Assembly (NCBI GenBank): GCA_965198005.1
Contig: CBDAOI010000004.1
Span: 448,001-512,000 of the forward strand
Source: Spirochaetia bacterium
Lineage (GTDB): Bacteria; Spirochaetota; Spirochaetia; SZUA-6; Bin103
DNA: 64,000 nt
Direction of reading: 5' to 3'
Positions within the stretch are counted from its first letter, which is position 1. Each line of letters begins with the position of its first letter. The notes beneath the pieces were generated by a model. That model was not told the DNA's origin and ran no database searches. It saw only the letters and a program-made list of their open reading frames with translations. This document shows, piece by piece, positions 1 to 64,000 of this stretch. A program made the position numbers and the translations under genes.

Positions 1-155
1 GCATGAGCCAGTCCGATGTGTCAAAGCTCGAGCGACGGCAAGACCTCCGACTCTCCACGCTCCAGGCGTACGCCCGAGCCCTTGGCGGCCGCCTCCAGCC
101 CATGTTCGTCACCGGCGCGAACGGCAAGCGGATACCGATCGCGATCCTGCAATGA
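1..155 (+). CDS. XRE-family HTH protein (HigA-like antitoxin), 3' part, cut by the window edge
   Basis: Frame from position 3 reads MSQSDVSKLERRQDLRLSTLQAYARALGGRL...ILQ*, a typical XRE recognition helix; not in the ORF track. Confidence 0.75.
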   Translation, partial: MSQSDVSKLERRQDLRLSTLQAYARALGGRLQPMFVTGANGKRIPIAILQ

Positions 156-186
156 TGCGGTCGGCCGGATCTCTGTGTCGGTCGGG

Positions 187-390
187 CAGGTCTTCGATTT
201 CTCAACCCTCGAGCCGGTGCCCGCCAGCTTCGTCCGCCACCGCTTGCGTCAGCGCCACGGTGACCTGGTCCGGCAAGTGCGCTTCCGCGGTGGCTGGTTG
301 TACCTGTTGTTGCTGCTGGAGTTCCAATCCACCATCGAGCCCGCCATGGCGGTGCGCGTGCTGACCTTCACCAGTCTGCAGCGCGAGAAT
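187..390 (+). pseudogene. Rpn/YhgA-like (transposase_31) nuclease, internal fragment
   Basis: FDFSTLEPVPASFV...RHGDLV...LYLLLLLEFQSTIEPAMAVRVL; no start and no C-terminus. Confidence 0.75.
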
Positions 391-435
391 CCTACCGTCG
401 CGGGGTCGTGGCCACCGAGGGGTGTCGATTCACGG

Positions 436-596
436 GGCGCTCCTTTGAGAGCCTTCTCAGCTGCTTGCTGAGCCAACCAGCAGACGTGTCGGGGAGGAAA
501 CCTGGCCTCGGACGATAGCGCCTCGGCAACCTCGAGGTCCTCGCGAGCGAAGCGCAGCCATCGGCGAACATCGTTGAGCAGTTCACTATCGCTCAT
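436..596 (-). pseudogene. HEPN-domain toxin, 3'-truncated
   Basis: RRWLRFAREDLEVAE...VCWLAQQAAEKALKG then unrelated sequence; overlaps the end of the MNT gene. Confidence 0.75.
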
Positions 597-900
597 ACAA
601 GACCGTGCCCTCCCGCAGCGCAGGCCTCAGCACGCTGCCCACGAGATCGCCCCGACGGGAGATTTCTTCGGGCGTGGTCACCACGATGTCCTTGCTCACA
701 GGCACATCGCCAAGGGCGCGGCGGATCTCTACGGTAGTGCTGCGCTTGTCGGTCGCCTCGCGAAGCACAACCAGCAGATCAACGTCGCTATCGGTGACGG
801 CTGATCCCCGGGCATGCGAACCGAACAGAATGATGCGCAACGGTTGGAATCGCTGCACAACCCGCTCGACCATGGTGTCAATCGTGGCATTCACAGTCAT
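586..900 (-). CDS. Minimal nucleotidyltransferase (MNT) antitoxin
   Basis: IILFGSHARG...DSDVDLLVV motif, 104 aa, upstream of the HEPN gene. Confidence 0.9.
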   Translation of the reverse strand: MTVNATIDTMVERVVQRFQPLRIILFGSHARGSAVTDSDVDLLVVLREATDKRSTTVEIRRALGDVPVSKDIVVTTPEEISRRGDLVGSVLRPALREGTVLYER

Positions 901-960
901 GTGTCACTATCGGCGAGAGTCCCCAACACGTCCCGGGAGTAGATCTCGACCAGCTACCGT

Positions 961-1120
961 ATGCTCGACAGTATACCTTGGGAGAGTCCGATCCGAATAT
1001 CCGTTCCATGACCTCTGCAGGCTGCTGGAGTCGCTGAGCGTGGTCAAGTGCGAGACCATCATCTACTGGAGCAACGACGACGAGGCGTTCATCGTTGAAG
1101 TGCCGGGGCTTCCCGGCTAA
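961..1120 (+). pseudogene. HicA-like/HicB-like TA remnant (toxin N-part fused to antitoxin N-part)
   Basis: FHDLCRLLESL joined directly to KCETIIYWSNDDEAFIVEVPGLPG*, a HicB N-terminus with an early stop. Confidence 0.65.
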
Positions 1121-1238
1121 GGAACGCGCAGCGTTCCGTGCACCACGGGCGCCCGTATGCGGGACCAGACGAACCTGCTGTCGCTGGGTCTTCTAAGGTC
1201 TTCCATAGGCCATGATTGAGCAACACGGATGGAAGTAG

Positions 1239-1493
1239 TTGAACTACACCCTGGTTCACTCTCACGAATATACAACCGGTTTGGCGAGACTGGTGGATTT
1301 GCGACGAATGGACGAAGAGATGGCCATTATTGAGCATTCCTTAGCTCGGGTGCCAGAGGCATATTCCACTTTATATGGGCGATTCGGAATCCCTAAGGTG
1401 GTAGTAGATGGCCAAAAGCTACGCATCTTGTTTCGTATAGACCAAGAGGACCGAAGGGTTCCTTTGTTGTACATCGGGAGGGTAGATCAGTGA
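1239..1493 (+). CDS. Small hypothetical protein, possibly RelE/ParE-like
   Basis: 84 aa in a lower-GC patch; C-terminus LRILFRIDQEDRRVPLLYI resembles RelE-fold ends. Confidence 0.4.
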   Translation: MNYTLVHSHEYTTGLARLVDLRRMDEEMAIIEHSLARVPEAYSTLYGRFGIPKVVVDGQKLRILFRIDQEDRRVPLLYIGRVDQ

Positions 1494-1584
1494 CCGACGG
1501 CCCTGGTTTCCCGGCAGGCGGCCCGACCACAGACAAGCGGCACCGCTTAGGTATACGCTGGTCGCGCTATGAGATCGGTAACCG

Positions 1585-2438
1585 TGATGTTATCGACGCT
1601 ATGATGGCTGAAATGATCCAAAGCTTCTCCTTGGACCGTGAACTCATTAGGCATAAGCTCGGGCTGGATGTACCAGTATATGTCCAGTATGGTCGTTGGA
1701 TTGGAGGAGTGCTGCAAGGCGACCTGGGGGTGTCACTCAGGGGAGAGCAGGCTATTACTCCGAAGATATTAGCCAGGTTTCCGGTGACGTTCGAGCTGGG
1801 AGTGTTTGCCGTCGGACTGCTGATATCGTGCCGATCGGCATCTCCCGATCATGGCCATTCGCCAGAATACCATCGGCGACTACGCCGGGCGCGGCATAGC
1901 CGTCACCTTCATCTCAGTCCCGACCTTCTGGACGGCTACCATGGTCATGCTTTACCCCGCTATCTGGTGGGGATGGTCCCCCTCGATGGAACTGATTCGT
2001 CTCACGGAGGACCCGCTCGGTAATCTGGGGATGTTTCTCGTCCCGGCCGCGATCCTGGGGACGGTCCTTTCGGGAACCACGATGCGGATGACGCGCACCA
2101 TGGCACTGGAGGTGCTGCGGCAAGACTACATCCGGACCGCCTGGTCGAAGGGACTCAGGGAGAAGATCGTCGTGATGCGGCATGTCTTGAAGAATGCCCT
2201 CATTCCGGTCGTGACCATCGTCGGCTTTCAGCTGTCCATCCTCATCGGCGGTTCGGTCATCATTGAGCAGATCTTTGTCCTCCCCGGCATCGGCACGCTC
2301 CTGCTGGACTCCATTCAAAGGCGAGACTACCCCATCGTCTCTGGCATTAACCTGTTTTTCGCGACTGCCGTGGTCCTCATCAATCTCCTGATCGACCTGA
2401 GCTACGCCTTCCTGGATCCCCGGGTCCGCTACCGCTAG
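1585..2438 (+). pseudogene. Peptide/nickel ABC permease (OppB/DppB-like), 5'-truncated and frameshifted near 1825-1850
   Basis: LGLDVPVYVQYGRW...GDLGVSL in one frame; QDYIRTAWSKGL...LSYAFLDPRVRY in another; first TM helix missing. Confidence 0.8.
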
Positions 2439-2449
2439 GAAGCAGAGTC

Positions 2450-2985
2450 ATGATGCAATTCTTCCGGAGGCTGGTCCGGGAACAGCCGCTGGGCACCGTG
2501 GGCGGCATCATCGTGCTGCTGCTGTTCTGCGGCATCTTCGCCGATGTGCTGGCCCCCTACGGGATGAACGAGATTCACCTGATTGACCGGTACGCCCCGC
2601 CGTCATGGCAGTACCTGCTGGGTGCCGACCAGCTGGGGCGCGACATCCTCAGCCGAATCATCTACGGGGCACGCATCTCGGTAGTCGTTGGCCTGTCGGC
2701 AACCAGCATCAACCTGGTGGTGGCGCTGCTGATCGGCGCGACCAGCGGGTTCTTCGGCGGCAAGCTCGACATGGTGGTGCAGCGGTTTGTGGACGCCTGG
2801 ATGGCGTTCCCGGGGCTGCTCATTCTGATCACGGTGATGTCGCTGGTCGGCCAGGGCCAGCTGCAGATCATCCTGGTGCTGGGCATTGCCGGCGGCATCA
2901 GCGGATCGAGAATCGCGCGCAGTGCGGTGATCCGCATCAAGGAGAACGTGTACGTGCAGGCGGCGCAAGCGATTGGGGTGGGCAC
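2450..2985 (+). pseudogene. Peptide ABC permease (OppC/DppC-like), 3'-truncated; ORF reads through foreign fragments to 3427
   Basis: LLGADQLGRDILSRIIYGARIS; homology stops after the EAA loop YVQAAQAIG. Confidence 0.85.
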
Positions 2986-3106
2986 CGGCAGCGCGAGCCC
3001 GGACTATTCCCCCGTAGGGAAAAACAAGCATGCGGCGCGGCACCTTGGCGACAAGCCGGTTGCCGGCCAAACCGGATCTGCGCCGGCCCGGGCCGGTGGG
3101 AAGCTA

Positions 3107-3221
3107 CTCAGGGCGAGCCTGACGCTGGGTGACGACACGCTGGAGCGTACCTGCCGCGAGGCGATGAACAGCGCCGGACCGGGTGACGCGCTGAGCCTGC
3201 CGCTGAGTCGCTGGGCCGCTG
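3107..3221 (+). repeat. 115-bp diverged copy of an internal part of the ATPase gene (9491-9605)
   Basis: Both encode LRASLTLGDDTLER.C..AMNSAGPG.ALSL.LSRWAA; gap-free DNA alignment by eye. Confidence 0.9.
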
Positions 3222-3234
3222 GGCCGCTGCCGGC

Positions 3235-3427
3235 CGACGCCGCTGGTCGATCGTATGCGGATGCTCATGGACTCGCGGTCACCGGCCTTGCTGGCGTACT
3301 GCTTGCCGCCAAGAGGGCGAGCTTGGTGGAGAGCGTCAGGCCCTTCTTCGAACGATTGGCTGCGCGGGATTTCAGACTCTCGGACCAACTCGTTCAGGCC
3401 ATCCTCGAACAAGCAGGCGAAACGTGA
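3235..3427 (+). pseudogene. DUF3368-like (PIN-related) protein, C-terminal fragment
   Basis: GLAVTGLAGVLLAAKRASLVESVRPFFERL...FRLSDQLVQAILEQAGE. Confidence 0.7.
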
Positions 3428-3475
3428 TGCGGGTCTGGGCGATAGCGCTGGTCCTAGAGCACGGCCGCTCGGTCA

Positions 3476-3661
3476 CGCCTGCATGAGCTCGATGATGAGG
3501 TTGCTGAACTTGCTGCGGGTGTCGAAGTAGACGGCGCTGCGAGAGGTCTTGCCGGCAGGGATGATGCTCAGGATGACCGGGAAACCCCGCTCCACCAGCT
3601 TGGCCGCCTCTGCTTCCGGATCGTCAACCGTGTAGGCAATGTGGCCAACCCCCTCGCCGCT
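3476..3661 (-). repeat. 186-bp near-identical copy of the 3' part of the VOC gene (13134-13319)
   Basis: Direct repeat with 2 mismatches seen. Confidence 0.95.
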
Positions 3662-3706
3662 TCGGCATCACCCTGGCGGATGTCCTGCCGACCCTGACTG
3701 GCGAGC
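3660..3706 (+). repeat. 47-bp direct repeat of 8807-8853
   Basis: cttcggcatcaccctggcgga(t/c)gtcctgccgaccctgactggcgagc, 1 mismatch. Confidence 0.95.
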
Positions 3707-3749
3707 GCGAGTAATCGAATCGCGACGGCGAAACTGGCTCGCCCGCCGC

Positions 3750-5427
3750 GCCAGGTATTCGCCGGGCAACCGTCGGCCCGGCCGGGGGTGCCGCAGGACG
3801 GAGCGCGGTGGTGGCGTTCAGGCCTGGTCGGCCGCCACCGCGAACGCGGTCACGTTGCGGCTCTGGCGGCTGAACTCCACCCCGATCAAGTGAATCGGTT
3901 GCCCCAGGTGGCGGTACTTGGCCGCGTAGTCGCGGCTCTGGAGCTGCGCCAGCGCGCCCCCCTCCGGCTCCATCTCCACCACCTTGAACTCGAACAGGTA
4001 CACCTGCCCGCCGGTGCGCACCGCCAAGTCCACCCGCCCGTGGCTGGTCGCGTCTTCCACCGTGAGATCATATCCCAGGGCCGCGAAATACGAGAAAAAC
4101 ACGCTCGCGTAGTAGCCCTCGTAGTCGGCGATGTGGTTGTTCGTGTACCACTGGTACGGGATGCTGGCGAAGAACGCCTGAAACAGCTCTTTCATGCCGT
4201 CGAAGTCGTTGGCCTCCAGCAGCCGGTACAGGCGGATGCGGTTGGCGGTCTGGCCGCTGGTGTCCTGCACCAACTGGCCCAGCAGTTGCTCGTTCAGGCT
4301 CTGGCGCACCTCGCGGTTGGGGTAGCGCAGCCGATACAGGACGTTGCCGCCCAGGTCCTCCTCGCCCTCGATGGTCAGGTAGCCGGTCTGGAACAGCAGC
4401 GCCTCGGTGGCGATATGCTCGGCGGCGGTGCGGCCGCCGACGTCGAACGCCCCCAGCAGCTCGGCGGTGGTCACCGTCTCGCCCAGGGTCACCGAGCTGA
4501 CCCGGCGCCGGTACAGGGTCTCCACCAGGAAGCGCGGGGTGCCGGTCTCGAACCAGTACGGGGCGAACTTGCGGCTGTCGAACAGGCGCAGCAGGTCGTA
4601 GGGGTTGTACATCTTCTCCGTGCCCAGCCAGCAGTAGCCGTTGTACCAGGCGCGGATCTGCTCTCGATCCAACCCCGGCAGCTCAGGAGCGAACACCGTA
4701 TCCAGGTCGGCGTCGGTGTAGCCGCAGATCGACGAGTAGCGCCGATCCAGGGTGATGTCGGTGAGGTTGTTCAGATCCGAAAAGAGGCTCACCTTCGAGA
4801 ACTTGCTCACCCCGGTCACGAAGGTGAACCGCACGTGCGCGTCGCTGGCCTTGATCATCCCGTACAGGCCGCGCAGGTAGTCACGGTTGGCGAGCGCCGC
4901 CTCCGGCTCCTCCAGCGCGTCCAGGATCGGCTTGTCGTACTCGTCCACCAGCACCGCCACCCGCTGCCCGCTCTCCCGGTGCAGGGCTTCCAGCAGATAG
5001 CGGAAGCGCTCAGGCGCGGTGTCGTAGCGGCCGGTCACGCCCAGCTCCCGCTCGATGCCCTCCAGCTGGGCCATCACGTTCTGGTGCAGGTAGCCCGGGT
5101 CCCTGAAGCTGCCGCCGGCGAAGTCCAGCCGCACCACCGGATGGCGCACCGACCACTCCCAGCGGTCATGGATGTACAGCCCCTGAAACAACTCCTCGCT
5201 GCCCGCGAACAGCTCCTTCAGGGTGTCCACCAGCAGGCTCTTGCCGAACCGCCGCGGCCGTGACAGGAAGTAGTGCTTACCCGCTTCGTGCAGCCGCCAG
5301 ATATAGGCGGTCTTGTCCACGTAGTAGTAGTCCTCTTCCCGGATCTCGCGAAAGGTCTGGATGCCAAGGGGCAGCCGCCGCTTACGTGCCATCGGCTCAT
5401 CCTACCCCGCGCGCGCGCTCCTTGCCA
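3750..5427. repeat. 1678-bp duplicated unit, copy 1 (copy 2 at 7120-8797)
   Basis: Same offset (3370) at both ends; includes the ATPase gene, 35 bp upstream and about 68 bp downstream. Confidence 0.95.
3818..5392 (-). CDS. AAA-ATPase-like domain plus C-terminal PD-(D/E)XK nuclease (PDDEXK_9-type), paralog 1
   Basis: LPLGIQTF, YVDKT, Walker A RPRRFGKS, Walker B LVDEYD, GRVDL...FEFK. Confidence 0.92.
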   Translation of the reverse strand: MARKRRLPLGIQTFREIREEDYYYVDKTAYIWRLHEAGKHYFLSRPRRFGKSLLVDTLKELFAGSEELFQGLYIHDRWEWSVRHPVVRLDFAGGSFRDPGYLHQNVMAQLEGIERELGVTGRYDTAPERFRYLLEALHRESGQRVAVLVDEYDKPILDALEEPEAALANRDYLRGLYGMIKASDAHVRFTFVTGVSKFSKVSLFSDLNNLTDITLDRRYSSICGYTDADLDTVFAPELPGLDREQIRAWYNGYCWLGTEKMYNPYDLLRLFDSRKFAPYWFETGTPRFLVETLYRRRVSSVTLGETVTTAELLGAFDVGGRTAAEHIATEALLFQTGYLTIEGEEDLGGNVLYRLRYPNREVRQSLNEQLLGQLVQDTSGQTANRIRLYRLLEANDFDGMKELFQAFFASIPYQWYTNNHIADYEGYYASVFFSYFAALGYDLTVEDATSHGRVDLAVRTGGQVYLFEFKVVEMEPEGGALAQLQSRDYAAKYRHLGQPIHLIGVEFSRQSRNVTAFAVAADQA

Positions 5428-5508
5428 CACCACCCGACCGCTCAGGGTTCATCAAGCGCCCCAGATGGCCGGCGTGTCGACAGGAGCAGGACGGGGCGAA
5501 TCAATGAT

Positions 5509-5546
5509 TTCGACCGCACGCCGGACCGAACCTGGGCGGAAAGATC
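5509..5546 (+). repeat. 38-bp copy of the 3' end region of the ATPase gene (10697-10735)
   Basis: ttcgaccgc(a/g)cgccggaccgaacctgggcggaaa(a)gatc. Confidence 0.85.
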
Positions 5547-5592
5547 CAGAAGTTCGACGCCGAGCCGGGTAGTGAGTAAACTCACTACCACT

Positions 5593-5675
5593 ATGCGTGC
5601 AGCCGAAATGCAGGCGGTGCTCGAGGCGGCCGCCCGCCTCCAAGCGCTGGTGCCTGATGCGGTCCTGGTCGGTGA
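5593..5675 (+). pseudogene. N-terminal fragment of an AbiEii-like nucleotidyltransferase
   Basis: MRAAEMQAVLEAAARLQALVPDAVLVG, ends at the expected LVGG motif. Confidence 0.5.
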
Positions 5676-5695
5676 GTACTGCCGGGAGCATGAAC

Positions 5696-5757
5696 CGCCA
5701 CCACCGCCACCACCGCGCCACTCGTGCCACTTGTGCCACCACTTGTGCCACTTGCAC
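5696..5757. repeat. Degenerate short tandem repeat (gccac units)
   Basis: ccgccaccaccgccaccaccgcgccactcgtgccacttgtgccaccacttgtgccacttgcac. Confidence 0.7.
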
Positions 5758-6133
5758 TTTCGTGGCGGGTATGAGAGGGTGAGGGCCTGATGCGAAGCGT
5801 CGCTAGCGAACACGGGGGCCGGTCGCGGTTGAGTGTGGCGACCGGCTTGACCACTTTGGCCGCGGCGGGTATGCCCGGATCCTGCGCACCGACGTCGTTA
5901 TTACCGGCGACCAGCCGGAATGAGCGCCGCCCGTGACCATCGGTTGACGGACGACGCCGAGAATCAGACCACCGCCGCCAGCGAGCGTATGAAGCGCGGC
6001 CAGCACTGCTGGAGACGGCGCATCCTCGGAAGATCGCAGCGAGCGTGGGCGGTTTCGGTCACGGTGACCTCGAATTCGCGACAGGTGAGCTTGGCGAGCC
6101 GTCGATGCCGAGCTTGTGCGCGGCGTACAGAAC

Positions 6134-6913
6134 TCAATGCGCGCGCCAACGCCTTGCAACAGCCGACAGTTGGTCAGCCTGGGCTCTCCAGCGATCGATC
6201 TCCAGGTTCAGGTTCCGGCGCTCCACCGGTGTGAGATCGCCGACTTTCTCTCTTCGCCAGAGCTCATGTTCAGCCAGGCGACAGTACGATTCTGCCAACA
6301 ACAGGTCGGAATCGTCTACGAACCCGAACGCTCTATGCCACGCCCTGCTCTCCTCATTACCGAGGTTGTATCGACTTTTCAACGTCCTGTGGCCGCTCTC
6401 ATACAGTTGCATGAGAGTCGCTGACACAAGGGCTGTAGCTACGCCCATTCGTTGCCACTCCGGGGTAACGAATAGTAGCTCCAACCGCACGGATTCGTCC
6501 TTCATTTCGGCTACGAGGGCAGCACCAACGACTGACTCCTGCTCGACTTCCGGATGGGCGACCAACGCTAGGCGCGACGCCGCAAGAGGCTTTCCGCGGG
6601 CGCCGGAGAAGAATCCGATCACGTTGTCTCTGGCCGGCTCGACGATTCTCGTCTCCTCCCAGTCACAATAATCGATGGTATCTCTGAAGGCGGCCACGTA
6701 AGCGGCAATCATCGCCGGCTCGTAGCTGCTTGCCGCGGGCCGGGTCCGACAAGGAGATCGGCATGGACGGGGTTCGATTTCGAGGGACGTGGAGACTGAC
6801 CGATGGGCGGGAGAGATATGCGCTTGCCCGCTCCAGTACTCATACTTCCATCCTGGCTCTCTCGCCATCAGGTGGAACTCGTCAATGGTCATGGTCAGGT
6901 GTCGGGTACGCAT
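6134..6913 (-). CDS. GNAT-family N-acetyltransferase
   Basis: LFVTPEWQRMGVATAL acetyl-CoA motif; NEESRAWHRAFGF. Confidence 0.85.
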   Translation of the reverse strand: MRTRHLTMTIDEFHLMAREPGWKYEYWSGQAHISPAHRSVSTSLEIEPRPCRSPCRTRPAASSYEPAMIAAYVAAFRDTIDYCDWEETRIVEPARDNVIGFFSGARGKPLAASRLALVAHPEVEQESVVGAALVAEMKDESVRLELLFVTPEWQRMGVATALVSATLMQLYESGHRTLKSRYNLGNEESRAWHRAFGFVDDSDLLLAESYCRLAEHELWRREKVGDLTPVERRNLNLEIDRWRAQADQLSAVARRWRAH

Positions 6914-7015
6914 CGGAGTATGGAGGAGAACAGCACCGGAGCTGACCACAATCGGCAGGGTCAGCGGGGCTCTCTACCTTTCCATCATGAGGGTACCATG
7001 ACCAATGTCAATAGT

Positions 7016-7100
7016 CTGCTTCGACCAGTTGCTCGGTGATCTCGAACGCTTGCAGTTGGTGCTCGACGCCATCCCCGATGAACCGCTCATGCATCAGCCA
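7016..7100 (+). mobile_element. Short N-terminal fragment of a DDE transposase (IS1182/IS5-like)
   Basis: LGDLERLQLVLDAIPDEPLM resembles a transposase N-terminus recalled from memory. Confidence 0.5.
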
Positions 7101-7187
7101 GGCTGGGCCGATGGACACGGCCAGGTATTCGCCGGGCAGCCGTCGGCCCGGCCAGGGGTGCCGCGGGCCGGAGCGCGGTGGTGGCGC

Positions 7188-8762
7188 TCAGGCTTGGTCG
7201 GCCGCCACCGCGAACGCGGTTACGTTGCGGCTCTGGCGGCTGAACTCCACCCCGATCAGGTGAATCGGTTGCCCCAGGTGGCGGTACTTGGCGGCGTAAT
7301 TCCGGCTCTGCAACTGCGCCAGCGCCGCCCCCTCCGGTTCCATCTCCACCACCTTGAACTCGAACAGGTACACCTGCCCCCCGGCCCGCACCGCCAGGTC
7401 CACCCGCCCGTGGCTGGTCGCGTCTTCCACCGTGAGATCATATCCCAGGGCCGCGAAATACGAGAAAAACACGCTCGCGTAGTAGCCCTCGTAGTCGGCG
7501 ATGTGGTTGTTCGTGTACCACTGGTACGGGATGCTGGCGAAGAACGCCTGAAACAGTTCTTTCATGCTCGTGAAGTCGTTCCGCTCCAGCAGCCGGTACA
7601 GGCGGATGCTGTTGGCGGTCTGGCCGCTGGTGTCCTGCACCAACTGGCCCAGCAACTGCCCGTTCAGGCTCTGGCGCACCTCCCGGTTGGGGTAGCCGAG
7701 CCGATACAGCGCCCTGCCGCCCAGGTCCTCCTCGCCCTCGATGGTCAGGTAGCCGGTCTGGAACAGCAGCGCCTCGGTGCCGATGTGCTCGGCGGGGGCG
7801 CGGTCGCCGACGTCGAACGCTCCCAGCAGCTCGGCGGTGCTCACCATCTCGCCCAGGGTCACCGAGCTGACCCGGCGCCGGTACAGGGTCTCCACCAGGA
7901 ACCGCGGGGTGCCGGTCTCGAACCAGTAGGCGTCGAACTTGCGGCTGCGGAACAGTTGCAGCACATCGTACGGGTTGTACATCTTCTCCGTGCCCAGCCA
8001 GCAGTAGCCGTTGTACCAGTGGCGAATCTGTGCGCGATCCAGACCGGGCAGCTCAGCCGCGAACACCGTATCCAGGTCCTCGTCCGTGTAGCCGCAAATC
8101 GACGAAAAGGGCGCATCGAGGGTGATGTCGGTGAGGTTGTTGAGCTCCGAAAAGAGGCTCACCTTCGAGAACTTGCTCACCCCGGTCAGGAAGGTAAAGC
8201 GAATATGCGCATCCGCATCCTTGATCATCCCGTACAGGCCGCGCAGGAAGCTGCGGTTGGCGCGCGCCACCTCCGGCTCCTCCAGCGCGTCCAGGATCGG
8301 CTTGTCGTACTCGTCCACCAGCACCGCCACCCGCTGCCCACTCTCCCGGTGCAGGGCGGCCAGCAGATAGCGGAAGCGCTCCGGCGCGGTGTCGTAGCGG
8401 CCGGTCACGCCCAGCTCCCGCTCGCTGCCCTCCAGTTGCGCCATCACGTTCTGGTGCAGGTAGCTCGGGTCCCTGAAGCTGCCGCCGGCGAAGCTCAGCC
8501 GCACCACCGGATGGCGCACCGACCACTCCCAGCGGTCATGGATGTACAGCCCCTGAAACAACTCCTCGCTGCCCGCGAACAGCTCCTTCAGGGTGTCCAC
8601 CAGCAGGCTCTTGCCGAACCGCCGCGGCCGTGACAGGAAGTAGTGCGTACCCTGCTCGACCAGCCGCCAGATCTGGGCGGTCTTGTCCACGTAGTAGCAG
8701 TCGTCTTCTCGGAGCGTGCGAAAGGTCTGGATGCCGAGGGGCAGCCGCCGCTTACGTGCCAT
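7188..8762 (-). CDS. AAA-ATPase-like domain plus PD-(D/E)XK nuclease, paralog 2
   Basis: Same length (524 aa) and motifs as 3818-5392; about 50 aa differences by manual count. Confidence 0.92.
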   Translation of the reverse strand: MARKRRLPLGIQTFRTLREDDCYYVDKTAQIWRLVEQGTHYFLSRPRRFGKSLLVDTLKELFAGSEELFQGLYIHDRWEWSVRHPVVRLSFAGGSFRDPSYLHQNVMAQLEGSERELGVTGRYDTAPERFRYLLAALHRESGQRVAVLVDEYDKPILDALEEPEVARANRSFLRGLYGMIKDADAHIRFTFLTGVSKFSKVSLFSELNNLTDITLDAPFSSICGYTDEDLDTVFAAELPGLDRAQIRHWYNGYCWLGTEKMYNPYDVLQLFRSRKFDAYWFETGTPRFLVETLYRRRVSSVTLGEMVSTAELLGAFDVGDRAPAEHIGTEALLFQTGYLTIEGEEDLGGRALYRLGYPNREVRQSLNGQLLGQLVQDTSGQTANSIRLYRLLERNDFTSMKELFQAFFASIPYQWYTNNHIADYEGYYASVFFSYFAALGYDLTVEDATSHGRVDLAVRAGGQVYLFEFKVVEMEPEGAALAQLQSRNYAAKYRHLGQPIHLIGVEFSRQSRNVTAFAVAADQA

Positions 8763-8945
8763 CGGCTCATCCTACCCCGCGCGCGCGCTCCTTGCCAGGA
8801 AAACGACTTCGGCATCACCCTGGCGGACGTCCTGCCGACCCTGACTGGCGAGCTGGAGTAGCCGAGCCGACCACGTCGTCGTCAGGCAGATGGCGCCAAG
8901 CTCCTACCCGCCGGCCGGACTCGTGCAGGAAGCGCTCCTTCAGTC

Positions 8946-9037
8946 GCGCGAGCCGAGGACTACATCGAAGATCTGGCCGCCCCACGGCCGGTATCACTTC
9001 ACCACTGACAATGCCGTGCAGGCGATCGGCGTTAGTG
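8946..9037 (+). pseudogene. AbiEi-type antitoxin, N-terminal fragment
   Basis: RAEDYIEDLAAHGRYHFTTDNAVQAIGVS. Confidence 0.55.
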
Positions 9038-9190
9038 ACAATCGAAGCCGCCGTCAACTCGTATACCATACGGATAGCAGGAGCCGGGGGTGGCAGTCGT
9101 TAGCCGTACACCGTACGGAATGGACAAGGAGACGCTGCAAGGTTCCGACCCGCGGATGACAGCCGCGTCAAGCTCTGCGACAGTGCGCCC

Positions 9191-10789
9191 ATGGTGACCG
9201 TGCGCACGTTCAACACGGAGGGGCCCGTAGTGGCTGCGGACCATTACCACATCCCGCCGCTGGAGCGGATTGATCTCGACGCGGTGCTCGGCATGATCCG
9301 GGACAAGAAGTACTTCGTGCTGCACGCGCCGCGGCAGACCGGCAAGACCTCGGCGCTGTTGGCGCTACGGGATCTGTTGAACGGCGGCGCGCACGGCGAG
9401 TTCCGTTGCGTGTACGCGAACGTCGAGGCGGGCCAGGCGATGCGCGAGAACGTGGTGGAAGGCATGCGCACGGTACTGTCGCAGTTTGCGCTCAGGGCAA
9501 GCCTGACGCTGGGCGACGATACCCTGGAGCGCGTCTGCAGCGACGCCATGAACAGCGCCGGACCGGGTGGCGCGCTGAGCCTGACGCTGAGTCGCTGGGC
9601 CGCTGCCGACCGCACGCCGCTGGTGCTGCTGATCGACGAGATCGACGCGCTGGTGGGCGACACCCTGCTGTCGGTGCTGCGGCAACTGCGCAGCGGCTAC
9701 GACCAGCGTCCGGCCGCCTTTCCGCACGGCATCATCCTGTGCGGGGTGCGTGACGTGCGCGACTACCGCATTCACTCGACCGCCGAGAACCGGCTGGTGC
9801 TCGGCGGCAGCGCGTTCAACATCAAGGCCAAGTCGCTGCGCTTGGGCGACTTCTCGGAGCAGGAGGTGCGGGCGTTGCTGGGGCAGCACACGGCGGCGAC
9901 CGGGCAGGCGTTCACGGCGGAGGCGGTGCGGCTGATCCTGACGCGGACCGCCGGGCAGCCGTGGCTGGTGAACGCGCTGTGCCGGGAGGCATGCTTCGAG
10001 GACGAGGTAGGGCGTGACCGCGCGCGCCCGATCACGGCCCACGCCATTCTGGAGGCGCAGGAGCGGCTGATCCTGCGCCGCGACACGCACATCGACGATC
10101 TGGCGCACAAGCTGCGCGAGGAGCGCGTGCGGCGTGTGGTGGAGCCGATTCTGACCGGTGCCGACGAGCAGGCGTGGTCGACCGAGGACGTCGCCTACGT
10201 CTGCGACCTGGGGCTGGTGGCGCAGGACGCCGCCGGCCCGCCGCGCATCGCCAACCTGATCTACGCCGAGGTGGTGCCGCGGCATCTGAACTACGCGGTG
10301 CAGGCGGGGCTGCCGCAACAGGTGGCAAGATACATGGGTGCGGACGGCGGGCTGGACGTTGAGGGGCTGATCGCGGCGTTCCAGGAGTTCTTTCGTGAGC
10401 ACTCCGAGCACTGGGTACAGCGCTTCGAGCAGTACCACGAGGCCGGGCCGCAGTTGCTGCTGCAGGCGCACCTGCAGCGGGTGGTGAACGGCGGCGGGCG
10501 GCTCGAGCGGGAGTACGCGCTGGGGCGGGGGCGCACCGACCTGCTGATCGTGTGGTCGCAGGGCGGGCGCGAGCGCCGTTTCGTGGTGGGGTGCAAGGTG
10601 CTGCGCAAGGGGTTGGAGCGGACCATCGCCGAGGGGATGGAGCAGACCCGTGGCTACATGGACCGCTGCGGGGCGGAGGCGGGCCACCTGATCGTGTTCG
10701 ACCGCGCGCCGGACCGAACCTGGGCGGAAAAGATCTTCCGCCGCGCGCCGGCGGGAGCTGGCGTGCCGGTCACGGTCTGGGGGATGTAG
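9191..10789 (+). CDS. AAA-like ATPase with C-terminal PD-(D/E)XK-like domain (second family)
   Basis: FNTEGP, Walker A HAPRQTGKTS, Walker B LIDEID, REYALGRGRTDL. Confidence 0.9.
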   Translation: MVTVRTFNTEGPVVAADHYHIPPLERIDLDAVLGMIRDKKYFVLHAPRQTGKTSALLALRDLLNGGAHGEFRCVYANVEAGQAMRENVVEGMRTVLSQFALRASLTLGDDTLERVCSDAMNSAGPGGALSLTLSRWAAADRTPLVLLIDEIDALVGDTLLSVLRQLRSGYDQRPAAFPHGIILCGVRDVRDYRIHSTAENRLVLGGSAFNIKAKSLRLGDFSEQEVRALLGQHTAATGQAFTAEAVRLILTRTAGQPWLVNALCREACFEDEVGRDRARPITAHAILEAQERLILRRDTHIDDLAHKLREERVRRVVEPILTGADEQAWSTEDVAYVCDLGLVAQDAAGPPRIANLIYAEVVPRHLNYAVQAGLPQQVARYMGADGGLDVEGLIAAFQEFFREHSEHWVQRFEQYHEAGPQLLLQAHLQRVVNGGGRLEREYALGRGRTDLLIVWSQGGRERRFVVGCKVLRKGLERTIAEGMEQTRGYMDRCGAEAGHLIVFDRAPDRTWAEKIFRRAPAGAGVPVTVWGM

Positions 10790-10882
10790 CGCCAAGCTCT
10801 GGAGGAGCACCGGGCCGCGTCGACTTCCCCTGCGCCGCCGCTAGTTGCCGGAGCGACTCTGGCGTGTGAGAATGCGCCCATT

Positions 10883-11728
10883 ATGCCAGGAAGACTTGCA
10901 GACAAGGTCGCCATCGTTACTGGCGGCAACAGTGGAATGGGCGCAGGCACGGTAGAGCTGTTCGTGGCCGAGGGAGCTCGAGTCGTCATCGCCGCGCGTG
11001 GTGAGGAACTGGGCCAGGCCCTGGCCGACCGGCTCGGCGACAGCGCGCTGTTCGTCCGCGCCGACGTTTCGGTCGAGGCCGACGTAGAGGCGATGGTCGA
11101 TGCCACCATGGCCAAGTGGGGGCGCGTGGACGTGCTGTTCAACAACGCCGGCATCGGCCAGGGCTTCGTCCCCCCCGAGGATTTCGCGCTGGACGGCTTC
11201 AATCGAGTGATGATCACCAATCTCGGCTCCTGTTTCTTCGGCCTCAAATACGTCACGCCGATCATGAAGGCGCAGGGCGGAGGCAGCATCATCAACAACG
11301 GCAGCACCGCCGGGGTCACCACCGATGGCGCCGGCCCGGTCTACTCGGCCAGCAAGGCCGCGGTCATCCATATGACCAAGGTGTGGGCCACGCAGCTGGC
11401 GGAGTTCGGCATTCGCGTCAACTGTATCTCCCCGGGTGCCATCGTCACCCCCATCTTCTGGGGCGGTCACCAAACGCAGTCGGCCGAAGAGAACGCGCGC
11501 CGCGAACAGCGGCTCACCGAGTACTTCGCAGACTGGCTGCCGCTGAATCATGCCGGCACGCCCGAAGACATTGCCTACGCCGCGCTCTACCTGGCCAGCG
11601 ACGAGAGCCGGCACACCACCGGGCACAATATGATGGTCGATGCCGGCATCACCGTGCGCATGGCCGCGCAGGCGGACCTGGTCGAGGGTTTCAAGGCCAT
11701 CGGCCGCTCGGTCAGCTCGGCCAGCTGA
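10883..11728 (+). CDS. Short-chain dehydrogenase/reductase
   Basis: TGGNSGMG, NNAG, YSASK, IRVNCISPG. Confidence 0.93.
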   Translation: MPGRLADKVAIVTGGNSGMGAGTVELFVAEGARVVIAARGEELGQALADRLGDSALFVRADVSVEADVEAMVDATMAKWGRVDVLFNNAGIGQGFVPPEDFALDGFNRVMITNLGSCFFGLKYVTPIMKAQGGGSIINNGSTAGVTTDGAGPVYSASKAAVIHMTKVWATQLAEFGIRVNCISPGAIVTPIFWGGHQTQSAEENARREQRLTEYFADWLPLNHAGTPEDIAYAALYLASDESRHTTGHNMMVDAGITVRMAAQADLVEGFKAIGRSVSSAS

Positions 11729-11765
11729 CGAATCTCGAGGTGGCCTGGCCCGCCGACCACGCTGC

Positions 11766-11801
11766 TTGATGCTTGACATCGAACATCAAACCGGGGACAA
11801 T
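11766..11801 (+). promoter_or_regulatory. Sigma70-type promoter overlapped by an inverted-repeat operator of the TA locus
   Basis: TTGACA 11773-11778, 17 bp, GACAAT 11796-11801; TTGATG-N12-CATCAA spans the -35. Confidence 0.6.
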
Positions 11802-11810
11802 CACGTTGCG

Positions 11811-12226
11811 ATGAGAACCACGTTGAACATCTCTGTCGAGGCAATGGCGAGGGTGCGGCCGCTTGCCGAGCAACGCGGTGCAACGCTCGGCGCTGTGGTC
11901 TCTGAATTGGTGCTCAAGGCGCTCCAGCCGGACGAAGCGCCACCGGTGCGAAACGGCGTTCCGCTGTTTCCCGCCCATCAGCATGAGACCGCCGATCTGG
12001 ATCTGGTAAACCAATTGCGCGATGAGGAGCACAGTTGTTCTGGCCGGATGACGTCGCGCTGCGCACAGCCCTGGATCGGACCATCAAGGATCGCTTGCAA
12101 GGTTACCGACAGGTCACGGACTTTCACCTTGCAGCGCTGTCTGCCGCGCGCGACGGACGGCTGGCCACATTCGACGGCCGGCTGGCGCGATCCCTTGCCG
12201 GCACGCCGCCTGGCCTCGAATCATGA
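11811..12226 (+). pseudogene. VapB-like RHH antitoxin fused by deletion to the C-terminal half of a VapC/PIN toxin
   Basis: MRTTLNI...RNGVPLF...VNQLRDEE (no stop), followed immediately by FWPDD...RQVTDFHLAAL...LATFD. Confidence 0.8.
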
Positions 12227-12277
12227 TGTCCGTTACCATAGCAGTTGCTGTACCAGGGTGGAAATGTGCCAGGCAGC

Positions 12278-13072
12278 GTGGAGGTTGAGATTAAGCTAGC
12301 AGGGAAGATCACCATCGTTACTGGCGCGGGTCGTGGCATCGGTCGCGCGACCGCCCTCGCGTTGGCCGGGGAGGGGGCCGATGTGGTGCTGGTGGCACGC
12401 AGCGGCGCAGAGCTCGAGGCGGTGGGAGAGCAGATTCGCAGTGTTGGCCGGGAAGCGCTTGCGGTACCGACCGACGTGACCAACAAGACCGACGTCGATG
12501 CCATGGTGCAGCAGGCCCTGGAGCGGTTTGGCCGGGTGGATATCCTGGTGAACAACGCCGGCTTCGCCGACCACAAAGCGATCCCCGATGTCAGCGAGGC
12601 GGACTGGGACGTCCAGATCAACGTCAACCTCAAGGCGGTGTTCCTGTGTACGCAAGCGGTGTTCACTCACCTGTGCGAGCAGGGCAGCGGCCACATCGTC
12701 AACGTCTCCTCACTGGCGGGAAAGTACTACCCCTACAAGATGGTGGCGTATGCCTCGGCCAAGTGGGGAGTGGCCGGGCTCACCGGGGTTACGCAAGAGG
12801 AGGGGCGTCCGCACGGGGTCCGAGCGGTGCTCATTCGCCCAGGAAACGTCGACACCCAGATGCAGCATGACAATCACGATGTCTATCCTGACAAGCTGAT
12901 GCAACCCGAAGATATCGCCGAAGCGATTCTGCACGCCGTCACCCAACACCCGCGTGCCTATACGCCGGTCGTCGACGTCTATCCCTTCGAGGACGTGCAC
13001 AAGCCGGACTCCTGGGAGGCAAAGTGGTACGGCGGCAGCAAGGCACAGAAGCGCGAGGTCTATCGAAGCTAG
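12278..13072 (+). CDS. Short-chain dehydrogenase/reductase (start uncertain; GGAGG precedes an ATT at 12290)
   Basis: TGAGRGIG, NNAG, YASAK. Confidence 0.9.
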   Translation: MEVEIKLAGKITIVTGAGRGIGRATALALAGEGADVVLVARSGAELEAVGEQIRSVGREALAVPTDVTNKTDVDAMVQQALERFGRVDILVNNAGFADHKAIPDVSEADWDVQINVNLKAVFLCTQAVFTHLCEQGSGHIVNVSSLAGKYYPYKMVAYASAKWGVAGLTGVTQEEGRPHGVRAVLIRPGNVDTQMQHDNHDVYPDKLMQPEDIAEAILHAVTQHPRAYTPVVDVYPFEDVHKPDSWEAKWYGGSKAQKREVYRS

Positions 13073-13121
13073 CTCCCGCGGGCGACGACGTCTGGTCCAA
13101 CTAAAGAGCGTGCGCGCGGTG

Positions 13122-13589
13122 TCAAGGCGCCGCCGCCTGCATGAGCTCGATGATGAGGTTGCTGAACTTGCTGCGGGTGTCGAAGTAGACGGCGCTGCGA
13201 GAGGTCTTGCCGGCAGGGATGATGCTCAGGATGACCGGGAAACCCCGCTCCACCAGCTTGGCCGCCTCTGCTTCCAGATCGTCTACCGTGTAGGCAATGT
13301 GGCCAACCCCCTCGCCGCTGCTCTCCAACAGCTCCTTGTGGACCGTGTGCCCTTGCACCGGTTGCAGCAACTCGATCCCCAGCGGGCCTACCTTGCCCAT
13401 TACGCCGCGAGTCTTGACCACCGGATCCGGTGTCTTCCCGTAGACCAGGTACTCGGCCATCTTGCTGCTGTCGATGGCGAATTCCGTTTGCAACGACGCG
13501 ACACCCAGGGCCTCGTACGCTTGGCGCGATTTGTCGAGATCGCGGACCGGTATGCCCAGGTGATGCAGTTTCCAGTTACTTTCCACCAC
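13122..13589 (-). CDS. VOC/glyoxalase family protein (methylmalonyl-CoA epimerase-like)
   Basis: LHHLGIPVRDL, IELLQPVQG, GEGVGHIAY, IIELMQ. Confidence 0.9.
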   Translation of the reverse strand: MVESNWKLHHLGIPVRDLDKSRQAYEALGVASLQTEFAIDSSKMAEYLVYGKTPDPVVKTRGVMGKVGPLGIELLQPVQGHTVHKELLESSGEGVGHIAYTVDDLEAEAAKLVERGFPVILSIIPAGKTSRSAVYFDTRSKFSNLIIELMQAAAP

Positions 13590-13639
13590 TCTGGCAGTCT
13601 ACACGGACCGTCTGTATATGGGAACATCACATCAGGGCA

Positions 13640-13737
13640 AGCTGGCGGGCTCGCCGAGCGTCTGCGGGCCCCGGTCATTACCAGCATCTCCGGCAAGGGC
13701 ATCATCTCCGAGCGGCACCCGCTCTCGTTCGGCGTCA
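13640..13737 (+). pseudogene. ThDP-dependent enzyme (acetolactate synthase-like), central-domain fragment
   Basis: LAERLRAPVITSISGKGIISERHPLSFGV. Confidence 0.75.
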
Positions 13738-13738
13738 C

Positions 13739-13766
13739 GCCTCGGCCAAGTGGGGAGTGGCCGGGC
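13739..13766 (+). repeat. 28-bp exact copy of SDR coding sequence 12752-12779
   Basis: gcctcggccaagtggggagtggccgggc. Confidence 0.9.
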
Positions 13767-14239
13767 ACCCGGCTCGCACTACCGCATCGTACGGGCCGGC
13801 ACGACCACCTATCGAAACGCCTGGGTGACAGCAGGCGCTTGCTGCACGGCTCCACCCTGGGCGCCGGTGTGGGGTCAGCCGGCGCGCCCTGCCAGCTGAC
13901 CCCACGACGCTGCCTGTGCCAGGTCGCTTACCGACACCTCCGACGACACCTCACCGGGCAATCGACCGAAAATGTTCGGGGGATGACAGGGACGCGGGCA
14001 GTGTTCGGTATTCCATGACAGAGTAAGCAGATAGCTCTGCGGCACCATCGATCCGCGTGGCGCACAGCCGCCACGCGTCCGCGCGTCCAACGGCCGGCCC
14101 GGTCGGCCGCAAACTCCAGCAGTCCACGCCCGCATGCGTAGCGACGCGGCCCATCCGTGGCCGACGAGGGAGGTGCAAAATGATACTCAAAGAGCCGTAG
14201 GCGCGCGCGGCGTGAGCCGGGGTGCACCCGCTGAGTCAC

Positions 14240-14877
14240 ACGCCGTGGCTGCACACATCAACGGGCCAGACTTTGCCCCGTTCCGAGAGGCGGTATGGGT
14301 CAAGATGGCGGGGCTCGGGCCATCGACCTCCTGGCACCAGGATGGTACGACCCACTGGGACAGCCCCGAGTTCGACGACGGCACGCACGGGTTCAACTTC
14401 ATGACCCAGCTCTACGCCACCAATCCGAGCAACGCCTTGTGGCTGGTGCCGGGGTCTCATGGCGTCGGCAAGATCGATATTCCGGCGCTGCAGGAGGCGA
14501 ATGGCGGATCGGATCGCCTACCCGACGCGGTCCCCATGGCGTGTCAGCCCGGCGATGTGGCGATCGTCAATCGCCAGATCCTGCACGGCAGCTTCGCCAA
14601 TCGGTCCGAGCACCGGCGCGTCTCGCTCACGTTCGGCTTCCATCGTCGTTCGTCAGTAATCGATGTAGTCGGCGAGGAGCCGGAGCCCTACGCTGCCCAG
14701 CGCGTTCGCGAGCGCTCGCGCGTCATCGCGATGGGCATCGACGCCCGCCGGCAGCGGTTTCCCGACGAGGCGCCCTACCGCTACCAACCTCTGGCGGAGG
14801 AGCAAGACGCCATTCACTGGAACGACACTGCCCGCGTGATGCTGCGAGGCTACAACGGCAAAGATCTGGGTATCTGA
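14240..14877 (+). pseudogene. PhyH-family Fe(II)/2OG dioxygenase, 5'-truncated
   Basis: WHQD, LWLVPGSH, ILHGSFAN; no credible N-terminus. Confidence 0.75.
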
Positions 14878-15153
14878 TTCCAGCCGAAGACGAGTGACCG
14901 CAGAGCGCCGGGAGGATAGGGACGCGCGCTATCCCTACGGCATATGGATAGTCGAGCTAACCGCTGTCCCCAGCTATCCGGACGGCATGCGGATATGGAG
15001 AGCGTTTGGCCGCAGCTCACCAAAACCGTGGCTCCGGGGCGTCCCGCATGTCGGGCGCGTATCCGAGTAATTCTAGGAACACCCAAAATATCTTGCTGTT
15101 TTTTTTCGTGACCGGCTAGAATCATTGTTCATCCATCATCTAAGGAGCTTGCG

Positions 15154-15769
15154 TTGCAGCGCTACCTAGAGGGCCCCATCCGTTCAGATCTGGCCGCAAA
15201 GATGGTCTTCGTCGCCGGGCCGCGGCAGGTCGGCGCTGGTCGCGCGAGTATCGCAGAGGACCTGGCGGTCAGCCACGACGCGGTACGCCGCTGGCTGCTG
15301 GCGCTCGAGCGGCTGTACGCGATGTTTCGCGTGAGTCCGTTTGGCGCGCCGCGTGAGTCCGTTTGGCGCGCCGCAGATACGCGCCATCAAGAAGGCACAG
15401 AAGCACTACCTGTTCGATTGGCTGCAGATCCCCGACCTGCCGGCCCGGTTCGAGAACCTGGTGGCGATGGCGCTTCTGAAGTGGGTGCACCATCAGCAAG
15501 ACACCGCCGGCCAGGATCTCGAGCTACGCTATTTCCGGGATGTGGATGGCCGGGAGGTGGACTTCGTGGTAGTCGAGCGCATGAAGCCACTGGTGATGGT
15601 CGAGGCCAAATGGGCGGATGCGCCCGTCGACCGCAGTCTTCGCTATCTGAAGGAGCGCTTTGCCGATGTGGATGCGTGGCAGCTCAGCGCCACCGGCACC
15701 AAGGACGTCCAGACTCGCGAAGGAATCCGGCTGGCTCCGGCGGCGACGTTTCTGCAGACCCTCGTGTAG
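15154..15769 (+). pseudogene. AAA_14/DUF4143-type ATPase with a large internal deletion and a frameshifting 22-bp tandem duplication
   Basis: GPRQVG (Walker A cut) joined to SIAEDLAVS; gcgtgagtccgtttggcgcgcc twice at 15329-15372; FENLVA...REVDFV...VEAK. Confidence 0.85.
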
Positions 15770-15804
15770 GTTGCAGGAGTCGATGAACCTCCCCGCGCGG
15801 GCGC

Positions 15805-15990
15805 TCTGCGCATCGACTTCGGGCTCCACGCAACATCGCCCGCGGACGGCCCATTCGTCGAATTGCTCGAGCAGGCGACCGAGACCGTGCTCGACCGCCA
15901 CGTCCTCATGGTGCCCACGATCATGGTCGGCTGCACCGATTCGCGCTGCGTGCGACCGCTCGGTACGGCCGTGTATGGGTTTCAGCCGTT
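15805..15990 (+). pseudogene. M20-family metallopeptidase, C-terminal fragment
   Basis: VPTIMVGCTDSRCVRPLGTAVYG. Confidence 0.55.
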
Positions 15991-16099
15991 GGTCCGGCCG
16001 CCGGGGCCCGCCCAACGTATCGGTTGTTGACCGTTCGCATACGCGGGATAATCATTGAGACGGAGCTTGCAGCCGGGGAGGCGAGATCGTGGGTCGACG

Positions 16100-16186
16100 A
16101 TTACAGTCTGAACATGTTCGGCGACGCGGTGCGCGACCTGCTCGATCCGCGGTTGCGGGGTGGCGGCAGCCGCCTCGGTGCCTAAC
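16100..16186 (+). pseudogene. 3' tip of an OppC-like permease
   Basis: YSLNMFGDAVRDLLDPRLRG; similar to 18830-18886. Confidence 0.75.
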
Positions 16187-16200
16187 TGAGGGGGTTCGGC

Positions 16201-16518
16201 GTGAGCATCCGGAACACTGGCAATAGGCAAGCGCGGCCCACCCATCCGGGCGAGATGCTGCGAGAGGACTTTCTACCCGACTACCGGCTGACGATCTCGG
16301 GTCTTGCTGGCGCGGTGGGTGTCTCGCGCCAGACCATCAACGATCTTGTCCGTGAGCGTCGCGCGGTGAGCCCGGACATGGCGCTGCGTCTTGCACGGCT
16401 GTTCGGTAACTCTCCCGAGTTCTGGCTCAACGCACAGCGTGCGGTGGACTTGTGGGATGCAGCCCAGGCCATCAGAGGCGCCGTAGAGCTTATTAGGCCG
16501 TTGGTCGTTGCGAATTAA
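16201..16518 (+). CDS. higA: HigA/VapI-family antitoxin (orphan)
   Basis: PTHPGEMLREDFL...SPDMALRLARLFGNSPEFWLNAQ; no toxin upstream. Confidence 0.88.
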   Translation: MSIRNTGNRQARPTHPGEMLREDFLPDYRLTISGLAGAVGVSRQTINDLVRERRAVSPDMALRLARLFGNSPEFWLNAQRAVDLWDAAQAIRGAVELIRPLVVAN

Positions 16519-16666
16519 GAGGAATCCAGGGAATCAGGGCTGCCACCCGTCGGGCTCAGGCGCGGACCGAGACGACGTCGTAGCACATGATCCGCTCGTC
16601 GCGTGTCAAAATCGTCAGCCCGGAGGCGCTGGCACAAACGTGGACGCTCGGGTATGTTCGTCGGCG

Positions 16667-17725
16667 ATGGCACCAATACAGAAGGGCGGCACGGTCGCAG
16701 TTACCGGCGCCGCCGGCTTCATCGGCGGCTGGGTGGTCCGGCGGCTGCTGGACAAGGGCTACCGCGTGCGCGCCTGCGTGCGCGACGCCGATGATGCAAC
16801 CCGCACCACGTTTCTGCGCCAGATGCCCGCCTACGCGTCGGGCCGACTCTCCATCCACAGCGCCGACCTAGACCAGGCCGGCTGTTTCGACCGCGCCTTT
16901 GCCGGCTGCCGCGGCGTGTGTCACGTGTCGCACGTCAGCAAGTACAACGATATGGACTACGTGCAGATGGTGTGCGATCACACCATCGCCAGCATCGACA
17001 GGTCCGAGAGCGTCGGCCGGGTGATCGTCACCTCCAGCCTGGCGGCCGTGTCGGCCGAGGTGGACCGGCAGGAGTTGGCGCCGCGTCCGGTGCTCTACGA
17101 GGACCGCTACCCGAACGAGCACCACCCGGACTGGTCGGCCAAGCGCGCCGGCTACGCGATGGGGAAGCTCATCGCCGAGCGCTCGTTCGCCCAGGCCGCC
17201 GAGCGCAGCGGGAGCTGGGAGTCGATCGCGTGCCTGCCCGCCGACAACGTCGGCCCGATCCAGTCCGCGCACCAGAAGGACATGGGGCCGTGGCAGCACC
17301 GCATCGAGATGATGCTGCTGGGTGAGTATCCGCAGACCGAGGATTACAGGCCGTGGATGCCGGTCGACGTGCGCGACGACGCCGACTGCCACATCGGCCT
17401 GCTCGAGAGCGTGCAGGTGCGCAGCGGCGAGCGCTACCTTGCCTGGGCGGCCGAGATGCACAGGGTGGAAGCAATCGACCGTCGCATTGGCCAGCTGCTG
17501 CCTGAGCTCGGGCGCGCCGAAGCTTCGGTCGCCGACAGTCAGTCTGCGGAAACGAAGGCGCAGGAGGCGGAGCTGCGAGCGATCTGGGCTGGCTGCGACC
17601 TGCGCAACGACCGCGTTCGCGCCGTCACCGGCGTCGAGTTTCGGCCGTTCGATGAGTCGCTGCGCGACTGCGTGGAGTCGTTGCTGGCGGTTGCCAACGT
17701 GCCGGCAAAGAACAGGGTTGGCTGA
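16667..17725 (+). CDS. NAD-dependent epimerase/dehydratase (flavonoid-reductase-like extended SDR)
   Basis: VAVTGAAGFIG, TSS, YAMGK, VDVRD. Confidence 0.9.
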   Translation: MAPIQKGGTVAVTGAAGFIGGWVVRRLLDKGYRVRACVRDADDATRTTFLRQMPAYASGRLSIHSADLDQAGCFDRAFAGCRGVCHVSHVSKYNDMDYVQMVCDHTIASIDRSESVGRVIVTSSLAAVSAEVDRQELAPRPVLYEDRYPNEHHPDWSAKRAGYAMGKLIAERSFAQAAERSGSWESIACLPADNVGPIQSAHQKDMGPWQHRIEMMLLGEYPQTEDYRPWMPVDVRDDADCHIGLLESVQVRSGERYLAWAAEMHRVEAIDRRIGQLLPELGRAEASVADSQSAETKAQEAELRAIWAGCDLRNDRVRAVTGVEFRPFDESLRDCVESLLAVANVPAKNRVG

Positions 17726-17770
17726 AATCCCCCAAGGCGCACCACGGGGACTGGCTTGACCCCCGCGGCA

Positions 17771-18365
17771 CCTGGCCGAGCGCTGGGAGCAGCCCGACCC
17801 GACCACCATCGTGTTTCACATCCGCCAGGGCGTGAACTGGCACGACAAGGCGCCGATGAATGGTCGCGCGCTCACCGCAAAGGACGTGGAGTTCAACTTC
17901 CACCGCTACCTCGGGCTAGGCAGCGGCTTCACCGAGCCACCGGAAGGCGCGGCGGCCGTGGGGCCCATAGACGACATGGGATTCACCTCGGTAACGGCAC
18001 AGGGCAACACGGTCGTCTTCAAGCTTGCGGAGCAGAACCTGGACGCTGTCAAGACGATCCTTACGCAGAACGTCCTGTTTATCTATCCACCGGAGGTGAT
18101 TCGGGCGGGGACCGGTGTCGATATCGGCGATTGGCAGAACCTGGTGGGCACCGGACCCTACGAGCTTACCGACCTGGTGGAAGGCAGCTCCGTCACCTGG
18201 GAGAAGGCTCCCAACTACTGGGCGTTCGATGAGAAGTTCCCGCAGAACCGACTGCCCTATATCGATAGCATCAACGCGCTGGTGATGCCGGAGGCGCAGA
18301 CGCGTCTGGCGGCGTTGCGCTCGGGACAGGTCGACTTCCTCGGCTTCCATGGCAGTTCTCAGGTG
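17771..18365 (+). pseudogene. Peptide ABC substrate-binding protein (family 5), internal fragment ending at the intron
   Basis: WEQPDPTTIVFHIRQGVNWHDK, VGTGPY, LPYID, RLAALRSGQVD. Confidence 0.85.
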
Positions 18366-18600
18366 GTGCGCCAGGCTAACTGGCATATGACAGAGGGTGG
18401 GAGTCCCTTGAAGCGAAGGAATAACCGATCCACGCTTCTCCGCGAGCCGTGCGCTTGCACCCGCGAGGGTGCAGGCGAAGCGTCGGTAGCGGTGCGTGCG
18501 GGCGGACTATTGAGCGTCGAAAATGACATGGTCTGGAGTGCCGAGGTTTTCACTGCTGCCGAAGGCAACACCGGTTATGTCGCTATGGTGAGACCTGACC
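18366..18600 (+). mobile_element. Group II intron 5' fragment (part of domain I only)
   Basis: Starts GTGCG; GAGGGTGGGAGTCCCTT hairpin, GCGAAGCGTCGGTAGCGG, TTGAGCGTCGAAA, GAGTGCCGA...GAAGGCAACAC in the usual order; no RT ORF or domain V/VI. Confidence 0.75.
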
Positions 18601-18754
18601 GGCGCTGCGCGATCTGCTGAACGGCGGCGCGCAGGGCGACTTCCGCTGCGTGTACGCCAACGTCGAGGATGGCCAGGCGATGCGGGAGAACGTGGCGGCG
18701 GGCATGCCACCGTGCTTGCCGAACTGGCGCTCCAGGCCAGCATGACGCTGGGCG
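18601..18754 (+). repeat. Diverged fragment of the 9191-family ATPase (cf. 9361-9515)
   Basis: ALRDLLNGGAQGDFRCVYANVEDGQAMRENV. Confidence 0.85.
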
Positions 18755-18903
18755 AAGGGCGGCGGTACATGGAGCTGGCGCCGCGCTTGGCGCTGTGGCT
18801 CGGTCTGTTCCTGACGGTGACGGTGTACTGCCTCAACATGGTGGGCGACGCGGTGCGCGACCTGCTCGACCCGCGCCTGCGCGGGCAGATCGGGCGGTTC
18901 GGC
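18754..18903 (+). pseudogene. 3' end of an OppC-like permease
   Basis: EGRRYMELAPRLALWLGLFLTVTVYCLNMVGDAVRDLLDPRLRG. Confidence 0.85.
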
Positions 18904-19042
18904 GGCGCCAGGCACGGTATCGGCCGCCGCGGCCGGGCTGAGTCCGCACTGGGCAGCACGCACCGTCCGGAGGATCGACGGATGCGGACGGTGCATGACG
19001 ACACACGCGACCTGATAATCTGGCGGCGTTGCACTTGACATC

Positions 19043-19672
19043 CTACGGCAGCACCAGCGCCCGCACTTCTCGGATGAAGAACTGCTTGCACGGCGACCAT
19101 TCGAAGGGCGCAAGCATGCGCGGCAGCGGCTCCGCTTCGGCATCGTCGAAGTAGGTCAGGCTCATCGCTACCTGATAGGGATTCAAACGGCCCGGTCCAT
19201 ACTTCCGCGGCAACAGTTGCAGGTAATCGCCGAGAGCGGGACCGGTCTGCAGGATCGAAAACAGGTCGACGAAGTCCCTGCGGCTGCCGCGATTGGTTAC
19301 CGCCAACAGCTTCATCAGAGCGATGTCGCGCACGTCGGCAACGCCGAAGAACGTGTACGGTGTCACCGGAAACAGGAACGGATCCCCAACCTGAAAGAAG
19401 GACAGCTTGACGCCTCGCATGAGCACGCTCAACGTGCGCTCATCCGAGTACAGGGTGTCGCACGCGGCCACTTCCCCCAACTTGTCGAACAGCGTCGCGG
19501 TGTCTACGCCGCGCACGCAAAAGAAGTCCAAGTCCTCGGAGATTCGGTGGCCGAGCTGCAGCGCCAACCCGGTTCCGCCGGCCAGCACCCAGCCGCAGAA
19601 CTCGGCGGCCCCGCGGCCGTTCAGCGAGGCCAGGAGCTCGCCGCTGGTTGCTGGGAGCACTTCCGTGTGCAC
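19043..19672 (-). CDS. AbiEii/AbiGii-family nucleotidyltransferase toxin
   Basis: LAGGTGLALQLGHRISEDLDFF; MKLLAVTNRGSRRDFVDL. Confidence 0.9.
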   Translation of the reverse strand: MHTEVLPATSGELLASLNGRGAAEFCGWVLAGGTGLALQLGHRISEDLDFFCVRGVDTATLFDKLGEVAACDTLYSDERTLSVLMRGVKLSFFQVGDPFLFPVTPYTFFGVADVRDIALMKLLAVTNRGSRRDFVDLFSILQTGPALGDYLQLLPRKYGPGRLNPYQVAMSLTYFDDAEAEPLPRMLAPFEWSPCKQFFIREVRALVLP

Positions 19673-19944
19673 GCCACACCCTCCAGTTTCAGAACGGCGT
19701 CCCACAGCGCGGCCACCTTCGCCGATTGCATTCTGACGCCGGAGATCGTTTCCAGAAACGCGCGCCGCCCCATGACTGCCGCGAGCCCGCGTACGTCTTC
19801 CAGATCACCAAAGTGGATGACCCGCGAAACCACCCAACGGGGATACGTTTCCAAGTCGGTGGCGGACAGGGGGCGATCCCAGAACAACCTGGCCGCCCGC
19901 TGCAGAACACGATCCCTGGAGACCATCCCCCGCGGTCGCTGCAT
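19621..19944 (-). CDS. Putative cognate antitoxin (DUF6922-like)
   Basis: LFWD...DLETYPRWVVSRVIHFGDLED; overlaps the toxin start. Confidence 0.7.
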   Translation of the reverse strand: MQRPRGMVSRDRVLQRAARLFWDRPLSATDLETYPRWVVSRVIHFGDLEDVRGLAAVMGRRAFLETISGVRMQSAKVAALWDAVLKLEGVACTRKCSQQPAASSWPR

Positions 19945-20035
19945 CGTTCTGCCAGTATAGCACGAACGGAGCCTCCCCGCGTTGGAGGATCGTGCGAAGC
20001 GAGCCATGCTGGCGGCTGAGTGGCAACAGCAGGGC

Positions 20036-20077
20036 GCGGGCGCCGCGCCGTTCGACCGGCTGCGTGCGGTCGGCTGT
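20036..20077 (+). repeat. 42-bp exact copy of dienelactone hydrolase coding sequence 23894-23935
   Basis: gcgggcgccgcgccgttcgaccggctgcgtgcggtcggctgt. Confidence 0.92.
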
Positions 20078-20131
20078 GGTACCATGGACGCCATGACTGG
20101 GGACGGCGCGCCGAGCCGTAGGGCGCACGGG

Positions 20132-20386
20132 ATGCTCAGCCGCGATTCGTCGCCCGAGGTCGAGCGGCTGCAGATCGACCTCTGGCGGCGGATGTCACCT
20201 CTCGACAAGGGGCGCGCCGTAGATGGCCTGAGCCGCGCTACCGATGAGTTGGCCCTGGCCGGTATCCGGCAACGCCATCCGCACGCCCCCGAGCACGAAT
20301 GCCGGCTGCGTCTCGCCGTGCTCAAGCTCGGCCCGCAGCTCGCGGCTCGCGTGTACCCGGAGGCGGCAGCTCTGTTCGACTCCTGA
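20132..20386 (+). CDS. Small conserved hypothetical protein, possible antitoxin-like partner
   Basis: DSSPEVERLQIDLWRRMSP...LAGIRQRHP pattern recalled from genes upstream of nucleotidyltransferases. Confidence 0.55.
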   Translation: MLSRDSSPEVERLQIDLWRRMSPLDKGRAVDGLSRATDELALAGIRQRHPHAPEHECRLRLAVLKLGPQLAARVYPEAAALFDS

Positions 20387-20480
20387 TGGGGCAGGGCGGG
20401 TAGGGTCAGTTACTACCGACCACTCTCCGGCGGCCCGGGCGGTCGGCAACACCAACGCGAGAACGCTGCTGCACGATGGC

Positions 20481-20509
20481 TTGACACGGCTCTGCCGCTG
20501 GACTATCAA
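20481..20509 (+). promoter_or_regulatory. Putative sigma70 promoter of the cupin-ADH-GH2 operon
   Basis: TTGACA-17 bp-TATCAA; GGAGG then ATG at 20543. Confidence 0.5.
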
Positions 20510-20542
20510 GGCGTTCCCAGAACGACCTGGATGGAGGCAACG

Positions 20543-20985
20543 ATGGAGAACGAGAAAGGTCCACCGAGGCGGACGTAGCGCAATTCAGCGCGCCGGAGAA
20601 GTTGACCGAGGCTACCGCGGTCAATCCGGACGACGTCGACTGGCTGTTCCTGAAGAAGCCGGGTGGCGTGGTCGACCTGGTGGAACCGGGGGATAGCTGC
20701 TTCAAAATCGTGATTCCGGGGGACAAGCTCCAGGCCGGCATCTGGCAGGCGCTGCCCGGCGAGGTATTCTGGATGGATCTGCACCCCGAGAGCGACGAGT
20801 TTTGGTACATCATCAAGGGTGAGTGCACCTTCTGGCTGCCCGACACCAAAGAGATGAAGACCGCCAAACAGGGCGAGTTCTTCTACGTTCCCGCCGGGGT
20901 GCGCCACCAGTCGATCAACCGCTCGACCGAAGAGCTGGTGCTGATCTACGCGTCCGCTCCGGTGGTATCGGCCACCCATCACTAG
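20543..20985 (+). CDS. Cupin-domain protein (probable 1-nt frameshift near 20557; main ORF 20602-20985)
   Basis: LHPESDEFWYIIKG...FYVPAGVRH. Confidence 0.75.
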
Positions 20986-21008
20986 GCGCCCCGCCGCCGG
21001 AGGTAATC

Positions 21009-21834
21009 ATGGAAACTCGCGGCATCTATCTGCCGGGCAACAAGGAAGCCCACGTCAAGGAGTGGACCGTGTCCGAGCCACGCGGCGACGAGGTGCTGAT
21101 TCAGGTCAAGGCGGCCGCACTGTGCGCCAGCGACATGAGCATCTACAAGGGGAATCCCCTGATCCCGGGCTATCCTTCCGGCACGTTCATCGTCGGCCAT
21201 GAGCCGTGCGGCATCGTCGCCGGGACCGGCCCCGACGTGCGCCGGGTGCGCGAAGGCGACCGGGTGGCGATCATCGCGTTCACGAGCTGCGGCGACTGCG
21301 ACTACTGCCGCACCGGAGAGCCGATGCTGTGCGCTGAGATGGGGGTGATCGGGTTCACCGCGCACGGCGGCGACGCCGACTACCTGGTCGTGCCCGAGCG
21401 CATGTGCCTGCCGCTGCCGGACGCGGTCAAGCGACGTGGTCGGCGCCATTTCCACCGACGTGCTGGGCAACCTCTACTCCACGATGAACGAGCTGGAGCT
21501 GGGCGCGGACGACCTCGTGGCAATCGCCGGCTGCGGCCCGATGGGCCTGGCGGGCGGGAACCATGGCGTGGTCGCCCAGATCGGCGAACCGGGCGACCAG
21601 CCGATCACGATCAACCCCAGCGAGCAGTTGATCAGAAAGAAGCTCACCTACCTCGGGTCATGGTACTTCAAGCTGACCGAGTGGGACCAAATCATCGACT
21701 TCATCCTGGCGATCGGCAACGACAAGGCGGAACGGATCGTCTCGCGCCGGTACCGGCTGGAGGAGGAAGCCGCGAGCGAGGGCTTCCGCCTGTTCAGCGA
21801 GCACAAGACCCTCAAGGTCGTCTTCACTCCCTGA
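21009..21834 (+). pseudogene. Zn-dependent alcohol dehydrogenase, frameshifted (~21430) and internally deleted (~21553)
   Basis: LCASD, GHEPCG, CGDCDYC; GCGPMGLAG jumps directly to NHGVVAQIG. Confidence 0.85.
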
Positions 21835-21851
21835 GCGACCGCGCGCGCACG

Positions 21852-23459
21852 ATGAGCCTGTACGCTTCCACCACCCGCAGAAGGCTGGACCTGGCCGGGC
21901 TCTGGCAGTTCAATCCGGACGAGGGAGAACTTCCCCCGGAGGAGTGGCGCGACGATCTGACGATGCTGCTGCCGGGGTGTTGGAACACGCAGAATCCCGA
22001 GTACTACTACCAGCCGATCGCCTGGACCAGGAGGGAGGTGTTCGTGCCTGCCGACTGGCCGGCCGCCTGCCGGTTGTTTTGCGGCATCCACGCCTGGGAA
22101 CTGGCGGTATGGGTGAACGGCAGTCGGGCCGGCGCGCACACCGGCTATCTCTCCACCTGGCTCGAGGTCGAAGTGCAGCCGGGCAAGCTGAACACCTTCC
22201 TGCTGCGCATGGACGCGTCCGAGACGGACGACCGGATCGGTACCCGCTTCGACGTCAACAACCCAGGCGGCGTGTTCGGGGCGCTGGTGCTGGAAGCGCG
22301 GGCAGCGGTTTCGATCAGCGACTTGGGCGTGCGCACCGAGCTGGCCGGCGGCGGCGCGCTGGTGCGGGTGACCGCGCGGGTCGCGGGGCAGGGGGACGCG
22401 CTGCGGCTGAGGATCCTCGACCGCGGGCGCGAGCTGGCCGCGCACGCCACCGCGCCGGCGCGGGACTCGGTGGAGGCAGCGATCGCCGTGCCGCAGGCGC
22501 GGCCTTGGTCACCCGACGACCCGTACCTGTACACCCTTGAGGCGGAGGTCGAGGCCGCCGGCGCCGCCGTCGATCAGGTATCGCTCCAGTTCGGAATTCG
22601 CACCATCGAGGTGCGGGAGCGGGCCATCTACCTCAACGGCGCGCCCCAGTCGATCCGCGGCATGCTCACGTTCAACGATCATCCGGACACCTCGCGGCAT
22701 CTCCCGACCCACATCATTCTCAAGGACTTCTGGATCGCGAAACATGCCAACGTCAACGCCTGGCGCCACCACTACCCGGCGTCCCAGGAATTCCTCGAGC
22801 TGGCCGACCGGTACGGCTTCCTGGTGATCGAAAGCGTGCCGCTGGTGTGGAACGAGCTGGGCGTGTTCCACGACTGGTATTCGGATGAGGAGTACAAGCA
22901 GATCGTCAAGGACGTGACCCGAGAACTGCTGCGCGAGGCGGAGCGGCTGGATCCGACGCGGTTCGCGCTGTTCGCCACCGGGCTGATTCTCGATGAGCTC
23001 TGCCTGGAGCTGGAGGAAGCGCGGGTGCTGGGCATCAACCTGTACCCGCGGGTGTACGATCCGCACATCTGGAAGACCAGCGATCCGTTGGCCGCCGAGC
23101 TGCAGAAGGGCGTCGAGGTGCTGAGCTTCGTACGGCGGAAGTTTCCCGACAAGGCGATTCTGATGACCGAGTTCGGCTGGCAGACGATTCCCGGACTGCG
23201 GGACTTCCGCAACTGCAACTGGTCGGAGGACTATCAGGCGAAGTTCATCGGCAAGCTGGTGCCCGAGATGACGCGCATCGGCGTCTGCGGGTTCATGTTC
23301 TCCTGCTACGCCGACTGGATGACCCGTCCGGTGATGAAGGCGCCGATCGAGGCCGAGCGGCCGGGCGAGCTTGGGTACTGGGGAATGGTGGATCAGTACC
23401 GCCGGCCGAAGCTGGTGTACAACACGATACGGGACCTGTACGGAGCAATGAAGTCATGA
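21852..23459 (+). CDS. Glycoside hydrolase family 2 (beta-glucuronidase-like), apparently lacking the acid/base segment
   Basis: WSPDDPYLY, FGIRTIEV, RHHYP, LDPTR, MTEFG; no NHPS...WS..NE. Confidence 0.8.
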   Translation: MSLYASTTRRRLDLAGLWQFNPDEGELPPEEWRDDLTMLLPGCWNTQNPEYYYQPIAWTRREVFVPADWPAACRLFCGIHAWELAVWVNGSRAGAHTGYLSTWLEVEVQPGKLNTFLLRMDASETDDRIGTRFDVNNPGGVFGALVLEARAAVSISDLGVRTELAGGGALVRVTARVAGQGDALRLRILDRGRELAAHATAPARDSVEAAIAVPQARPWSPDDPYLYTLEAEVEAAGAAVDQVSLQFGIRTIEVRERAIYLNGAPQSIRGMLTFNDHPDTSRHLPTHIILKDFWIAKHANVNAWRHHYPASQEFLELADRYGFLVIESVPLVWNELGVFHDWYSDEEYKQIVKDVTRELLREAERLDPTRFALFATGLILDELCLELEEARVLGINLYPRVYDPHIWKTSDPLAAELQKGVEVLSFVRRKFPDKAILMTEFGWQTIPGLRDFRNCNWSEDYQAKFIGKLVPEMTRIGVCGFMFSCYADWMTRPVMKAPIEAERPGELGYWGMVDQYRRPKLVYNTIRDLYGAMKS

Positions 23460-24160
23460 GTGGCAACGGCAGCAACGGCAGCAACTGGGAGACCGTGACG
23501 GTGCAGGGGGCGCCGATGCGCACCTTCGTCGCGCGGCCGGCCGCACCGGTCGCGGCGCCGGGGATCCTGGTCGTCCAGCATGCCCCGGGAGTGGACCGGT
23601 TCGTGCAGGAGATGACGGCGCGCCTGGCCGCCGCCGGCTACGTGGCCGCGGCCCCCGACCTGTACCACCGGCAGCATCCGGCGCCGGCGGCGCCGCTGGC
23701 GCGCATGGCCCGGCTGCGAGACGGCGAGATCATCGACGACTGCAACGCCGTGCTCGACCATCTCGCGGCACGGCGGCTGGGAATCGTCGGCTTCTGCATG
23801 GGCGGGCGCGTGGCCTACCTGATGGCCGCGGCCAGCGACCGGCTGCAGGCGGCGGTGGCGTTCTACGGCGGCAACACGCGGGTGGCGTGGGGTGCGGGCG
23901 CCGCGCCGTTCGACCGGCTGCGTGCGGTCGGCTGTCCGGTGCTGGGTCTGTTCGGCGGCCGCGACGAGAACCCCTCCCCCGAAGACCGCGACGCCATCGA
24001 CGGCGAACTGACCCGCCACGGCGTGCCGCACACCTTCCATACCTTCGCCGCCGCCGGTCACGGGTACATGGACTTCAGCAATCCGCAGCGCCACGACCCG
24101 GCCGCCGCCGCTGCCTCCTGGCCGCTCACGCTGGAGTTCCTGCAGCGCTATCTCAAGTGA
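23456..24160 (+). CDS. Dienelactone hydrolase family protein
   Basis: APDLY, GFCMGG, AGHGY. Confidence 0.92.
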   Translation: MSGNGSNGSNWETVTVQGAPMRTFVARPAAPVAAPGILVVQHAPGVDRFVQEMTARLAAAGYVAAAPDLYHRQHPAPAAPLARMARLRDGEIIDDCNAVLDHLAARRLGIVGFCMGGRVAYLMAAASDRLQAAVAFYGGNTRVAWGAGAAPFDRLRAVGCPVLGLFGGRDENPSPEDRDAIDGELTRHGVPHTFHTFAAAGHGYMDFSNPQRHDPAAAAASWPLTLEFLQRYLK

Positions 24161-24219
24161 TCCCAGCGATCCGCGGACGCTTGATCGATCAATTCGAGCG
24201 CGCGTACTTGGTCGCGGGC

Positions 24220-24340
24220 GATAGTCAGCAGCTCGCTGGCGGCGAGCAGGAAGGCGCCGACGCCGTATTCCATCGTGTGCTCGCGCCGGGCGCCGGGCAG
24301 TCCCGACCTTTGCCCGACGAACGGGCGGAATAGTCCCGTG
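24220..24340 (-). pseudogene. GH88/GH105-like C-terminal fragment
   Basis: TMEYGVGAFLLAASE. Confidence 0.55.
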
Positions 24341-24367
24341 CCGAGGTGAAACGCCAACGTCGTGACG

Positions 24368-25597
24368 CTACTCGTGGCGCAGCGCCTCGACCGGGTCCAT
24401 GCGGGCGGCGCGGCTGGCCGGGTAGAGCCCGAACACGAGGCCGGTCCCGAACGACAGCAGGAACGCCAGGCGCACGGTGGCGAGGGAGATCAGACCGGGC
24501 CACTGCGTGAGTTGCGCCACGCCATAGATCACCGCCGCCGCCAGGCCGATGCCGGCCAGCCCGCCGCCGCCGCAGATCAGCACCGCCTCCACCACGAACT
24601 GGTTGAGGATCGCCGCCGGCTGGGCGCCCAGCGCCTTGCGCGTGCCGATCTCGCGGGTCCGCTCGCGCACCGATACCAGCATGATGTTCATCACGCCGAT
24701 GCCGGCCACCGCCAGCGCGATGATGCCCAGGATCGAGACCAGGGCGGTGATGGTTCCCGTGGTGGATTCGATGGTGGCCAGCAACTGCGCCCAATCGTGC
24801 ACCACGAACTTGTGATGCACGCCGTCGAACCGGCCGTGGTTGGCGTCCAGGATCGCCAGGATCTGCCGCTTGGCGTCCTCGATCGTGCGCAGGCTGTCGG
24901 CCTCGCCCCAGAGGATCGATATCACGTCCATCCCCGTGACCCGCTCCACCGTCGAGATCGGCACGTAGACCCGCTCGTCGGCCGTGAATTCGTCGGTCAC
25001 GGAGAGCACCGAGCGCTCCTCGGGGGCGAGTACCCCGATCACCTCCAGCTCGACCTGGTTCTCGAGCGAGATCAGCGCGCCGAGCGGCGGCTGGTCCGGG
25101 AACAGGGCGTCCGCCACCTCGGCGCCGAGCACCGCCACCTTGCGCTGCAGGCGGTCGTCCTCCGGGTGCAGGAAGCGCCCGGCGGCCACGCTGATCTGCC
25201 CGGTCTCCAGATAGTGGTGCAGGGTGCCGTAGATCTCGACTGCCCGCGTGCGCTCGCCGTGGCGGGCGGAGAACCCGCTCCAGGTGAGCTGCGGCGTAAC
25301 CGCGCGCACGGCGTCCGCCTCGGCGTTGATGCGGGCGACGTCGGTGCGCGTGAGCGAGGGCCAGTCGTAGCGCCCGTCGCTGGCTTCGATGATCTGGTAG
25401 TTGGGCAGCACCATCAGCGAACCGGCGCCGAAGCTGGAGATGGCGTCGCGCACCACCAGCTTGGCGCCGTCGCCGAGGCCGACGATGGTGACCACCGAGC
25501 CGACGCCGATCAGGATGCCGAGCAAGGCCAGGGTGGTGCGCGAGCGGCCGTCGGCGATGGCCGCCAGCGCGGCGAAGATCAGCGCCCCCGGCCCCAT
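24368..25597 (-). CDS. MacB/FtsX-family ABC permease
   Basis: GIGVMNIMLVSVRERTREIGTRKALGA; PVEALRHE. Confidence 0.93.
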   Translation of the reverse strand: MGPGALIFAALAAIADGRSRTTLALLGILIGVGSVVTIVGLGDGAKLVVRDAISSFGAGSLMVLPNYQIIEASDGRYDWPSLTRTDVARINAEADAVRAVTPQLTWSGFSARHGERTRAVEIYGTLHHYLETGQISVAAGRFLHPEDDRLQRKVAVLGAEVADALFPDQPPLGALISLENQVELEVIGVLAPEERSVLSVTDEFTADERVYVPISTVERVTGMDVISILWGEADSLRTIEDAKRQILAILDANHGRFDGVHHKFVVHDWAQLLATIESTTGTITALVSILGIIALAVAGIGVMNIMLVSVRERTREIGTRKALGAQPAAILNQFVVEAVLICGGGGLAGIGLAAAVIYGVAQLTQWPGLISLATVRLAFLLSFGTGLVFGLYPASRAARMDPVEALRHE

Positions 25598-25609
25598 GTC
25601 CCGGTTCTT

Positions 25610-26827
25610 TCAGTCACGGCTCATGGCGACCACCGGCGGCAGCCGCGCCGCCTTGACCGCCGGATAGACGCCGAAGAACAGGCCGGTCGCCACCGCCGTG
25701 GCCAGGCCGACCACCGCCACTTCCGGCAGGATCAGGTCCCAGCCCAGCGCCAAGGCCACGGCCACGGTGCCGCCGAACCCGAGCAGCACCCCGCACACTC
25801 CGCCCAGCAGGCAGATCACCACCGACTCGATCAGGAACTGTCCGAGAATGTCGCCGTCGCGGGCGCCGACCGCCTTGCGCAGGCCGATCTCGCCGGTGCG
25901 CTCGCTCACGCTCACCAGCATGATGTTCATGATCCCCAGGCCGCCGACCAGCAGCGAAATGCCGGCGACCAGGGTCACCACTGTGGTGATCACCCTCAGC
26001 ACCCGCGCCTCGGTCTCGATCCGCGCCTGATCGGTCGCCGCCACGAACGGCCGCACCGACGGCGACCCCGGCAGCACCCGGTCGAGGAACCGTTGCACGC
26101 GCGTGATCGACTCGCCGAGCCGCGCCGAGTCGCGCGCGCGCAGGGTTATCGCCGGAACGTGCGGTCCCACGGCGCGGTCCCACGGGTAGACGGTGCGGTA
26201 GAGCGCGTGCGGCAGGTAGCAGGTGCGCTCGTCGGCGCCGTCGCCGGTGGACCGGGCGTCGCGCGCCGCCAGCACGCCCACCACCTGCAACTGCAGGCCG
26301 CCGGCGCTCACGACGCTGCCGACCGCGCGCTCGGGACCGTCGAACAGGCTGTGCGCGATGCGGTCGCCCAGCACGATCACCTTGCGCCGCTGCAGCCGAT
26401 CCTGCCGGTCGAGAAAGCGGCCGGCCTGGACCGGCACCGGCCACAGCTCCGGGTACTCGGGACCGACGCCGAACAGCCTGGCCGGCGCGGTGCGGTCGCG
26501 GTAGCGTAATTCGGCGTCGCCGCGCAGGATCGGGCTCAGCCAGCTCGTGTCGGCCACCAGCGCGGCGATCGCCTCCAGGTGCTCCAGGCGCAGGTGCTGG
26601 TCGCGCCGTTGATCCTCCCAGCCCCCGTCCTCCGGCTCGATCCAGTACAGCGCCCCGCCGAGGGAGGCGATGTCGCCCATCACCGCCCGGCGGCCCATGA
26701 TCCCGATCGCCATCACCGCGATCACCGAGGCGACGCCGATCACGATGCTGAGGATGGTCAAGGCGGTGCGCAGCTTGTTGTGGCGCACGGTGTCGAACGC
26801 CTGGCGGACGCCTTCGGTCAGCCGCAT
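25610..26827 (-). CDS. MacB/FtsX-family ABC permease
   Basis: GIMNIMLVSVSERTGEIGLRKAVGA. Confidence 0.93.
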   Translation of the reverse strand: MRLTEGVRQAFDTVRHNKLRTALTILSIVIGVASVIAVMAIGIMGRRAVMGDIASLGGALYWIEPEDGGWEDQRRDQHLRLEHLEAIAALVADTSWLSPILRGDAELRYRDRTAPARLFGVGPEYPELWPVPVQAGRFLDRQDRLQRRKVIVLGDRIAHSLFDGPERAVGSVVSAGGLQLQVVGVLAARDARSTGDGADERTCYLPHALYRTVYPWDRAVGPHVPAITLRARDSARLGESITRVQRFLDRVLPGSPSVRPFVAATDQARIETEARVLRVITTVVTLVAGISLLVGGLGIMNIMLVSVSERTGEIGLRKAVGARDGDILGQFLIESVVICLLGGVCGVLLGFGGTVAVALALGWDLILPEVAVVGLATAVATGLFFGVYPAVKAARLPPVVAMSRD

Positions 26828-26854
26828 GGCGGGTGGCGGTGGCCGGCCTGCGGC

Positions 26855-27565
26855 CTACGGGACCGGCGCGGCCTGCGCAGCCGGCCGCGCGGCGCGCTGG
26901 TCCCGGATCACGCGTCCGTCGCGCAGGTGGATGACGCGGTGGGCGTGCGCGGCGATCTCGGCATTGTGGGTTACCAGGAGGATCGTGGCTCCCGCCCGGT
27001 GCAGATCGACCAGAAGCTGCATGATCTCGGCACCGTGGGTGGAGTCCAGGTTGCCGGTCGGCTCGTCCGCGAACACCAGCGACGGATCGTTGACCAGGGC
27101 CCGCGCGATGGCGACCCGTTGCCGCTGGCCGCCGGACAGCTCGGTCGGGCGGTGGCGCATGCGGTCGGCCAGATTGACCCGTTCGAGGGCGCGGGCGGCC
27201 CGTTCGCGGCGGGCGCGCCGGGTCACGCCGGCGTAGATCAGCGGCAGCTCGACGTTGCGCAGGGCGGTCAGGCGCGGCAGCAGATTGAAGGTCTGAAAGA
27301 TGAACCCGATGCGGCCGTTGCGCACCTGCGCCAGCTCGCGGTCGGTCATGCGGGCGACGTCGGTGCCGGCCAGGAGGTAGCGGCCGGCGGTGGGCCGGTC
27401 CAGGCAGCCGATGATGTTCATCAGCGTCGACTTGCCGGAGCCGGACGGGCCCATCACCGCCACGAACTCATGCTCGTCTATGTCCAGCTCCACGCCCGCC
27501 AGCGCGGTCACCGTGACGCCGGTGCCCATGTCGTACACCTTGCTGATTGCGGACAGGCGGATCAC
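26855..27565 (-). CDS. ABC transporter ATP-binding protein (MacB/LolD-like)
   Basis: [26 protein letters not shown]. Confidence 0.95.
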
Positions 27566-28893
27566 GGCGCCGCCTCTTCCGCGGGGGCGCCCGGCGGCGC
27601 GCCGTCGTCGGGCGCATCGGGCTCCAGGGTTACCGTCAGCCGGTCGCGCAGCAGGGACAGGTTGCCGACTACCACCAGCTCTCCCGGCTCCACGCCGGCG
27701 GTCAGCTCCACCTCGTTGACGCTCGACAAGCCCAGTTCCACCGTGCGCAGCTCGAGGCGGTGCAGCGTAGCGTCCTCGCCTGCGGGCACCGCCACGAACA
27801 CGATGCTCCCACCCGGCCGCTCCTGCAGCGCGGCAAACGGCACCGCGGTGACGTCGCGTTTCAGCTCCGCTTCGATGCGCGCCCGGCACGAGGCGCCGGC
27901 GCGCAAATGGGCGCCGGCGGGCAGCCCGCCCTCGTCGACGTCCACCTGGATCGTGACCACGTGGTCGGCCATGCTCGGGGGGATCAGCACGATGCGCCCC
28001 TGCAACTCCGCGTCGCGCACGCTGTCGGTGGTCAGCACCACGGGTTGGCCGAGCTGGATCTTGCCGATGTCGACCTCGTCGATCCGTACCTCCGCCAGGA
28101 TGTCGTCCAGCGTCGCCACGGTCGCCACCGCGGTGCCGGCGCCGACGTGGTTCCCCAGCGACACGCCCAGCGCGGTAACGGTGCCGGCGAGCGGCGCCAC
28201 CACGGTGGCGCTGGCGAGGTCGAGCGTCGCCTGGTGCGCGGACAGGCGCGCCCTGATCACTTCGGGGGAGGCGGCGACCAGCGCGTCGTCGGCACCCGGA
28301 TCGGCGTCCGGCGCGGCATCCGGCGGTCGGCCGGCAGCCAGGTTGATCTGCTCGCGCGCCGAGCGCAGCTCGCCGGCGGCATCATGCGCTGCGTGCTCCG
28401 CCTGCTCCAGTTCGTCGCGGGTGATGCTGCCGGCGCGCCAGAGCTGCCGGCTACGTTCGAGCGCGGCCCGCGCCCGCTCGTCGCCGGCCCGCGTCGTACG
28501 CAGGCCGGCGTGCAGGTTGGCGAGGTTGCGCCGCACGTCCAGTTCGGCCGAGCGGTGCGCCAGTTCCGCCTCGCGCAGCGCCACCTGCAGGTCCCGGCGC
28601 TCGAACTCGACCAGCTCCTGTCCCGTGCTTACCAGCTCGCCCACCCCCGCGGGTATGCCCAGCACCAGGCCGCCGGTGTCACTGACCACCGTGATGCTGC
28701 GGCGCGGGCGGAAGGTGCAGCTTCCGACCACCCGGGTCTGCAGGGTCGTGGTACGGGCGGCCTCGACGGTCACCGGAATCGCGTCCGCCGCCGGGTCGCT
28801 GCCGAAGATCTGCCACAGCGCGACGCCGGCGGCGATCAGCAACAGCAGGGCCAAGCCGCCCAGGCGCAGGCCGCGGCGGGTCCGGGGTTTCAT
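27562..28893 (-). CDS. Periplasmic adaptor (MacA/HlyD family)
   Basis: N-terminal TM, coiled hairpin, [22 protein letters not shown]. Confidence 0.9.
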
Positions 28894-29690
28894 GCCAGCA
28901 CCGCCCAGCGGCCCCCGGTCGCGGTATCGAACAGCGTCCACAGGACGGCGATCGTGGCGGTCAGGGCGAGCGCGCGCGGCGCCGGCAGCCGCAGCAGCGC
29001 CGCGCTGCCCGCGGCCAGCACCGCCAGTGCCCACAGCCCGAACGGGTCGGTGAGCAGGGCGGCGCCGCGTTCCAGGAAGGGAGGCGGGGTCCAGTCAGCC
29101 AGGGCCGCCAGGTCGAAGCGCACGATGGTGCGCGCGCGGTAGTCGGCGACGGTGGTGGCGTTGGCGGCGGCGGCGGGGTCGATCGCCAGGGTGGCGCCCG
29201 CGGCCAGCAGGCGGCGCAGTGCCAGCGGCACGAACGCGGCCGCGGCCAGCCGGATCGAGGCGCGCGGGCGGCCCGGCAGGCGCCGCTCTTCGCCGCCGAA
29301 GAACTGCGCCAGCACCAGCAGCGCCACCCAGGTCGACAGCGCGGCCGCCACCAGCGTCAGGCTGGAGAGCAGGACGTGCGCGCTCTTGGCCACGGGGCCG
29401 GACGGTGCGGTGAGCCGGCGATAGGCCGCGGTCTGGCGGCGTTCGACCGCCTCGGCGTCGTCGAAGGAGGAGGACCGTTGGAGCGCGACGTGGCGCGCCT
29501 CGACCAGGGCGATCTCGCGCATGGCGGGCGTTCCGAGGTGGCGGAGGATGAGCGTTTCGCCGGCCGCGGTGGCGGCGAACAGCAGCAGCAGCAGCCCGAA
29601 CAACGAGAACGAGGGCGTGGCTTCGGCAGCAAAGGCCCGCTCGGGGGTCACCGTGGCCCGCACTATGGCGCCGAAGAACCGCACGCTCAA
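28890..29690 (-). CDS. Yip1-like membrane protein
   Basis: Several TM segments, DPFGLW, position within the exporter operon. Confidence 0.6.
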   Translation of the reverse strand: MSVRFFGAIVRATVTPERAFAAEATPSFSLFGLLLLLFAATAAGETLILRHLGTPAMREIALVEARHVALQRSSSFDDAEAVERRQTAAYRRLTAPSGPVAKSAHVLLSSLTLVAAALSTWVALLVLAQFFGGEERRLPGRPRASIRLAAAAFVPLALRRLLAAGATLAIDPAAAANATTVADYRARTIVRFDLAALADWTPPPFLERGAALLTDPFGLWALAVLAAGSAALLRLPAPRALALTATIAVLWTLFDTATGGRWAVLA

Positions 29691-29696
29691 AGGTGC

Positions 29697-31097
29697 CTAC
29701 CGATCGCGCGTGCTCAAAACGCGTCCCGGCGAGCGCGGCGTTCGGCGCGGCGGCAACCGGACGCTGGCGAGCGGATCGACGTCGGTGAGCGCGTCGATCT
29801 CGAGCCTGAGCTGCCAGCGCTCGACCTGCAGGATGCGCGCGTCAAGCTGCAGCAGGATCAGGTCCAATACCGCCTGCTCCACGTCCGCCGGGGTGGCGGC
29901 GCCGGCGGCCAGCGTGGCGCGGGCCTCGGCCAGCTTGAGCGCGGCCAGCCGGATGCGCTGCCCGTTCTCCCACGTGCGGTGCTCCTGGTCGCGAATGTCC
30001 CGCTCCGCCTGCGCCAGGGCGTCCGCGAACGCCTGCCGCGCCGCAGCCAGCGCCAGCTCGGCGCCGGCACGGTCGTTGGCGAGCTGCTCCGCCGTCAGCG
30101 CATGCGCGCCGCTGTCGTAGAGGTTGACCGAAAAGTTCATGCCGGCGCTGAACGCCTCGTTCTCCCAGTCGTACTCCGCGCTCAGTCCGACGCCGGGCAG
30201 CCGCGTACGCCGGTGCTCGGCGATCCTCAGGCCGGCGACGCGCAGCTCGACGGCGGCGTCGACCACGTCCGGCGCCCGCCCATCGCGCTCGACTGCCCGG
30301 AGCCGGAGTCGGGCTCTACCGAGCTGGGCGAAGTCGCGGACACCGCTCTGTTCCTCCAGGTCGGCGCGTTCCTGCTCCAGGTTGGTCCTGGTCTCCGCAT
30401 GGGTGCGGCGCACCCGCTCGCGATCGAATTCGAGGGTTCGGAAGGCGTGGCTCCGCCGGTTTTCCTGCTCGATGCGCATGCGCGTGATCGAACGCCCGAG
30501 CGTCGTCTGTTCGTGCGCCTGCCGGGCCGCGCTCTTCCGCAGCTCCAGGATCGCCTGCATGGTGTCGAGCAGCCGGCGGGCGAGGGCGCGCGCCCGGGTG
30601 CGCATGGCGCGCTCCGCGCGCACCACGGCGTGCGTCGCCGTGAGGTCGGCCGACTCGGTGGCGTCGAGCCCGAGCAGCGGCCCGAGCGGTTGGGTGATGC
30701 CGGTGGTAGGAGCCTGCACCGCGGGTTCTTCGAGCAGGGTTACGGGCAGCGAAGCGGTGAACGTACCGAACGGATGGGGCAGGCCGGCCTCCAGGCCGAT
30801 CGTCGCGCCGAGGGTGCTGGCGTGAGTGCCTTGGTGGCCATTCTTGCTCGGCGGTCTCGCGTAGCCGTAGTCCAGCCGCGTGCGGAAGTCGATCGACAGC
30901 CCCTTGCCGGCCGCGTCCCGGGCGAGCGCGAGCTGGCGGGTGTGCCACGCCAGCTTCAGGCCGGCCAGTTCGGGATCCCGCGCCATCGCCGCCCGCAGCA
31001 GGCGCTCCAGGCTCGGCGCGTCGTTCGCCGTAGTCTGGGCCGCGGCGATCGCCGTCGCCACGAACAGGAGCACCGTTGCGCCGAGTCCGAGTCGCAC
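29697..31097 (-). CDS. TolC-like outer membrane protein
   Basis: Signal peptide, helical repeats, SVNLYDSG, LAAGAATPADV. Confidence 0.7.
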   Translation of the reverse strand: MRLGLGATVLLFVATAIAAAQTTANDAPSLERLLRAAMARDPELAGLKLAWHTRQLALARDAAGKGLSIDFRTRLDYGYARPPSKNGHQGTHASTLGATIGLEAGLPHPFGTFTASLPVTLLEEPAVQAPTTGITQPLGPLLGLDATESADLTATHAVVRAERAMRTRARALARRLLDTMQAILELRKSAARQAHEQTTLGRSITRMRIEQENRRSHAFRTLEFDRERVRRTHAETRTNLEQERADLEEQSGVRDFAQLGRARLRLRAVERDGRAPDVVDAAVELRVAGLRIAEHRRTRLPGVGLSAEYDWENEAFSAGMNFSVNLYDSGAHALTAEQLANDRAGAELALAAARQAFADALAQAERDIRDQEHRTWENGQRIRLAALKLAEARATLAAGAATPADVEQAVLDLILLQLDARILQVERWQLRLEIDALTDVDPLASVRLPPRRTPRSPGRVLSTRDR

Positions 31098-31176
31098 CCG
31101 CCCAATGTATGGCGGCGGCTCGGCCGTGGAAAGCTCCGTTTGCGGCACTGCGGCACTGCGGCACCGGCTTCCGGCG

Positions 31177-32664
31177 TCAGTCGGCGCGGCGCGCGCCCAT
31201 CACGCGCCGGAAGTAGCGCAACTTGTCGACCAGCGAGATGCCGATCAGCAGTGCCGCCGCCACCTCCGCGACCTGGAGCACGCGCGCGAGCGGCGGCGTC
31301 CCGTCGCCGGCCGCGCCCAGCAGGTGGGCCAGCAGTTCCAATCCGATCACCGCCATCGCCGCCGCCACCGAGACCTTGCCCCAGGTAGTCGGTCCGACCA
31401 CGCCGGCGCCGTGCCGCAGCACGACCAGCCCCATCGCCGCCGCGTGCAGCACCAGCCGCGCTACCAGCAGCCACGCCAGCCACGGCGGCATGATCCCCTT
31501 CACTCCCAGGAGCACGGCCAGTGACAGCAGCACGAGGTAGTCGCTGCCGGAATCGAGATAGCCGCCGATGCGGGTCACCTGGCCGCGGCTGCGGGCGAGG
31601 GCGCCATCCGCCAGATCGGTCAGGAACACCAGCGCGATCACCGCCACCAGCACCGGCGCGGTCCCGGTGCGCGGGCCGTGCGCCACCAGCAGCGTGAGGG
31701 TGGGAATCGAGCTGAGCCGGAACAGCGTCAGCAGGTTGGGCAGCTTCAGGCTGGCCGCGCTGCCGCCCGCGACGCCCCCGCCGCCGCCGGCCCCGAGCCG
31801 ATCCGCGGCGCCGGACGGATCCGCCGGCCGCAATGGCGCGAGCTCCGCGTGCCGCCAGAACAGAAACCCGCCGATCAGCACGTGAAACACGGCGGCAACG
31901 TTCAGGAACAGGTCCCAGCGCACGCCCGTTGCCGGTGCCAGAGCGCCGTAGAGGAGAACCTGCAGCAGCCCCAGGCCGACCACCGTCAGACAGATCTGCC
32001 GCGGCAGCGGGCGCTCGCCGGCCGGCCAGTGGGCGAAGATCGGACGCCAGTACCAGTACAGCGAGGCCACCGATACCGCCACCAGCACGCCCAGCGTAAC
32101 CGCGAACGTCCCCCGTAACGCGTCCCCCGGAAGGCCCAGGTACGGCGCCGCCGCGGCCAGCGCCAGCAGTACGCTCACCCCCGCGTACTGCAGTACGGTC
32201 TTGATCTTGCCGGCCAGGCGCGCGCCATGGTCGAGGGCCAGCCGCTGCGCCATGGGCCGCACGACCAAGTACATCGTCCCCTCGCGCGCCAGGAACAGGG
32301 CGTACAGCCAGACCGGCAGCGCGCCGATCCGCAGCAGCGCACTATATATGGAAAGAAAGAAGAAGAAGTCGGTGAACGCGTCGATCCAGCGGCCGAACCA
32401 GGCCGCGAAGCGGGTCGCCTCCGGGGGTGCATGGCGAGCCAGCACGCCGTCCAGGTAGTCGGTGAGCCCCGCCGCGAGGGTCAGCGCCAGTGCGACCGCG
32501 GCGCCCGTAGCGAGCAGGAGCGCACCGCCTGCGGCTCCGGCCCCGGCTCCGCCCGCGGCCGTCCCGCTGCCCGTGACGACCAGGTAGGCCGCCACCCCGA
32601 GGGCGATCCGCGACAGCGACAGCACGTTCGCCCACGGCCGCAGCGCGGCGCTACCGTGCCTCAC
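31177..32664 (-). CDS. Tandem two-domain CDP-alcohol phosphatidyltransferase (start uncertain)
   Basis: Two full motifs: TDYLDGVLAR...GRWIDAFTD and TDLADGALAR...GGYLDSGSD. Confidence 0.85.
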   Translation of the reverse strand: MRHGSAALRPWANVLSLSRIALGVAAYLVVTGSGTAAGGAGAGAAGGALLLATGAAVALALTLAAGLTDYLDGVLARHAPPEATRFAAWFGRWIDAFTDFFFFLSIYSALLRIGALPVWLYALFLAREGTMYLVVRPMAQRLALDHGARLAGKIKTVLQYAGVSVLLALAAAAPYLGLPGDALRGTFAVTLGVLVAVSVASLYWYWRPIFAHWPAGERPLPRQICLTVVGLGLLQVLLYGALAPATGVRWDLFLNVAAVFHVLIGGFLFWRHAELAPLRPADPSGAADRLGAGGGGGVAGGSAASLKLPNLLTLFRLSSIPTLTLLVAHGPRTGTAPVLVAVIALVFLTDLADGALARSRGQVTRIGGYLDSGSDYLVLLSLAVLLGVKGIMPPWLAWLLVARLVLHAAAMGLVVLRHGAGVVGPTTWGKVSVAAAMAVIGLELLAHLLGAAGDGTPPLARVLQVAEVAAALLIGISLVDKLRYFRRVMGARRAD

Positions 32665-32821
32665 CGTCCCCACCGTTCCCCATCCCGCCTCGCCATCGTA
32701 CCTCGCTCCGCGGGTCTGCCTCACCGTGCCTCGCCCGCACCTCACCGCGCCCCGGCGCGCCTGCATCAACCATACCCGGCAACGATACCAAAAGAAATCT
32801 CAGAAAACCGCCCGTATGCGG

Positions 32822-32850
32822 TTGACCGACCCCTCCAGGTAGCATATATT
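32822..32850 (+). promoter_or_regulatory. rrn operon sigma70 promoter
   Basis: TTGACC-17 bp-TATATT with a GC-rich discriminator; boxA-like GGTCTTTGGAAA near 32977. Confidence 0.7.
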
Positions 32851-33208
32851 TGCTGGCGCTGGTCAGGGTAATGGCCCTGTCCGGGTGGTAAGGCGGGCCC
32901 ACAGCGTGGCGCTTTCGCCTTACCCCAAGCGCACGAACGGCAGTGAGGCTCCCTCCGGGGGGCGCGCCCGTTCGTTGGTCTTTGGAAAAAGCGACCGCAG
33001 ACGTGTCCGCCGGACGTGGTGGGTACCATGCGCCGGGGGTGTCTGAGGTCGCGCTAGAGAAGGGGAGAGCCTAAAGTTGTGATCGGGTACCGGCGGCGCG
33101 GTACGACGGCGCAAGTCGTCGCCATCCGGGCGCGCCGGCCTTGTCAAAATTGTCAAGGATGAACTTCTGAAGAAGTGAGCGTTGCTCTTCGGAGTGACGC
33201 TTAACCAT

Positions 33209-34752
<1,544 letters not shown>

Positions 34753-34917
34753 TAACGAGACCCGCAGGTGCCCTTAGGGGAGCCTGCGAACCAAACCGGT
34801 CGTGCTTTGCGCGACCGTCGAGTGTTACTCGAAATGCTCGATCCCGGCTTGGACTCTCCCCCTCTCTTTTCGCGCTGTCCATGGCAGCGATGAGGGACCC
34901 CTTGCGAAACTCGCATG

Positions 34918-34991
34918 GGGGGTATAGCTCAGTTGGCTAGAGCGATGGCTTTGCAAGCCATAGGTCTGGGGTTCGAATCCCCATGCCTCCA
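34918..34991 (+). tRNA. tRNA-Ala(TGC), CCA not encoded
   Basis: GGGGGTA/TGCCTCC acceptor stem with G3:U70; ATGGC-TTTGCAA-GCCAT anticodon arm; GTTCGAATC. Confidence 0.97.
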
Positions 34992-35261
34992 CATTCGGAA
35001 CTAGATTCCGCGTGACCATCGTCATGGTGCGCGGATGGGTAGTCGCCGTGCGGGCTGGTCCCGTGTGGCGGCGTAATGGGTCTTTGACAGCCTCGGGCCA
35101 CGCAGCGGACGTGGCGCGACAGAGAAGGGAACACGAGAGAAGAGTAAGGTGGCCGGAGAGCGGTACGCCGAGCGGTAATCCTACGGCTCGGTGCTCACAA
35201 CTCGAAGGTCACGACCGAGGTTTGACCGAGCGCAAAGAGCAAAGAAGAAATGGAGTAATAT

Positions 35262-38294
<3,033 letters not shown>

Positions 38295-38455
38295 TATTAC
38301 TCCGCACTTTCGGCGAATGGCCGAGAGTGCAAACAACTCAATCAATTGTAGGTGCGCTCCGCGCGCAGCTTTTCTTGGCCGTCCCGGCGCATGCCGGAAC
38401 GGCGGCGGTCGGCCCCCCGGGCCGGCGCCTGTTCCCTTATCTCCGCAAGATTTAT

Positions 38456-38572
38456 GTCTGGTGACCACAGCGGAGGGGCCCCACCCGTTCCCATTCCGAA
38501 CACGGCAGTTAAGCCCTCCTGCGCCGATGGTACTGCCCCGTGGTGGGGTGGGAGAGTAGGTCGTTGCCAGGC
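38456..38572 (+). rRNA. rrf: 5S rRNA
   Basis: CCCATTCCGAACAC, GCCGATGGTACT, GGGAGAGTAGG. Confidence 0.97.
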
Positions 38573-38650
38573 ATTTTTTTGTCGATGGCGCCCAGCCCCC
38601 ATTCCCCGGTTGACGTTGGGTTCCGGGCGGTAGTACACATTCGCGCAATC

Positions 38651-39727
38651 GTGACCGAACAACAAGCGGACTTCTCGGGCCTCGGGCAGCCGGTGGTCGA
38701 CTGCGACCTGCACAACACGGTTCCCAGCCTGCGGGCGCTGTATCCCTATCTGGAGGAGCACTGGGTCGCGTACTGCTCCGAGTCCGGCTTTGACGGTCCC
38801 GGCTCCAATGACTATCCCGGCGGAGCGACCAGCTCGGCCATCCCCGGCTCGAAACCGGATTCCGGCCCGCCCGGTTCCAATCTGGAATTGCTGCAGGCGC
38901 AGGTGCTGGACCCGTGGCAAGTGGAGGTGGGCATCCTCACCTGCAGCTACCAGGTACAGAGCCTGCACAACGAGGACTTGGCCGCGGCGTTGGCGACCGC
39001 GATCAACCAGTGGCAGATCGACGAATGGCTGGAGCGGGATCCGCGGCTGCGGGCGTCGCTGGTCGTGCCGAGCCAGCATCCGGCCCGCGCCGCCGAGGAG
39101 ATCGAGCGGTTCGGCGATCATCCGGGGTTCGTGCAGGTGATCGTGCCGGTGCGCTCCTACCTCCTGTATGGACGCCAGATCAGTGACCCGTTGCTGCAGG
39201 CTGCCACGCGCCACGACCTGCCGCTGGCGATCCACGCCGGCGGCGCCCCGGGCATCCCCCCGTCGGGGGCCGGCTGGCCATCCACCCACGTCGAGCAGTA
39301 CTCGCTGATGGCGCAGGTATTCCAGTCGCAGCTCGCAAGCTTGGTGATGGACGGCGCCTTTGCCCGCTTCCCGGACCTGCGCGTGGTCCTGGTCGAGAGC
39401 GGGTTCAACTGGCTGCCGGCCTGGATGTGGCGGCTCGACAAGGAGTGGAAAGGACTGCGGCGCGAGACGCCGTGGGTGAAGCGCCGCCCGTCGGACTACA
39501 TGCGCGACCACGTCCGGCTTACTCTGCAACCGCTGGACGCGCCGGCGGATCCCCGCCAGCTACTTGACGTAATCGGTCAGTTGGAGTCGGATGAGATGCT
39601 GATGTTCTCGACCGACTACCCGCATCGCCATTTCGACCGGCCCGAGGACGCCGTGCCGCGCGGGCTGTCGAGCGGACAGGAGAGCAGGATACTGCGCGAC
39701 AACGCGCGCGCGTTCTACCATCTTTAG
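38651..39727 (+). CDS. Amidohydrolase_2-fold protein (AibH1-like subunit, inferred)
   Basis: VDCDLH, IHAGG, ESGFNW, STDYPHRH. Confidence 0.85.
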   Translation: MTEQQADFSGLGQPVVDCDLHNTVPSLRALYPYLEEHWVAYCSESGFDGPGSNDYPGGATSSAIPGSKPDSGPPGSNLELLQAQVLDPWQVEVGILTCSYQVQSLHNEDLAAALATAINQWQIDEWLERDPRLRASLVVPSQHPARAAEEIERFGDHPGFVQVIVPVRSYLLYGRQISDPLLQAATRHDLPLAIHAGGAPGIPPSGAGWPSTHVEQYSLMAQVFQSQLASLVMDGAFARFPDLRVVLVESGFNWLPAWMWRLDKEWKGLRRETPWVKRRPSDYMRDHVRLTLQPLDAPADPRQLLDVIGQLESDEMLMFSTDYPHRHFDRPEDAVPRGLSSGQESRILRDNARAFYHL

Positions 39728-39748
39728 AGTATTTGCAGGAGAATCAGG

Positions 39749-40852
39749 ATGACGACCGCTACCCTTACCCGACCCGATGCCGAGGTCCGGCAACGCCGGA
39801 AGCTGGCGCTAATCGACTGCGACGTGCACAACTCGTGGCGGACGCCCAAGGATATCCTCCCGTACCTGCCGCGCAAGTGGCACGCCATGTACCAGGAGTG
39901 CGGGATGTTTACCCGCGCGGGGCTGGCCACGCCCCGCGCGGTGCCGTACGCGGCGCGCAAGGACTCCTGGGTCGGGGGCGGACTCCCCGGCTCCGACCTG
40001 GACGTGATGCGACGGCAGCTCCTTGACGAGTACGAGATCGAATTCGCTGTTCTGAACTGTCTCAACGCCGCCTACGGTAACCAGAATCTGGAGTTGATCG
40101 ACGCCGTGGGCAGCGCGCTCAACGACTGGCAGATAGCCGAGTGGCTGGAACCGGAACCGCGGCTGCGCGCGTCGCTGCTGATTCCCTGGGAGGATGCGGA
40201 CCTGTCGGTGGCCGAGATCGAACGGCTCGGAGATCATCCCGGCTACGTGCAGGTGATGATGGTGCCGCGCACGCTCGAACCGCTCGGCCGCCGCCGCTAC
40301 TGGAAGATCTACGCCGCGGCGCAGGAGTACCAGCTCCCGATCGGGCTCCACTTCGGGGGCCTGGGAGTCGGCCCGCTCACCGGCGGCGGCCAACCCTCGC
40401 ACTACATCGAGGACCACGCCGGCATGGCGCAGGCGTTTCAGGCCGCGGTGACCAGTCTGGTGTACGAGGGGGTGTTCGAGCGGTTCCCGGACCTCAAGGT
40501 GGCGCTGGTCGAGGGCGGCTTTGCCTGGCTGCCGCCGCTCATGTGGCGCCTCGACGCCTGCTACCGCCGGATGAGGGTGGAGTTGCCCCATCTGCGGCGG
40601 CTGCCTTCCGAGCAGATCCGCGAGCACGTCTATCTCAGCACGCAACCGATGGAGGAGCCGCCCCGTCCGGAGTATCTGGAACAGCTCCTCGAGCATATGG
40701 ATATGGACGGCAACATCATGTTCGCCACCGACTACCCGCACTGGGACTTCGACTCCCCCCGGCGGGCGATTCCGACCTCGCTCGACCCGGTGCTGCGCCG
40801 CAAGATCCTGGCCGACAACGCCCGCGCCCTGTATCGGTTGGGCGACTCGTAG
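39749..40852 (+). CDS. Amidohydrolase_2-fold protein (AibH2-like catalytic subunit, inferred)
   Basis: IDCDVH, LHFGG, YIEDH, EGGFAW, ATDYPHWDFD. Confidence 0.85.
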   Translation: MTTATLTRPDAEVRQRRKLALIDCDVHNSWRTPKDILPYLPRKWHAMYQECGMFTRAGLATPRAVPYAARKDSWVGGGLPGSDLDVMRRQLLDEYEIEFAVLNCLNAAYGNQNLELIDAVGSALNDWQIAEWLEPEPRLRASLLIPWEDADLSVAEIERLGDHPGYVQVMMVPRTLEPLGRRRYWKIYAAAQEYQLPIGLHFGGLGVGPLTGGGQPSHYIEDHAGMAQAFQAAVTSLVYEGVFERFPDLKVALVEGGFAWLPPLMWRLDACYRRMRVELPHLRRLPSEQIREHVYLSTQPMEEPPRPEYLEQLLEHMDMDGNIMFATDYPHWDFDSPRRAIPTSLDPVLRRKILADNARALYRLGDS

Positions 40853-40859
40853 GCGGGCG

Positions 40860-41315
40860 GTGGCCAGGCACGTAGTCGCCGCGGTCACGGAGATTCCGCC
40901 CGGCGAGCGCAAGCTGGTCGAGCTGGAAGGGCGCTCGGTGGGCGTGTTCAACGTCGTCGGCCAATTCTTCGCCCTGCGCAACCGCTGCCCGCATCAGGGC
41001 GGACCGCTGTGCGCAGGCGAGTTGACCGGCTTCACCGCGGCCGCGGCGCCGCGCGCCTACCGCTACGAACGCAAGGGCGAGATCCTGCGCTGCCCGTGGC
41101 ACAACTGGGAGTTCGACGTGAAGACCGGGCAGTCGTGGGTGGATCCGGCCAGGCTCAGGGTGCGCGCATACCCCGCACAGGTGGCACGTGGCGCGGACCT
41201 GCCGGCTGCCGGAGCGGCGGCGGGCGCGGTGGGCGGCCGGGAACAAGGTCCGTACACGGCCGAGACCTACCCTGCAACCGTGGAACAGGACTACGTGGTC
41301 GTGGATCTGGGGTAG
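40860..41315 (+). CDS. Rieske [2Fe-2S] ferredoxin
   Basis: CPHQG...CPWH. Confidence 0.92.
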   Translation: MARHVVAAVTEIPPGERKLVELEGRSVGVFNVVGQFFALRNRCPHQGGPLCAGELTGFTAAAAPRAYRYERKGEILRCPWHNWEFDVKTGQSWVDPARLRVRAYPAQVARGADLPAAGAAAGAVGGREQGPYTAETYPATVEQDYVVVDLG

Positions 41316-41351
41316 GCTTGGTGTAGGTCGACGTTGAGGGAGGATAATGCG

Positions 41352-41867
41352 ATGACCATCGGTGAGAGTTTGCTGCCGGAGTTCGATCACGAAGCGGCCG
41401 GCGTGCGGAGGACGCTGGAACGGGTGCCGGGGGACCGGTTCGACTGGAAACCGCATCCCAGGTCGGGCTCGATGGTCTGGCTGGCGGCGCACCTCGCCAA
41501 CCTGCCCTCGTGGGCGGTGCTGACCATCAACCAGGATGCGCTCGACTTGGCGCCCGGCGGCAAGCCGCTCGATCCGGCGCCGCGGCCCGCCACCGTCGCC
41601 GAGCTGGTGGCGACGTTCGACCGCAACGCCGCCGCGGCGCGCGCGGCCATCGCCGGCGCCGGCGACGCCGACCTGCTGGCACTCTGGTCGTTGCTGCAGA
41701 CCGGGGTGACCGTGATGACCATGCCGAGGGTGGCGGTGCTGCGCAGCTTCGTCTTCAATCATCTCATTCATCACCGCGCCCAGCTCGGCGTCTATCTGCG
41801 GCTCAACGACATCCCCGTGCCGTCCCTCTACGGACCGTCGGCCGACGAGAGCCCGAGCCTGCCGTAG
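41352..41867 (+). CDS. DinB-family protein
   Basis: WKPHPRS, LAAHL, NHLIHHRAQLGVYLR. Confidence 0.9.
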   Translation: MTIGESLLPEFDHEAAGVRRTLERVPGDRFDWKPHPRSGSMVWLAAHLANLPSWAVLTINQDALDLAPGGKPLDPAPRPATVAELVATFDRNAAAARAAIAGAGDADLLALWSLLQTGVTVMTMPRVAVLRSFVFNHLIHHRAQLGVYLRLNDIPVPSLYGPSADESPSLP

Positions 41868-41882
41868 CCGAGCCGCCGCCCG

Positions 41883-42746
41883 ATGGAGGTCTCGGTCACC
41901 GAGGTGCGCAACATTCTCACGCGCACCGGCGGCTTTCTGCGGCGGGTAACCTCCCACTCGGTGCAGCCGTATCGCGGCTGCGCGTTCGGCAACGCGCTGT
42001 GTGGGGTGGGATGCTACGTCCGGCACCACGGGTTGGTGACGCGGCAGCGCCCGTGGGGGACGTTCCTTGAGGTGCGGCGGAACGCGGCGGCCTCCTACCT
42101 CGCGCAGGTGGAGCGGGAGCGGCGCTGGGCGCGCGGCGCGCGCGGCTGCTTCGGGATCTTCATGTCCAGCGTCACCGAGCCGTTTCTGCCCCAGGAGGCG
42201 CGGTACCGCGTCAGCCGCGAGCTGCTCGGCGCCATGCTCGAGGCCCCGCCGGACCTGCTGATTCTGCAGACCCACTCGCACCGGGTGACCGAATACCTCG
42301 ATCTTTACCGTGAGCTGCGGCGGCGCTGCCGGCTGCGGGTGCACGTCTCGATCGAGACCGACCTCGAGGACTTCCCGGGCCTGCCGCCCCACGCCTGCTC
42401 GGTCGAGCGCCGCTTTCAGGCCGCAGCGGCGCTCAAGCACGCCGGCATCCACACCGTGATCACGGTGGCGCCACTGCTGCCGATCGGCGCGCCGGAGGAG
42501 TTCTTCGCCCGCGTCGCCGCCTGCGCCGACGCCGTGGTGATCGACCATTTCATCCAGGGCGACGGCAGCGCCGACGGCAGCCGCACGCGCCGCACGGCGC
42601 TACCGCGCGCGATGGCGGCCGTGAATCCCGAGTCGGTGCGCCTCGCCTACCGCGAGCGCATGCTGGAGATCGCCGGCCGGCACCTGCCGGGCCGGGTCGG
42701 GCTCAACGTCGACGGCTTCGCCGGCCGCTACGCGGCCCTGCGGTAG
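41883..42746 (+). CDS. Radical SAM protein, SPL/Rv2578c-like
   Basis: PYRGCAFGNALCGVGCY, IFMSSVTEPF, VSIET. Confidence 0.8.
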   Translation: MEVSVTEVRNILTRTGGFLRRVTSHSVQPYRGCAFGNALCGVGCYVRHHGLVTRQRPWGTFLEVRRNAAASYLAQVERERRWARGARGCFGIFMSSVTEPFLPQEARYRVSRELLGAMLEAPPDLLILQTHSHRVTEYLDLYRELRRRCRLRVHVSIETDLEDFPGLPPHACSVERRFQAAAALKHAGIHTVITVAPLLPIGAPEEFFARVAACADAVVIDHFIQGDGSADGSRTRRTALPRAMAAVNPESVRLAYRERMLEIAGRHLPGRVGLNVDGFAGRYAALR

Positions 42747-42765
42747 GCTGGCGTCGAAACGGGCC

Positions 42766-43674
42766 GTGAGCGCACCGCGGCGCATCCTCAGCACGGCGGC
42801 GAGCACCAATCAGGGGCCGTTCACCGCTGCCGACTGGGCCTTGTTCTGCGCCATCTCGCTGATCTGGGGCGCCTCGTTCCTGTTCATCGACGTCGGCCTG
42901 GAGGCGTTCCGGCCCGGCCTGATCACGTTCCTGCGGGCGGCCAGCGGCGCCGCGCTGCTGTGGCTGATCCCGGCCGCGCGGCGGCGGCCGCTGCAGCCCG
43001 CCGACCGGCCGCGCGTGGTGGTGCTGTCGTTGATCTGGGTGGCGGTGCCGTTCACTCTGTTTCCGCTGGCGCAGCAGTGGGTCAATTCGGCGCTCACGGG
43101 CATGCTCAACGGTGCGATGCCGATGTTCGCGGTGCTGATCGCGACCGCGCTGCTGCAGCGCCTGCCGCGGCCGGTGCAACTGGCCGGCTTGCTGATGGGC
43201 TTGCTTGGCGTCGTCGCCATCGCGCGCTCGTCGGCGGCGGCCGGAGGCAGCAGCGCCCTGGGCGTGGCGCTGATTCTCGGCGCCACCCTGTGTTACGGCG
43301 CCGCCGTGAACCTCGCCGTTCCACTGCAGCAGCGCTACGGCTCGCTGCCGGTGATGGCGCGCGTGCTCGGACTGGCAGCGTTGTGGACGGCGCCCTACGG
43401 CCTGATCGGACTGGCGCGCTCCGGTTTCGGTTGGCCGTCACTGCTCGCGGTGCTGGCCGCCGGCTTCCTGGGTACCGGCGCGGCCTACTGGATCATGGGC
43501 ACCCTGGTCGGCAGGGTCGGCTCGGTGCGCGCCTCGTTCATCACCTACCTGATCCCGGTGGTGGCGCTGCTGCTGGGCGTGCTGCTGCGCGGCGACCGGG
43601 TCGGCGAGCTGGCCGTCGCCGGCGTGGCCCTGGCCACCACCGGCGCCCTGCTGGCCTCCCGCCGCGACCGCTGA
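42766..43674 (+). CDS. EamA/DMT transporter
   Basis: IWGASFLFI, about 10 TM segments, TYLIPVVA. Confidence 0.9.
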   Translation: MSAPRRILSTAASTNQGPFTAADWALFCAISLIWGASFLFIDVGLEAFRPGLITFLRAASGAALLWLIPAARRRPLQPADRPRVVVLSLIWVAVPFTLFPLAQQWVNSALTGMLNGAMPMFAVLIATALLQRLPRPVQLAGLLMGLLGVVAIARSSAAAGGSSALGVALILGATLCYGAAVNLAVPLQQRYGSLPVMARVLGLAALWTAPYGLIGLARSGFGWPSLLAVLAAGFLGTGAAYWIMGTLVGRVGSVRASFITYLIPVVALLLGVLLRGDRVGELAVAGVALATTGALLASRRDR

Positions 43675-43702
43675 CGGAACGGAGTACGCCACGGAGGCGC
43701 GG

Positions 43703-44389
43703 TCAGCGGCGGCCGAGGGCGAAGGGGCTGAAGCGGGTGTCGCGGTCGTAGTGGTCGGCGTGCTCGGTGCGTTTGAGGAAGCGGACCGCGAGGTAGGTGA
43801 GGGGCGTGGCCGCCGCCTCGTAAAGCACCTTCACCGCCCACTGCGACAGCACGGCGGTGAGCATCACGTCGCCGGGAATCACTCCCGCGAAGGCGACGGT
43901 AACGAACACCGCCGAATCGAGCCCCTGGCCGAATATGGTAGAAGTGATGGTGCGCAGCCACAGGTGGCGGCCGGCGGTGCTGAGTTTGAGCTTGGCCAGT
44001 ACGAACGCGTTGAGGAACTCGCCGCCCAGGTAGGCCAGGAACGACGCCGCCAGCAGCCGTGCGGAGAATCCCAGGATCGCGTCGTACGCCGCCTGTCCGT
44101 CCCAGAAGGGCGCGGCCGGGATCAGCCCGCCGAGCGCGATGGCGGCCACCGCCAGCAGGTTGCACAGGAAGCCGATCCAGATCACCCGGCGCGCGGTGGC
44201 GTAGCCGTACACCTCGGTCAGTACGTCGGCGACGATGTAGGACAGGGGAAACAGGATCACCGCCGCCGGCAGCACCAGCGGCCCGGCCGTGACCAGCTTC
44301 ACCGCGATGATGTTCGACACGATCAGCGCGGTCACGAACAGCCCGGTGACCAGCGGCAGCCAGCGGGTCCCGGGCGGCGCGCCGCTCAC
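43703..44389 (-). CDS. yhhQ: Queuosine precursor transporter (VUT family)
   Basis: SNIIAVK, DVLTEVYG, WLRTITSTIFGQGLDS; GTGA overlap with queF. Confidence 0.9.
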   Translation of the reverse strand: MSGAPPGTRWLPLVTGLFVTALIVSNIIAVKLVTAGPLVLPAAVILFPLSYIVADVLTEVYGYATARRVIWIGFLCNLLAVAAIALGGLIPAAPFWDGQAAYDAILGFSARLLAASFLAYLGGEFLNAFVLAKLKLSTAGRHLWLRTITSTIFGQGLDSAVFVTVAFAGVIPGDVMLTAVLSQWAVKVLYEAAATPLTYLAVRFLKRTEHADHYDRDTRFSPFALGRR

Positions 44390-44811
44390 CGCCACTGGTC
44401 CCGCGCCGCCGCGGTGCGCGTGTGCTCGGCCTCCACGGTGATCGCCACCCCGCCGCGGGCGTTGAACACGCCGCTCACCTCGCACCAGTGCGGGGCGCAG
44501 GCCGCCACCAGGTCGTCCAGGATCCGGTTCACCAGGTGCTCGTGGAACACTCCCTCGTCCCGGTACGACCACAGGTACAGCTTGAACGACTTCGATTCCA
44601 CCACGCGCGCGTCGGGGACGTAGCGGACCCGGATCTCGGCGAAGTCCGGCTGTCCGGTGAGCGGGCACACGCAGGTGAACTCGGCCGACCCGATCCGCAC
44701 CAGGTAGTACCGGTCGCGCGCGCGGTTGGGGAACGTCTCCAGCCGCTTGGACGGCGCCGCCCGCGCACCGAGAATGGTCAGCCCCTGAGTTTCAGCCTCA
44801 GCCACGGGCAT
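44386..44811 (-). CDS. queF: preQ0 reductase QueF (type I)
   Basis: EFTCVCPLTGQPDF, ESKSFKLYL, FHE. Confidence 0.92.
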   Translation of the reverse strand: MPVAEAETQGLTILGARAAPSKRLETFPNRARDRYYLVRIGSAEFTCVCPLTGQPDFAEIRVRYVPDARVVESKSFKLYLWSYRDEGVFHEHLVNRILDDLVAACAPHWCEVSGVFNARGGVAITVEAEHTRTAAARDQWR

Positions 44812-44955
44812 CACCATAGGCCGGCGGCCCAGTGCGTGTCGACCGAATCACCGGTCAGGCAGTGCCACGCCTGCGCGGCGCCAGCGTGCGGTAAGCGACT
44901 CCACGCCGCCCAAGCCGCGCGCGGCCGCCTGTTGCCCGGCGCGCGGCCAGTGCGT

Positions 44956-45765
44956 ATGATCGGGCCAACGGCGGTGCAGGAACCGCCGGATGTTTTGGCA
45001 CTTCCGCAAGCGGCGACGTTCTCCGAAGGCGACCTCGACTACATCATGAACTCGCTGGCTACCGCGGCTGGCGAGCGCGTCAGGCTGGCGCGCGCCATTC
45101 GCGAAGATCGCGAGATCCGCGCCGCCGTGCTCGCCGACGACCGCCTGATTCGTGCCCTGCTGGCGCATGACGAGGCATTCGCCAATGTGTCCAGCCATCT
45201 GTTCTTTACGGTGCTGGTGCTGCGCGCGCGCCGTGATCTGCAGGCACGGGGCTATACCCTGGAGCGCGAAGGCGACTTTACCATGCCGGTGTTCGACAGC
45301 GACGCGGTGTGCGCATTCCTGGGATCTGAGCGGATCCGCAACTACCTGGTCGGCGTGCTCGGGACGTTCGTGAAGACCGGTCAACGCTGGGTGCTGGTGC
45401 GCCGGCGCGACGGCCGGCTGCGGCGCCTGCGGGTGAACGACCTCGACCTGGGCGGCCTGATCCGCTACTGCGGGGCGCTGCAGGAGGAGCACCGGTTCGA
45501 GCTGTACCGCCATATCGGCGACCTGTGCCTGTTCGCGTCCGGCGTGTTTGCGGCGAAGCGGATCTGGGGCCACAGCGCCGCCACCTGGGTGGAGCAGGGG
45601 ATTGTCTACTACGGCCGCGCGGCCGGTCATCGCTACGCGGGCGAGGGCGGCCTGGGGGAGACGCTGGGCGCGTTCGCGGACAACTTCGGCCTGGCGGTAA
45701 AGCCGTTGCGCCTGATCGCCGAGCGCTACCTCGGTCCGCTGAAAGACGCCGTGTTCGGCGGCTGA
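44956..45765 (+). CDS. Conserved hypothetical protein
   Basis: Coding-like GC3 bias; HIGDLCLFASGVF motif; upstream of the CNNM gene. Confidence 0.7.
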   Translation: MIGPTAVQEPPDVLALPQAATFSEGDLDYIMNSLATAAGERVRLARAIREDREIRAAVLADDRLIRALLAHDEAFANVSSHLFFTVLVLRARRDLQARGYTLEREGDFTMPVFDSDAVCAFLGSERIRNYLVGVLGTFVKTGQRWVLVRRRDGRLRRLRVNDLDLGGLIRYCGALQEEHRFELYRHIGDLCLFASGVFAAKRIWGHSAATWVEQGIVYYGRAAGHRYAGEGGLGETLGAFADNFGLAVKPLRLIAERYLGPLKDAVFGG

Positions 45766-45780
45766 TTCCCGGAACCGTCG

Positions 45781-46860
45781 ATGCTGTTCCTGCTGATCCT
45801 GTTCGCCGCAACGCTCGGGCTTTCGTTTCTGTGCTCGATCCTGGAGGCGGTGATCCTGAGCGTCACGCCCACCTACGTCGCCGCCCTGGAGAAGAAAGAG
45901 CCGCGCGTCGGCGCCCTGCTGGCCCGCTTCAAGCGCGACGCCGACCGGCCGCTGGCTGCCATTCTGGCGTTGAACACCATCGCCAACACCGCCGGCGCTA
46001 CCGGTGTCGGCGCCCAGGCGCTGGCGGTGTTCGGCCGCCCGTGGGTCGGGATCGTGTCGGCACTCTTGACGTTGCTGGTCCTGTTCGTGTCCGAGATCAT
46101 CCCCAAGACGATCGGGGCCACCCATTGGCGGTCGCTGGCGCAGTTTGCGACGTACACCACCAACGGCCTGATCTACGCGCTGTACCCGTTCGTGCTCGGC
46201 GGCGGCTTCGTGCGCCGGTTGCTGCAGCGCAACCGCCGGCCCCCGGCGCGGGTGAGCGAGGACGAGGTGCAGGCGATGGTCGAGCTGGGGAGCGCCGAGG
46301 GGGTGCTGCGTGACAGCGAATCGCGCGTGCTCACCAACGTGATCCGGTTCGGGTCGCTGCGCGTGCGCGCGATCATGACGCCGCGTACGGTGGTGGTGGC
46401 GTTCCCGGAAGAAACCACCGTGGGGGAGTTGATGGCCCGCACGGCGGCGCACCGTTTCTCACGGATTCCGATCTATACCGGCGACGTCGACACCGTGACC
46501 GGCTACGTCCTGATGAACGACGTGCTGTTGAGCGCCGCCGAGGGCCATCCCGACCGCGGGATCGTCGCGCTGCGCCGCGCGATTCGGATGGTGCCCGACA
46601 CGCAACTGCTGCGCGACCTGTTTACCGGGTTTCTCGACCGCCGCGACCACATCGCGGTGCTGGTCGACCAGTACGGCGGGACGGCCGGCATCGTGACCAT
46701 GGAGGACGTGGTGGAGACGCTGTTGGGACTGGAGATCGTGGACGAATCGGACACCGAGATCGACATGCAGATGGAGGCCCGGCGGCAGTGGCAGCGCCGG
46801 GCGCAGCAGATGGGAATCGCCGACCCGGTCGAGCCGGAGCCCGAGGGCGATGCGGTCTGA
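45781..46860 (+). CDS. CNNM (DUF21)-CBS membrane protein
   Basis: SFLCSILEA, SEIIPKT, FSRIPIY, VDQYGGTAGIVTMEDVVE. Confidence 0.93.
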   Translation: MLFLLILFAATLGLSFLCSILEAVILSVTPTYVAALEKKEPRVGALLARFKRDADRPLAAILALNTIANTAGATGVGAQALAVFGRPWVGIVSALLTLLVLFVSEIIPKTIGATHWRSLAQFATYTTNGLIYALYPFVLGGGFVRRLLQRNRRPPARVSEDEVQAMVELGSAEGVLRDSESRVLTNVIRFGSLRVRAIMTPRTVVVAFPEETTVGELMARTAAHRFSRIPIYTGDVDTVTGYVLMNDVLLSAAEGHPDRGIVALRRAIRMVPDTQLLRDLFTGFLDRRDHIAVLVDQYGGTAGIVTMEDVVETLLGLEIVDESDTEIDMQMEARRQWQRRAQQMGIADPVEPEPEGDAV

Positions 46861-46874
46861 CGGCTTCCCTTGGG

Positions 46875-46889
46875 CTTTGTAGAACAAAG
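46875..46889. promoter_or_regulatory. Palindromic operator candidate CTTTG-N5-CAAAG
   Basis: Inverted repeat in the AT-rich gap upstream of the wHTH-uppS unit. Confidence 0.55.
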
Positions 46890-46930
46890 TACTTGATGAA
46901 GCGCGCGTGGCGTGCTATTTTCGTGGTTGT

Positions 46931-47023
46931 ATGCTGAGTACGCTGTCGCAGGCTCCGGACCGCGCCGCCGAGGACCTGCAGTTCATTCGTCACGTGATGG
47001 AGCGCCGGCGCCACGGGGGCTGA
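46931..47023 (+). pseudogene. 30-aa mini-ORF, probable internally deleted membrane-protein gene
   Basis: MLSTLSQAPDRAAEDLQFIRHVMERRRHGG*. Confidence 0.5.
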
Positions 47024-47026
47024 CCG

Positions 47027-47392
47027 ATGCTCCGCACCGCACCCGCCGCCGCCCATCTGCTGGAGGTGATCCAGGGGCTGACCACACCCGCCGAGCCGGG
47101 CCTCGACCCGCTGATCCACGAGCGCACCAGGCTGGCCATCATGAGCACGCTGGCCGTGGTCGAGACGATCAGCTTCGGTCAGCTCAAGCGGATGCTGGGC
47201 ACCACCGACGGCAATTTGAGCGTGCACGCGCGCAAGCTGGAGCAGGTCGGTTACGTGGCCGTCACCAAGCGCTTCGACGGCCGCGTGCCGCGTACGACGT
47301 TCCGGCTTACGACCGCCGGTCAGGCGGCGTTGAACGGTTATCTGGGATACATGGAAAGCTTGATCGCAGCGATGAAGGTGGAAGCTTCGTGA
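47027..47392 (+). CDS. Winged-helix transcriptional regulator (HTH_34-like)
   Basis: LDPLIHERTRLAIMS...TDGNLSVHARKLE. Confidence 0.9.
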   Translation: MLRTAPAAAHLLEVIQGLTTPAEPGLDPLIHERTRLAIMSTLAVVETISFGQLKRMLGTTDGNLSVHARKLEQVGYVAVTKRFDGRVPRTTFRLTTAGQAALNGYLGYMESLIAAMKVEAS

Positions 47393-48315
47393 TGGGCGCG
47401 CGACACCACAAGGCAACGGATAACGGCGCAAATGGCGCGAACGGCGTGAAGGGCGCCGCCAACGGGGTCCTCGACGGTGCTGCAAACGGCGCCGCCAATG
47501 GCGCGGCGCACGGCGCGCGCAATGGGTGGCCGGTGCGGTCCGGCGCTACGGGACTGCACGTCGGCATCATCATGGATGGCAACGGACGCTGGGCGGCCGG
47601 CCGGGGCCAGAACCGCTACTACGGCCATCGCGCCGGTGCGCGTGCCGTGCGCGACTGTGTGCGTGCGGCGCCCGATCTGGGGATCCGGATTCTCACGCTG
47701 TATGCGTTCTCCGCCAACAACTGGAAGCGGCCGGAGCCGGAGGTCAGGCTGCTGCTGCGGCTGTTCGAGCGCTATCTCCACGACGAGTTGCGCGAGTGCG
47801 TCGACAATGGCGTGCGGCTGCAGGTGATCGGCCGCCGCGATCGGCTGGGCCCCTCACTGCTTCACGCGATCGCCACCGCCGAGCGGGTGACCGGAGACGG
47901 CCAACGGCTGCTGCTGCGGGTGGCGATCGACTACTCGGCGCGGCACGCGATCATGGCGGCCGCGGCTCGCCTCGGCGTGGCCGCGGACGGCGGCCGATCG
48001 GCAAGCGCCGCGGGATTCGGGGAGCTGGTTGCCGGTGGTCCCGGCACGGGCGGCCCGTTCGCTGGGGCCGATCAGGGCGAGGTCGACCTGATCATCCGCA
48101 CCGGCGGGGAGCAGCGGCTCAGCGACTTCCTGCTGTGGGAGGCGGCCTACGCGGAACTGTACTTCACCGACGTGATGTGGCCGGAGTTCGGACGCCACCA
48201 CCTGCAGGCCGCGGTCGCGGAATTCCACCACCGTGAGCGCCGGTTCGGGTGTATCAACGCTCCCGCGCCGCGTGCGGCACCGGCCGCCGCGCTGTCCGCC
48301 GGCGCGAGCCGGTAA
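47392..48315 (+). CDS. uppS: Polyprenyl diphosphate synthase (cis-prenyltransferase)
   Basis: HVGIIMDGNGRWA, FSANNWKRP, IRTGGEQRLSDFLLW. Confidence 0.93.
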   Translation: MGARHHKATDNGANGANGVKGAANGVLDGAANGAANGAAHGARNGWPVRSGATGLHVGIIMDGNGRWAAGRGQNRYYGHRAGARAVRDCVRAAPDLGIRILTLYAFSANNWKRPEPEVRLLLRLFERYLHDELRECVDNGVRLQVIGRRDRLGPSLLHAIATAERVTGDGQRLLLRVAIDYSARHAIMAAAARLGVAADGGRSASAAGFGELVAGGPGTGGPFAGADQGEVDLIIRTGGEQRLSDFLLWEAAYAELYFTDVMWPEFGRHHLQAAVAEFHHRERRFGCINAPAPRAAPAAALSAGASR

Positions 48316-48388
48316 GCGCCTGCGCGTCCTGAGCACGAGAGCACCCGCGCCGCTTGACGCTGTTCGCCAGCGTCACTATGTTAGCGGC

Positions 48389-48811
48389 ATGTCGTACGAC
48401 CCCGTTCTCGTGCAACCGATGCGCGATGACCTCACCGAGGCAGGTATCCGCGAGCTGACCACCGCCGACGAGGTGGACCGGTTTCTGGCCGACAGGACCG
48501 GCTCCGCCATGATCGTGATCAATTCGGTCTGTGGCTGTGCCGCCGGCAGTGCGCGTCCGGGTATCAAGCTGGCGCTCCGCCATGAGCTGACGCCGGACCG
48601 CGTCGCCACCGTGTTCGCCGGTCAGGACCTCGAGGCCACTGCCCAGGTACGCAGCTATTTCGCCCGTATCCCCCCGAGCAGCCCGTCGGTAGCGCTGTTC
48701 CGGGAAGGTGAGCTGGTGTTCATGTACCCCCGGCACCAGATCGAAGGCCGCCGGCCGCAGGTGATCGCCTCCGACCTGGTGGAGGCGTTCGACGAGCACC
48801 TGTCCGCCTGA
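48389..48811 (+). CDS. BrxA/BrxB-family bacilliredoxin
   Basis: VQPMR, NSVCGCAAG, TVFAGQD, PSSPS. Confidence 0.9.
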   Translation: MSYDPVLVQPMRDDLTEAGIRELTTADEVDRFLADRTGSAMIVINSVCGCAAGSARPGIKLALRHELTPDRVATVFAGQDLEATAQVRSYFARIPPSSPSVALFREGELVFMYPRHQIEGRRPQVIASDLVEAFDEHLSA

Positions 48812-48849
48812 CGCGCGCGCGTCAGGCAGGTGGCGACGACCGGTTGGCG

Positions 48850-49152
48850 ATGACCACCCGACACGCGGCCAAGGGTGACCTGCACGGTATTACCGTGGTG
48901 GTCGATACCTCCGGCGCCGAGTTGTTCATCGGCCGGTTCTTCGAGCAGCGCGCGGAGGGCATCGTTCTGCTGGACGTTGCGCGCCACGTCGATACTGCGG
49001 ATGGGCCGTCGAAGGCGGAGTACGTCCGTAGCGCGGCGCGCTACGGACAATGGAAGGAGATGGATCGGGTAGTGGTGCCGTCGCCGGTCGTGCGCTCGGT
49101 CACCCGACTGGCTGACGCCGTCTCGGCCGACTTCGCACCACCTCGCGGCTGA
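48850..49152 (+). CDS. Hypothetical protein
   Basis: Fills the operon gap; coding-like composition. Confidence 0.65.
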   Translation: MTTRHAAKGDLHGITVVVDTSGAELFIGRFFEQRAEGIVLLDVARHVDTADGPSKAEYVRSAARYGQWKEMDRVVVPSPVVRSVTRLADAVSADFAPPRG

Positions 49153-49163
49153 CGGTCTGTCCG

Positions 49164-49775
49164 ATGCGACGGGCTCCCGGCGGGCTGCGTCCGCTGCTCT
49201 TTTTCGCCGTGACCCTGGCCGTAACCACCTGCACCCGCGAGCCCGAAGTGCGCGAATACGACGAAGTCGTAATCCGCACCTCTCCGGTGGAGTCCGCGTT
49301 CGACGGCAGCGCCGCCGCCATGACGGCCCCTGCGCCGCTGGTGTGGCAGACGCCGCCGGCGTGGCGGGAGTTGCCGGGCGACAGCATCCGGCTGGCCACC
49401 TTCCTGCTGGAGCGGGGGGAAGCGCGCGCCGAGACTACGGTGGTGATGCTCGGGGGCGCCGCCGGCGGCGTGGAGGCCAACGTCGTGCGCTGGCTCGATC
49501 AGCTCGGCCTGACCCTGCCCGGAGAGGATCTGGAAGCGTTTCTGGCCGCCGGCGAGCCGGTGTCCGGCGACCGCGGGCTGCGGCTCACGCTGTATGACTT
49601 TACCGGCCTGAGGGCGCCGCAGGGGGTGTCGATGCTGGTCGCCGTGGGCCCGGTGCTGGACCAGACCCTGTTCGTGAAGATGTCCGGTGACGGGGCGCTG
49701 GTCGCCGCGGCGCGGTCCGACTTCGTCGGGCTGGTACGCAGCCTGGGGCTGGCTGCGGGGAGCGCCGCCTCGTGA
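49164..49775 (+). CDS. Exported/lipoprotein-like hypothetical protein coupled to cytochrome c biogenesis genes
   Basis: Signal-like N-terminus ending in Cys; GGVEANVVRW; GTGA overlap with the next gene. Confidence 0.7.
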   Translation: MRRAPGGLRPLLFFAVTLAVTTCTREPEVREYDEVVIRTSPVESAFDGSAAAMTAPAPLVWQTPPAWRELPGDSIRLATFLLERGEARAETTVVMLGGAAGGVEANVVRWLDQLGLTLPGEDLEAFLAAGEPVSGDRGLRLTLYDFTGLRAPQGVSMLVAVGPVLDQTLFVKMSGDGALVAAARSDFVGLVRSLGLAAGSAAS

Positions 49776-50917
49776 TCGCTCAGGCGCTCAAACGCTACCC
49801 GGTCGTGCGCGCGCTGGTGGACCTGCGCGTGACCGTGGTGTGCCTCGCGTTGCTGTTCCTGCTCACCTTCCTGGGTACCTTGCACCAAGTCACGGACGGG
49901 CTGTATTCGGCGCAGAAGAAGTACTTCGAATCATTCCTCACCCTCGTCGGAGGGTTCATCCCCCTGCCCGGCGCGCAACTCGTGCTGTGGGTGCTGTTCG
50001 TCAACCTGGTGGCGGCGACCGTCGTCCGGTTTGCCTACACGGTGAAGCGGATCGGGATCCTGATCATCCACGGCGGCCTGTTCGCCCTGTTCTTCGGCAT
50101 GTTCTTCACCCAGTATTTCGCCCAGGAGTCGTTCCTGTCGATGCTGGAGGGCGAGGGTGGGAACGTCACTACCGACTACTTCGAGTGGGAGGTGGCGGTC
50201 TGGGATCCGAGTGCGGCAACGCGGCGGGTGGCGGCCGTGGACGCCGCCGATTTCGCGGCCGGCAACGCGGTGGCTGTTCCGCGCTACGGCCTCGAGCTGC
50301 GCGCCCTGGACCACTACCGGAATGCCCAGGCCTTTACGCGCGCCGGCGGCGAACCGGTACGCTGGATCAATGGCTCGGGCATCGGCCGGCTGGAGGAGGT
50401 CAGGGCGTCGTCCGATCCCCAGAAGAACTTCCCGGGAATGCTGCTCACCGCCGATCTGGCCGCCGGCGGCAGCGCCGGCCTGCTGCTGTACGGCGCCGAC
50501 CTGGCCCCGGCCGCGCTGCCGGTCGGCAATCGCCGGCTGGCGGTGTCGCTGCGGCGCAAGCACTACCGCATGCCCCTGATCCTGACCCTGGACGACTTTC
50601 GTGCCGAGTTCCACCCCAACTCCGATACGCCGCGCAGCTTCGAGAGCGACGTCACCCTGCGCACCCCCGAGTTCACGCGCAGCGTCCGGATCTCGATGAA
50701 CAAGCCGCTGCGGCACGCCGGCTATACCTTCTATCAGGCGTCCTACGCCATCGACGCCACCGGACAGGAGACGTCGACCCTGGCCGTGGTGCACAATCGC
50801 AGCCGCGTGGTGCCCTACTTCGGCACGCTGATCGTAGGGGTGGGACTGGTGGTGCACTTCGTGCAGACCCTGATCCTGCGCCGCCGCCGCGCGCTGCGGG
50901 AGCGCACTGATGGGTAG
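49772..50917 (+). CDS. ResB/Ccs1-like cytochrome c biogenesis protein
   Basis: LIIHGG, ISMNKPLRHAGYTFYQAS. Confidence 0.85.
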   Translation: MIAQALKRYPVVRALVDLRVTVVCLALLFLLTFLGTLHQVTDGLYSAQKKYFESFLTLVGGFIPLPGAQLVLWVLFVNLVAATVVRFAYTVKRIGILIIHGGLFALFFGMFFTQYFAQESFLSMLEGEGGNVTTDYFEWEVAVWDPSAATRRVAAVDAADFAAGNAVAVPRYGLELRALDHYRNAQAFTRAGGEPVRWINGSGIGRLEEVRASSDPQKNFPGMLLTADLAAGGSAGLLLYGADLAPAALPVGNRRLAVSLRRKHYRMPLILTLDDFRAEFHPNSDTPRSFESDVTLRTPEFTRSVRISMNKPLRHAGYTFYQASYAIDATGQETSTLAVVHNRSRVVPYFGTLIVGVGLVVHFVQTLILRRRRALRERTDG

Positions 50918-53039
50918 CTGCCTGAGCCGTGGCTGTCCGAGCCGTGCGCGCCGCGGGAACCGCCTCGCCGCGCTGGTGGCGACGGCCGCCCTGGCGGCTG
51001 CGGCGGTGGGCTGGGGACAGGAAGGCGGCACCGCCACTGACGCCGCCGGCGGACAGAGCGGCTTCGCCGCCGGCGAGCTGCGCGTGGCCGACTTGGCGCC
51101 GCTGCAGCGGGTCGTGGTGGTGGAGGGGGGGCGGCCGATGCCGCTCGACAGCTTCGCCCGGATTACCCTGCTGCGGCTCTCCGGCCGGTCCAGCTTCGCG
51201 CGCCGGCCGGCGATCGAATGGTTCGCGCGGGTGCTGTTCACTCCCAACGAAACCCACGACGATGGCGTGTTCCTGGTCGACAACCCGGAGGTGATCGACG
51301 CCATGGGGCTGGTGTCCCGCGGCCGCGACCGCTACGGCCTGGCGTTTCTGCTCGACGGACTGCCGGAGCTGGAGCGGCTGGCCGAGGACGCCGGCGCCAT
51401 CAGCGAAGACAACCGCACCGTGGTGGAGCGTGAGATTCTGCGCCTGTGGAACAACGTCGGGGCCTACGCCAACCTGCTCTCGACGTTCGCCTTCACCTAT
51501 CCCCATGCCGACTTCCAGGTGGCGGACGCCGCGGCCGCCGCGCTGCTGGAGCTGCCGGGGCCCGGCACCTACAGCTACCTCGACATTGCCTTGCGCGAGG
51601 ACCGGCTGCGGTCCGCCGTCACCGAGGCGGGCCGGGCGCACGCGGCGAGTGGCGCCTTCTCCCGGACCGACGGCCTGCTGCTGCGGCTGGGGCAGAGCCT
51701 GGCGACCTGGCGCGCCAACTTCGACGGGCTGCCCCTGCCGATCATTCCGGTCACCGTGCCGGGCGGGGGCGGGACCCAGTGGCTCACCCCCTGGCAGGCG
51801 CTCGGCGGCGAATTCGTGGGCGGGCTCGGCCGCGACCAGCGCAGCGCGATCGATCGCGAGCTGCTGGCGTTGCGCGACCTGCAGGTAGCCTACCTGGAAG
51901 GCCGCCCGGTGCACTTCGCGCTCGCAGCGCGGCAGTTCAGCGATTCGGTCCAGCAGCGCACCGCGGCCACCCTGGAATTGCAGGACCCGCGGCTGGAGGT
52001 GCTGTACAACGGGATCAACCCTTACAACATCGCCAAGCTGACCTACGGCGCCGGGTTGTTGACGCTCGCGCTCTCGTTCCTGGGTTTTCGGACCTGGCTG
52101 TACCGCCTCAGCCTGGTGCTCCTGGTGGCCGGCTTCGTGCCGCATACCCTCGGTCTGGTGCTGCGCATGCTGATCACCGCGCGCCCGCCGGTAACCAACC
52201 TGTACGAGACGTTCACGTTCGTCGGGTGGGGGTCGGTGGTGTGCGGGATGGTAATGGAGCGCCTGCGCAAGCGCCCGCTGGGCCTGTTCTGCGGGTTGGC
52301 GGGCGGGTTCGTGTTCTTTCTGCTCTCGGCGAAGTTCTCGGCCGAGGGGGACACCATGCCGGTGCTGCAGGCGGTGCTGGACACCAACTTCTGGCTCTCC
52401 ACGCACGTGCTGGTGATCACCACCGGCTACATGACCTGCTGCGTGGCGGGCCTGATCGGCCACGTGTACCTGCTGCAGGCGGTGCTGCCCGGCAGCGGGG
52501 CCGGGACGCGGCGGGCGGAGCGGCTGGCGCGCACCTACCGCACGCTGTTCGGCACGCTGGCCGTTGGGCTGATCTTCTCGTTCGTGGGCACCATGCTCGG
52601 GGGTATCTGGGCTGATCAATCCTGGGGCCGTTTCTGGGGCTGGGACCCGAAGGAGAACGGCGCGCTCATGATCGTCCTGTGGTGCGCGCTTCTGTTCCAC
52701 GCCCGCATGGGCAAGATGATCGGGCCGTTCGGGATGGCGGCGGGCGCGGCGCTGCTGATCATCGTGGTGATGATGGCCTGGTTCGGGATCAACCTGCTGG
52801 GGGTCGGGCTGCACTCCTACGGCTTTACCGAGGGGGTGTTCTGGGGGTTGATGGCTTACATCGCGGCCGAGATCGCGTTCGTGGCGGCGATCGCCGCCTG
52901 GCACCGGAAGCAGCGCCGGCGCGGGTCCTCGGATGCGCCGCCGCCACCGCCGGCAATGGCCGCCGATCCCCCGCCCGCGCCGGGCAGCAACGGTGTCCCG
53001 GCCGCAATCGCGCAATCGCGCAGCCGGGCGGCGCGGTAA
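50910..53039 (+). CDS. ccsA: CcsA/ResC cytochrome c synthase with a large N-terminal periplasmic domain
   Basis: PVTNLYE, WLSTHV, WADQSWGRFWGWDPKE, GLHSYG. Confidence 0.92.
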   Translation: MGSCLSRGCPSRARRGNRLAALVATAALAAAAVGWGQEGGTATDAAGGQSGFAAGELRVADLAPLQRVVVVEGGRPMPLDSFARITLLRLSGRSSFARRPAIEWFARVLFTPNETHDDGVFLVDNPEVIDAMGLVSRGRDRYGLAFLLDGLPELERLAEDAGAISEDNRTVVEREILRLWNNVGAYANLLSTFAFTYPHADFQVADAAAAALLELPGPGTYSYLDIALREDRLRSAVTEAGRAHAASGAFSRTDGLLLRLGQSLATWRANFDGLPLPIIPVTVPGGGGTQWLTPWQALGGEFVGGLGRDQRSAIDRELLALRDLQVAYLEGRPVHFALAARQFSDSVQQRTAATLELQDPRLEVLYNGINPYNIAKLTYGAGLLTLALSFLGFRTWLYRLSLVLLVAGFVPHTLGLVLRMLITARPPVTNLYETFTFVGWGSVVCGMVMERLRKRPLGLFCGLAGGFVFFLLSAKFSAEGDTMPVLQAVLDTNFWLSTHVLVITTGYMTCCVAGLIGHVYLLQAVLPGSGAGTRRAERLARTYRTLFGTLAVGLIFSFVGTMLGGIWADQSWGRFWGWDPKENGALMIVLWCALLFHARMGKMIGPFGMAAGAALLIIVVMMAWFGINLLGVGLHSYGFTEGVFWGLMAYIAAEIAFVAAIAAWHRKQRRRGSSDAPPPPPAMAADPPPAPGSNGVPAAIAQSRSRAAR

Positions 53040-53102
53040 ACTCGCAATCCCGAGCGATCCGGTTAGCCAACCGGCCACCTATCGCTTATTCTTTGAACAG
53101 AG

Positions 53103-53936
53103 ATGGCTTCGGCGGCGGGCACCATGACCTTCCTCGAGCATGCGGCCGAGCTGCGGCGGCGGCTGATCACGTCGCTGGTTGCGGTCATCGCGTGCGCGGT
53201 GGTGTGCTACGTGTTCTACGAGCAGGTGCTGGTGGTGCTGCTGCGGCCGCTGCAGTCGCTGCCCGAGACGTTGGGCGGCGGTGCGGGCGCTGCCGGGGTC
53301 GCTGCCGGCGGAACCGGGGCTGCCGCCGGCGGCGCGGGTGCGGCCGGCGCCGGCGCGGTGGAAGCGCCCCCCGAGTACCTGTTCGTCAACAGCCTGTTCG
53401 AGGGGTTTCTGGTGCGCGTGAAGGTGGCGCTGCTCGCGGGGGCGGTGGTGTCGCTGCCGGTGCACCTCTACAACGTGGTACGGTTCGTGTTTCCGGGCCT
53501 GATGCGGCGGGAACGGCGGGCGGTGACGGTCGCCCTGGCTGCGTCGACCGTGCTGCTGCTGGGCGGTTTCTTTTACGGTTACTACAACGTGATTCCGCTC
53601 TCGGTGCGCTTTCTGGTCAGCGCCGGGTTCATTCCGGACGGGGTCGGCGTGCTGCTCAACTATCAGCGCACGGTGTCCGCGGTGTTCCAGTTCGTGCTGG
53701 TGTTCTCGCTGGTGTTCCAGTTGCCGATCGTGCTGGTGGTGCTGATGATGACCGGCGTGGTGAGCCGGCGCACGCTGCTGCGGGCCAGCCGCTACGTGGT
53801 GGTGGCGATCTTCGCCCTGGCGGCGGTCGTGACCCCGCCGGACGTGGTTTCGCAGGTGAGTATTGCGGTACCAATGATAGGGATGTTCTTTCTATCGATT
53901 CTGGTCGCCAGGCTGCTGGGCTTCGGGGCTGAGTGA
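53103..53936 (+). CDS. tatC: Twin-arginine translocase TatC
   Basis: MTFLEHAAELRRR, FQLP, AAVVTPPDVVSQ. Confidence 0.93.
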   Translation: MASAAGTMTFLEHAAELRRRLITSLVAVIACAVVCYVFYEQVLVVLLRPLQSLPETLGGGAGAAGVAAGGTGAAAGGAGAAGAGAVEAPPEYLFVNSLFEGFLVRVKVALLAGAVVSLPVHLYNVVRFVFPGLMRRERRAVTVALAASTVLLLGGFFYGYYNVIPLSVRFLVSAGFIPDGVGVLLNYQRTVSAVFQFVLVFSLVFQLPIVLVVLMMTGVVSRRTLLRASRYVVVAIFALAAVVTPPDVVSQVSIAVPMIGMFFLSILVARLLGFGAE

Positions 53937-54193
53937 TGTTCGGTCTCGGCATCTGGGAGATTGCCCTGCTCTGTGTCGCGGTGCTGGTGTTCGTGCGGCC
54001 GGACGAGTTGCCCAAGGTGATGCGCACGCTGGGGTCGTTCTACGGCCGGGTAACCGGCACGTCCCGGCACCTCATGCGCCAGATTCAGCAGCCGGTCGAA
54101 TTGGACGATGATGACGATGATGATGACGACCGGCATAGTATTGCCGCCGACCGGACGCGCGACGGCGGCGGCAGGGAGGAGTTGAAACGATGA
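53936..54193 (+). CDS. tatB: TatB-like subunit
   Basis: MFGLGIWEI...PDELPKVMRTLG. Confidence 0.75.
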   Translation: MFGLGIWEIALLCVAVLVFVRPDELPKVMRTLGSFYGRVTGTSRHLMRQIQQPVELDDDDDDDDDRHSIAADRTRDGGGREELKR

Positions 54194-54402
54194 TACCAGG
54201 CGGCGCGGAGTGGATCATAATCGGAGGTGTGGTACTGGTGCTGTTCGGGGCGTCGGCGATCCCGCGGTTCGCCCGTTCCATCGGCCGCGCCAAGCGCGAG
54301 TTCGAGAAGGGCCAGCGCGACGCCACCCGCGACGCGGCTGACTCCCGGCCCCCGGACGACACCGGCGAAGCTCGGCCGGCCCCCCCGCGCGACGACGACT
54401 GA
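54190..54402 (+). CDS. tatA: TatA/E subunit
   Basis: LVLFGASAIPRFARSIGRAKREFEKG. Confidence 0.88.
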   Translation: MIPGGAEWIIIGGVVLVLFGASAIPRFARSIGRAKREFEKGQRDATRDAADSRPPDDTGEARPAPPRDDD

Positions 54403-54538
54403 CGCGTAGGATGTCGGCTCGCCTGCTCGGAGCCCGCACTCTGGAGGGATTCGCCGGGCGCGTAGATTCCCGCGCGCAGCGCCTGGTGGCCGCGGGGCCG
54501 CTGCCGGTCGCGTAAGATTGCGCTGCTCAGAAGACTTG

Positions 54539-55918
54539 ATGGAACACTCATACGACGCGATTATCATCGGCACCGGCCAGGCCGGGCCCAGTCTTGCCGC
54601 GGAGCTGTCCGCGGCCGGCATGCGCACCGCGATCATCGAGCGCCACCGCTTCGGGGGCACCTGCGTCAACGTGGGCTGCATTCCCACCAAGGCGCTGGTG
54701 GCCAGTGCCCGCGCCGCCCACGTCGCCCGCCGCGCCGCCGACTTCGGGGTGGTGATCGGAGGTGACGTCGGCGTCGACATGGCGCGGGTGAAGGCGCGCA
54801 AGGACGCCATCGTGCGGCGCTCCGCCACCGGCGTGGAACGGTGGCTGAAGTCGCTGGCCGACTGCACCGTGTGCCGGGGCCACGCGCGGTTCGCGGGCGA
54901 CCACCGGGTGCGGGTGGGCGACGAGGTGCTGGAGGCACCGCGGATCTTCATCAACGTGGGCGCGCGCGCCTTCGTGCCGCCGTTTGCGGGCGTCGAGGAG
55001 GTGGACTATCTGACCAACTCCACGATCATGGAGCTCGCCACCCTGCCGCAGCATCTGGTGATCGTCGGCGGCGGCTACATCGGGCTGGAGTTCGCGCAGA
55101 TGTTCCGCCGCTTCGGCAGCGAGGTGACGCTGATCGACCGCGGCGACCGGCTGATCAAGCGCGAGTCGGCGGACGTCTCGGCGGCGGTGGCGGCGATCCT
55201 GGAAGGCGAGGGGGTCCGGCTCCGGCTGGACGCCGAATGCCTCGGCTTCGAACGCCGGGGGGAGGGAGTGGCGGCCACCCTGGAGTGCCGTGACCAGGAG
55301 CCGGAGGTGGTCGGGTCGCACCTGCTGCTGGCGGTGGGGCGCCGTCCCAACACCGACGACCTGGGGCTGGAGACGACCGGCATCGAGGTGGATTCCCGCG
55401 GCCACGTCCGGGTGGACGACGCCCTGCAGACCGGCGTGCCGGGGGTGTGGGCGCTCGGCGAGTGCAACGGCCGCGGCGCCTTCACGCACACCGCCTACAA
55501 CGACTACGAGATCGTCGCCGGCAACCTGCTGCACGACGACCCGCGGCGGGTGACCGACCGCATCGACTGCTACGCGCTGTACGTCGATCCGCCGCTCGGC
55601 CGCGTCGGCATGACCGAGCCCCAGGTGCGCGCATCGGGACGCCCGGCCCTGGTCGCCACGCGGCCCATGACCCGCGTCGGCCGCGCCGTGGAGAAGAGCG
55701 AGACCCAGGGCTTCATGCAAGTGCTGGTCGACGCGGAGACCGAACGCATCCTCGGCGCCGCCATTCTCGGCGTCGGCGGCGACGAGATCATCCACTCGAT
55801 CCTCGACGTGATGTACGCCGGCGCCCCGTACACCGTGATCCGCCGCGCGGTGCACATCCACCCCACCGTCGCCGAGCTGATCCCCACCATGCTCGCCGAC
55901 CTCAAGCCGCTGGAGTAA
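54539..55918 (+). CDS. FAD-dependent pyridine nucleotide-disulfide oxidoreductase (MerA/RclA-like, no C-terminal CC)
   Basis: GTGQAG, GGTCVNVGCIPTK, GGGYIG, HIHPT. Confidence 0.92.
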   Translation: MEHSYDAIIIGTGQAGPSLAAELSAAGMRTAIIERHRFGGTCVNVGCIPTKALVASARAAHVARRAADFGVVIGGDVGVDMARVKARKDAIVRRSATGVERWLKSLADCTVCRGHARFAGDHRVRVGDEVLEAPRIFINVGARAFVPPFAGVEEVDYLTNSTIMELATLPQHLVIVGGGYIGLEFAQMFRRFGSEVTLIDRGDRLIKRESADVSAAVAAILEGEGVRLRLDAECLGFERRGEGVAATLECRDQEPEVVGSHLLLAVGRRPNTDDLGLETTGIEVDSRGHVRVDDALQTGVPGVWALGECNGRGAFTHTAYNDYEIVAGNLLHDDPRRVTDRIDCYALYVDPPLGRVGMTEPQVRASGRPALVATRPMTRVGRAVEKSETQGFMQVLVDAETERILGAAILGVGGDEIIHSILDVMYAGAPYTVIRRAVHIHPTVAELIPTMLADLKPLE

Positions 55919-55979
55919 TCCTCAAGCTCAAGCTTCGTACCAGCGTGCGAGGCGACACCTGTCCATTCCCGTCCCGCAG

Positions 55980-56482
55980 GTGATCGAGCACGTCGTTTCC
56001 GGCCAGGATAGGCTGTTCGATCAGGTAGTCGACGACGCCACACGGCGCGGTAGCGCCATCGTGCGCCGTCAACAGGAACCCCACTCCCGGAGCGTCGAGA
56101 TCGACATCGAGGACCACAACCCGCTCACCGGCGGCAGCCAGATGCAGGGCCGTGGCGGCCAGCGCCGTTGACCTCCCTATTCGTGCCGACGATGGCAACG
56201 CCTTGTTTCCATGCCTCTTCCTGCCATTCGCCGTCGGGAGTTTCGTTCCGGCCAGAACCGCGAAGCACGTCACGAGACCAATAGGCGGACGCTCCACCCC
56301 GGAGACCTTGATCGATCTCTGCGCTTGCCGCCCCCCAATTGGATTTCGGGCACCATAGTATGACCCGGAGTCGGGCAAACAGGTCCTTGATCAACAGGAT
56401 GCGCCATGATCGTGGCTTGTCTGACAGGAATTCCCTGAGGATGGCCTCTGCACGATCGTGAGCGTCGTCGGCATGGAGCATC
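55980..56482 (-). pseudogene. ParA/MinD-like (KGGVGR-variant) ATPase remnant, internally deleted and truncated
   Basis: KDLFARLRVIL segment, then in another frame GRSTALA...VLDVDLDAPGV...GVVDYLIE; lower GC than flanks. Confidence 0.65.
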
Positions 56483-56546
56483 AAACAACTCCGTCGAGGA
56501 TCAGACCACCGACAATTCCGGAAACCCTGCTGGCCGACCTCTATGG

Positions 56547-57806
56547 TCACCGCGGGCCCAGGCGCCGGCGGACGGCGTCCAGGACGTGGTGGGCGGTTTG
56601 TTCCTTGGGCATGAGCGGCAGGCGGACCGTGGGAGTGTCGGGCGCGATCAGCAGGACCTCGTTCCGGTCCGAGCCGAACACGGTTTCGCCGGCGCCGGTG
56701 GTGACCGGGTTGCCGACGATCAGGTCGGCGCCCTTGGCCGCGAGCTTGGCGCGGGCGTGCTGCTCCAACTGCTCGGTCTCGGCGGCGAACGCGACGATCA
56801 CCCGTGGCCGGGCGCTGCCGGCGGCGGCCGCGCCGGCAACGATGTCCGCGGTCCGTTGCAGGCGCAGATGGTGCTCGTTCCCGGAGCGGGACTTCTTGAT
56901 CTTCTGCGGGGCGACCGCCGCCGGCCGGTAGTCGGCCACCGCCGCCGCCATCAGCAGCACGTCGGTGGTCTCTAGGTGGGCGGTGACCGCGGCCTGCATC
57001 TCGGCCGCCGACTCCACCGTTTCGACGCGCATGCCGGCGGCGTCGACCGGGGCCTCGGCGGTGGTGATCAGGGTAACCTGGGCGCCGCGGTCGCGGGCGG
57101 CGCGCGCCAGCGCCACCCCCATCTTGCCGCTGGAACGGTTGCCCAGCACGCGCACCGGGTCGAGCGGCTCACGGGTGCCGCCGGCGGTGATCAGGCAGCC
57201 GCGCCCGGCCAGATCGCAGCCGCGGCCGAGCAGCAGGCGGACGTGTCCCACCAGCTCCGCCGGCTCCAGCATGCGGCCGGCGCCGCCGGCCCCCGACGCG
57301 TGGCGCCCGGTCGCCGGGCCCGCGATCGCCGCGCCGTCGCCCCGGAGCAGCGCCAGGTTGCGCTGCGTCGCCGGATGCCGCCACATCTCCGCTTCCATGG
57401 CGGGGGCCAGCAGCAGCGGCGCGCGGCTGGACAGCGCCGTCAGGCTGAGCAGGTCGTCGGCCATGCCGTGCGCCAGCCGGGCCAGGGTATGGGCGCTGGC
57501 GGGGGCGACCACGATCAGGTCGGCGCGGCGCGCCAGCTCGAGGTGCGGGATGCGGCCGGTGGCGCCGGCCAGCGGCGCGAACATGTCGGTGCACACCGCC
57601 CCGGGGGTGAGGGCGGTGAAGGTGGCCGCGCTGACGAAGCGCGCGCCGGCGGCGGTCAGCACCACGTCGACCCGGGCGCCGTGCTGGATGAGGGCGCTGA
57701 CCAGCACCGCCGCCTTGTAGGCCGCGATGCTGCCGGTCACCCCCACCAGCAGGTGCGCGCCCGGCAGCGCGCCGCGCCGGTCCGGCGCCGCGCCCGCGGC
57801 GCTCAT
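56547..57806 (-). CDS. coaBC: Phosphopantothenoylcysteine decarboxylase/ligase
   Basis: GVTGSIAAYK, APAM, TAGGTREPLDPVR, NRSSGKMG, AAVADY. Confidence 0.95.
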   Translation of the reverse strand: MSAAGAAPDRRGALPGAHLLVGVTGSIAAYKAAVLVSALIQHGARVDVVLTAAGARFVSAATFTALTPGAVCTDMFAPLAGATGRIPHLELARRADLIVVAPASAHTLARLAHGMADDLLSLTALSSRAPLLLAPAMEAEMWRHPATQRNLALLRGDGAAIAGPATGRHASGAGGAGRMLEPAELVGHVRLLLGRGCDLAGRGCLITAGGTREPLDPVRVLGNRSSGKMGVALARAARDRGAQVTLITTAEAPVDAAGMRVETVESAAEMQAAVTAHLETTDVLLMAAAVADYRPAAVAPQKIKKSRSGNEHHLRLQRTADIVAGAAAAGSARPRVIVAFAAETEQLEQHARAKLAAKGADLIVGNPVTTGAGETVFGSDRNEVLLIAPDTPTVRLPLMPKEQTAHHVLDAVRRRLGPR

Positions 57807-58579
57807 GGCCGCTCCGGCTGGTTGAGCCGGTACACGATCTGCAGCCCCTTGAGCGTGAGCCACGGATCCACCTGCTCCACCACGCCGGTCTGGGCCGCGA
57901 TGACGTCGGCCAGGCCGCCGGTGCCGATCACCCGCATGCCGGGACCGAGTTCGGCGCGGAAGCGCGCCACCATCCCCTCGATCAGCGCCACGTAGCCGAA
58001 CACCAGTCCCGATTGCATGGCGTGCACGGTGTTGCTGCCGATGCTGCTCGGCGGCGGCCGCAACTCCACGTCCGGCAGCTTGGCGGCGTGGCCGACCAGC
58101 GCCTGCAGCGCCAGCTCCAGGCCGGGGGCGATCGCCCCACCGACGTACTCGCCGGCGGCGTTGATCGCATCGAACGTGGTGCCGGTACCGAAGTCGATGA
58201 TGCAGGCCGGCGTGCCGTAGTAGTGGCGCACCGCGGCGGCGTTGACGACGCGGTCGGCGCCCACGTCGCGCGGGCTGTCGTAGCGCACCTTGATGCCGGT
58301 CTTGACGCCCGCGTCCACCACCAGCGGCGAACAGCCGAAGGTGTCCTGCGCCAAGCGCGCGAAGGCCGCGGTGAGCGGCGGCACCACGCTCGCCAGGGCG
58401 ACGCCGGTGACCGCCGCCGGCGCCAGCCCGGCCGCGGCGAACAGGCCGGCGACCAGCACCCCGTACTCGTCGGCGGTGGCGTTGGTGCGCGTCTGGATCC
58501 GCCAGCTCGCCCGCAGCCGGGCGCCGTCGAACACACCCAGCACCACGTTGGTATTGCCGACGTCGATGCCCAGCAACAT
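57803..58579 (-). CDS. coaX: Type III pantothenate kinase
   Basis: IDVGNTN, VGADR, DFGTGTT, GGAIAPG. Confidence 0.95.
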   Translation of the reverse strand: MLLGIDVGNTNVVLGVFDGARLRASWRIQTRTNATADEYGVLVAGLFAAAGLAPAAVTGVALASVVPPLTAAFARLAQDTFGCSPLVVDAGVKTGIKVRYDSPRDVGADRVVNAAAVRHYYGTPACIIDFGTGTTFDAINAAGEYVGGAIAPGLELALQALVGHAAKLPDVELRPPPSSIGSNTVHAMQSGLVFGYVALIEGMVARFRAELGPGMRVIGTGGLADVIAAQTGVVEQVDPWLTLKGLQIVYRLNQPERP

Positions 58580-59448
58580 CAGTGGCTCTCCGTGCCGGTC
58601 TCGAGGTCGTCCGGCAGCGTCACGCTGTCGATCAGGCGCACGCCGCCGATGCGGGCGGCCAGCGACAGCAGCGCGCGGTCACCGTCCGCGGCAGCCGGTC
58701 CCAGCTCGCACAGCGTGTCCGCGTCGGCCAGACTGAGGTATTCCAGCTCCACCCCGGCGGCGGCGATCGGGGCGCGCGTGCAATCCAGCAGGGCCGCGCG
58801 GCCCCGTTCGCCCCGGCGCCAGGCGTCCAGCGCCGCCGTCAGCCCCCGGTACAGCACCGGCGCGCGCGCGCGGGCGGCGGCGGTCAGCAGCTCGTTGCGC
58901 GAGCTGAGCGCGACGCCGTCGGCCGCCCGTACGGTCCGGCAGCCGACGACGGTTGCCGGCAGGTTGAGATCCGCGTTCAACCGCCGCACCAGCGCCAACT
59001 GTTGCGGATCCTTGCGCCCGAAGTAGGCGAGCTGCGGCTGAAACAGCACCAGCAGCTTGGCGACCACGGTGGCCACCCCGTCGAAGTGGTCGGTGCGCGC
59101 CCGCCCTTCCGGGGAGCGCTCCATTCCGCGCACCGTGACGAAGGTGCGGAAGCCGGATGGATACACCTCGCCGGCGGTCGGCGTCCACGCCAGATCGACC
59201 CCGAGCCGCGCCGCCAGGGTCAGGTCGTGCTCCGGAGCGCGCGGATAGGCGGCGAGGTCGGCGTCGTCGTTGAACTGGGCCGGGTTGACGAAGATGGTCA
59301 GCACCGTGTGGTCGCACTCCGCGGTGCTGCGCCGGATCAGCGCCTCGTGCCCGGCGTGCAGGGCGCCCATGGTCGGCACCAAGCCGACGCTGCCGGCCAT
59401 CTGCGCGCGGGCCGCGCGGGCTGCGGCGACCGTATGTACGACCCGCAC
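58579..59448 (-). CDS. panC: Pantoate--beta-alanine ligase
   Basis: VPTMGALHAGH, FVNPAQF, FGRKDPQQ, ALSSRN, RLID. Confidence 0.95.
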   Translation of the reverse strand: MRVVHTVAAARAARAQMAGSVGLVPTMGALHAGHEALIRRSTAECDHTVLTIFVNPAQFNDDADLAAYPRAPEHDLTLAARLGVDLAWTPTAGEVYPSGFRTFVTVRGMERSPEGRARTDHFDGVATVVAKLLVLFQPQLAYFGRKDPQQLALVRRLNADLNLPATVVGCRTVRAADGVALSSRNELLTAAARARAPVLYRGLTAALDAWRRGERGRAALLDCTRAPIAAAGVELEYLSLADADTLCELGPAAADGDRALLSLAARIGGVRLIDSVTLPDDLETGTESH

Positions 59449-59449
59449 G

Positions 59450-60436
59450 TCAGTGGTCCTCGTCCCCGGCTCGGGTCGCGGCCACCGGCTGCGCGGTCGC
59501 GGGGTGGGTGCGGCGCGCATTCACCGGGCCGCCGGCCACCGCAGCCGGGTCGGCACCCACCGGGTCCCCGTGCAGCGGCGGGGCGGTTCCGTCCAGCCGG
59601 CTGCGGAAGGCGGCCAGCTCGCGCCGGTCCATCAGGTAGGAGTGCTCGCGGTCGGGAAACGTGCCGCCGCGCACTTCGGCGCAGAACCGTTCCAGCGCGC
59701 CCCGGATCTGCTGCCCGACGTCGGCGTAGCGCTTGACGAACCGGGGCGAGCGGCCGGTGTTCATGCCGATCACTTCATGGAAGATCAGAACCTGGCCGTC
59801 GCACCCGGCGCCGGCGCCGATGCCGATGGTGGGCACCGGCACTCGGCGGGTCACCTCCGCCGCGACCTTGCGCGGCACCGCCTCGATCACGATCGCGAAG
59901 CAGCCGGCGGCGGCCAGCGCCGCGGCGTCGCCGACCAGCCGGGCGGCGGCGGCCGCGGTGCGGCCCTGCACCAGATGACCGCCGATCAGGTGCTCCGACT
60001 GCGGCACCAGGCCGACGTGCCCCATCACCGGGATGCCGGCCGCCACGATGGCGGCAACCGTGGCGGCGCGCGCCGCACCGCCCTCCAGCTTGACCGCCTC
60101 GCAGCCGCCTTCCTTGATCATGCGCACGGCGTTGGCCACGGCGCCCGCCCGGTCGACCTGATAGGAGCCGAACGGCAGATCGCCCACCACCAGCGCCGCC
60201 GGCCGCGCGCGCCGCACCGCCCGGCAGTGGTGGAGCATCTCTTCCATCGAGACCGGCACCGTGCTGGAGTAGCCCAGCATGAACTCGCCGAGTGAATCGC
60301 CGACCAGGATCAGATCGACCCCGGCGGCATCCACCAGGCACGCACTGGTGTAGTCGTAAGCGGCGATCATGGTCAGGCGCGGAGCCGCGCCCGCGCGCTT
60401 GGTGATCTGCTGGATCGTGACCTTCTCACGTGTCAC
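59450..60436 (-). CDS. panB: 3-methyl-2-oxobutanoate hydroxymethyltransferase
   Basis: AYDY, LVGDSLG, VKLEGG, GHVGLVPQ, GIGAG; GGAGG before the GTG at 60436. Confidence 0.95.
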   Translation of the reverse strand: MTREKVTIQQITKRAGAAPRLTMIAAYDYTSACLVDAAGVDLILVGDSLGEFMLGYSSTVPVSMEEMLHHCRAVRRARPAALVVGDLPFGSYQVDRAGAVANAVRMIKEGGCEAVKLEGGAARAATVAAIVAAGIPVMGHVGLVPQSEHLIGGHLVQGRTAAAAARLVGDAAALAAAGCFAIVIEAVPRKVAAEVTRRVPVPTIGIGAGAGCDGQVLIFHEVIGMNTGRSPRFVKRYADVGQQIRGALERFCAEVRGGTFPDREHSYLMDRRELAAFRSRLDGTAPPLHGDPVGADPAAVAGGPVNARRTHPATAQPVAATRAGDEDH

Positions 60437-60560
60437 CGGAACCTGCCTCCCGGTCCCATCAGGCGCGCACGCCGGCGGCGCTGGCGGTGTCGAATCGGAG
60501 AGGGATCCGGGCGGGTCGCGGCCAGCTTTCGCCGGCGGCGGGATGGGGCGTTGCGCCCGC

Positions 60561-60645
60561 GTCGTCCCGGTCGTCTCCAATCCAGGCAACGGTCAAACGC
60601 CAGAGTGGTCGATTGACCACAAGGCATCGCTTCTGATGCGACCTG
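60561..60645 (-). ncRNA. Probable pan RNA motif / structured leader of panB
   Basis: GCCTGGAT-TGGAGACG-ACCGGGAC stem with a bulged A on each strand, preceded by hairpin GTGGTC-AATC-GACCAC. Confidence 0.55.
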
Positions 60646-60842
60646 TCGTTCACTGCCGCTCGCGGCGGTCAGTGACTTGGCGGCCGTCAGCCCAAGCCGC
60701 CGGCCACCTACAACGTAACAGCCGGCGGCTCCGCTGGTCAACGCCTGTTGCGCACCCCGAGCAGGCTATTCTCGCCCGATCGTAATGCCCGTCACAACCA
60801 GCCGATACGCCTTCAGCAACTCTTCCAGCCGCCGGCGTCCCG

Positions 60843-61964
60843 CTACTTCCTGGCGGGCTCGATCGCGCCGAGCTCGATCAGCGAGTCGCCCGTAGCCTGG
60901 AGAGTGTCCAACGCGGGATGGGTCTTCAGTCCCAGTTCGCGAATGGCCTTGGTGCACTTGCTGTGCCAGAAGTCCGGCGTGGCCGGCGGCTGCCAGTCGC
61001 CGCACACGGCGACGTCGGGATACAGCTCGCTGAGCGCATCGCGCATCTGCTGCGCCGTGAGCTCCCCGGACTCGTCGGTGGCGCCCAGTATGTATCTGGA
61101 TCCATTCTTGGCGACGTTGCTGGTTGCCATGAGGCGCTGCGCCTGGCCGATGTCGCGCACGTCGATGACGTTCCACAGGAAACCCGGCGCGGCACCCTCG
61201 ATAGCCTGCCCGAAGGCGAGGCCGATATTTGGGGGTTCGCTTTGCCCCGACAGCGCCTGGCCGATTCTTTTCTGCCACACGTTGTTCTGCGTCCTGCTGA
61301 GGATGGGACCCAGTACGTGGCTGGGCATGTTCGAGACCACGTCGATGCCGGTCTCTTCGCCCCAGGCATAGCCATGCTTCTCGGCGTCCACCTTGCCCTT
61401 GGCGTAGGCTGCCTTTGCGACGTTCCACAGCCGCTCATCTGAACCGTGGCCACCCCAGTCGTCCTCGGTGAACTCGTGGCCGCTGGGGTCGCTTCCACCC
61501 TGCCACCCGGACCACACGGCCGCGCACGACGAGGTGTACATGACCCGCTTTACGCTGCCGGCCGCTCGGCACGAGGCCAGGACGCCCTTGGTCCCGTCCA
61601 TGATCGCGTCATAGGTCTGTTGGTTGCTGCCCTCTCCGTACGCGGGATCGGTACGCAGATCAGCGGCGACGTGGAACACGGCCGAGCAACCGGCGCACAC
61701 CTCGTCGTAGGCGCCGTTGGTGGCCTGCAACAGGTCGGCCTCGAAAACCTCCACGCTTCCCGCCGCACCGAGATCGTTCATGGCGCGCAGGAACTCCGTC
61801 TTGTCTTTCCGACTCGCGTCGCGGACGCTGGCGCGAACTGCGTAGCCCGCTTCGACCAGGTTCTTGACGACGTGCGATCCGATGTAGCCCGAGGCGCCGG
61901 TGACGGCGACGGGACCGTCTGAGGGTCCAGTGATTGGTGGCATAGTTGGAAGATTATCGCCCAT
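60843..61964 (-). CDS. NAD-dependent epimerase/dehydratase (extended SDR)
   Basis: VAVTGASGYIG, YTSS, YAKGK, IDVRD; distant paralog of 16667-17725. Confidence 0.9.
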   Translation of the reverse strand: MGDNLPTMPPITGPSDGPVAVTGASGYIGSHVVKNLVEAGYAVRASVRDASRKDKTEFLRAMNDLGAAGSVEVFEADLLQATNGAYDEVCAGCSAVFHVAADLRTDPAYGEGSNQQTYDAIMDGTKGVLASCRAAGSVKRVMYTSSCAAVWSGWQGGSDPSGHEFTEDDWGGHGSDERLWNVAKAAYAKGKVDAEKHGYAWGEETGIDVVSNMPSHVLGPILSRTQNNVWQKRIGQALSGQSEPPNIGLAFGQAIEGAAPGFLWNVIDVRDIGQAQRLMATSNVAKNGSRYILGATDESGELTAQQMRDALSELYPDVAVCGDWQPPATPDFWHSKCTKAIRELGLKTHPALDTLQATGDSLIELGAIEPARK

Positions 61965-61996
61965 GCCGTCGCTGAAGTCAATTGGTGCCACGCACC

Positions 61997-62338
61997 ATGA
62001 TCACCCTCGACACCCGCGTCGCCGTGTGGTGGACCCAGACGCCCGAGCATCTCAGCCCGACGGCGGCACAGACCATTCGCGGCGCGGACCGAATCCTGGT
62101 TCCCGCGATCGTGTTCTGGGAGGTCGCGCTGCTGGTACGCAAGGAGCGCCTGAGATTGAACAACGACCAGCCGGTGGCGGCCTGGGCGCAGCAGGCGCTG
62201 GCAATCCCGCGCGTGCAGGAAGCGTCCCTCACCCACCGGCTCGCGGTCGCCGCCGATGCGGCCGCCATGCACGCCGATCCCGCGGACCGGCATCCACCGC
62301 TCCGTCGTTCCGTCCGCGATTCGGTGTGCGTGCTATAG
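61997..62338 (+). pseudogene. VapC/PIN toxin, 3'-truncated, no antitoxin
   Basis: MITLDT.VAVWW, IVFWEV, HADPADR then unrelated sequence. Confidence 0.75.
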
Positions 62339-62346
62339 TCGCAGCC

Positions 62347-63906
62347 ATGTCACTGATCAAGCGCCAACTGGAGGAAGTGTGGAGTTCGCTCCGTGCTGCC
62401 GCAAACCGGCGCCGGAGCGTGCTGCAAGCCGTCCGCATCAGAAATCTGCGCGGCATCGGCGACCTGCGCGTGCCGTTCTCCTATCCGGTCAGTGTGCTCG
62501 CGGGGCCCAATCGGTGCGGCAAGTCGACCGTCCTCTTCGCCTCTGCCTGCGCCTACCGTGTACCCGACCGACCGCGTGACTTCAGCCCCGGTGTCTTGTT
62601 TCCCAACTTCGCGGGCCGTTCGTCCGGAGAGTTCTCGGACCTCGTGCCACCGACCGAGCTGGAGTTCGAGTATCTGCATCAGGGCGACCACGTCGCCATG
62701 GCGTGGCGGCGGGGCAAGTCATGGAACCGGAGCTATCTGGGACGCACGAACGCCAGCCAGCCGGAACGTGCGCTCTATCTGCGGACCCTGGCGAATCTTA
62801 CGAATCAGTCCGAGGTGCGCGGCATCCTGCAGTTGGCGCGCAAGGAGTTCGAAGCTACCGAGATTACCCCCGACTTGCTCCTCTTTGCGGACCGCATTCT
62901 CGGGAGTCACTATCGCAAACTGTCGGTCATCCAAGCCGGAGCACGAGACCTGCTGTTTGCCGACGGTCGTTCCGGTGGGCAACCGAATTACTCCGAGTTC
63001 CACATGTCATCCGGGGAGCGCGCCATACTGCGTCTGTCTAAAGACCTGTCACAGATCCAGGGCGCGTTGGTGCTCATCGACGAGGTGGAAGTCGGACTGC
63101 ATCCCTATACGCAGCAGCAAACCATGCTGGAGCTCCAGCGTCTTGCGCTGCGCCGGGAACTGCAAATCGTGGTCGCCACGCACAGCCCGGTAGTGCTCGA
63201 CAGTGTGCCGGAAGAGGCTCGATTGTTCCTGGACCGCGATGACGTCACGGCGGAGGTACGGCTCGTTCCCCCGTACCGCGACATTCTCCAGAAGGCGCTC
63301 TACGGTCAGTCACGCGATCGACTCTCCATACTGTGTGAAGACGCGATTGCCGAGGCGCTGATTCATGGTGTTCTCGACGTGCTCAACCCTCAAGTCGGGA
63401 TGCGCCATGACGATTTTGTGATCGGGCGGGATACTGGTCAGGATGAGTTTCCGGGCCATGTTCGTACCATGGGGAAGTTCAACAAGCTGCGCGACTTCCT
63501 GGTAGTGCTCGACGGGGATGGGCGGCATCGGGCAGGCGGGATTCGGGAGATTGCTTCCCGGTTCGGCCACAGCATGCAGCCCTTGTTTCTCCCCGGCGAA
63601 GGACCGCCGGAGGGCTGGATTTGGGACACGCTGCAGGCACAAGGTGCGGAGTACGCCGAGGTCCTGGGAATCTCTGCCACCGACCTGCCTGCCGAGATGC
63701 GGCGGATCGAACAGCTCCTGGCGGGGAGCGTACGACAGCGCGACCGCGTGAAGGCTGCCTTGAGAGCACTCGGCGATAGTCTGAACCGATCCGCGACGGA
63801 GCTGGCGCGGACCGTTGCGCAACAGGAAACCGCCGCGGGACGTTCCCCGATGACCCGCTTCCAGATCGAGCTGCGTGAGCAGATCGAGGCCTGGAGGCGC
63901 CGCTGA
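62347..63906 (+). CDS. ABC-type (AAA_21/OLD-like) ATPase with TOPRIM-like C-terminal domain
   Basis: GPNRCGKST, MSSGE, LIDEVEVGLHP, ATHSP; ILCED and VLDGD. Confidence 0.8.
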   Translation: MSLIKRQLEEVWSSLRAAANRRRSVLQAVRIRNLRGIGDLRVPFSYPVSVLAGPNRCGKSTVLFASACAYRVPDRPRDFSPGVLFPNFAGRSSGEFSDLVPPTELEFEYLHQGDHVAMAWRRGKSWNRSYLGRTNASQPERALYLRTLANLTNQSEVRGILQLARKEFEATEITPDLLLFADRILGSHYRKLSVIQAGARDLLFADGRSGGQPNYSEFHMSSGERAILRLSKDLSQIQGALVLIDEVEVGLHPYTQQQTMLELQRLALRRELQIVVATHSPVVLDSVPEEARLFLDRDDVTAEVRLVPPYRDILQKALYGQSRDRLSILCEDAIAEALIHGVLDVLNPQVGMRHDDFVIGRDTGQDEFPGHVRTMGKFNKLRDFLVVLDGDGRHRAGGIREIASRFGHSMQPLFLPGEGPPEGWIWDTLQAQGAEYAEVLGISATDLPAEMRRIEQLLAGSVRQRDRVKAALRALGDSLNRSATELARTVAQQETAAGRSPMTRFQIELREQIEAWRRR

Positions 63907-64000
63907 ACCGAGGCGTCGCTGAGCTTTCCGGGGTTCGGGCGCAACGAGTGCCCGCAGCCGAGATGGTAGTCGCGAAGCTGATCCGCCATGCCAGCGCTAG

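Follow-up and report, generated by a model that had tools for sequence, protein, structure and literature searches.

Deletion joins and gene fragments in a flexible island of a sponge-associated spirochaete

The window analysed here is a stretch of 64,000 nucleotides from the genome of an uncultured, sponge-associated bacterium, available as a metagenome bin of four contigs (completeness 90%, contamination 3.3%). Positions 1-24360 of the window, together with ~6.3 kb further upstream, make up a flexible island of ~31 kb. Its mosaic starts outside the window on the upstream side, at ~C4:441.7 kb, and ends at ~24.36 kb, with conserved core genes bordering both sides. On the right, where an earlier note made from the sequence alone had placed the end of the pattern at about 24.4 kb, the core indeed resumes with two MacB-type permease genes (24368..26827, minus strand), syntenic and 78-81% identical in three congeners (G001, G003 and G005). 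The island lies at a breakpoint of synteny, its two flanks being separated by 350 kb in G001 and by 1.8 Mb in G003. The pieces of the island share 85-99% identity with the congeners versus 76-78% for the core flanks, and the GC content is 0.56-0.70 in the island versus 0.70-0.74 immediately downstream.

Fragments were identified with Pfam, Rfam and blastn and blastp against the bacterium's own genome. The earlier note had described positions 1-24360 as a fragment mosaic; the stretch does hold ~26 truncated genes or scraps, but ~15 intact-looking genes fill roughly half of it (~11.9 of 24.36 kb). These include an MNT gene, two DUF1703-type genes, a GNAT gene, an AAA_22-type gene, two short-chain dehydrogenases (SDRs), a glyoxalase, HigA, an epimerase, an AbiE unit, a cupin and a dienelactone hydrolase (DLH). 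The pieces of Rpn, HEPN, oppB, oppC (three times), oppA, DUF3368, AbiEii, ThDP enzyme, PhyH, transposase and group II intron that had been named were found again by Pfam, Rfam and own-genome blast. In contrast, no match to an M20 peptidase was found, the proposed GH88/105 is a GH2, AbiEi was reduced to a sub-threshold DUF6922 match, and for HicA/B, which had no Pfam match, the own genome gave only hits of 24-30 aa to small ORFs.

At the left lies the terminal part of a repeated unit that reaches in from upstream (1..152), 92.8-93.6% identical to three sites in G001 loci L013 and L014; the sequence directly before the window (C4:446950-447998) shares 93-94% identity with G001 and G003. There follow a ~61-aa Rpn/Transposase_31 fragment (196..378, plus strand; PF04754, profile 27-93/203), which matches an own-genome ORF of 386 aa at aa 87-147, the N-terminal third of a HEPN toxin gene (438..569, minus; PF05168, profile 1-42/117) and an intact MNT nucleotidyltransferase antitoxin gene (589..903, minus; PF01909 2-79/93, with a weak MntA match). 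The same order occurs in G005 (L018), where MNT is followed by a whole HEPN gene of 143 aa; identity to this locus is 95% and ends at window position 437. Two short scraps of small proteins (1046..1197, plus; 24-30 aa) have 54-nt own-genome matches at 92%.

The next genes are an oppB that is 5'-truncated and frameshifted near 1830-1850 (1584..2438, plus; BPD_transp_1_N and BPD_transp_1 in two frames), 92.5% identical to G001 L012, whose oppB is intact (338 aa), and the N-terminal half of an oppC (2450..2991, plus; aa 7-194 of 313; OppC_N and BPD_transp_1 2-94/184), 94% identical up to position 2991 to an intact 307-aa oppC (G001 L012:18626-19546). Four scraps succeed it: aa 129-165 of the 240-aa ORF that comes after oppC in G001 (2993..3103, plus; sequence match), aa 55-92 of an AAA_22-type ATPase gene (3107..3221, plus; 90-92% identity to full copies), the C-terminal end of a DUF3368/PIN-type gene (3245..3424, plus; aa 86-144 of 148, PF11848 1-46/46 at the ORF end) and the C-terminal part of a glyoxalase (3459..3661, minus; Glyoxalase_4 64-109/109, 95% identity to G001). 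The glyoxalase scrap (3476-3661) is a 99% direct repeat of 13134-13319, of which it is a recent copy. A spacer, D6 (3660..3749; repeat match), accompanies DUF1703-type units, and in G001 L012 it is joined to the 3' end of a DUF1703-type gene at 97% identity.

The middle part holds two intact 524-aa genes of this type, with AAA-ATPase_like and PDDEXK_9 domains by Pfam (3818..5392 and 7188..8762, both minus), which are 92.7% identical to each other. Between them are a scrap with aa 123-186 of a 244-aa ORF sited just upstream of the window (5482..5682, minus; own-genome match, 94% identity to C4:446954-447081) and an intact-looking GNAT acetyltransferase gene (6134..6949, minus; Pfam), with 93% identity to G003 across 6116-7016. 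A second copy of D6 (8795..8862) and a 75-nt oppA scrap (8881..8955, minus; aa 182-206 of 541, 92% identity to C2:51601-51527) precede an intact 532-aa AAA_22-type ATPase gene (9191..10789, plus; weak Pfam AAA_22). The repeated unit that carries it, 9146-10835, has sharp ends and occurs in 11 full and 12 partial genome copies. Beyond it are the intact SDR 1 (10883..11728, plus; Pfam), inverted relative to its neighbours in G001 (L015), a VapBC-type remnant (11760..12214, plus; VapC profile 79-131/143) with an internal deletion of ~306 nt at 12031-12035, the intact-looking SDR 2 (12245..13072, plus; Pfam), whose final 142 nt share 96% identity with C2:237357-237498, and the intact glyoxalase (13122..13589, minus; Pfam 1-109/109, 94-95% identity to G001). 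Then come 90 nt of a ThDP-enzyme gene (13649..13738, plus; TPP_enzyme_M 31-63/137), an internal 54-nt scrap of a DDE_Tnp_1 IS element (13776..13829, plus; 92-100% identity to ~20 copies), a repeated unit downstream of the IS followed by multi-copy sequence (13829..14258; own-genome copies) that elsewhere lies upstream of opp operons in up to 70 copies, and the C-terminal two thirds of a PhyH dioxygenase gene (14230..14874, plus; PF05721 58-211/213).

On the right are C-terminal pieces of a DUF4143 ATPase in two frames (15262..15766, plus; Pfam) and the last 27 codons of an oppC (16102..16182, plus; own-genome match). The latter opens a 1.67-kb block (16102-17775) that is 98.7% identical to G001 L011, begins in the final 81 nt of oppC, a conserved stretch, and carries intact genes for the HigA antitoxin (16201-16518, plus) and an NAD epimerase (16508-17725, plus), both by profile match. 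An oppA piece (17772..18365, plus; aa 29-226 of 513, SBP_bac_5 5-176/368) ends at the insertion site of a group II intron, of which the first 237 nt are present, starting GTGCG (18366..18602, plus; Rfam RF02005, 130 bits); these are followed by an AAA_22-type scrap of ~aa 57-108 (18601..18755, plus; up to 94% identity to full copies) and the C-terminal end of another oppC (18752..18959, plus; aa 241-301, own-genome match). AbiEii (19043-19705; Pfam and PADLOC) and its upstream partner form a conserved unit (19041..20009, minus) that is 83-89% identical in G001, G003 and G005. A 46-nt DLH scrap (20032..20077, plus; repeat D8, 98%) derives from a source gene 3.8 kb downstream, and is followed by an intact cupin gene (20602..20985, plus; Pfam, G003 L016), a zinc alcohol dehydrogenase (ADH) pseudogene in which only ADH_N remains (20951..21831, plus; ~214 nt internal deletion at 21555/21556), a GH2 glycosidase pseudogene (21821..23459, plus; ~100 nt internal deletion at 22848-22855 with 8-nt microhomology) and the intact DLH gene (23456..24160, plus; Pfam).

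We measured 21 joins between neighbouring pieces. In twelve, the pieces abut without a spacer or share 1-8 nt of overlap; nine have 1-61 nt of unassigned sequence between the pieces, a point against simple deletion. An intact reference was available for eight of the ~21, and each join that could be set against an intact relative or paralog lacks 100-755 nt in a simple deletion, with microhomology of 0-8 nt. This applies to MNT-HEPN, with its intact version in G005. In the same way, ~466-468 nt are missing from the oppB-oppC pair and next gene, whose order is intact in G001. VapBC stands beside the SDR in G001 L015, where the two sides are 306 nt apart; the window lacks ~306 nt and its SDR is inverted. 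The glyoxalase adjoins an intact 594-aa ThDP-enzyme gene in G001 (L013:5546-7327); the window lacks ~753 nt at the join 13649/13650 and keeps 90 nt of this gene. At 13829, between the IS scrap and the following piece, 475 nt are missing relative to three own-genome copies. The order cupin-ADH-GH2 is intact in G003, with a full alcohol dehydrogenase including ADH_zinc_N (L016:5931-7031), and the window is without ~214 and ~100 nt. Comparison with intact versions in G001, G003, G005 and the own genome hence reveals simple deletions rather than the undescribed remodelling process that had been proposed. No join of the window turned up in G001, G003 or G005 at the loci compared, indicating that the joins are younger than the transfers.

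Microhomology of 0-8 nt agrees with the earlier suggestion of illegitimate recombination or end-joining in a general sense. Three-way alignments of 11 joins gave 1-8 nt, and donor sequences gave 0, 1, 2, 2, 8 and 1 nt for six deletions against a null mean of ~0.77. Since only one of these six values is individually above chance, microhomology tells little of the pathway.

The non-homologous nature of the joins also bears on the possibility of a chimera, made by a metagenome assembler crossing from one paralog or strain to another. The bin has four contigs with the completeness and contamination given above, the genome holds more than 140 opp operon paralogs, and few joins are bridged among the short-read contigs listed. 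Nevertheless, contigs from three other studies match several junction-bearing stretches exactly: runs X1, X4 and X8 (three studies) have 0-difference contigs over 14189-14765 and 15231-16131, both with joins, and bridge the join of PhyH to its preceding piece without a difference, and runs X1 and X4 (two studies) do so over 12180-12701, joins included. Overlap or k-mer assembly would not be expected to make joins with 0-8 nt overlap, and closed congener genomes hold similar remnants, such as the end of an oppC ahead of HigA in G001 L011. A chimera is therefore very improbable. Differences between contigs and window, namely 238 extra letters at the VapBC join 12028|12037 in run X10, ~384 extra letters at 15232 in one run X1 contig and the lack of 22 nt at 15328 in contigs of X1, X4 and X8, are strain-level indels at joins in other samples. 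In a 2333-nt run X10 contig, the oppA piece 17772..18365 occurs at 99% within a longer, different context.

The earlier note saw no integrase, attC-like repeat or IS ends to explain the joins, but mobile elements are present: an inserted group II intron, a DDE IS element and ATPase-nuclease units. The oppA/intron join is a true group II intron insertion, the C2 oppA paralog having the site empty and C3 carrying a fuller intron copy. The 54-nt IS scrap falls inside the transposase ORF of L108 and L109; the IS family has at least seven full and many 5'-truncated copies in the genome. Genes for ATPase and PD-(D/E)XK nuclease proteins constitute three multi-copy families of single-gene units, for one of which an empty site is demonstrated; four full genes and two scraps lie within 31 kb. 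Searches of PADLOC, NCBIfam and PDB sequences gave no match to these proteins. The genome also encodes Ku and an adjoining ATP-dependent ligase.

We consider it probable that positions 1-24360 and the ~6.3 kb upstream are an ordinary, decaying flexible 'junkyard' island, in which mobile elements landed and many small deletions trimmed genes of which related bacteria keep whole copies. Alongside opp operon arrays, toxin-antitoxin pairs and small metabolic genes, the island would originally have carried selfish elements, namely the DDE IS element, the group II intron and the single-gene ATPase and PD-(D/E)XK nuclease units. Much of this material, as the sequence comparisons show, came from a gene pool common to congeners. 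Pieces were then duplicated within the island, as the near-identical repeats show. Duplication followed by trimming, which had been proposed before, is borne out by the glyoxalase scrap (99%), the DUF1703-type pair (92.7%) and the DLH scrap (98%). Next, many independent deletions with arbitrary end points, from ~0.1 kb to several kb in size, and one or more inversions would have reshaped the island, with ends joined at 0-8 nt of microhomology, as seen at eight joins and presumed for the others. Each deletion would leave two truncated genes abutting without a spacer, and repeated deletion would collapse an array to short scraps that retain order, strand and high identity. The order oppA, intron, AAA_22-type gene and oppC among the pieces at 17772-18959 agrees with an array on one strand in G001 (oppA-oppB-oppC, AAA_22-type gene, oppA-oppB-oppC). 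The joining chemistry may be Ku/LigD non-homologous end-joining, for which the genes are present, or RecA-independent illegitimate recombination.

Two features misfit simple deletion and call for earlier insertion or duplication, or for fragments having been captured directly: the 46-nt DLH scrap and the run at 2993-3661, where pieces of the 240-aa ORF, AAA_22-type, DUF3368 and glyoxalase genes stand in place of ~417 nt found on C3 and in G001. Double-strand breaks in the island could have been repaired by Ku/LigD end-joining that captured short copies as filler DNA, many scraps having been inserted as scraps, and the breaks might have been made by the multi-copy ATPase-nuclease genes. Such repair accords with the encoded Ku and ligase, near-blunt joins (0-2 nt in five of six), the 98% identity of the DLH scrap to a source 3.8 kb off, three heterologous scraps at the ~417-nt site and the nuclease-type genes gathered inside 31 kb. 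Opp fragments are also commoner within 10 kb of a full ATPase-nuclease gene (14% of 183) than are intact oppA and oppB genes (6-7% of 142 and 147 loci, respectively). This excess is slight and does not support nuclease cutting, another earlier proposal; over 85% of Opp fragments lie away from such genes, and the proteins have no known biochemical role. Moreover, only simple deletions were seen wherever a join had an intact counterpart, and scrap order and strand follow the G001 arrays. We therefore regard filler capture as unlikely.

Somewhat less likely still is that the mosaic was mostly imported from co-resident congeners with some segments already truncated, and we are equally doubtful of the route this would imply, homologous recombination anchored at one end in conserved multi-copy genes (opp or AAA_22-type), with illegitimate joining at the other. 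The high identity of the pieces (85-99%, in genomes with a 76-78% core) fits import, as do the 98.7% block 16102-17775, its start within the conserved end of oppC and a 127-nt patch at 99% in common with the C2 oppA paralog. However, the joins postdate the transfers, and import accounts for where pieces came from, not for their truncation.

The preferred reading, ordinary decay, also extends beyond the island. A census of five probe families across the whole genome counted 207 fragments versus 446 loci at ≥75% cover. Fragment density in positions 1-24360 is ~6 times the genome mean, yet 45 of 2400 sliding windows of 24.4 kb equal or exceed the fragment count there, contrary to the earlier description of a localised process. 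The same decay is active genome-wide, and the island is only one denser spot.

The mosaic of gene fragments at window 1–24360 is a real observation; it has an ordinary cause and is not confined to this place. A Pfam scan of 288 stop-to-stop frames of at least 55 aa over 1–26.6 kb, an Rfam search of the DNA and own-genome blastn and blastp comparisons together gave about 26 truncated genes and scraps, in line with the more than 20 coding scraps of the earlier note. Tiling by six-frame own-genome blastp was too noisy at 66% GC, and greedy tiling was used instead. Named pieces that were recovered comprise Rpn/Transposase_31, HEPN, oppB, oppC (three times), oppA (twice), DUF3368, AbiEii, a ThDP enzyme, PhyH, a transposase scrap and a group II intron. 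An M20 peptidase was not found in the Pfam and own-genome comparison of the mosaic, nor was GH88/105, in whose place GH2 is present, and the HicA/B and AbiEi calls received no verification from profile scans and own-genome comparison. Pieces that had been missed are two scraps of AAA_22-type ATPase genes, a glyoxalase scrap, a VapC remnant, DUF4143 pieces, a 46-nt scrap of a DLH gene, and ADH and GH2 genes with internal deletions. About 15 intact-looking genes fill about 11.9 of the 24.36 kb. The pieces had been said to abut with little or no spacer; this holds for 12 of the 21 measured joins (no spacer, or an overlap of 1–8 nt), whereas at the other 9 there are 1–61 nt of unassigned sequence between the pieces. 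The two broken genes ADH and GH2 together read as one open frame of 878 aa (20823–23456), a chance product of high GC that warns automatic annotation of false long ORFs in high-GC DNA.

Were the mosaic an assembly chimera, its joins would not be reproduced in independent data. Short Logan contigs from four runs, belonging to four studies, were compared with 5460–24400; one run is possibly the source sample, so that at most two or three are independent. Sponge metatranscriptomes are among the runs that contain the window stretch. Three join-bearing stretches are reproduced, which argues against a chimera for these listed contig pieces: 14189–14765 with 0 differences in three runs from three studies (X1, X4 and X8), 12180–12701 with 0 differences in X1 and X4, and 15231–16131 in X1, X4 and X8, in each case without 22 nt at 15328 and otherwise with 0 differences in X4 and X8 and 2 in X1. 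The joins at 2991, 3661, 18365, 18602 and 18755 lie outside the listed pieces. Contigs (rather than reads) of other samples differ by indels at three joins, the 22 nt at 15328 being one; at 15232 one contig of X1 is longer by about 384 letters, and a contig of run X10 is longer by 238 letters precisely where the VapBC deletion lies (12028/12037). These contig differences point to deletion differences between strains. A further X10 contig of 2333 nt carries the oppA piece at 99% within a longer, different context. Loose ends at 18505 derive from other intron copies.

Evidence on the origin of the joins comes from intact, same-order versions of the broken genes in three congener genomes, G001, G003 and G005. 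At eight joins, from six gene groups, the fragments run colinear with genes that are intact in relatives or paralogs and, as judged from these alignments, every join with an intact reference is a deletion. In G005 the gene after MNT, a HEPN gene of 143 aa, is intact; in the window MNT is retained but HEPN is cut down to its first third, the 95% identity to G005 breaking off at window 437. In G001, oppB (338 aa) and oppC (307 aa) are both intact and 92–94% identical to window 1584–2991. The sequence at window 2993 is found about 180 nt beyond this oppC, and about 466–468 nt are absent from the window. The halves of a VapBC-type remnant, which abut at 12031–12035 in the window, are 306 nt apart in G001 beside an SDR gene, which is inverted in the window relative to G001. 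Also in G001, the glyoxalase gene adjoins an intact 594-aa ThDP enzyme gene, of which the window keeps 90 nt, with about 753 nt absent at 13649/13650. At 13776–13829 the window has 54 nt from the interior of a DDE_Tnp_1 IS element of 1.48 kb, joined to a point that three other copies place 475 nt later. Finally, G003 carries a cupin gene followed by intact ADH (367 aa) and GH2 (578 aa) genes, compared with which the window has internal deletions of about 214 nt in ADH and of about 100 nt in GH2. The endpoint at 2991 recurs in seven matches to G001 and G005 and was considered as a mobile-unit junction; this was rejected, as the intact oppC genes of G001 simply continue. Remnants also occur in G001, for example an oppC end before HigA.

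Microhomology was compared with random expectation at the six deletions for which a donor was aligned, and amounts to 0, 1, 2, 2, 8 and 1 nt. The null mean is about 0.77, and of the six only the 8 nt stand out individually. Where 11 joins were aligned three ways, microhomology came to 1–8 nt. The genome encodes Ku (C4:657693–658229, 140 bits) and an adjacent ATP-dependent LigD-type ligase (C4:658655–659203, 100 bits), and near-blunt end-joining after breaks is therefore available to it. RecA-independent illegitimate recombination would leave the same scars, and we infer that one or other of these pathways lies behind the joins. Mobile DNA would insert first, and stacked deletions would then trim the genes. 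As insertion and stacked deletions suffice and the relatives keep intact genes, no new mechanism is needed, and the undescribed cut-and-join process of the earlier note is not upheld.

Some scraps fit this scheme less directly. Filler DNA, or templated insertion, at end-joining junctions is best known from eukaryotes, and the capture of such DNA during end-joining is the main rival to deletion. Short copies of other loci do lie exactly at joins here, with 0–4 nt of overlap, and the Ku and LigD-type ligase that end-joining with filler capture requires are encoded; most scraps, however, are interpretable as what is left of longer genes, and we consider the rival unlikely. No reference was found in the genomes compared for the 46-nt DLH scrap (20032–20077) or the 75-nt oppA scrap (8881–8955), and comparisons with G001, G003 and G005 gave no empty-site reference for these two or for a 115-nt scrap. 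Between 2993 and 3660, three successive scraps occupy the place of about 417 nt on contig C3 and in G001. The scraps at 2993–3660, 8881–8955 and 20032–20077 may be remnants of inserted blocks or may be captured filler; G001, too, has an AAA_22-type gene and the glyoxalase gene tail to tail, in the order found in the window. A fuller version of the filler scheme, which we regard as improbable, is that Ku/LigD repair both deletes and patches joins with short copies of other loci (46–250 nt), the breaks possibly being made by proliferating single-gene ATPase-PD-(D/E)XK nuclease elements. If true, this process would represent the bacterial equivalent of filler-DNA capture and, in time, would generate scrap mosaics and reshuffle parts of a transporter family of more than 140 operons.

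That no element explains the joins is contradicted at 18366, where a group II intron (Rfam match at 18400–18623) begins with GTGCG directly 3′ of oppA codon 226. A paralogous oppA on contig C2 is continuous across this site, providing an empty site, and a fuller intron copy is present on C3; insertion of a mobile element accounts for this join. Only the first 237 nt of the intron remain, abutting an AAA_22-type scrap that is itself joined to the end of an oppC gene. G001 has, on one strand, the order oppA-oppB-oppC, AAA_22-type gene, oppA-oppB-oppC, and three deletions in such an array would yield exactly the truncated oppA, intron, AAA_22-type and oppC pieces, all on one strand. A 127-nt patch (18239–18365) that ends at the intron site is 99% identical to the otherwise clearly different C2 oppA paralog, and may be a gene-conversion tract beside the intron.

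The mosaic forms part of a larger island. Its right border is sharp, and the end proposed at about 24.4 kb is well placed: from 24368 two MacB-type genes and the downstream sequence are 78–81% identical and colinear in G001, G003 and G005. On the left, a LeuA-like core gene ends at C4:441694, outside the window (C4:448001–512000), and is followed by a DUF1703-type gene and a UvrD-type helicase gene. With this border upstream of the window and the other at about 24.36 kb, the island is about 31 kb long. The core flanks are separated by 350 kb in G001 and by 1.8 Mb in G003 and lie on different contigs in G005, placing the island at a synteny breakpoint. The GC content is 0.56–0.70 within the island versus 0.70–0.74 just downstream. 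The flanking core genes are 76–78% identical in G001, the closest genome (closed, 7.0 Mb, same genus), while island pieces map to many places in G001 and the other congeners at 85–99%. The block 16102–17775 (1.67 kb; oppC end, HigA and epimerase) is 98.7% identical to G001, far more alike than the core at about 78%, which shows import from congeners and indicates recent exchange between species. Repeats within the island, namely a glyoxalase scrap (99%), two DUF1703-type genes (92.7%) and a DLH scrap (98%), show recent duplication inside it. Mobile elements are represented by the group II intron, the IS scrap, an Rpn fragment and multi-copy ATPase-nuclease units.

Mobile elements, toxin-antitoxin genes and defence genes build up in flexible genomic islands, also called regions of genome plasticity. 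The present island resembles them in its core-gene bounds, lower GC, high-identity content common to other species and position at a synteny breakpoint, and in carrying TA and Abi genes, an IS element, an intron and selfish genes. It differs in that searches of the island gave no integrase, no tRNA target and no direct-repeat borders, and in an unusually large share of scraps from a hugely expanded transporter family. An integron or cassette array is also unlike it: the absence of integrase and attC-like repeats remarked on earlier agrees with the Pfam scan, which gave no integrase or recombinase family among the 288 frames of 1–26.6 kb, and with a repeat search (seed 14, minimum 40 nt), which gave no inverted repeats or regularly spaced repeat family in 1–30000. 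For leaf-nodule Burkholderia symbionts, alternative end-joining has been proposed for deletion-driven pseudogene decay (Danneels et al. 2018, PMC6054270). The two cases share cutting by deletion rather than substitution, short junction homology and genome-wide remnants in a symbiont; unlike the small indels it tabulates, the island deletions are mostly 100–750 nt or larger, and several are stacked in one island so that unrelated gene scraps abut. The mosaic matches deletion-driven pseudogene decay in symbionts, and it also matches a flexible island. It offers a worked example of flexible-island decay in an uncultured sponge symbiont with extreme transporter expansion.

The fragmentation had been described as localised. 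With OppA, OppB, OppC, AAA_22-type and DUF1703-type genes as probe families and a full locus taken as at least 75% cover, the whole genome (4.89 Mb in 4 contigs, 66% GC, 90% complete with 3.3% contamination) holds 446 full loci versus 207 merged fragments. Sliding windows of 24.4 kb contain a mean of 1.03 fragments of these five families and the mosaic contains 6, but 45 of 2400 windows hold at least 6, with a maximum of 9 at C4:184 kb. A full ATPase-nuclease-type gene lies within 10 kb of 14% of Opp fragments versus 6–7% of intact opp genes, a weak association that was set aside as evidence. By tblastn with one protein each, 138 OppA, 146 OppB and 133 OppC loci have at least 80% cover and many more are partial, and about 140 opp/dpp-type operons appear complete within the 4.9 Mb. 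The 1.48-kb DDE_Tnp_1 IS element is found at C4:393849–395332 (L108:349–1832) and about 25 other places, with at least 7 full copies at 96–98% and many 5′-truncated copies. The latter share one right end, beside sequence found upstream of opp operons. Reverse transcription was considered as their origin; three copies share one truncation point in duplicated operon contexts, making loss on the side away from the operon the simpler account, and this one-sided loss is probably due to selection on the operon side. A complete rRNA operon (16S, tRNA-Ala, 23S, 5S) lies at window 33209–38572, 9 kb downstream of the island.

A more promising lead than the mosaic is provided by three single-gene ATPase-nuclease families that behave like mobile DNA. 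The AAA_22-type 532-aa gene occupies a repeated unit with sharp ends at 9146–10835, of which the genome has 11 full and 12 partial copies at 70–93% nucleotide identity; it is multi-copy in congeners too, and the protein occurs at 57–67% aa identity in MAGs labelled Binatia, Latescibacterota, Multivorans, Acidobacteriota, Gemmatimonadota and Gammaproteobacteria. Neither this protein nor the DUF1703-type protein had a match in PADLOC, NCBIfam or PDB sequences. A DUF1703-type unit of 1.81 kb, a single gene with a 590-aa frame, lies 4.5 kb upstream of the window (C4:441740–443550; L019:13740–15550). A 1003-aa UvrD-type helicase gene with two topoisomerase-type zinc ribbons (C4:443862–446870; L019:15862–18870) adjoins it inside the island. 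The 1.81-kb unit, which is also seen at L099:2974–4853, has 9 sharp-ended copies at 88–91% here, and congeners have dozens. One copy sits in the first oppC codons, between oppB and oppC, and the orthologous G003 operon, with flanks 94% and 90% identical, is continuous there and so presents an empty site. The unit looks like an undescribed gene-sized mobile element without transposase or integrase. In the symbiont Cardinium cCpun, Siozios et al. (2019, PMC6387759) describe an expansion of the DUF1703 (AAA-ATPase_like + PDDEXK_9) family into many paralogs, infer inter-copy recombination and a horizontal origin, and propose the proteins as secreted nucleases. The same two-domain architecture is expanded in both host-associated bacteria; the copies here are much more alike, at 88–93% nucleotide identity versus a mean of 39% aa identity in Cardinium, and have sharp unit borders, and the empty orthologous site of one copy suggests mobility.
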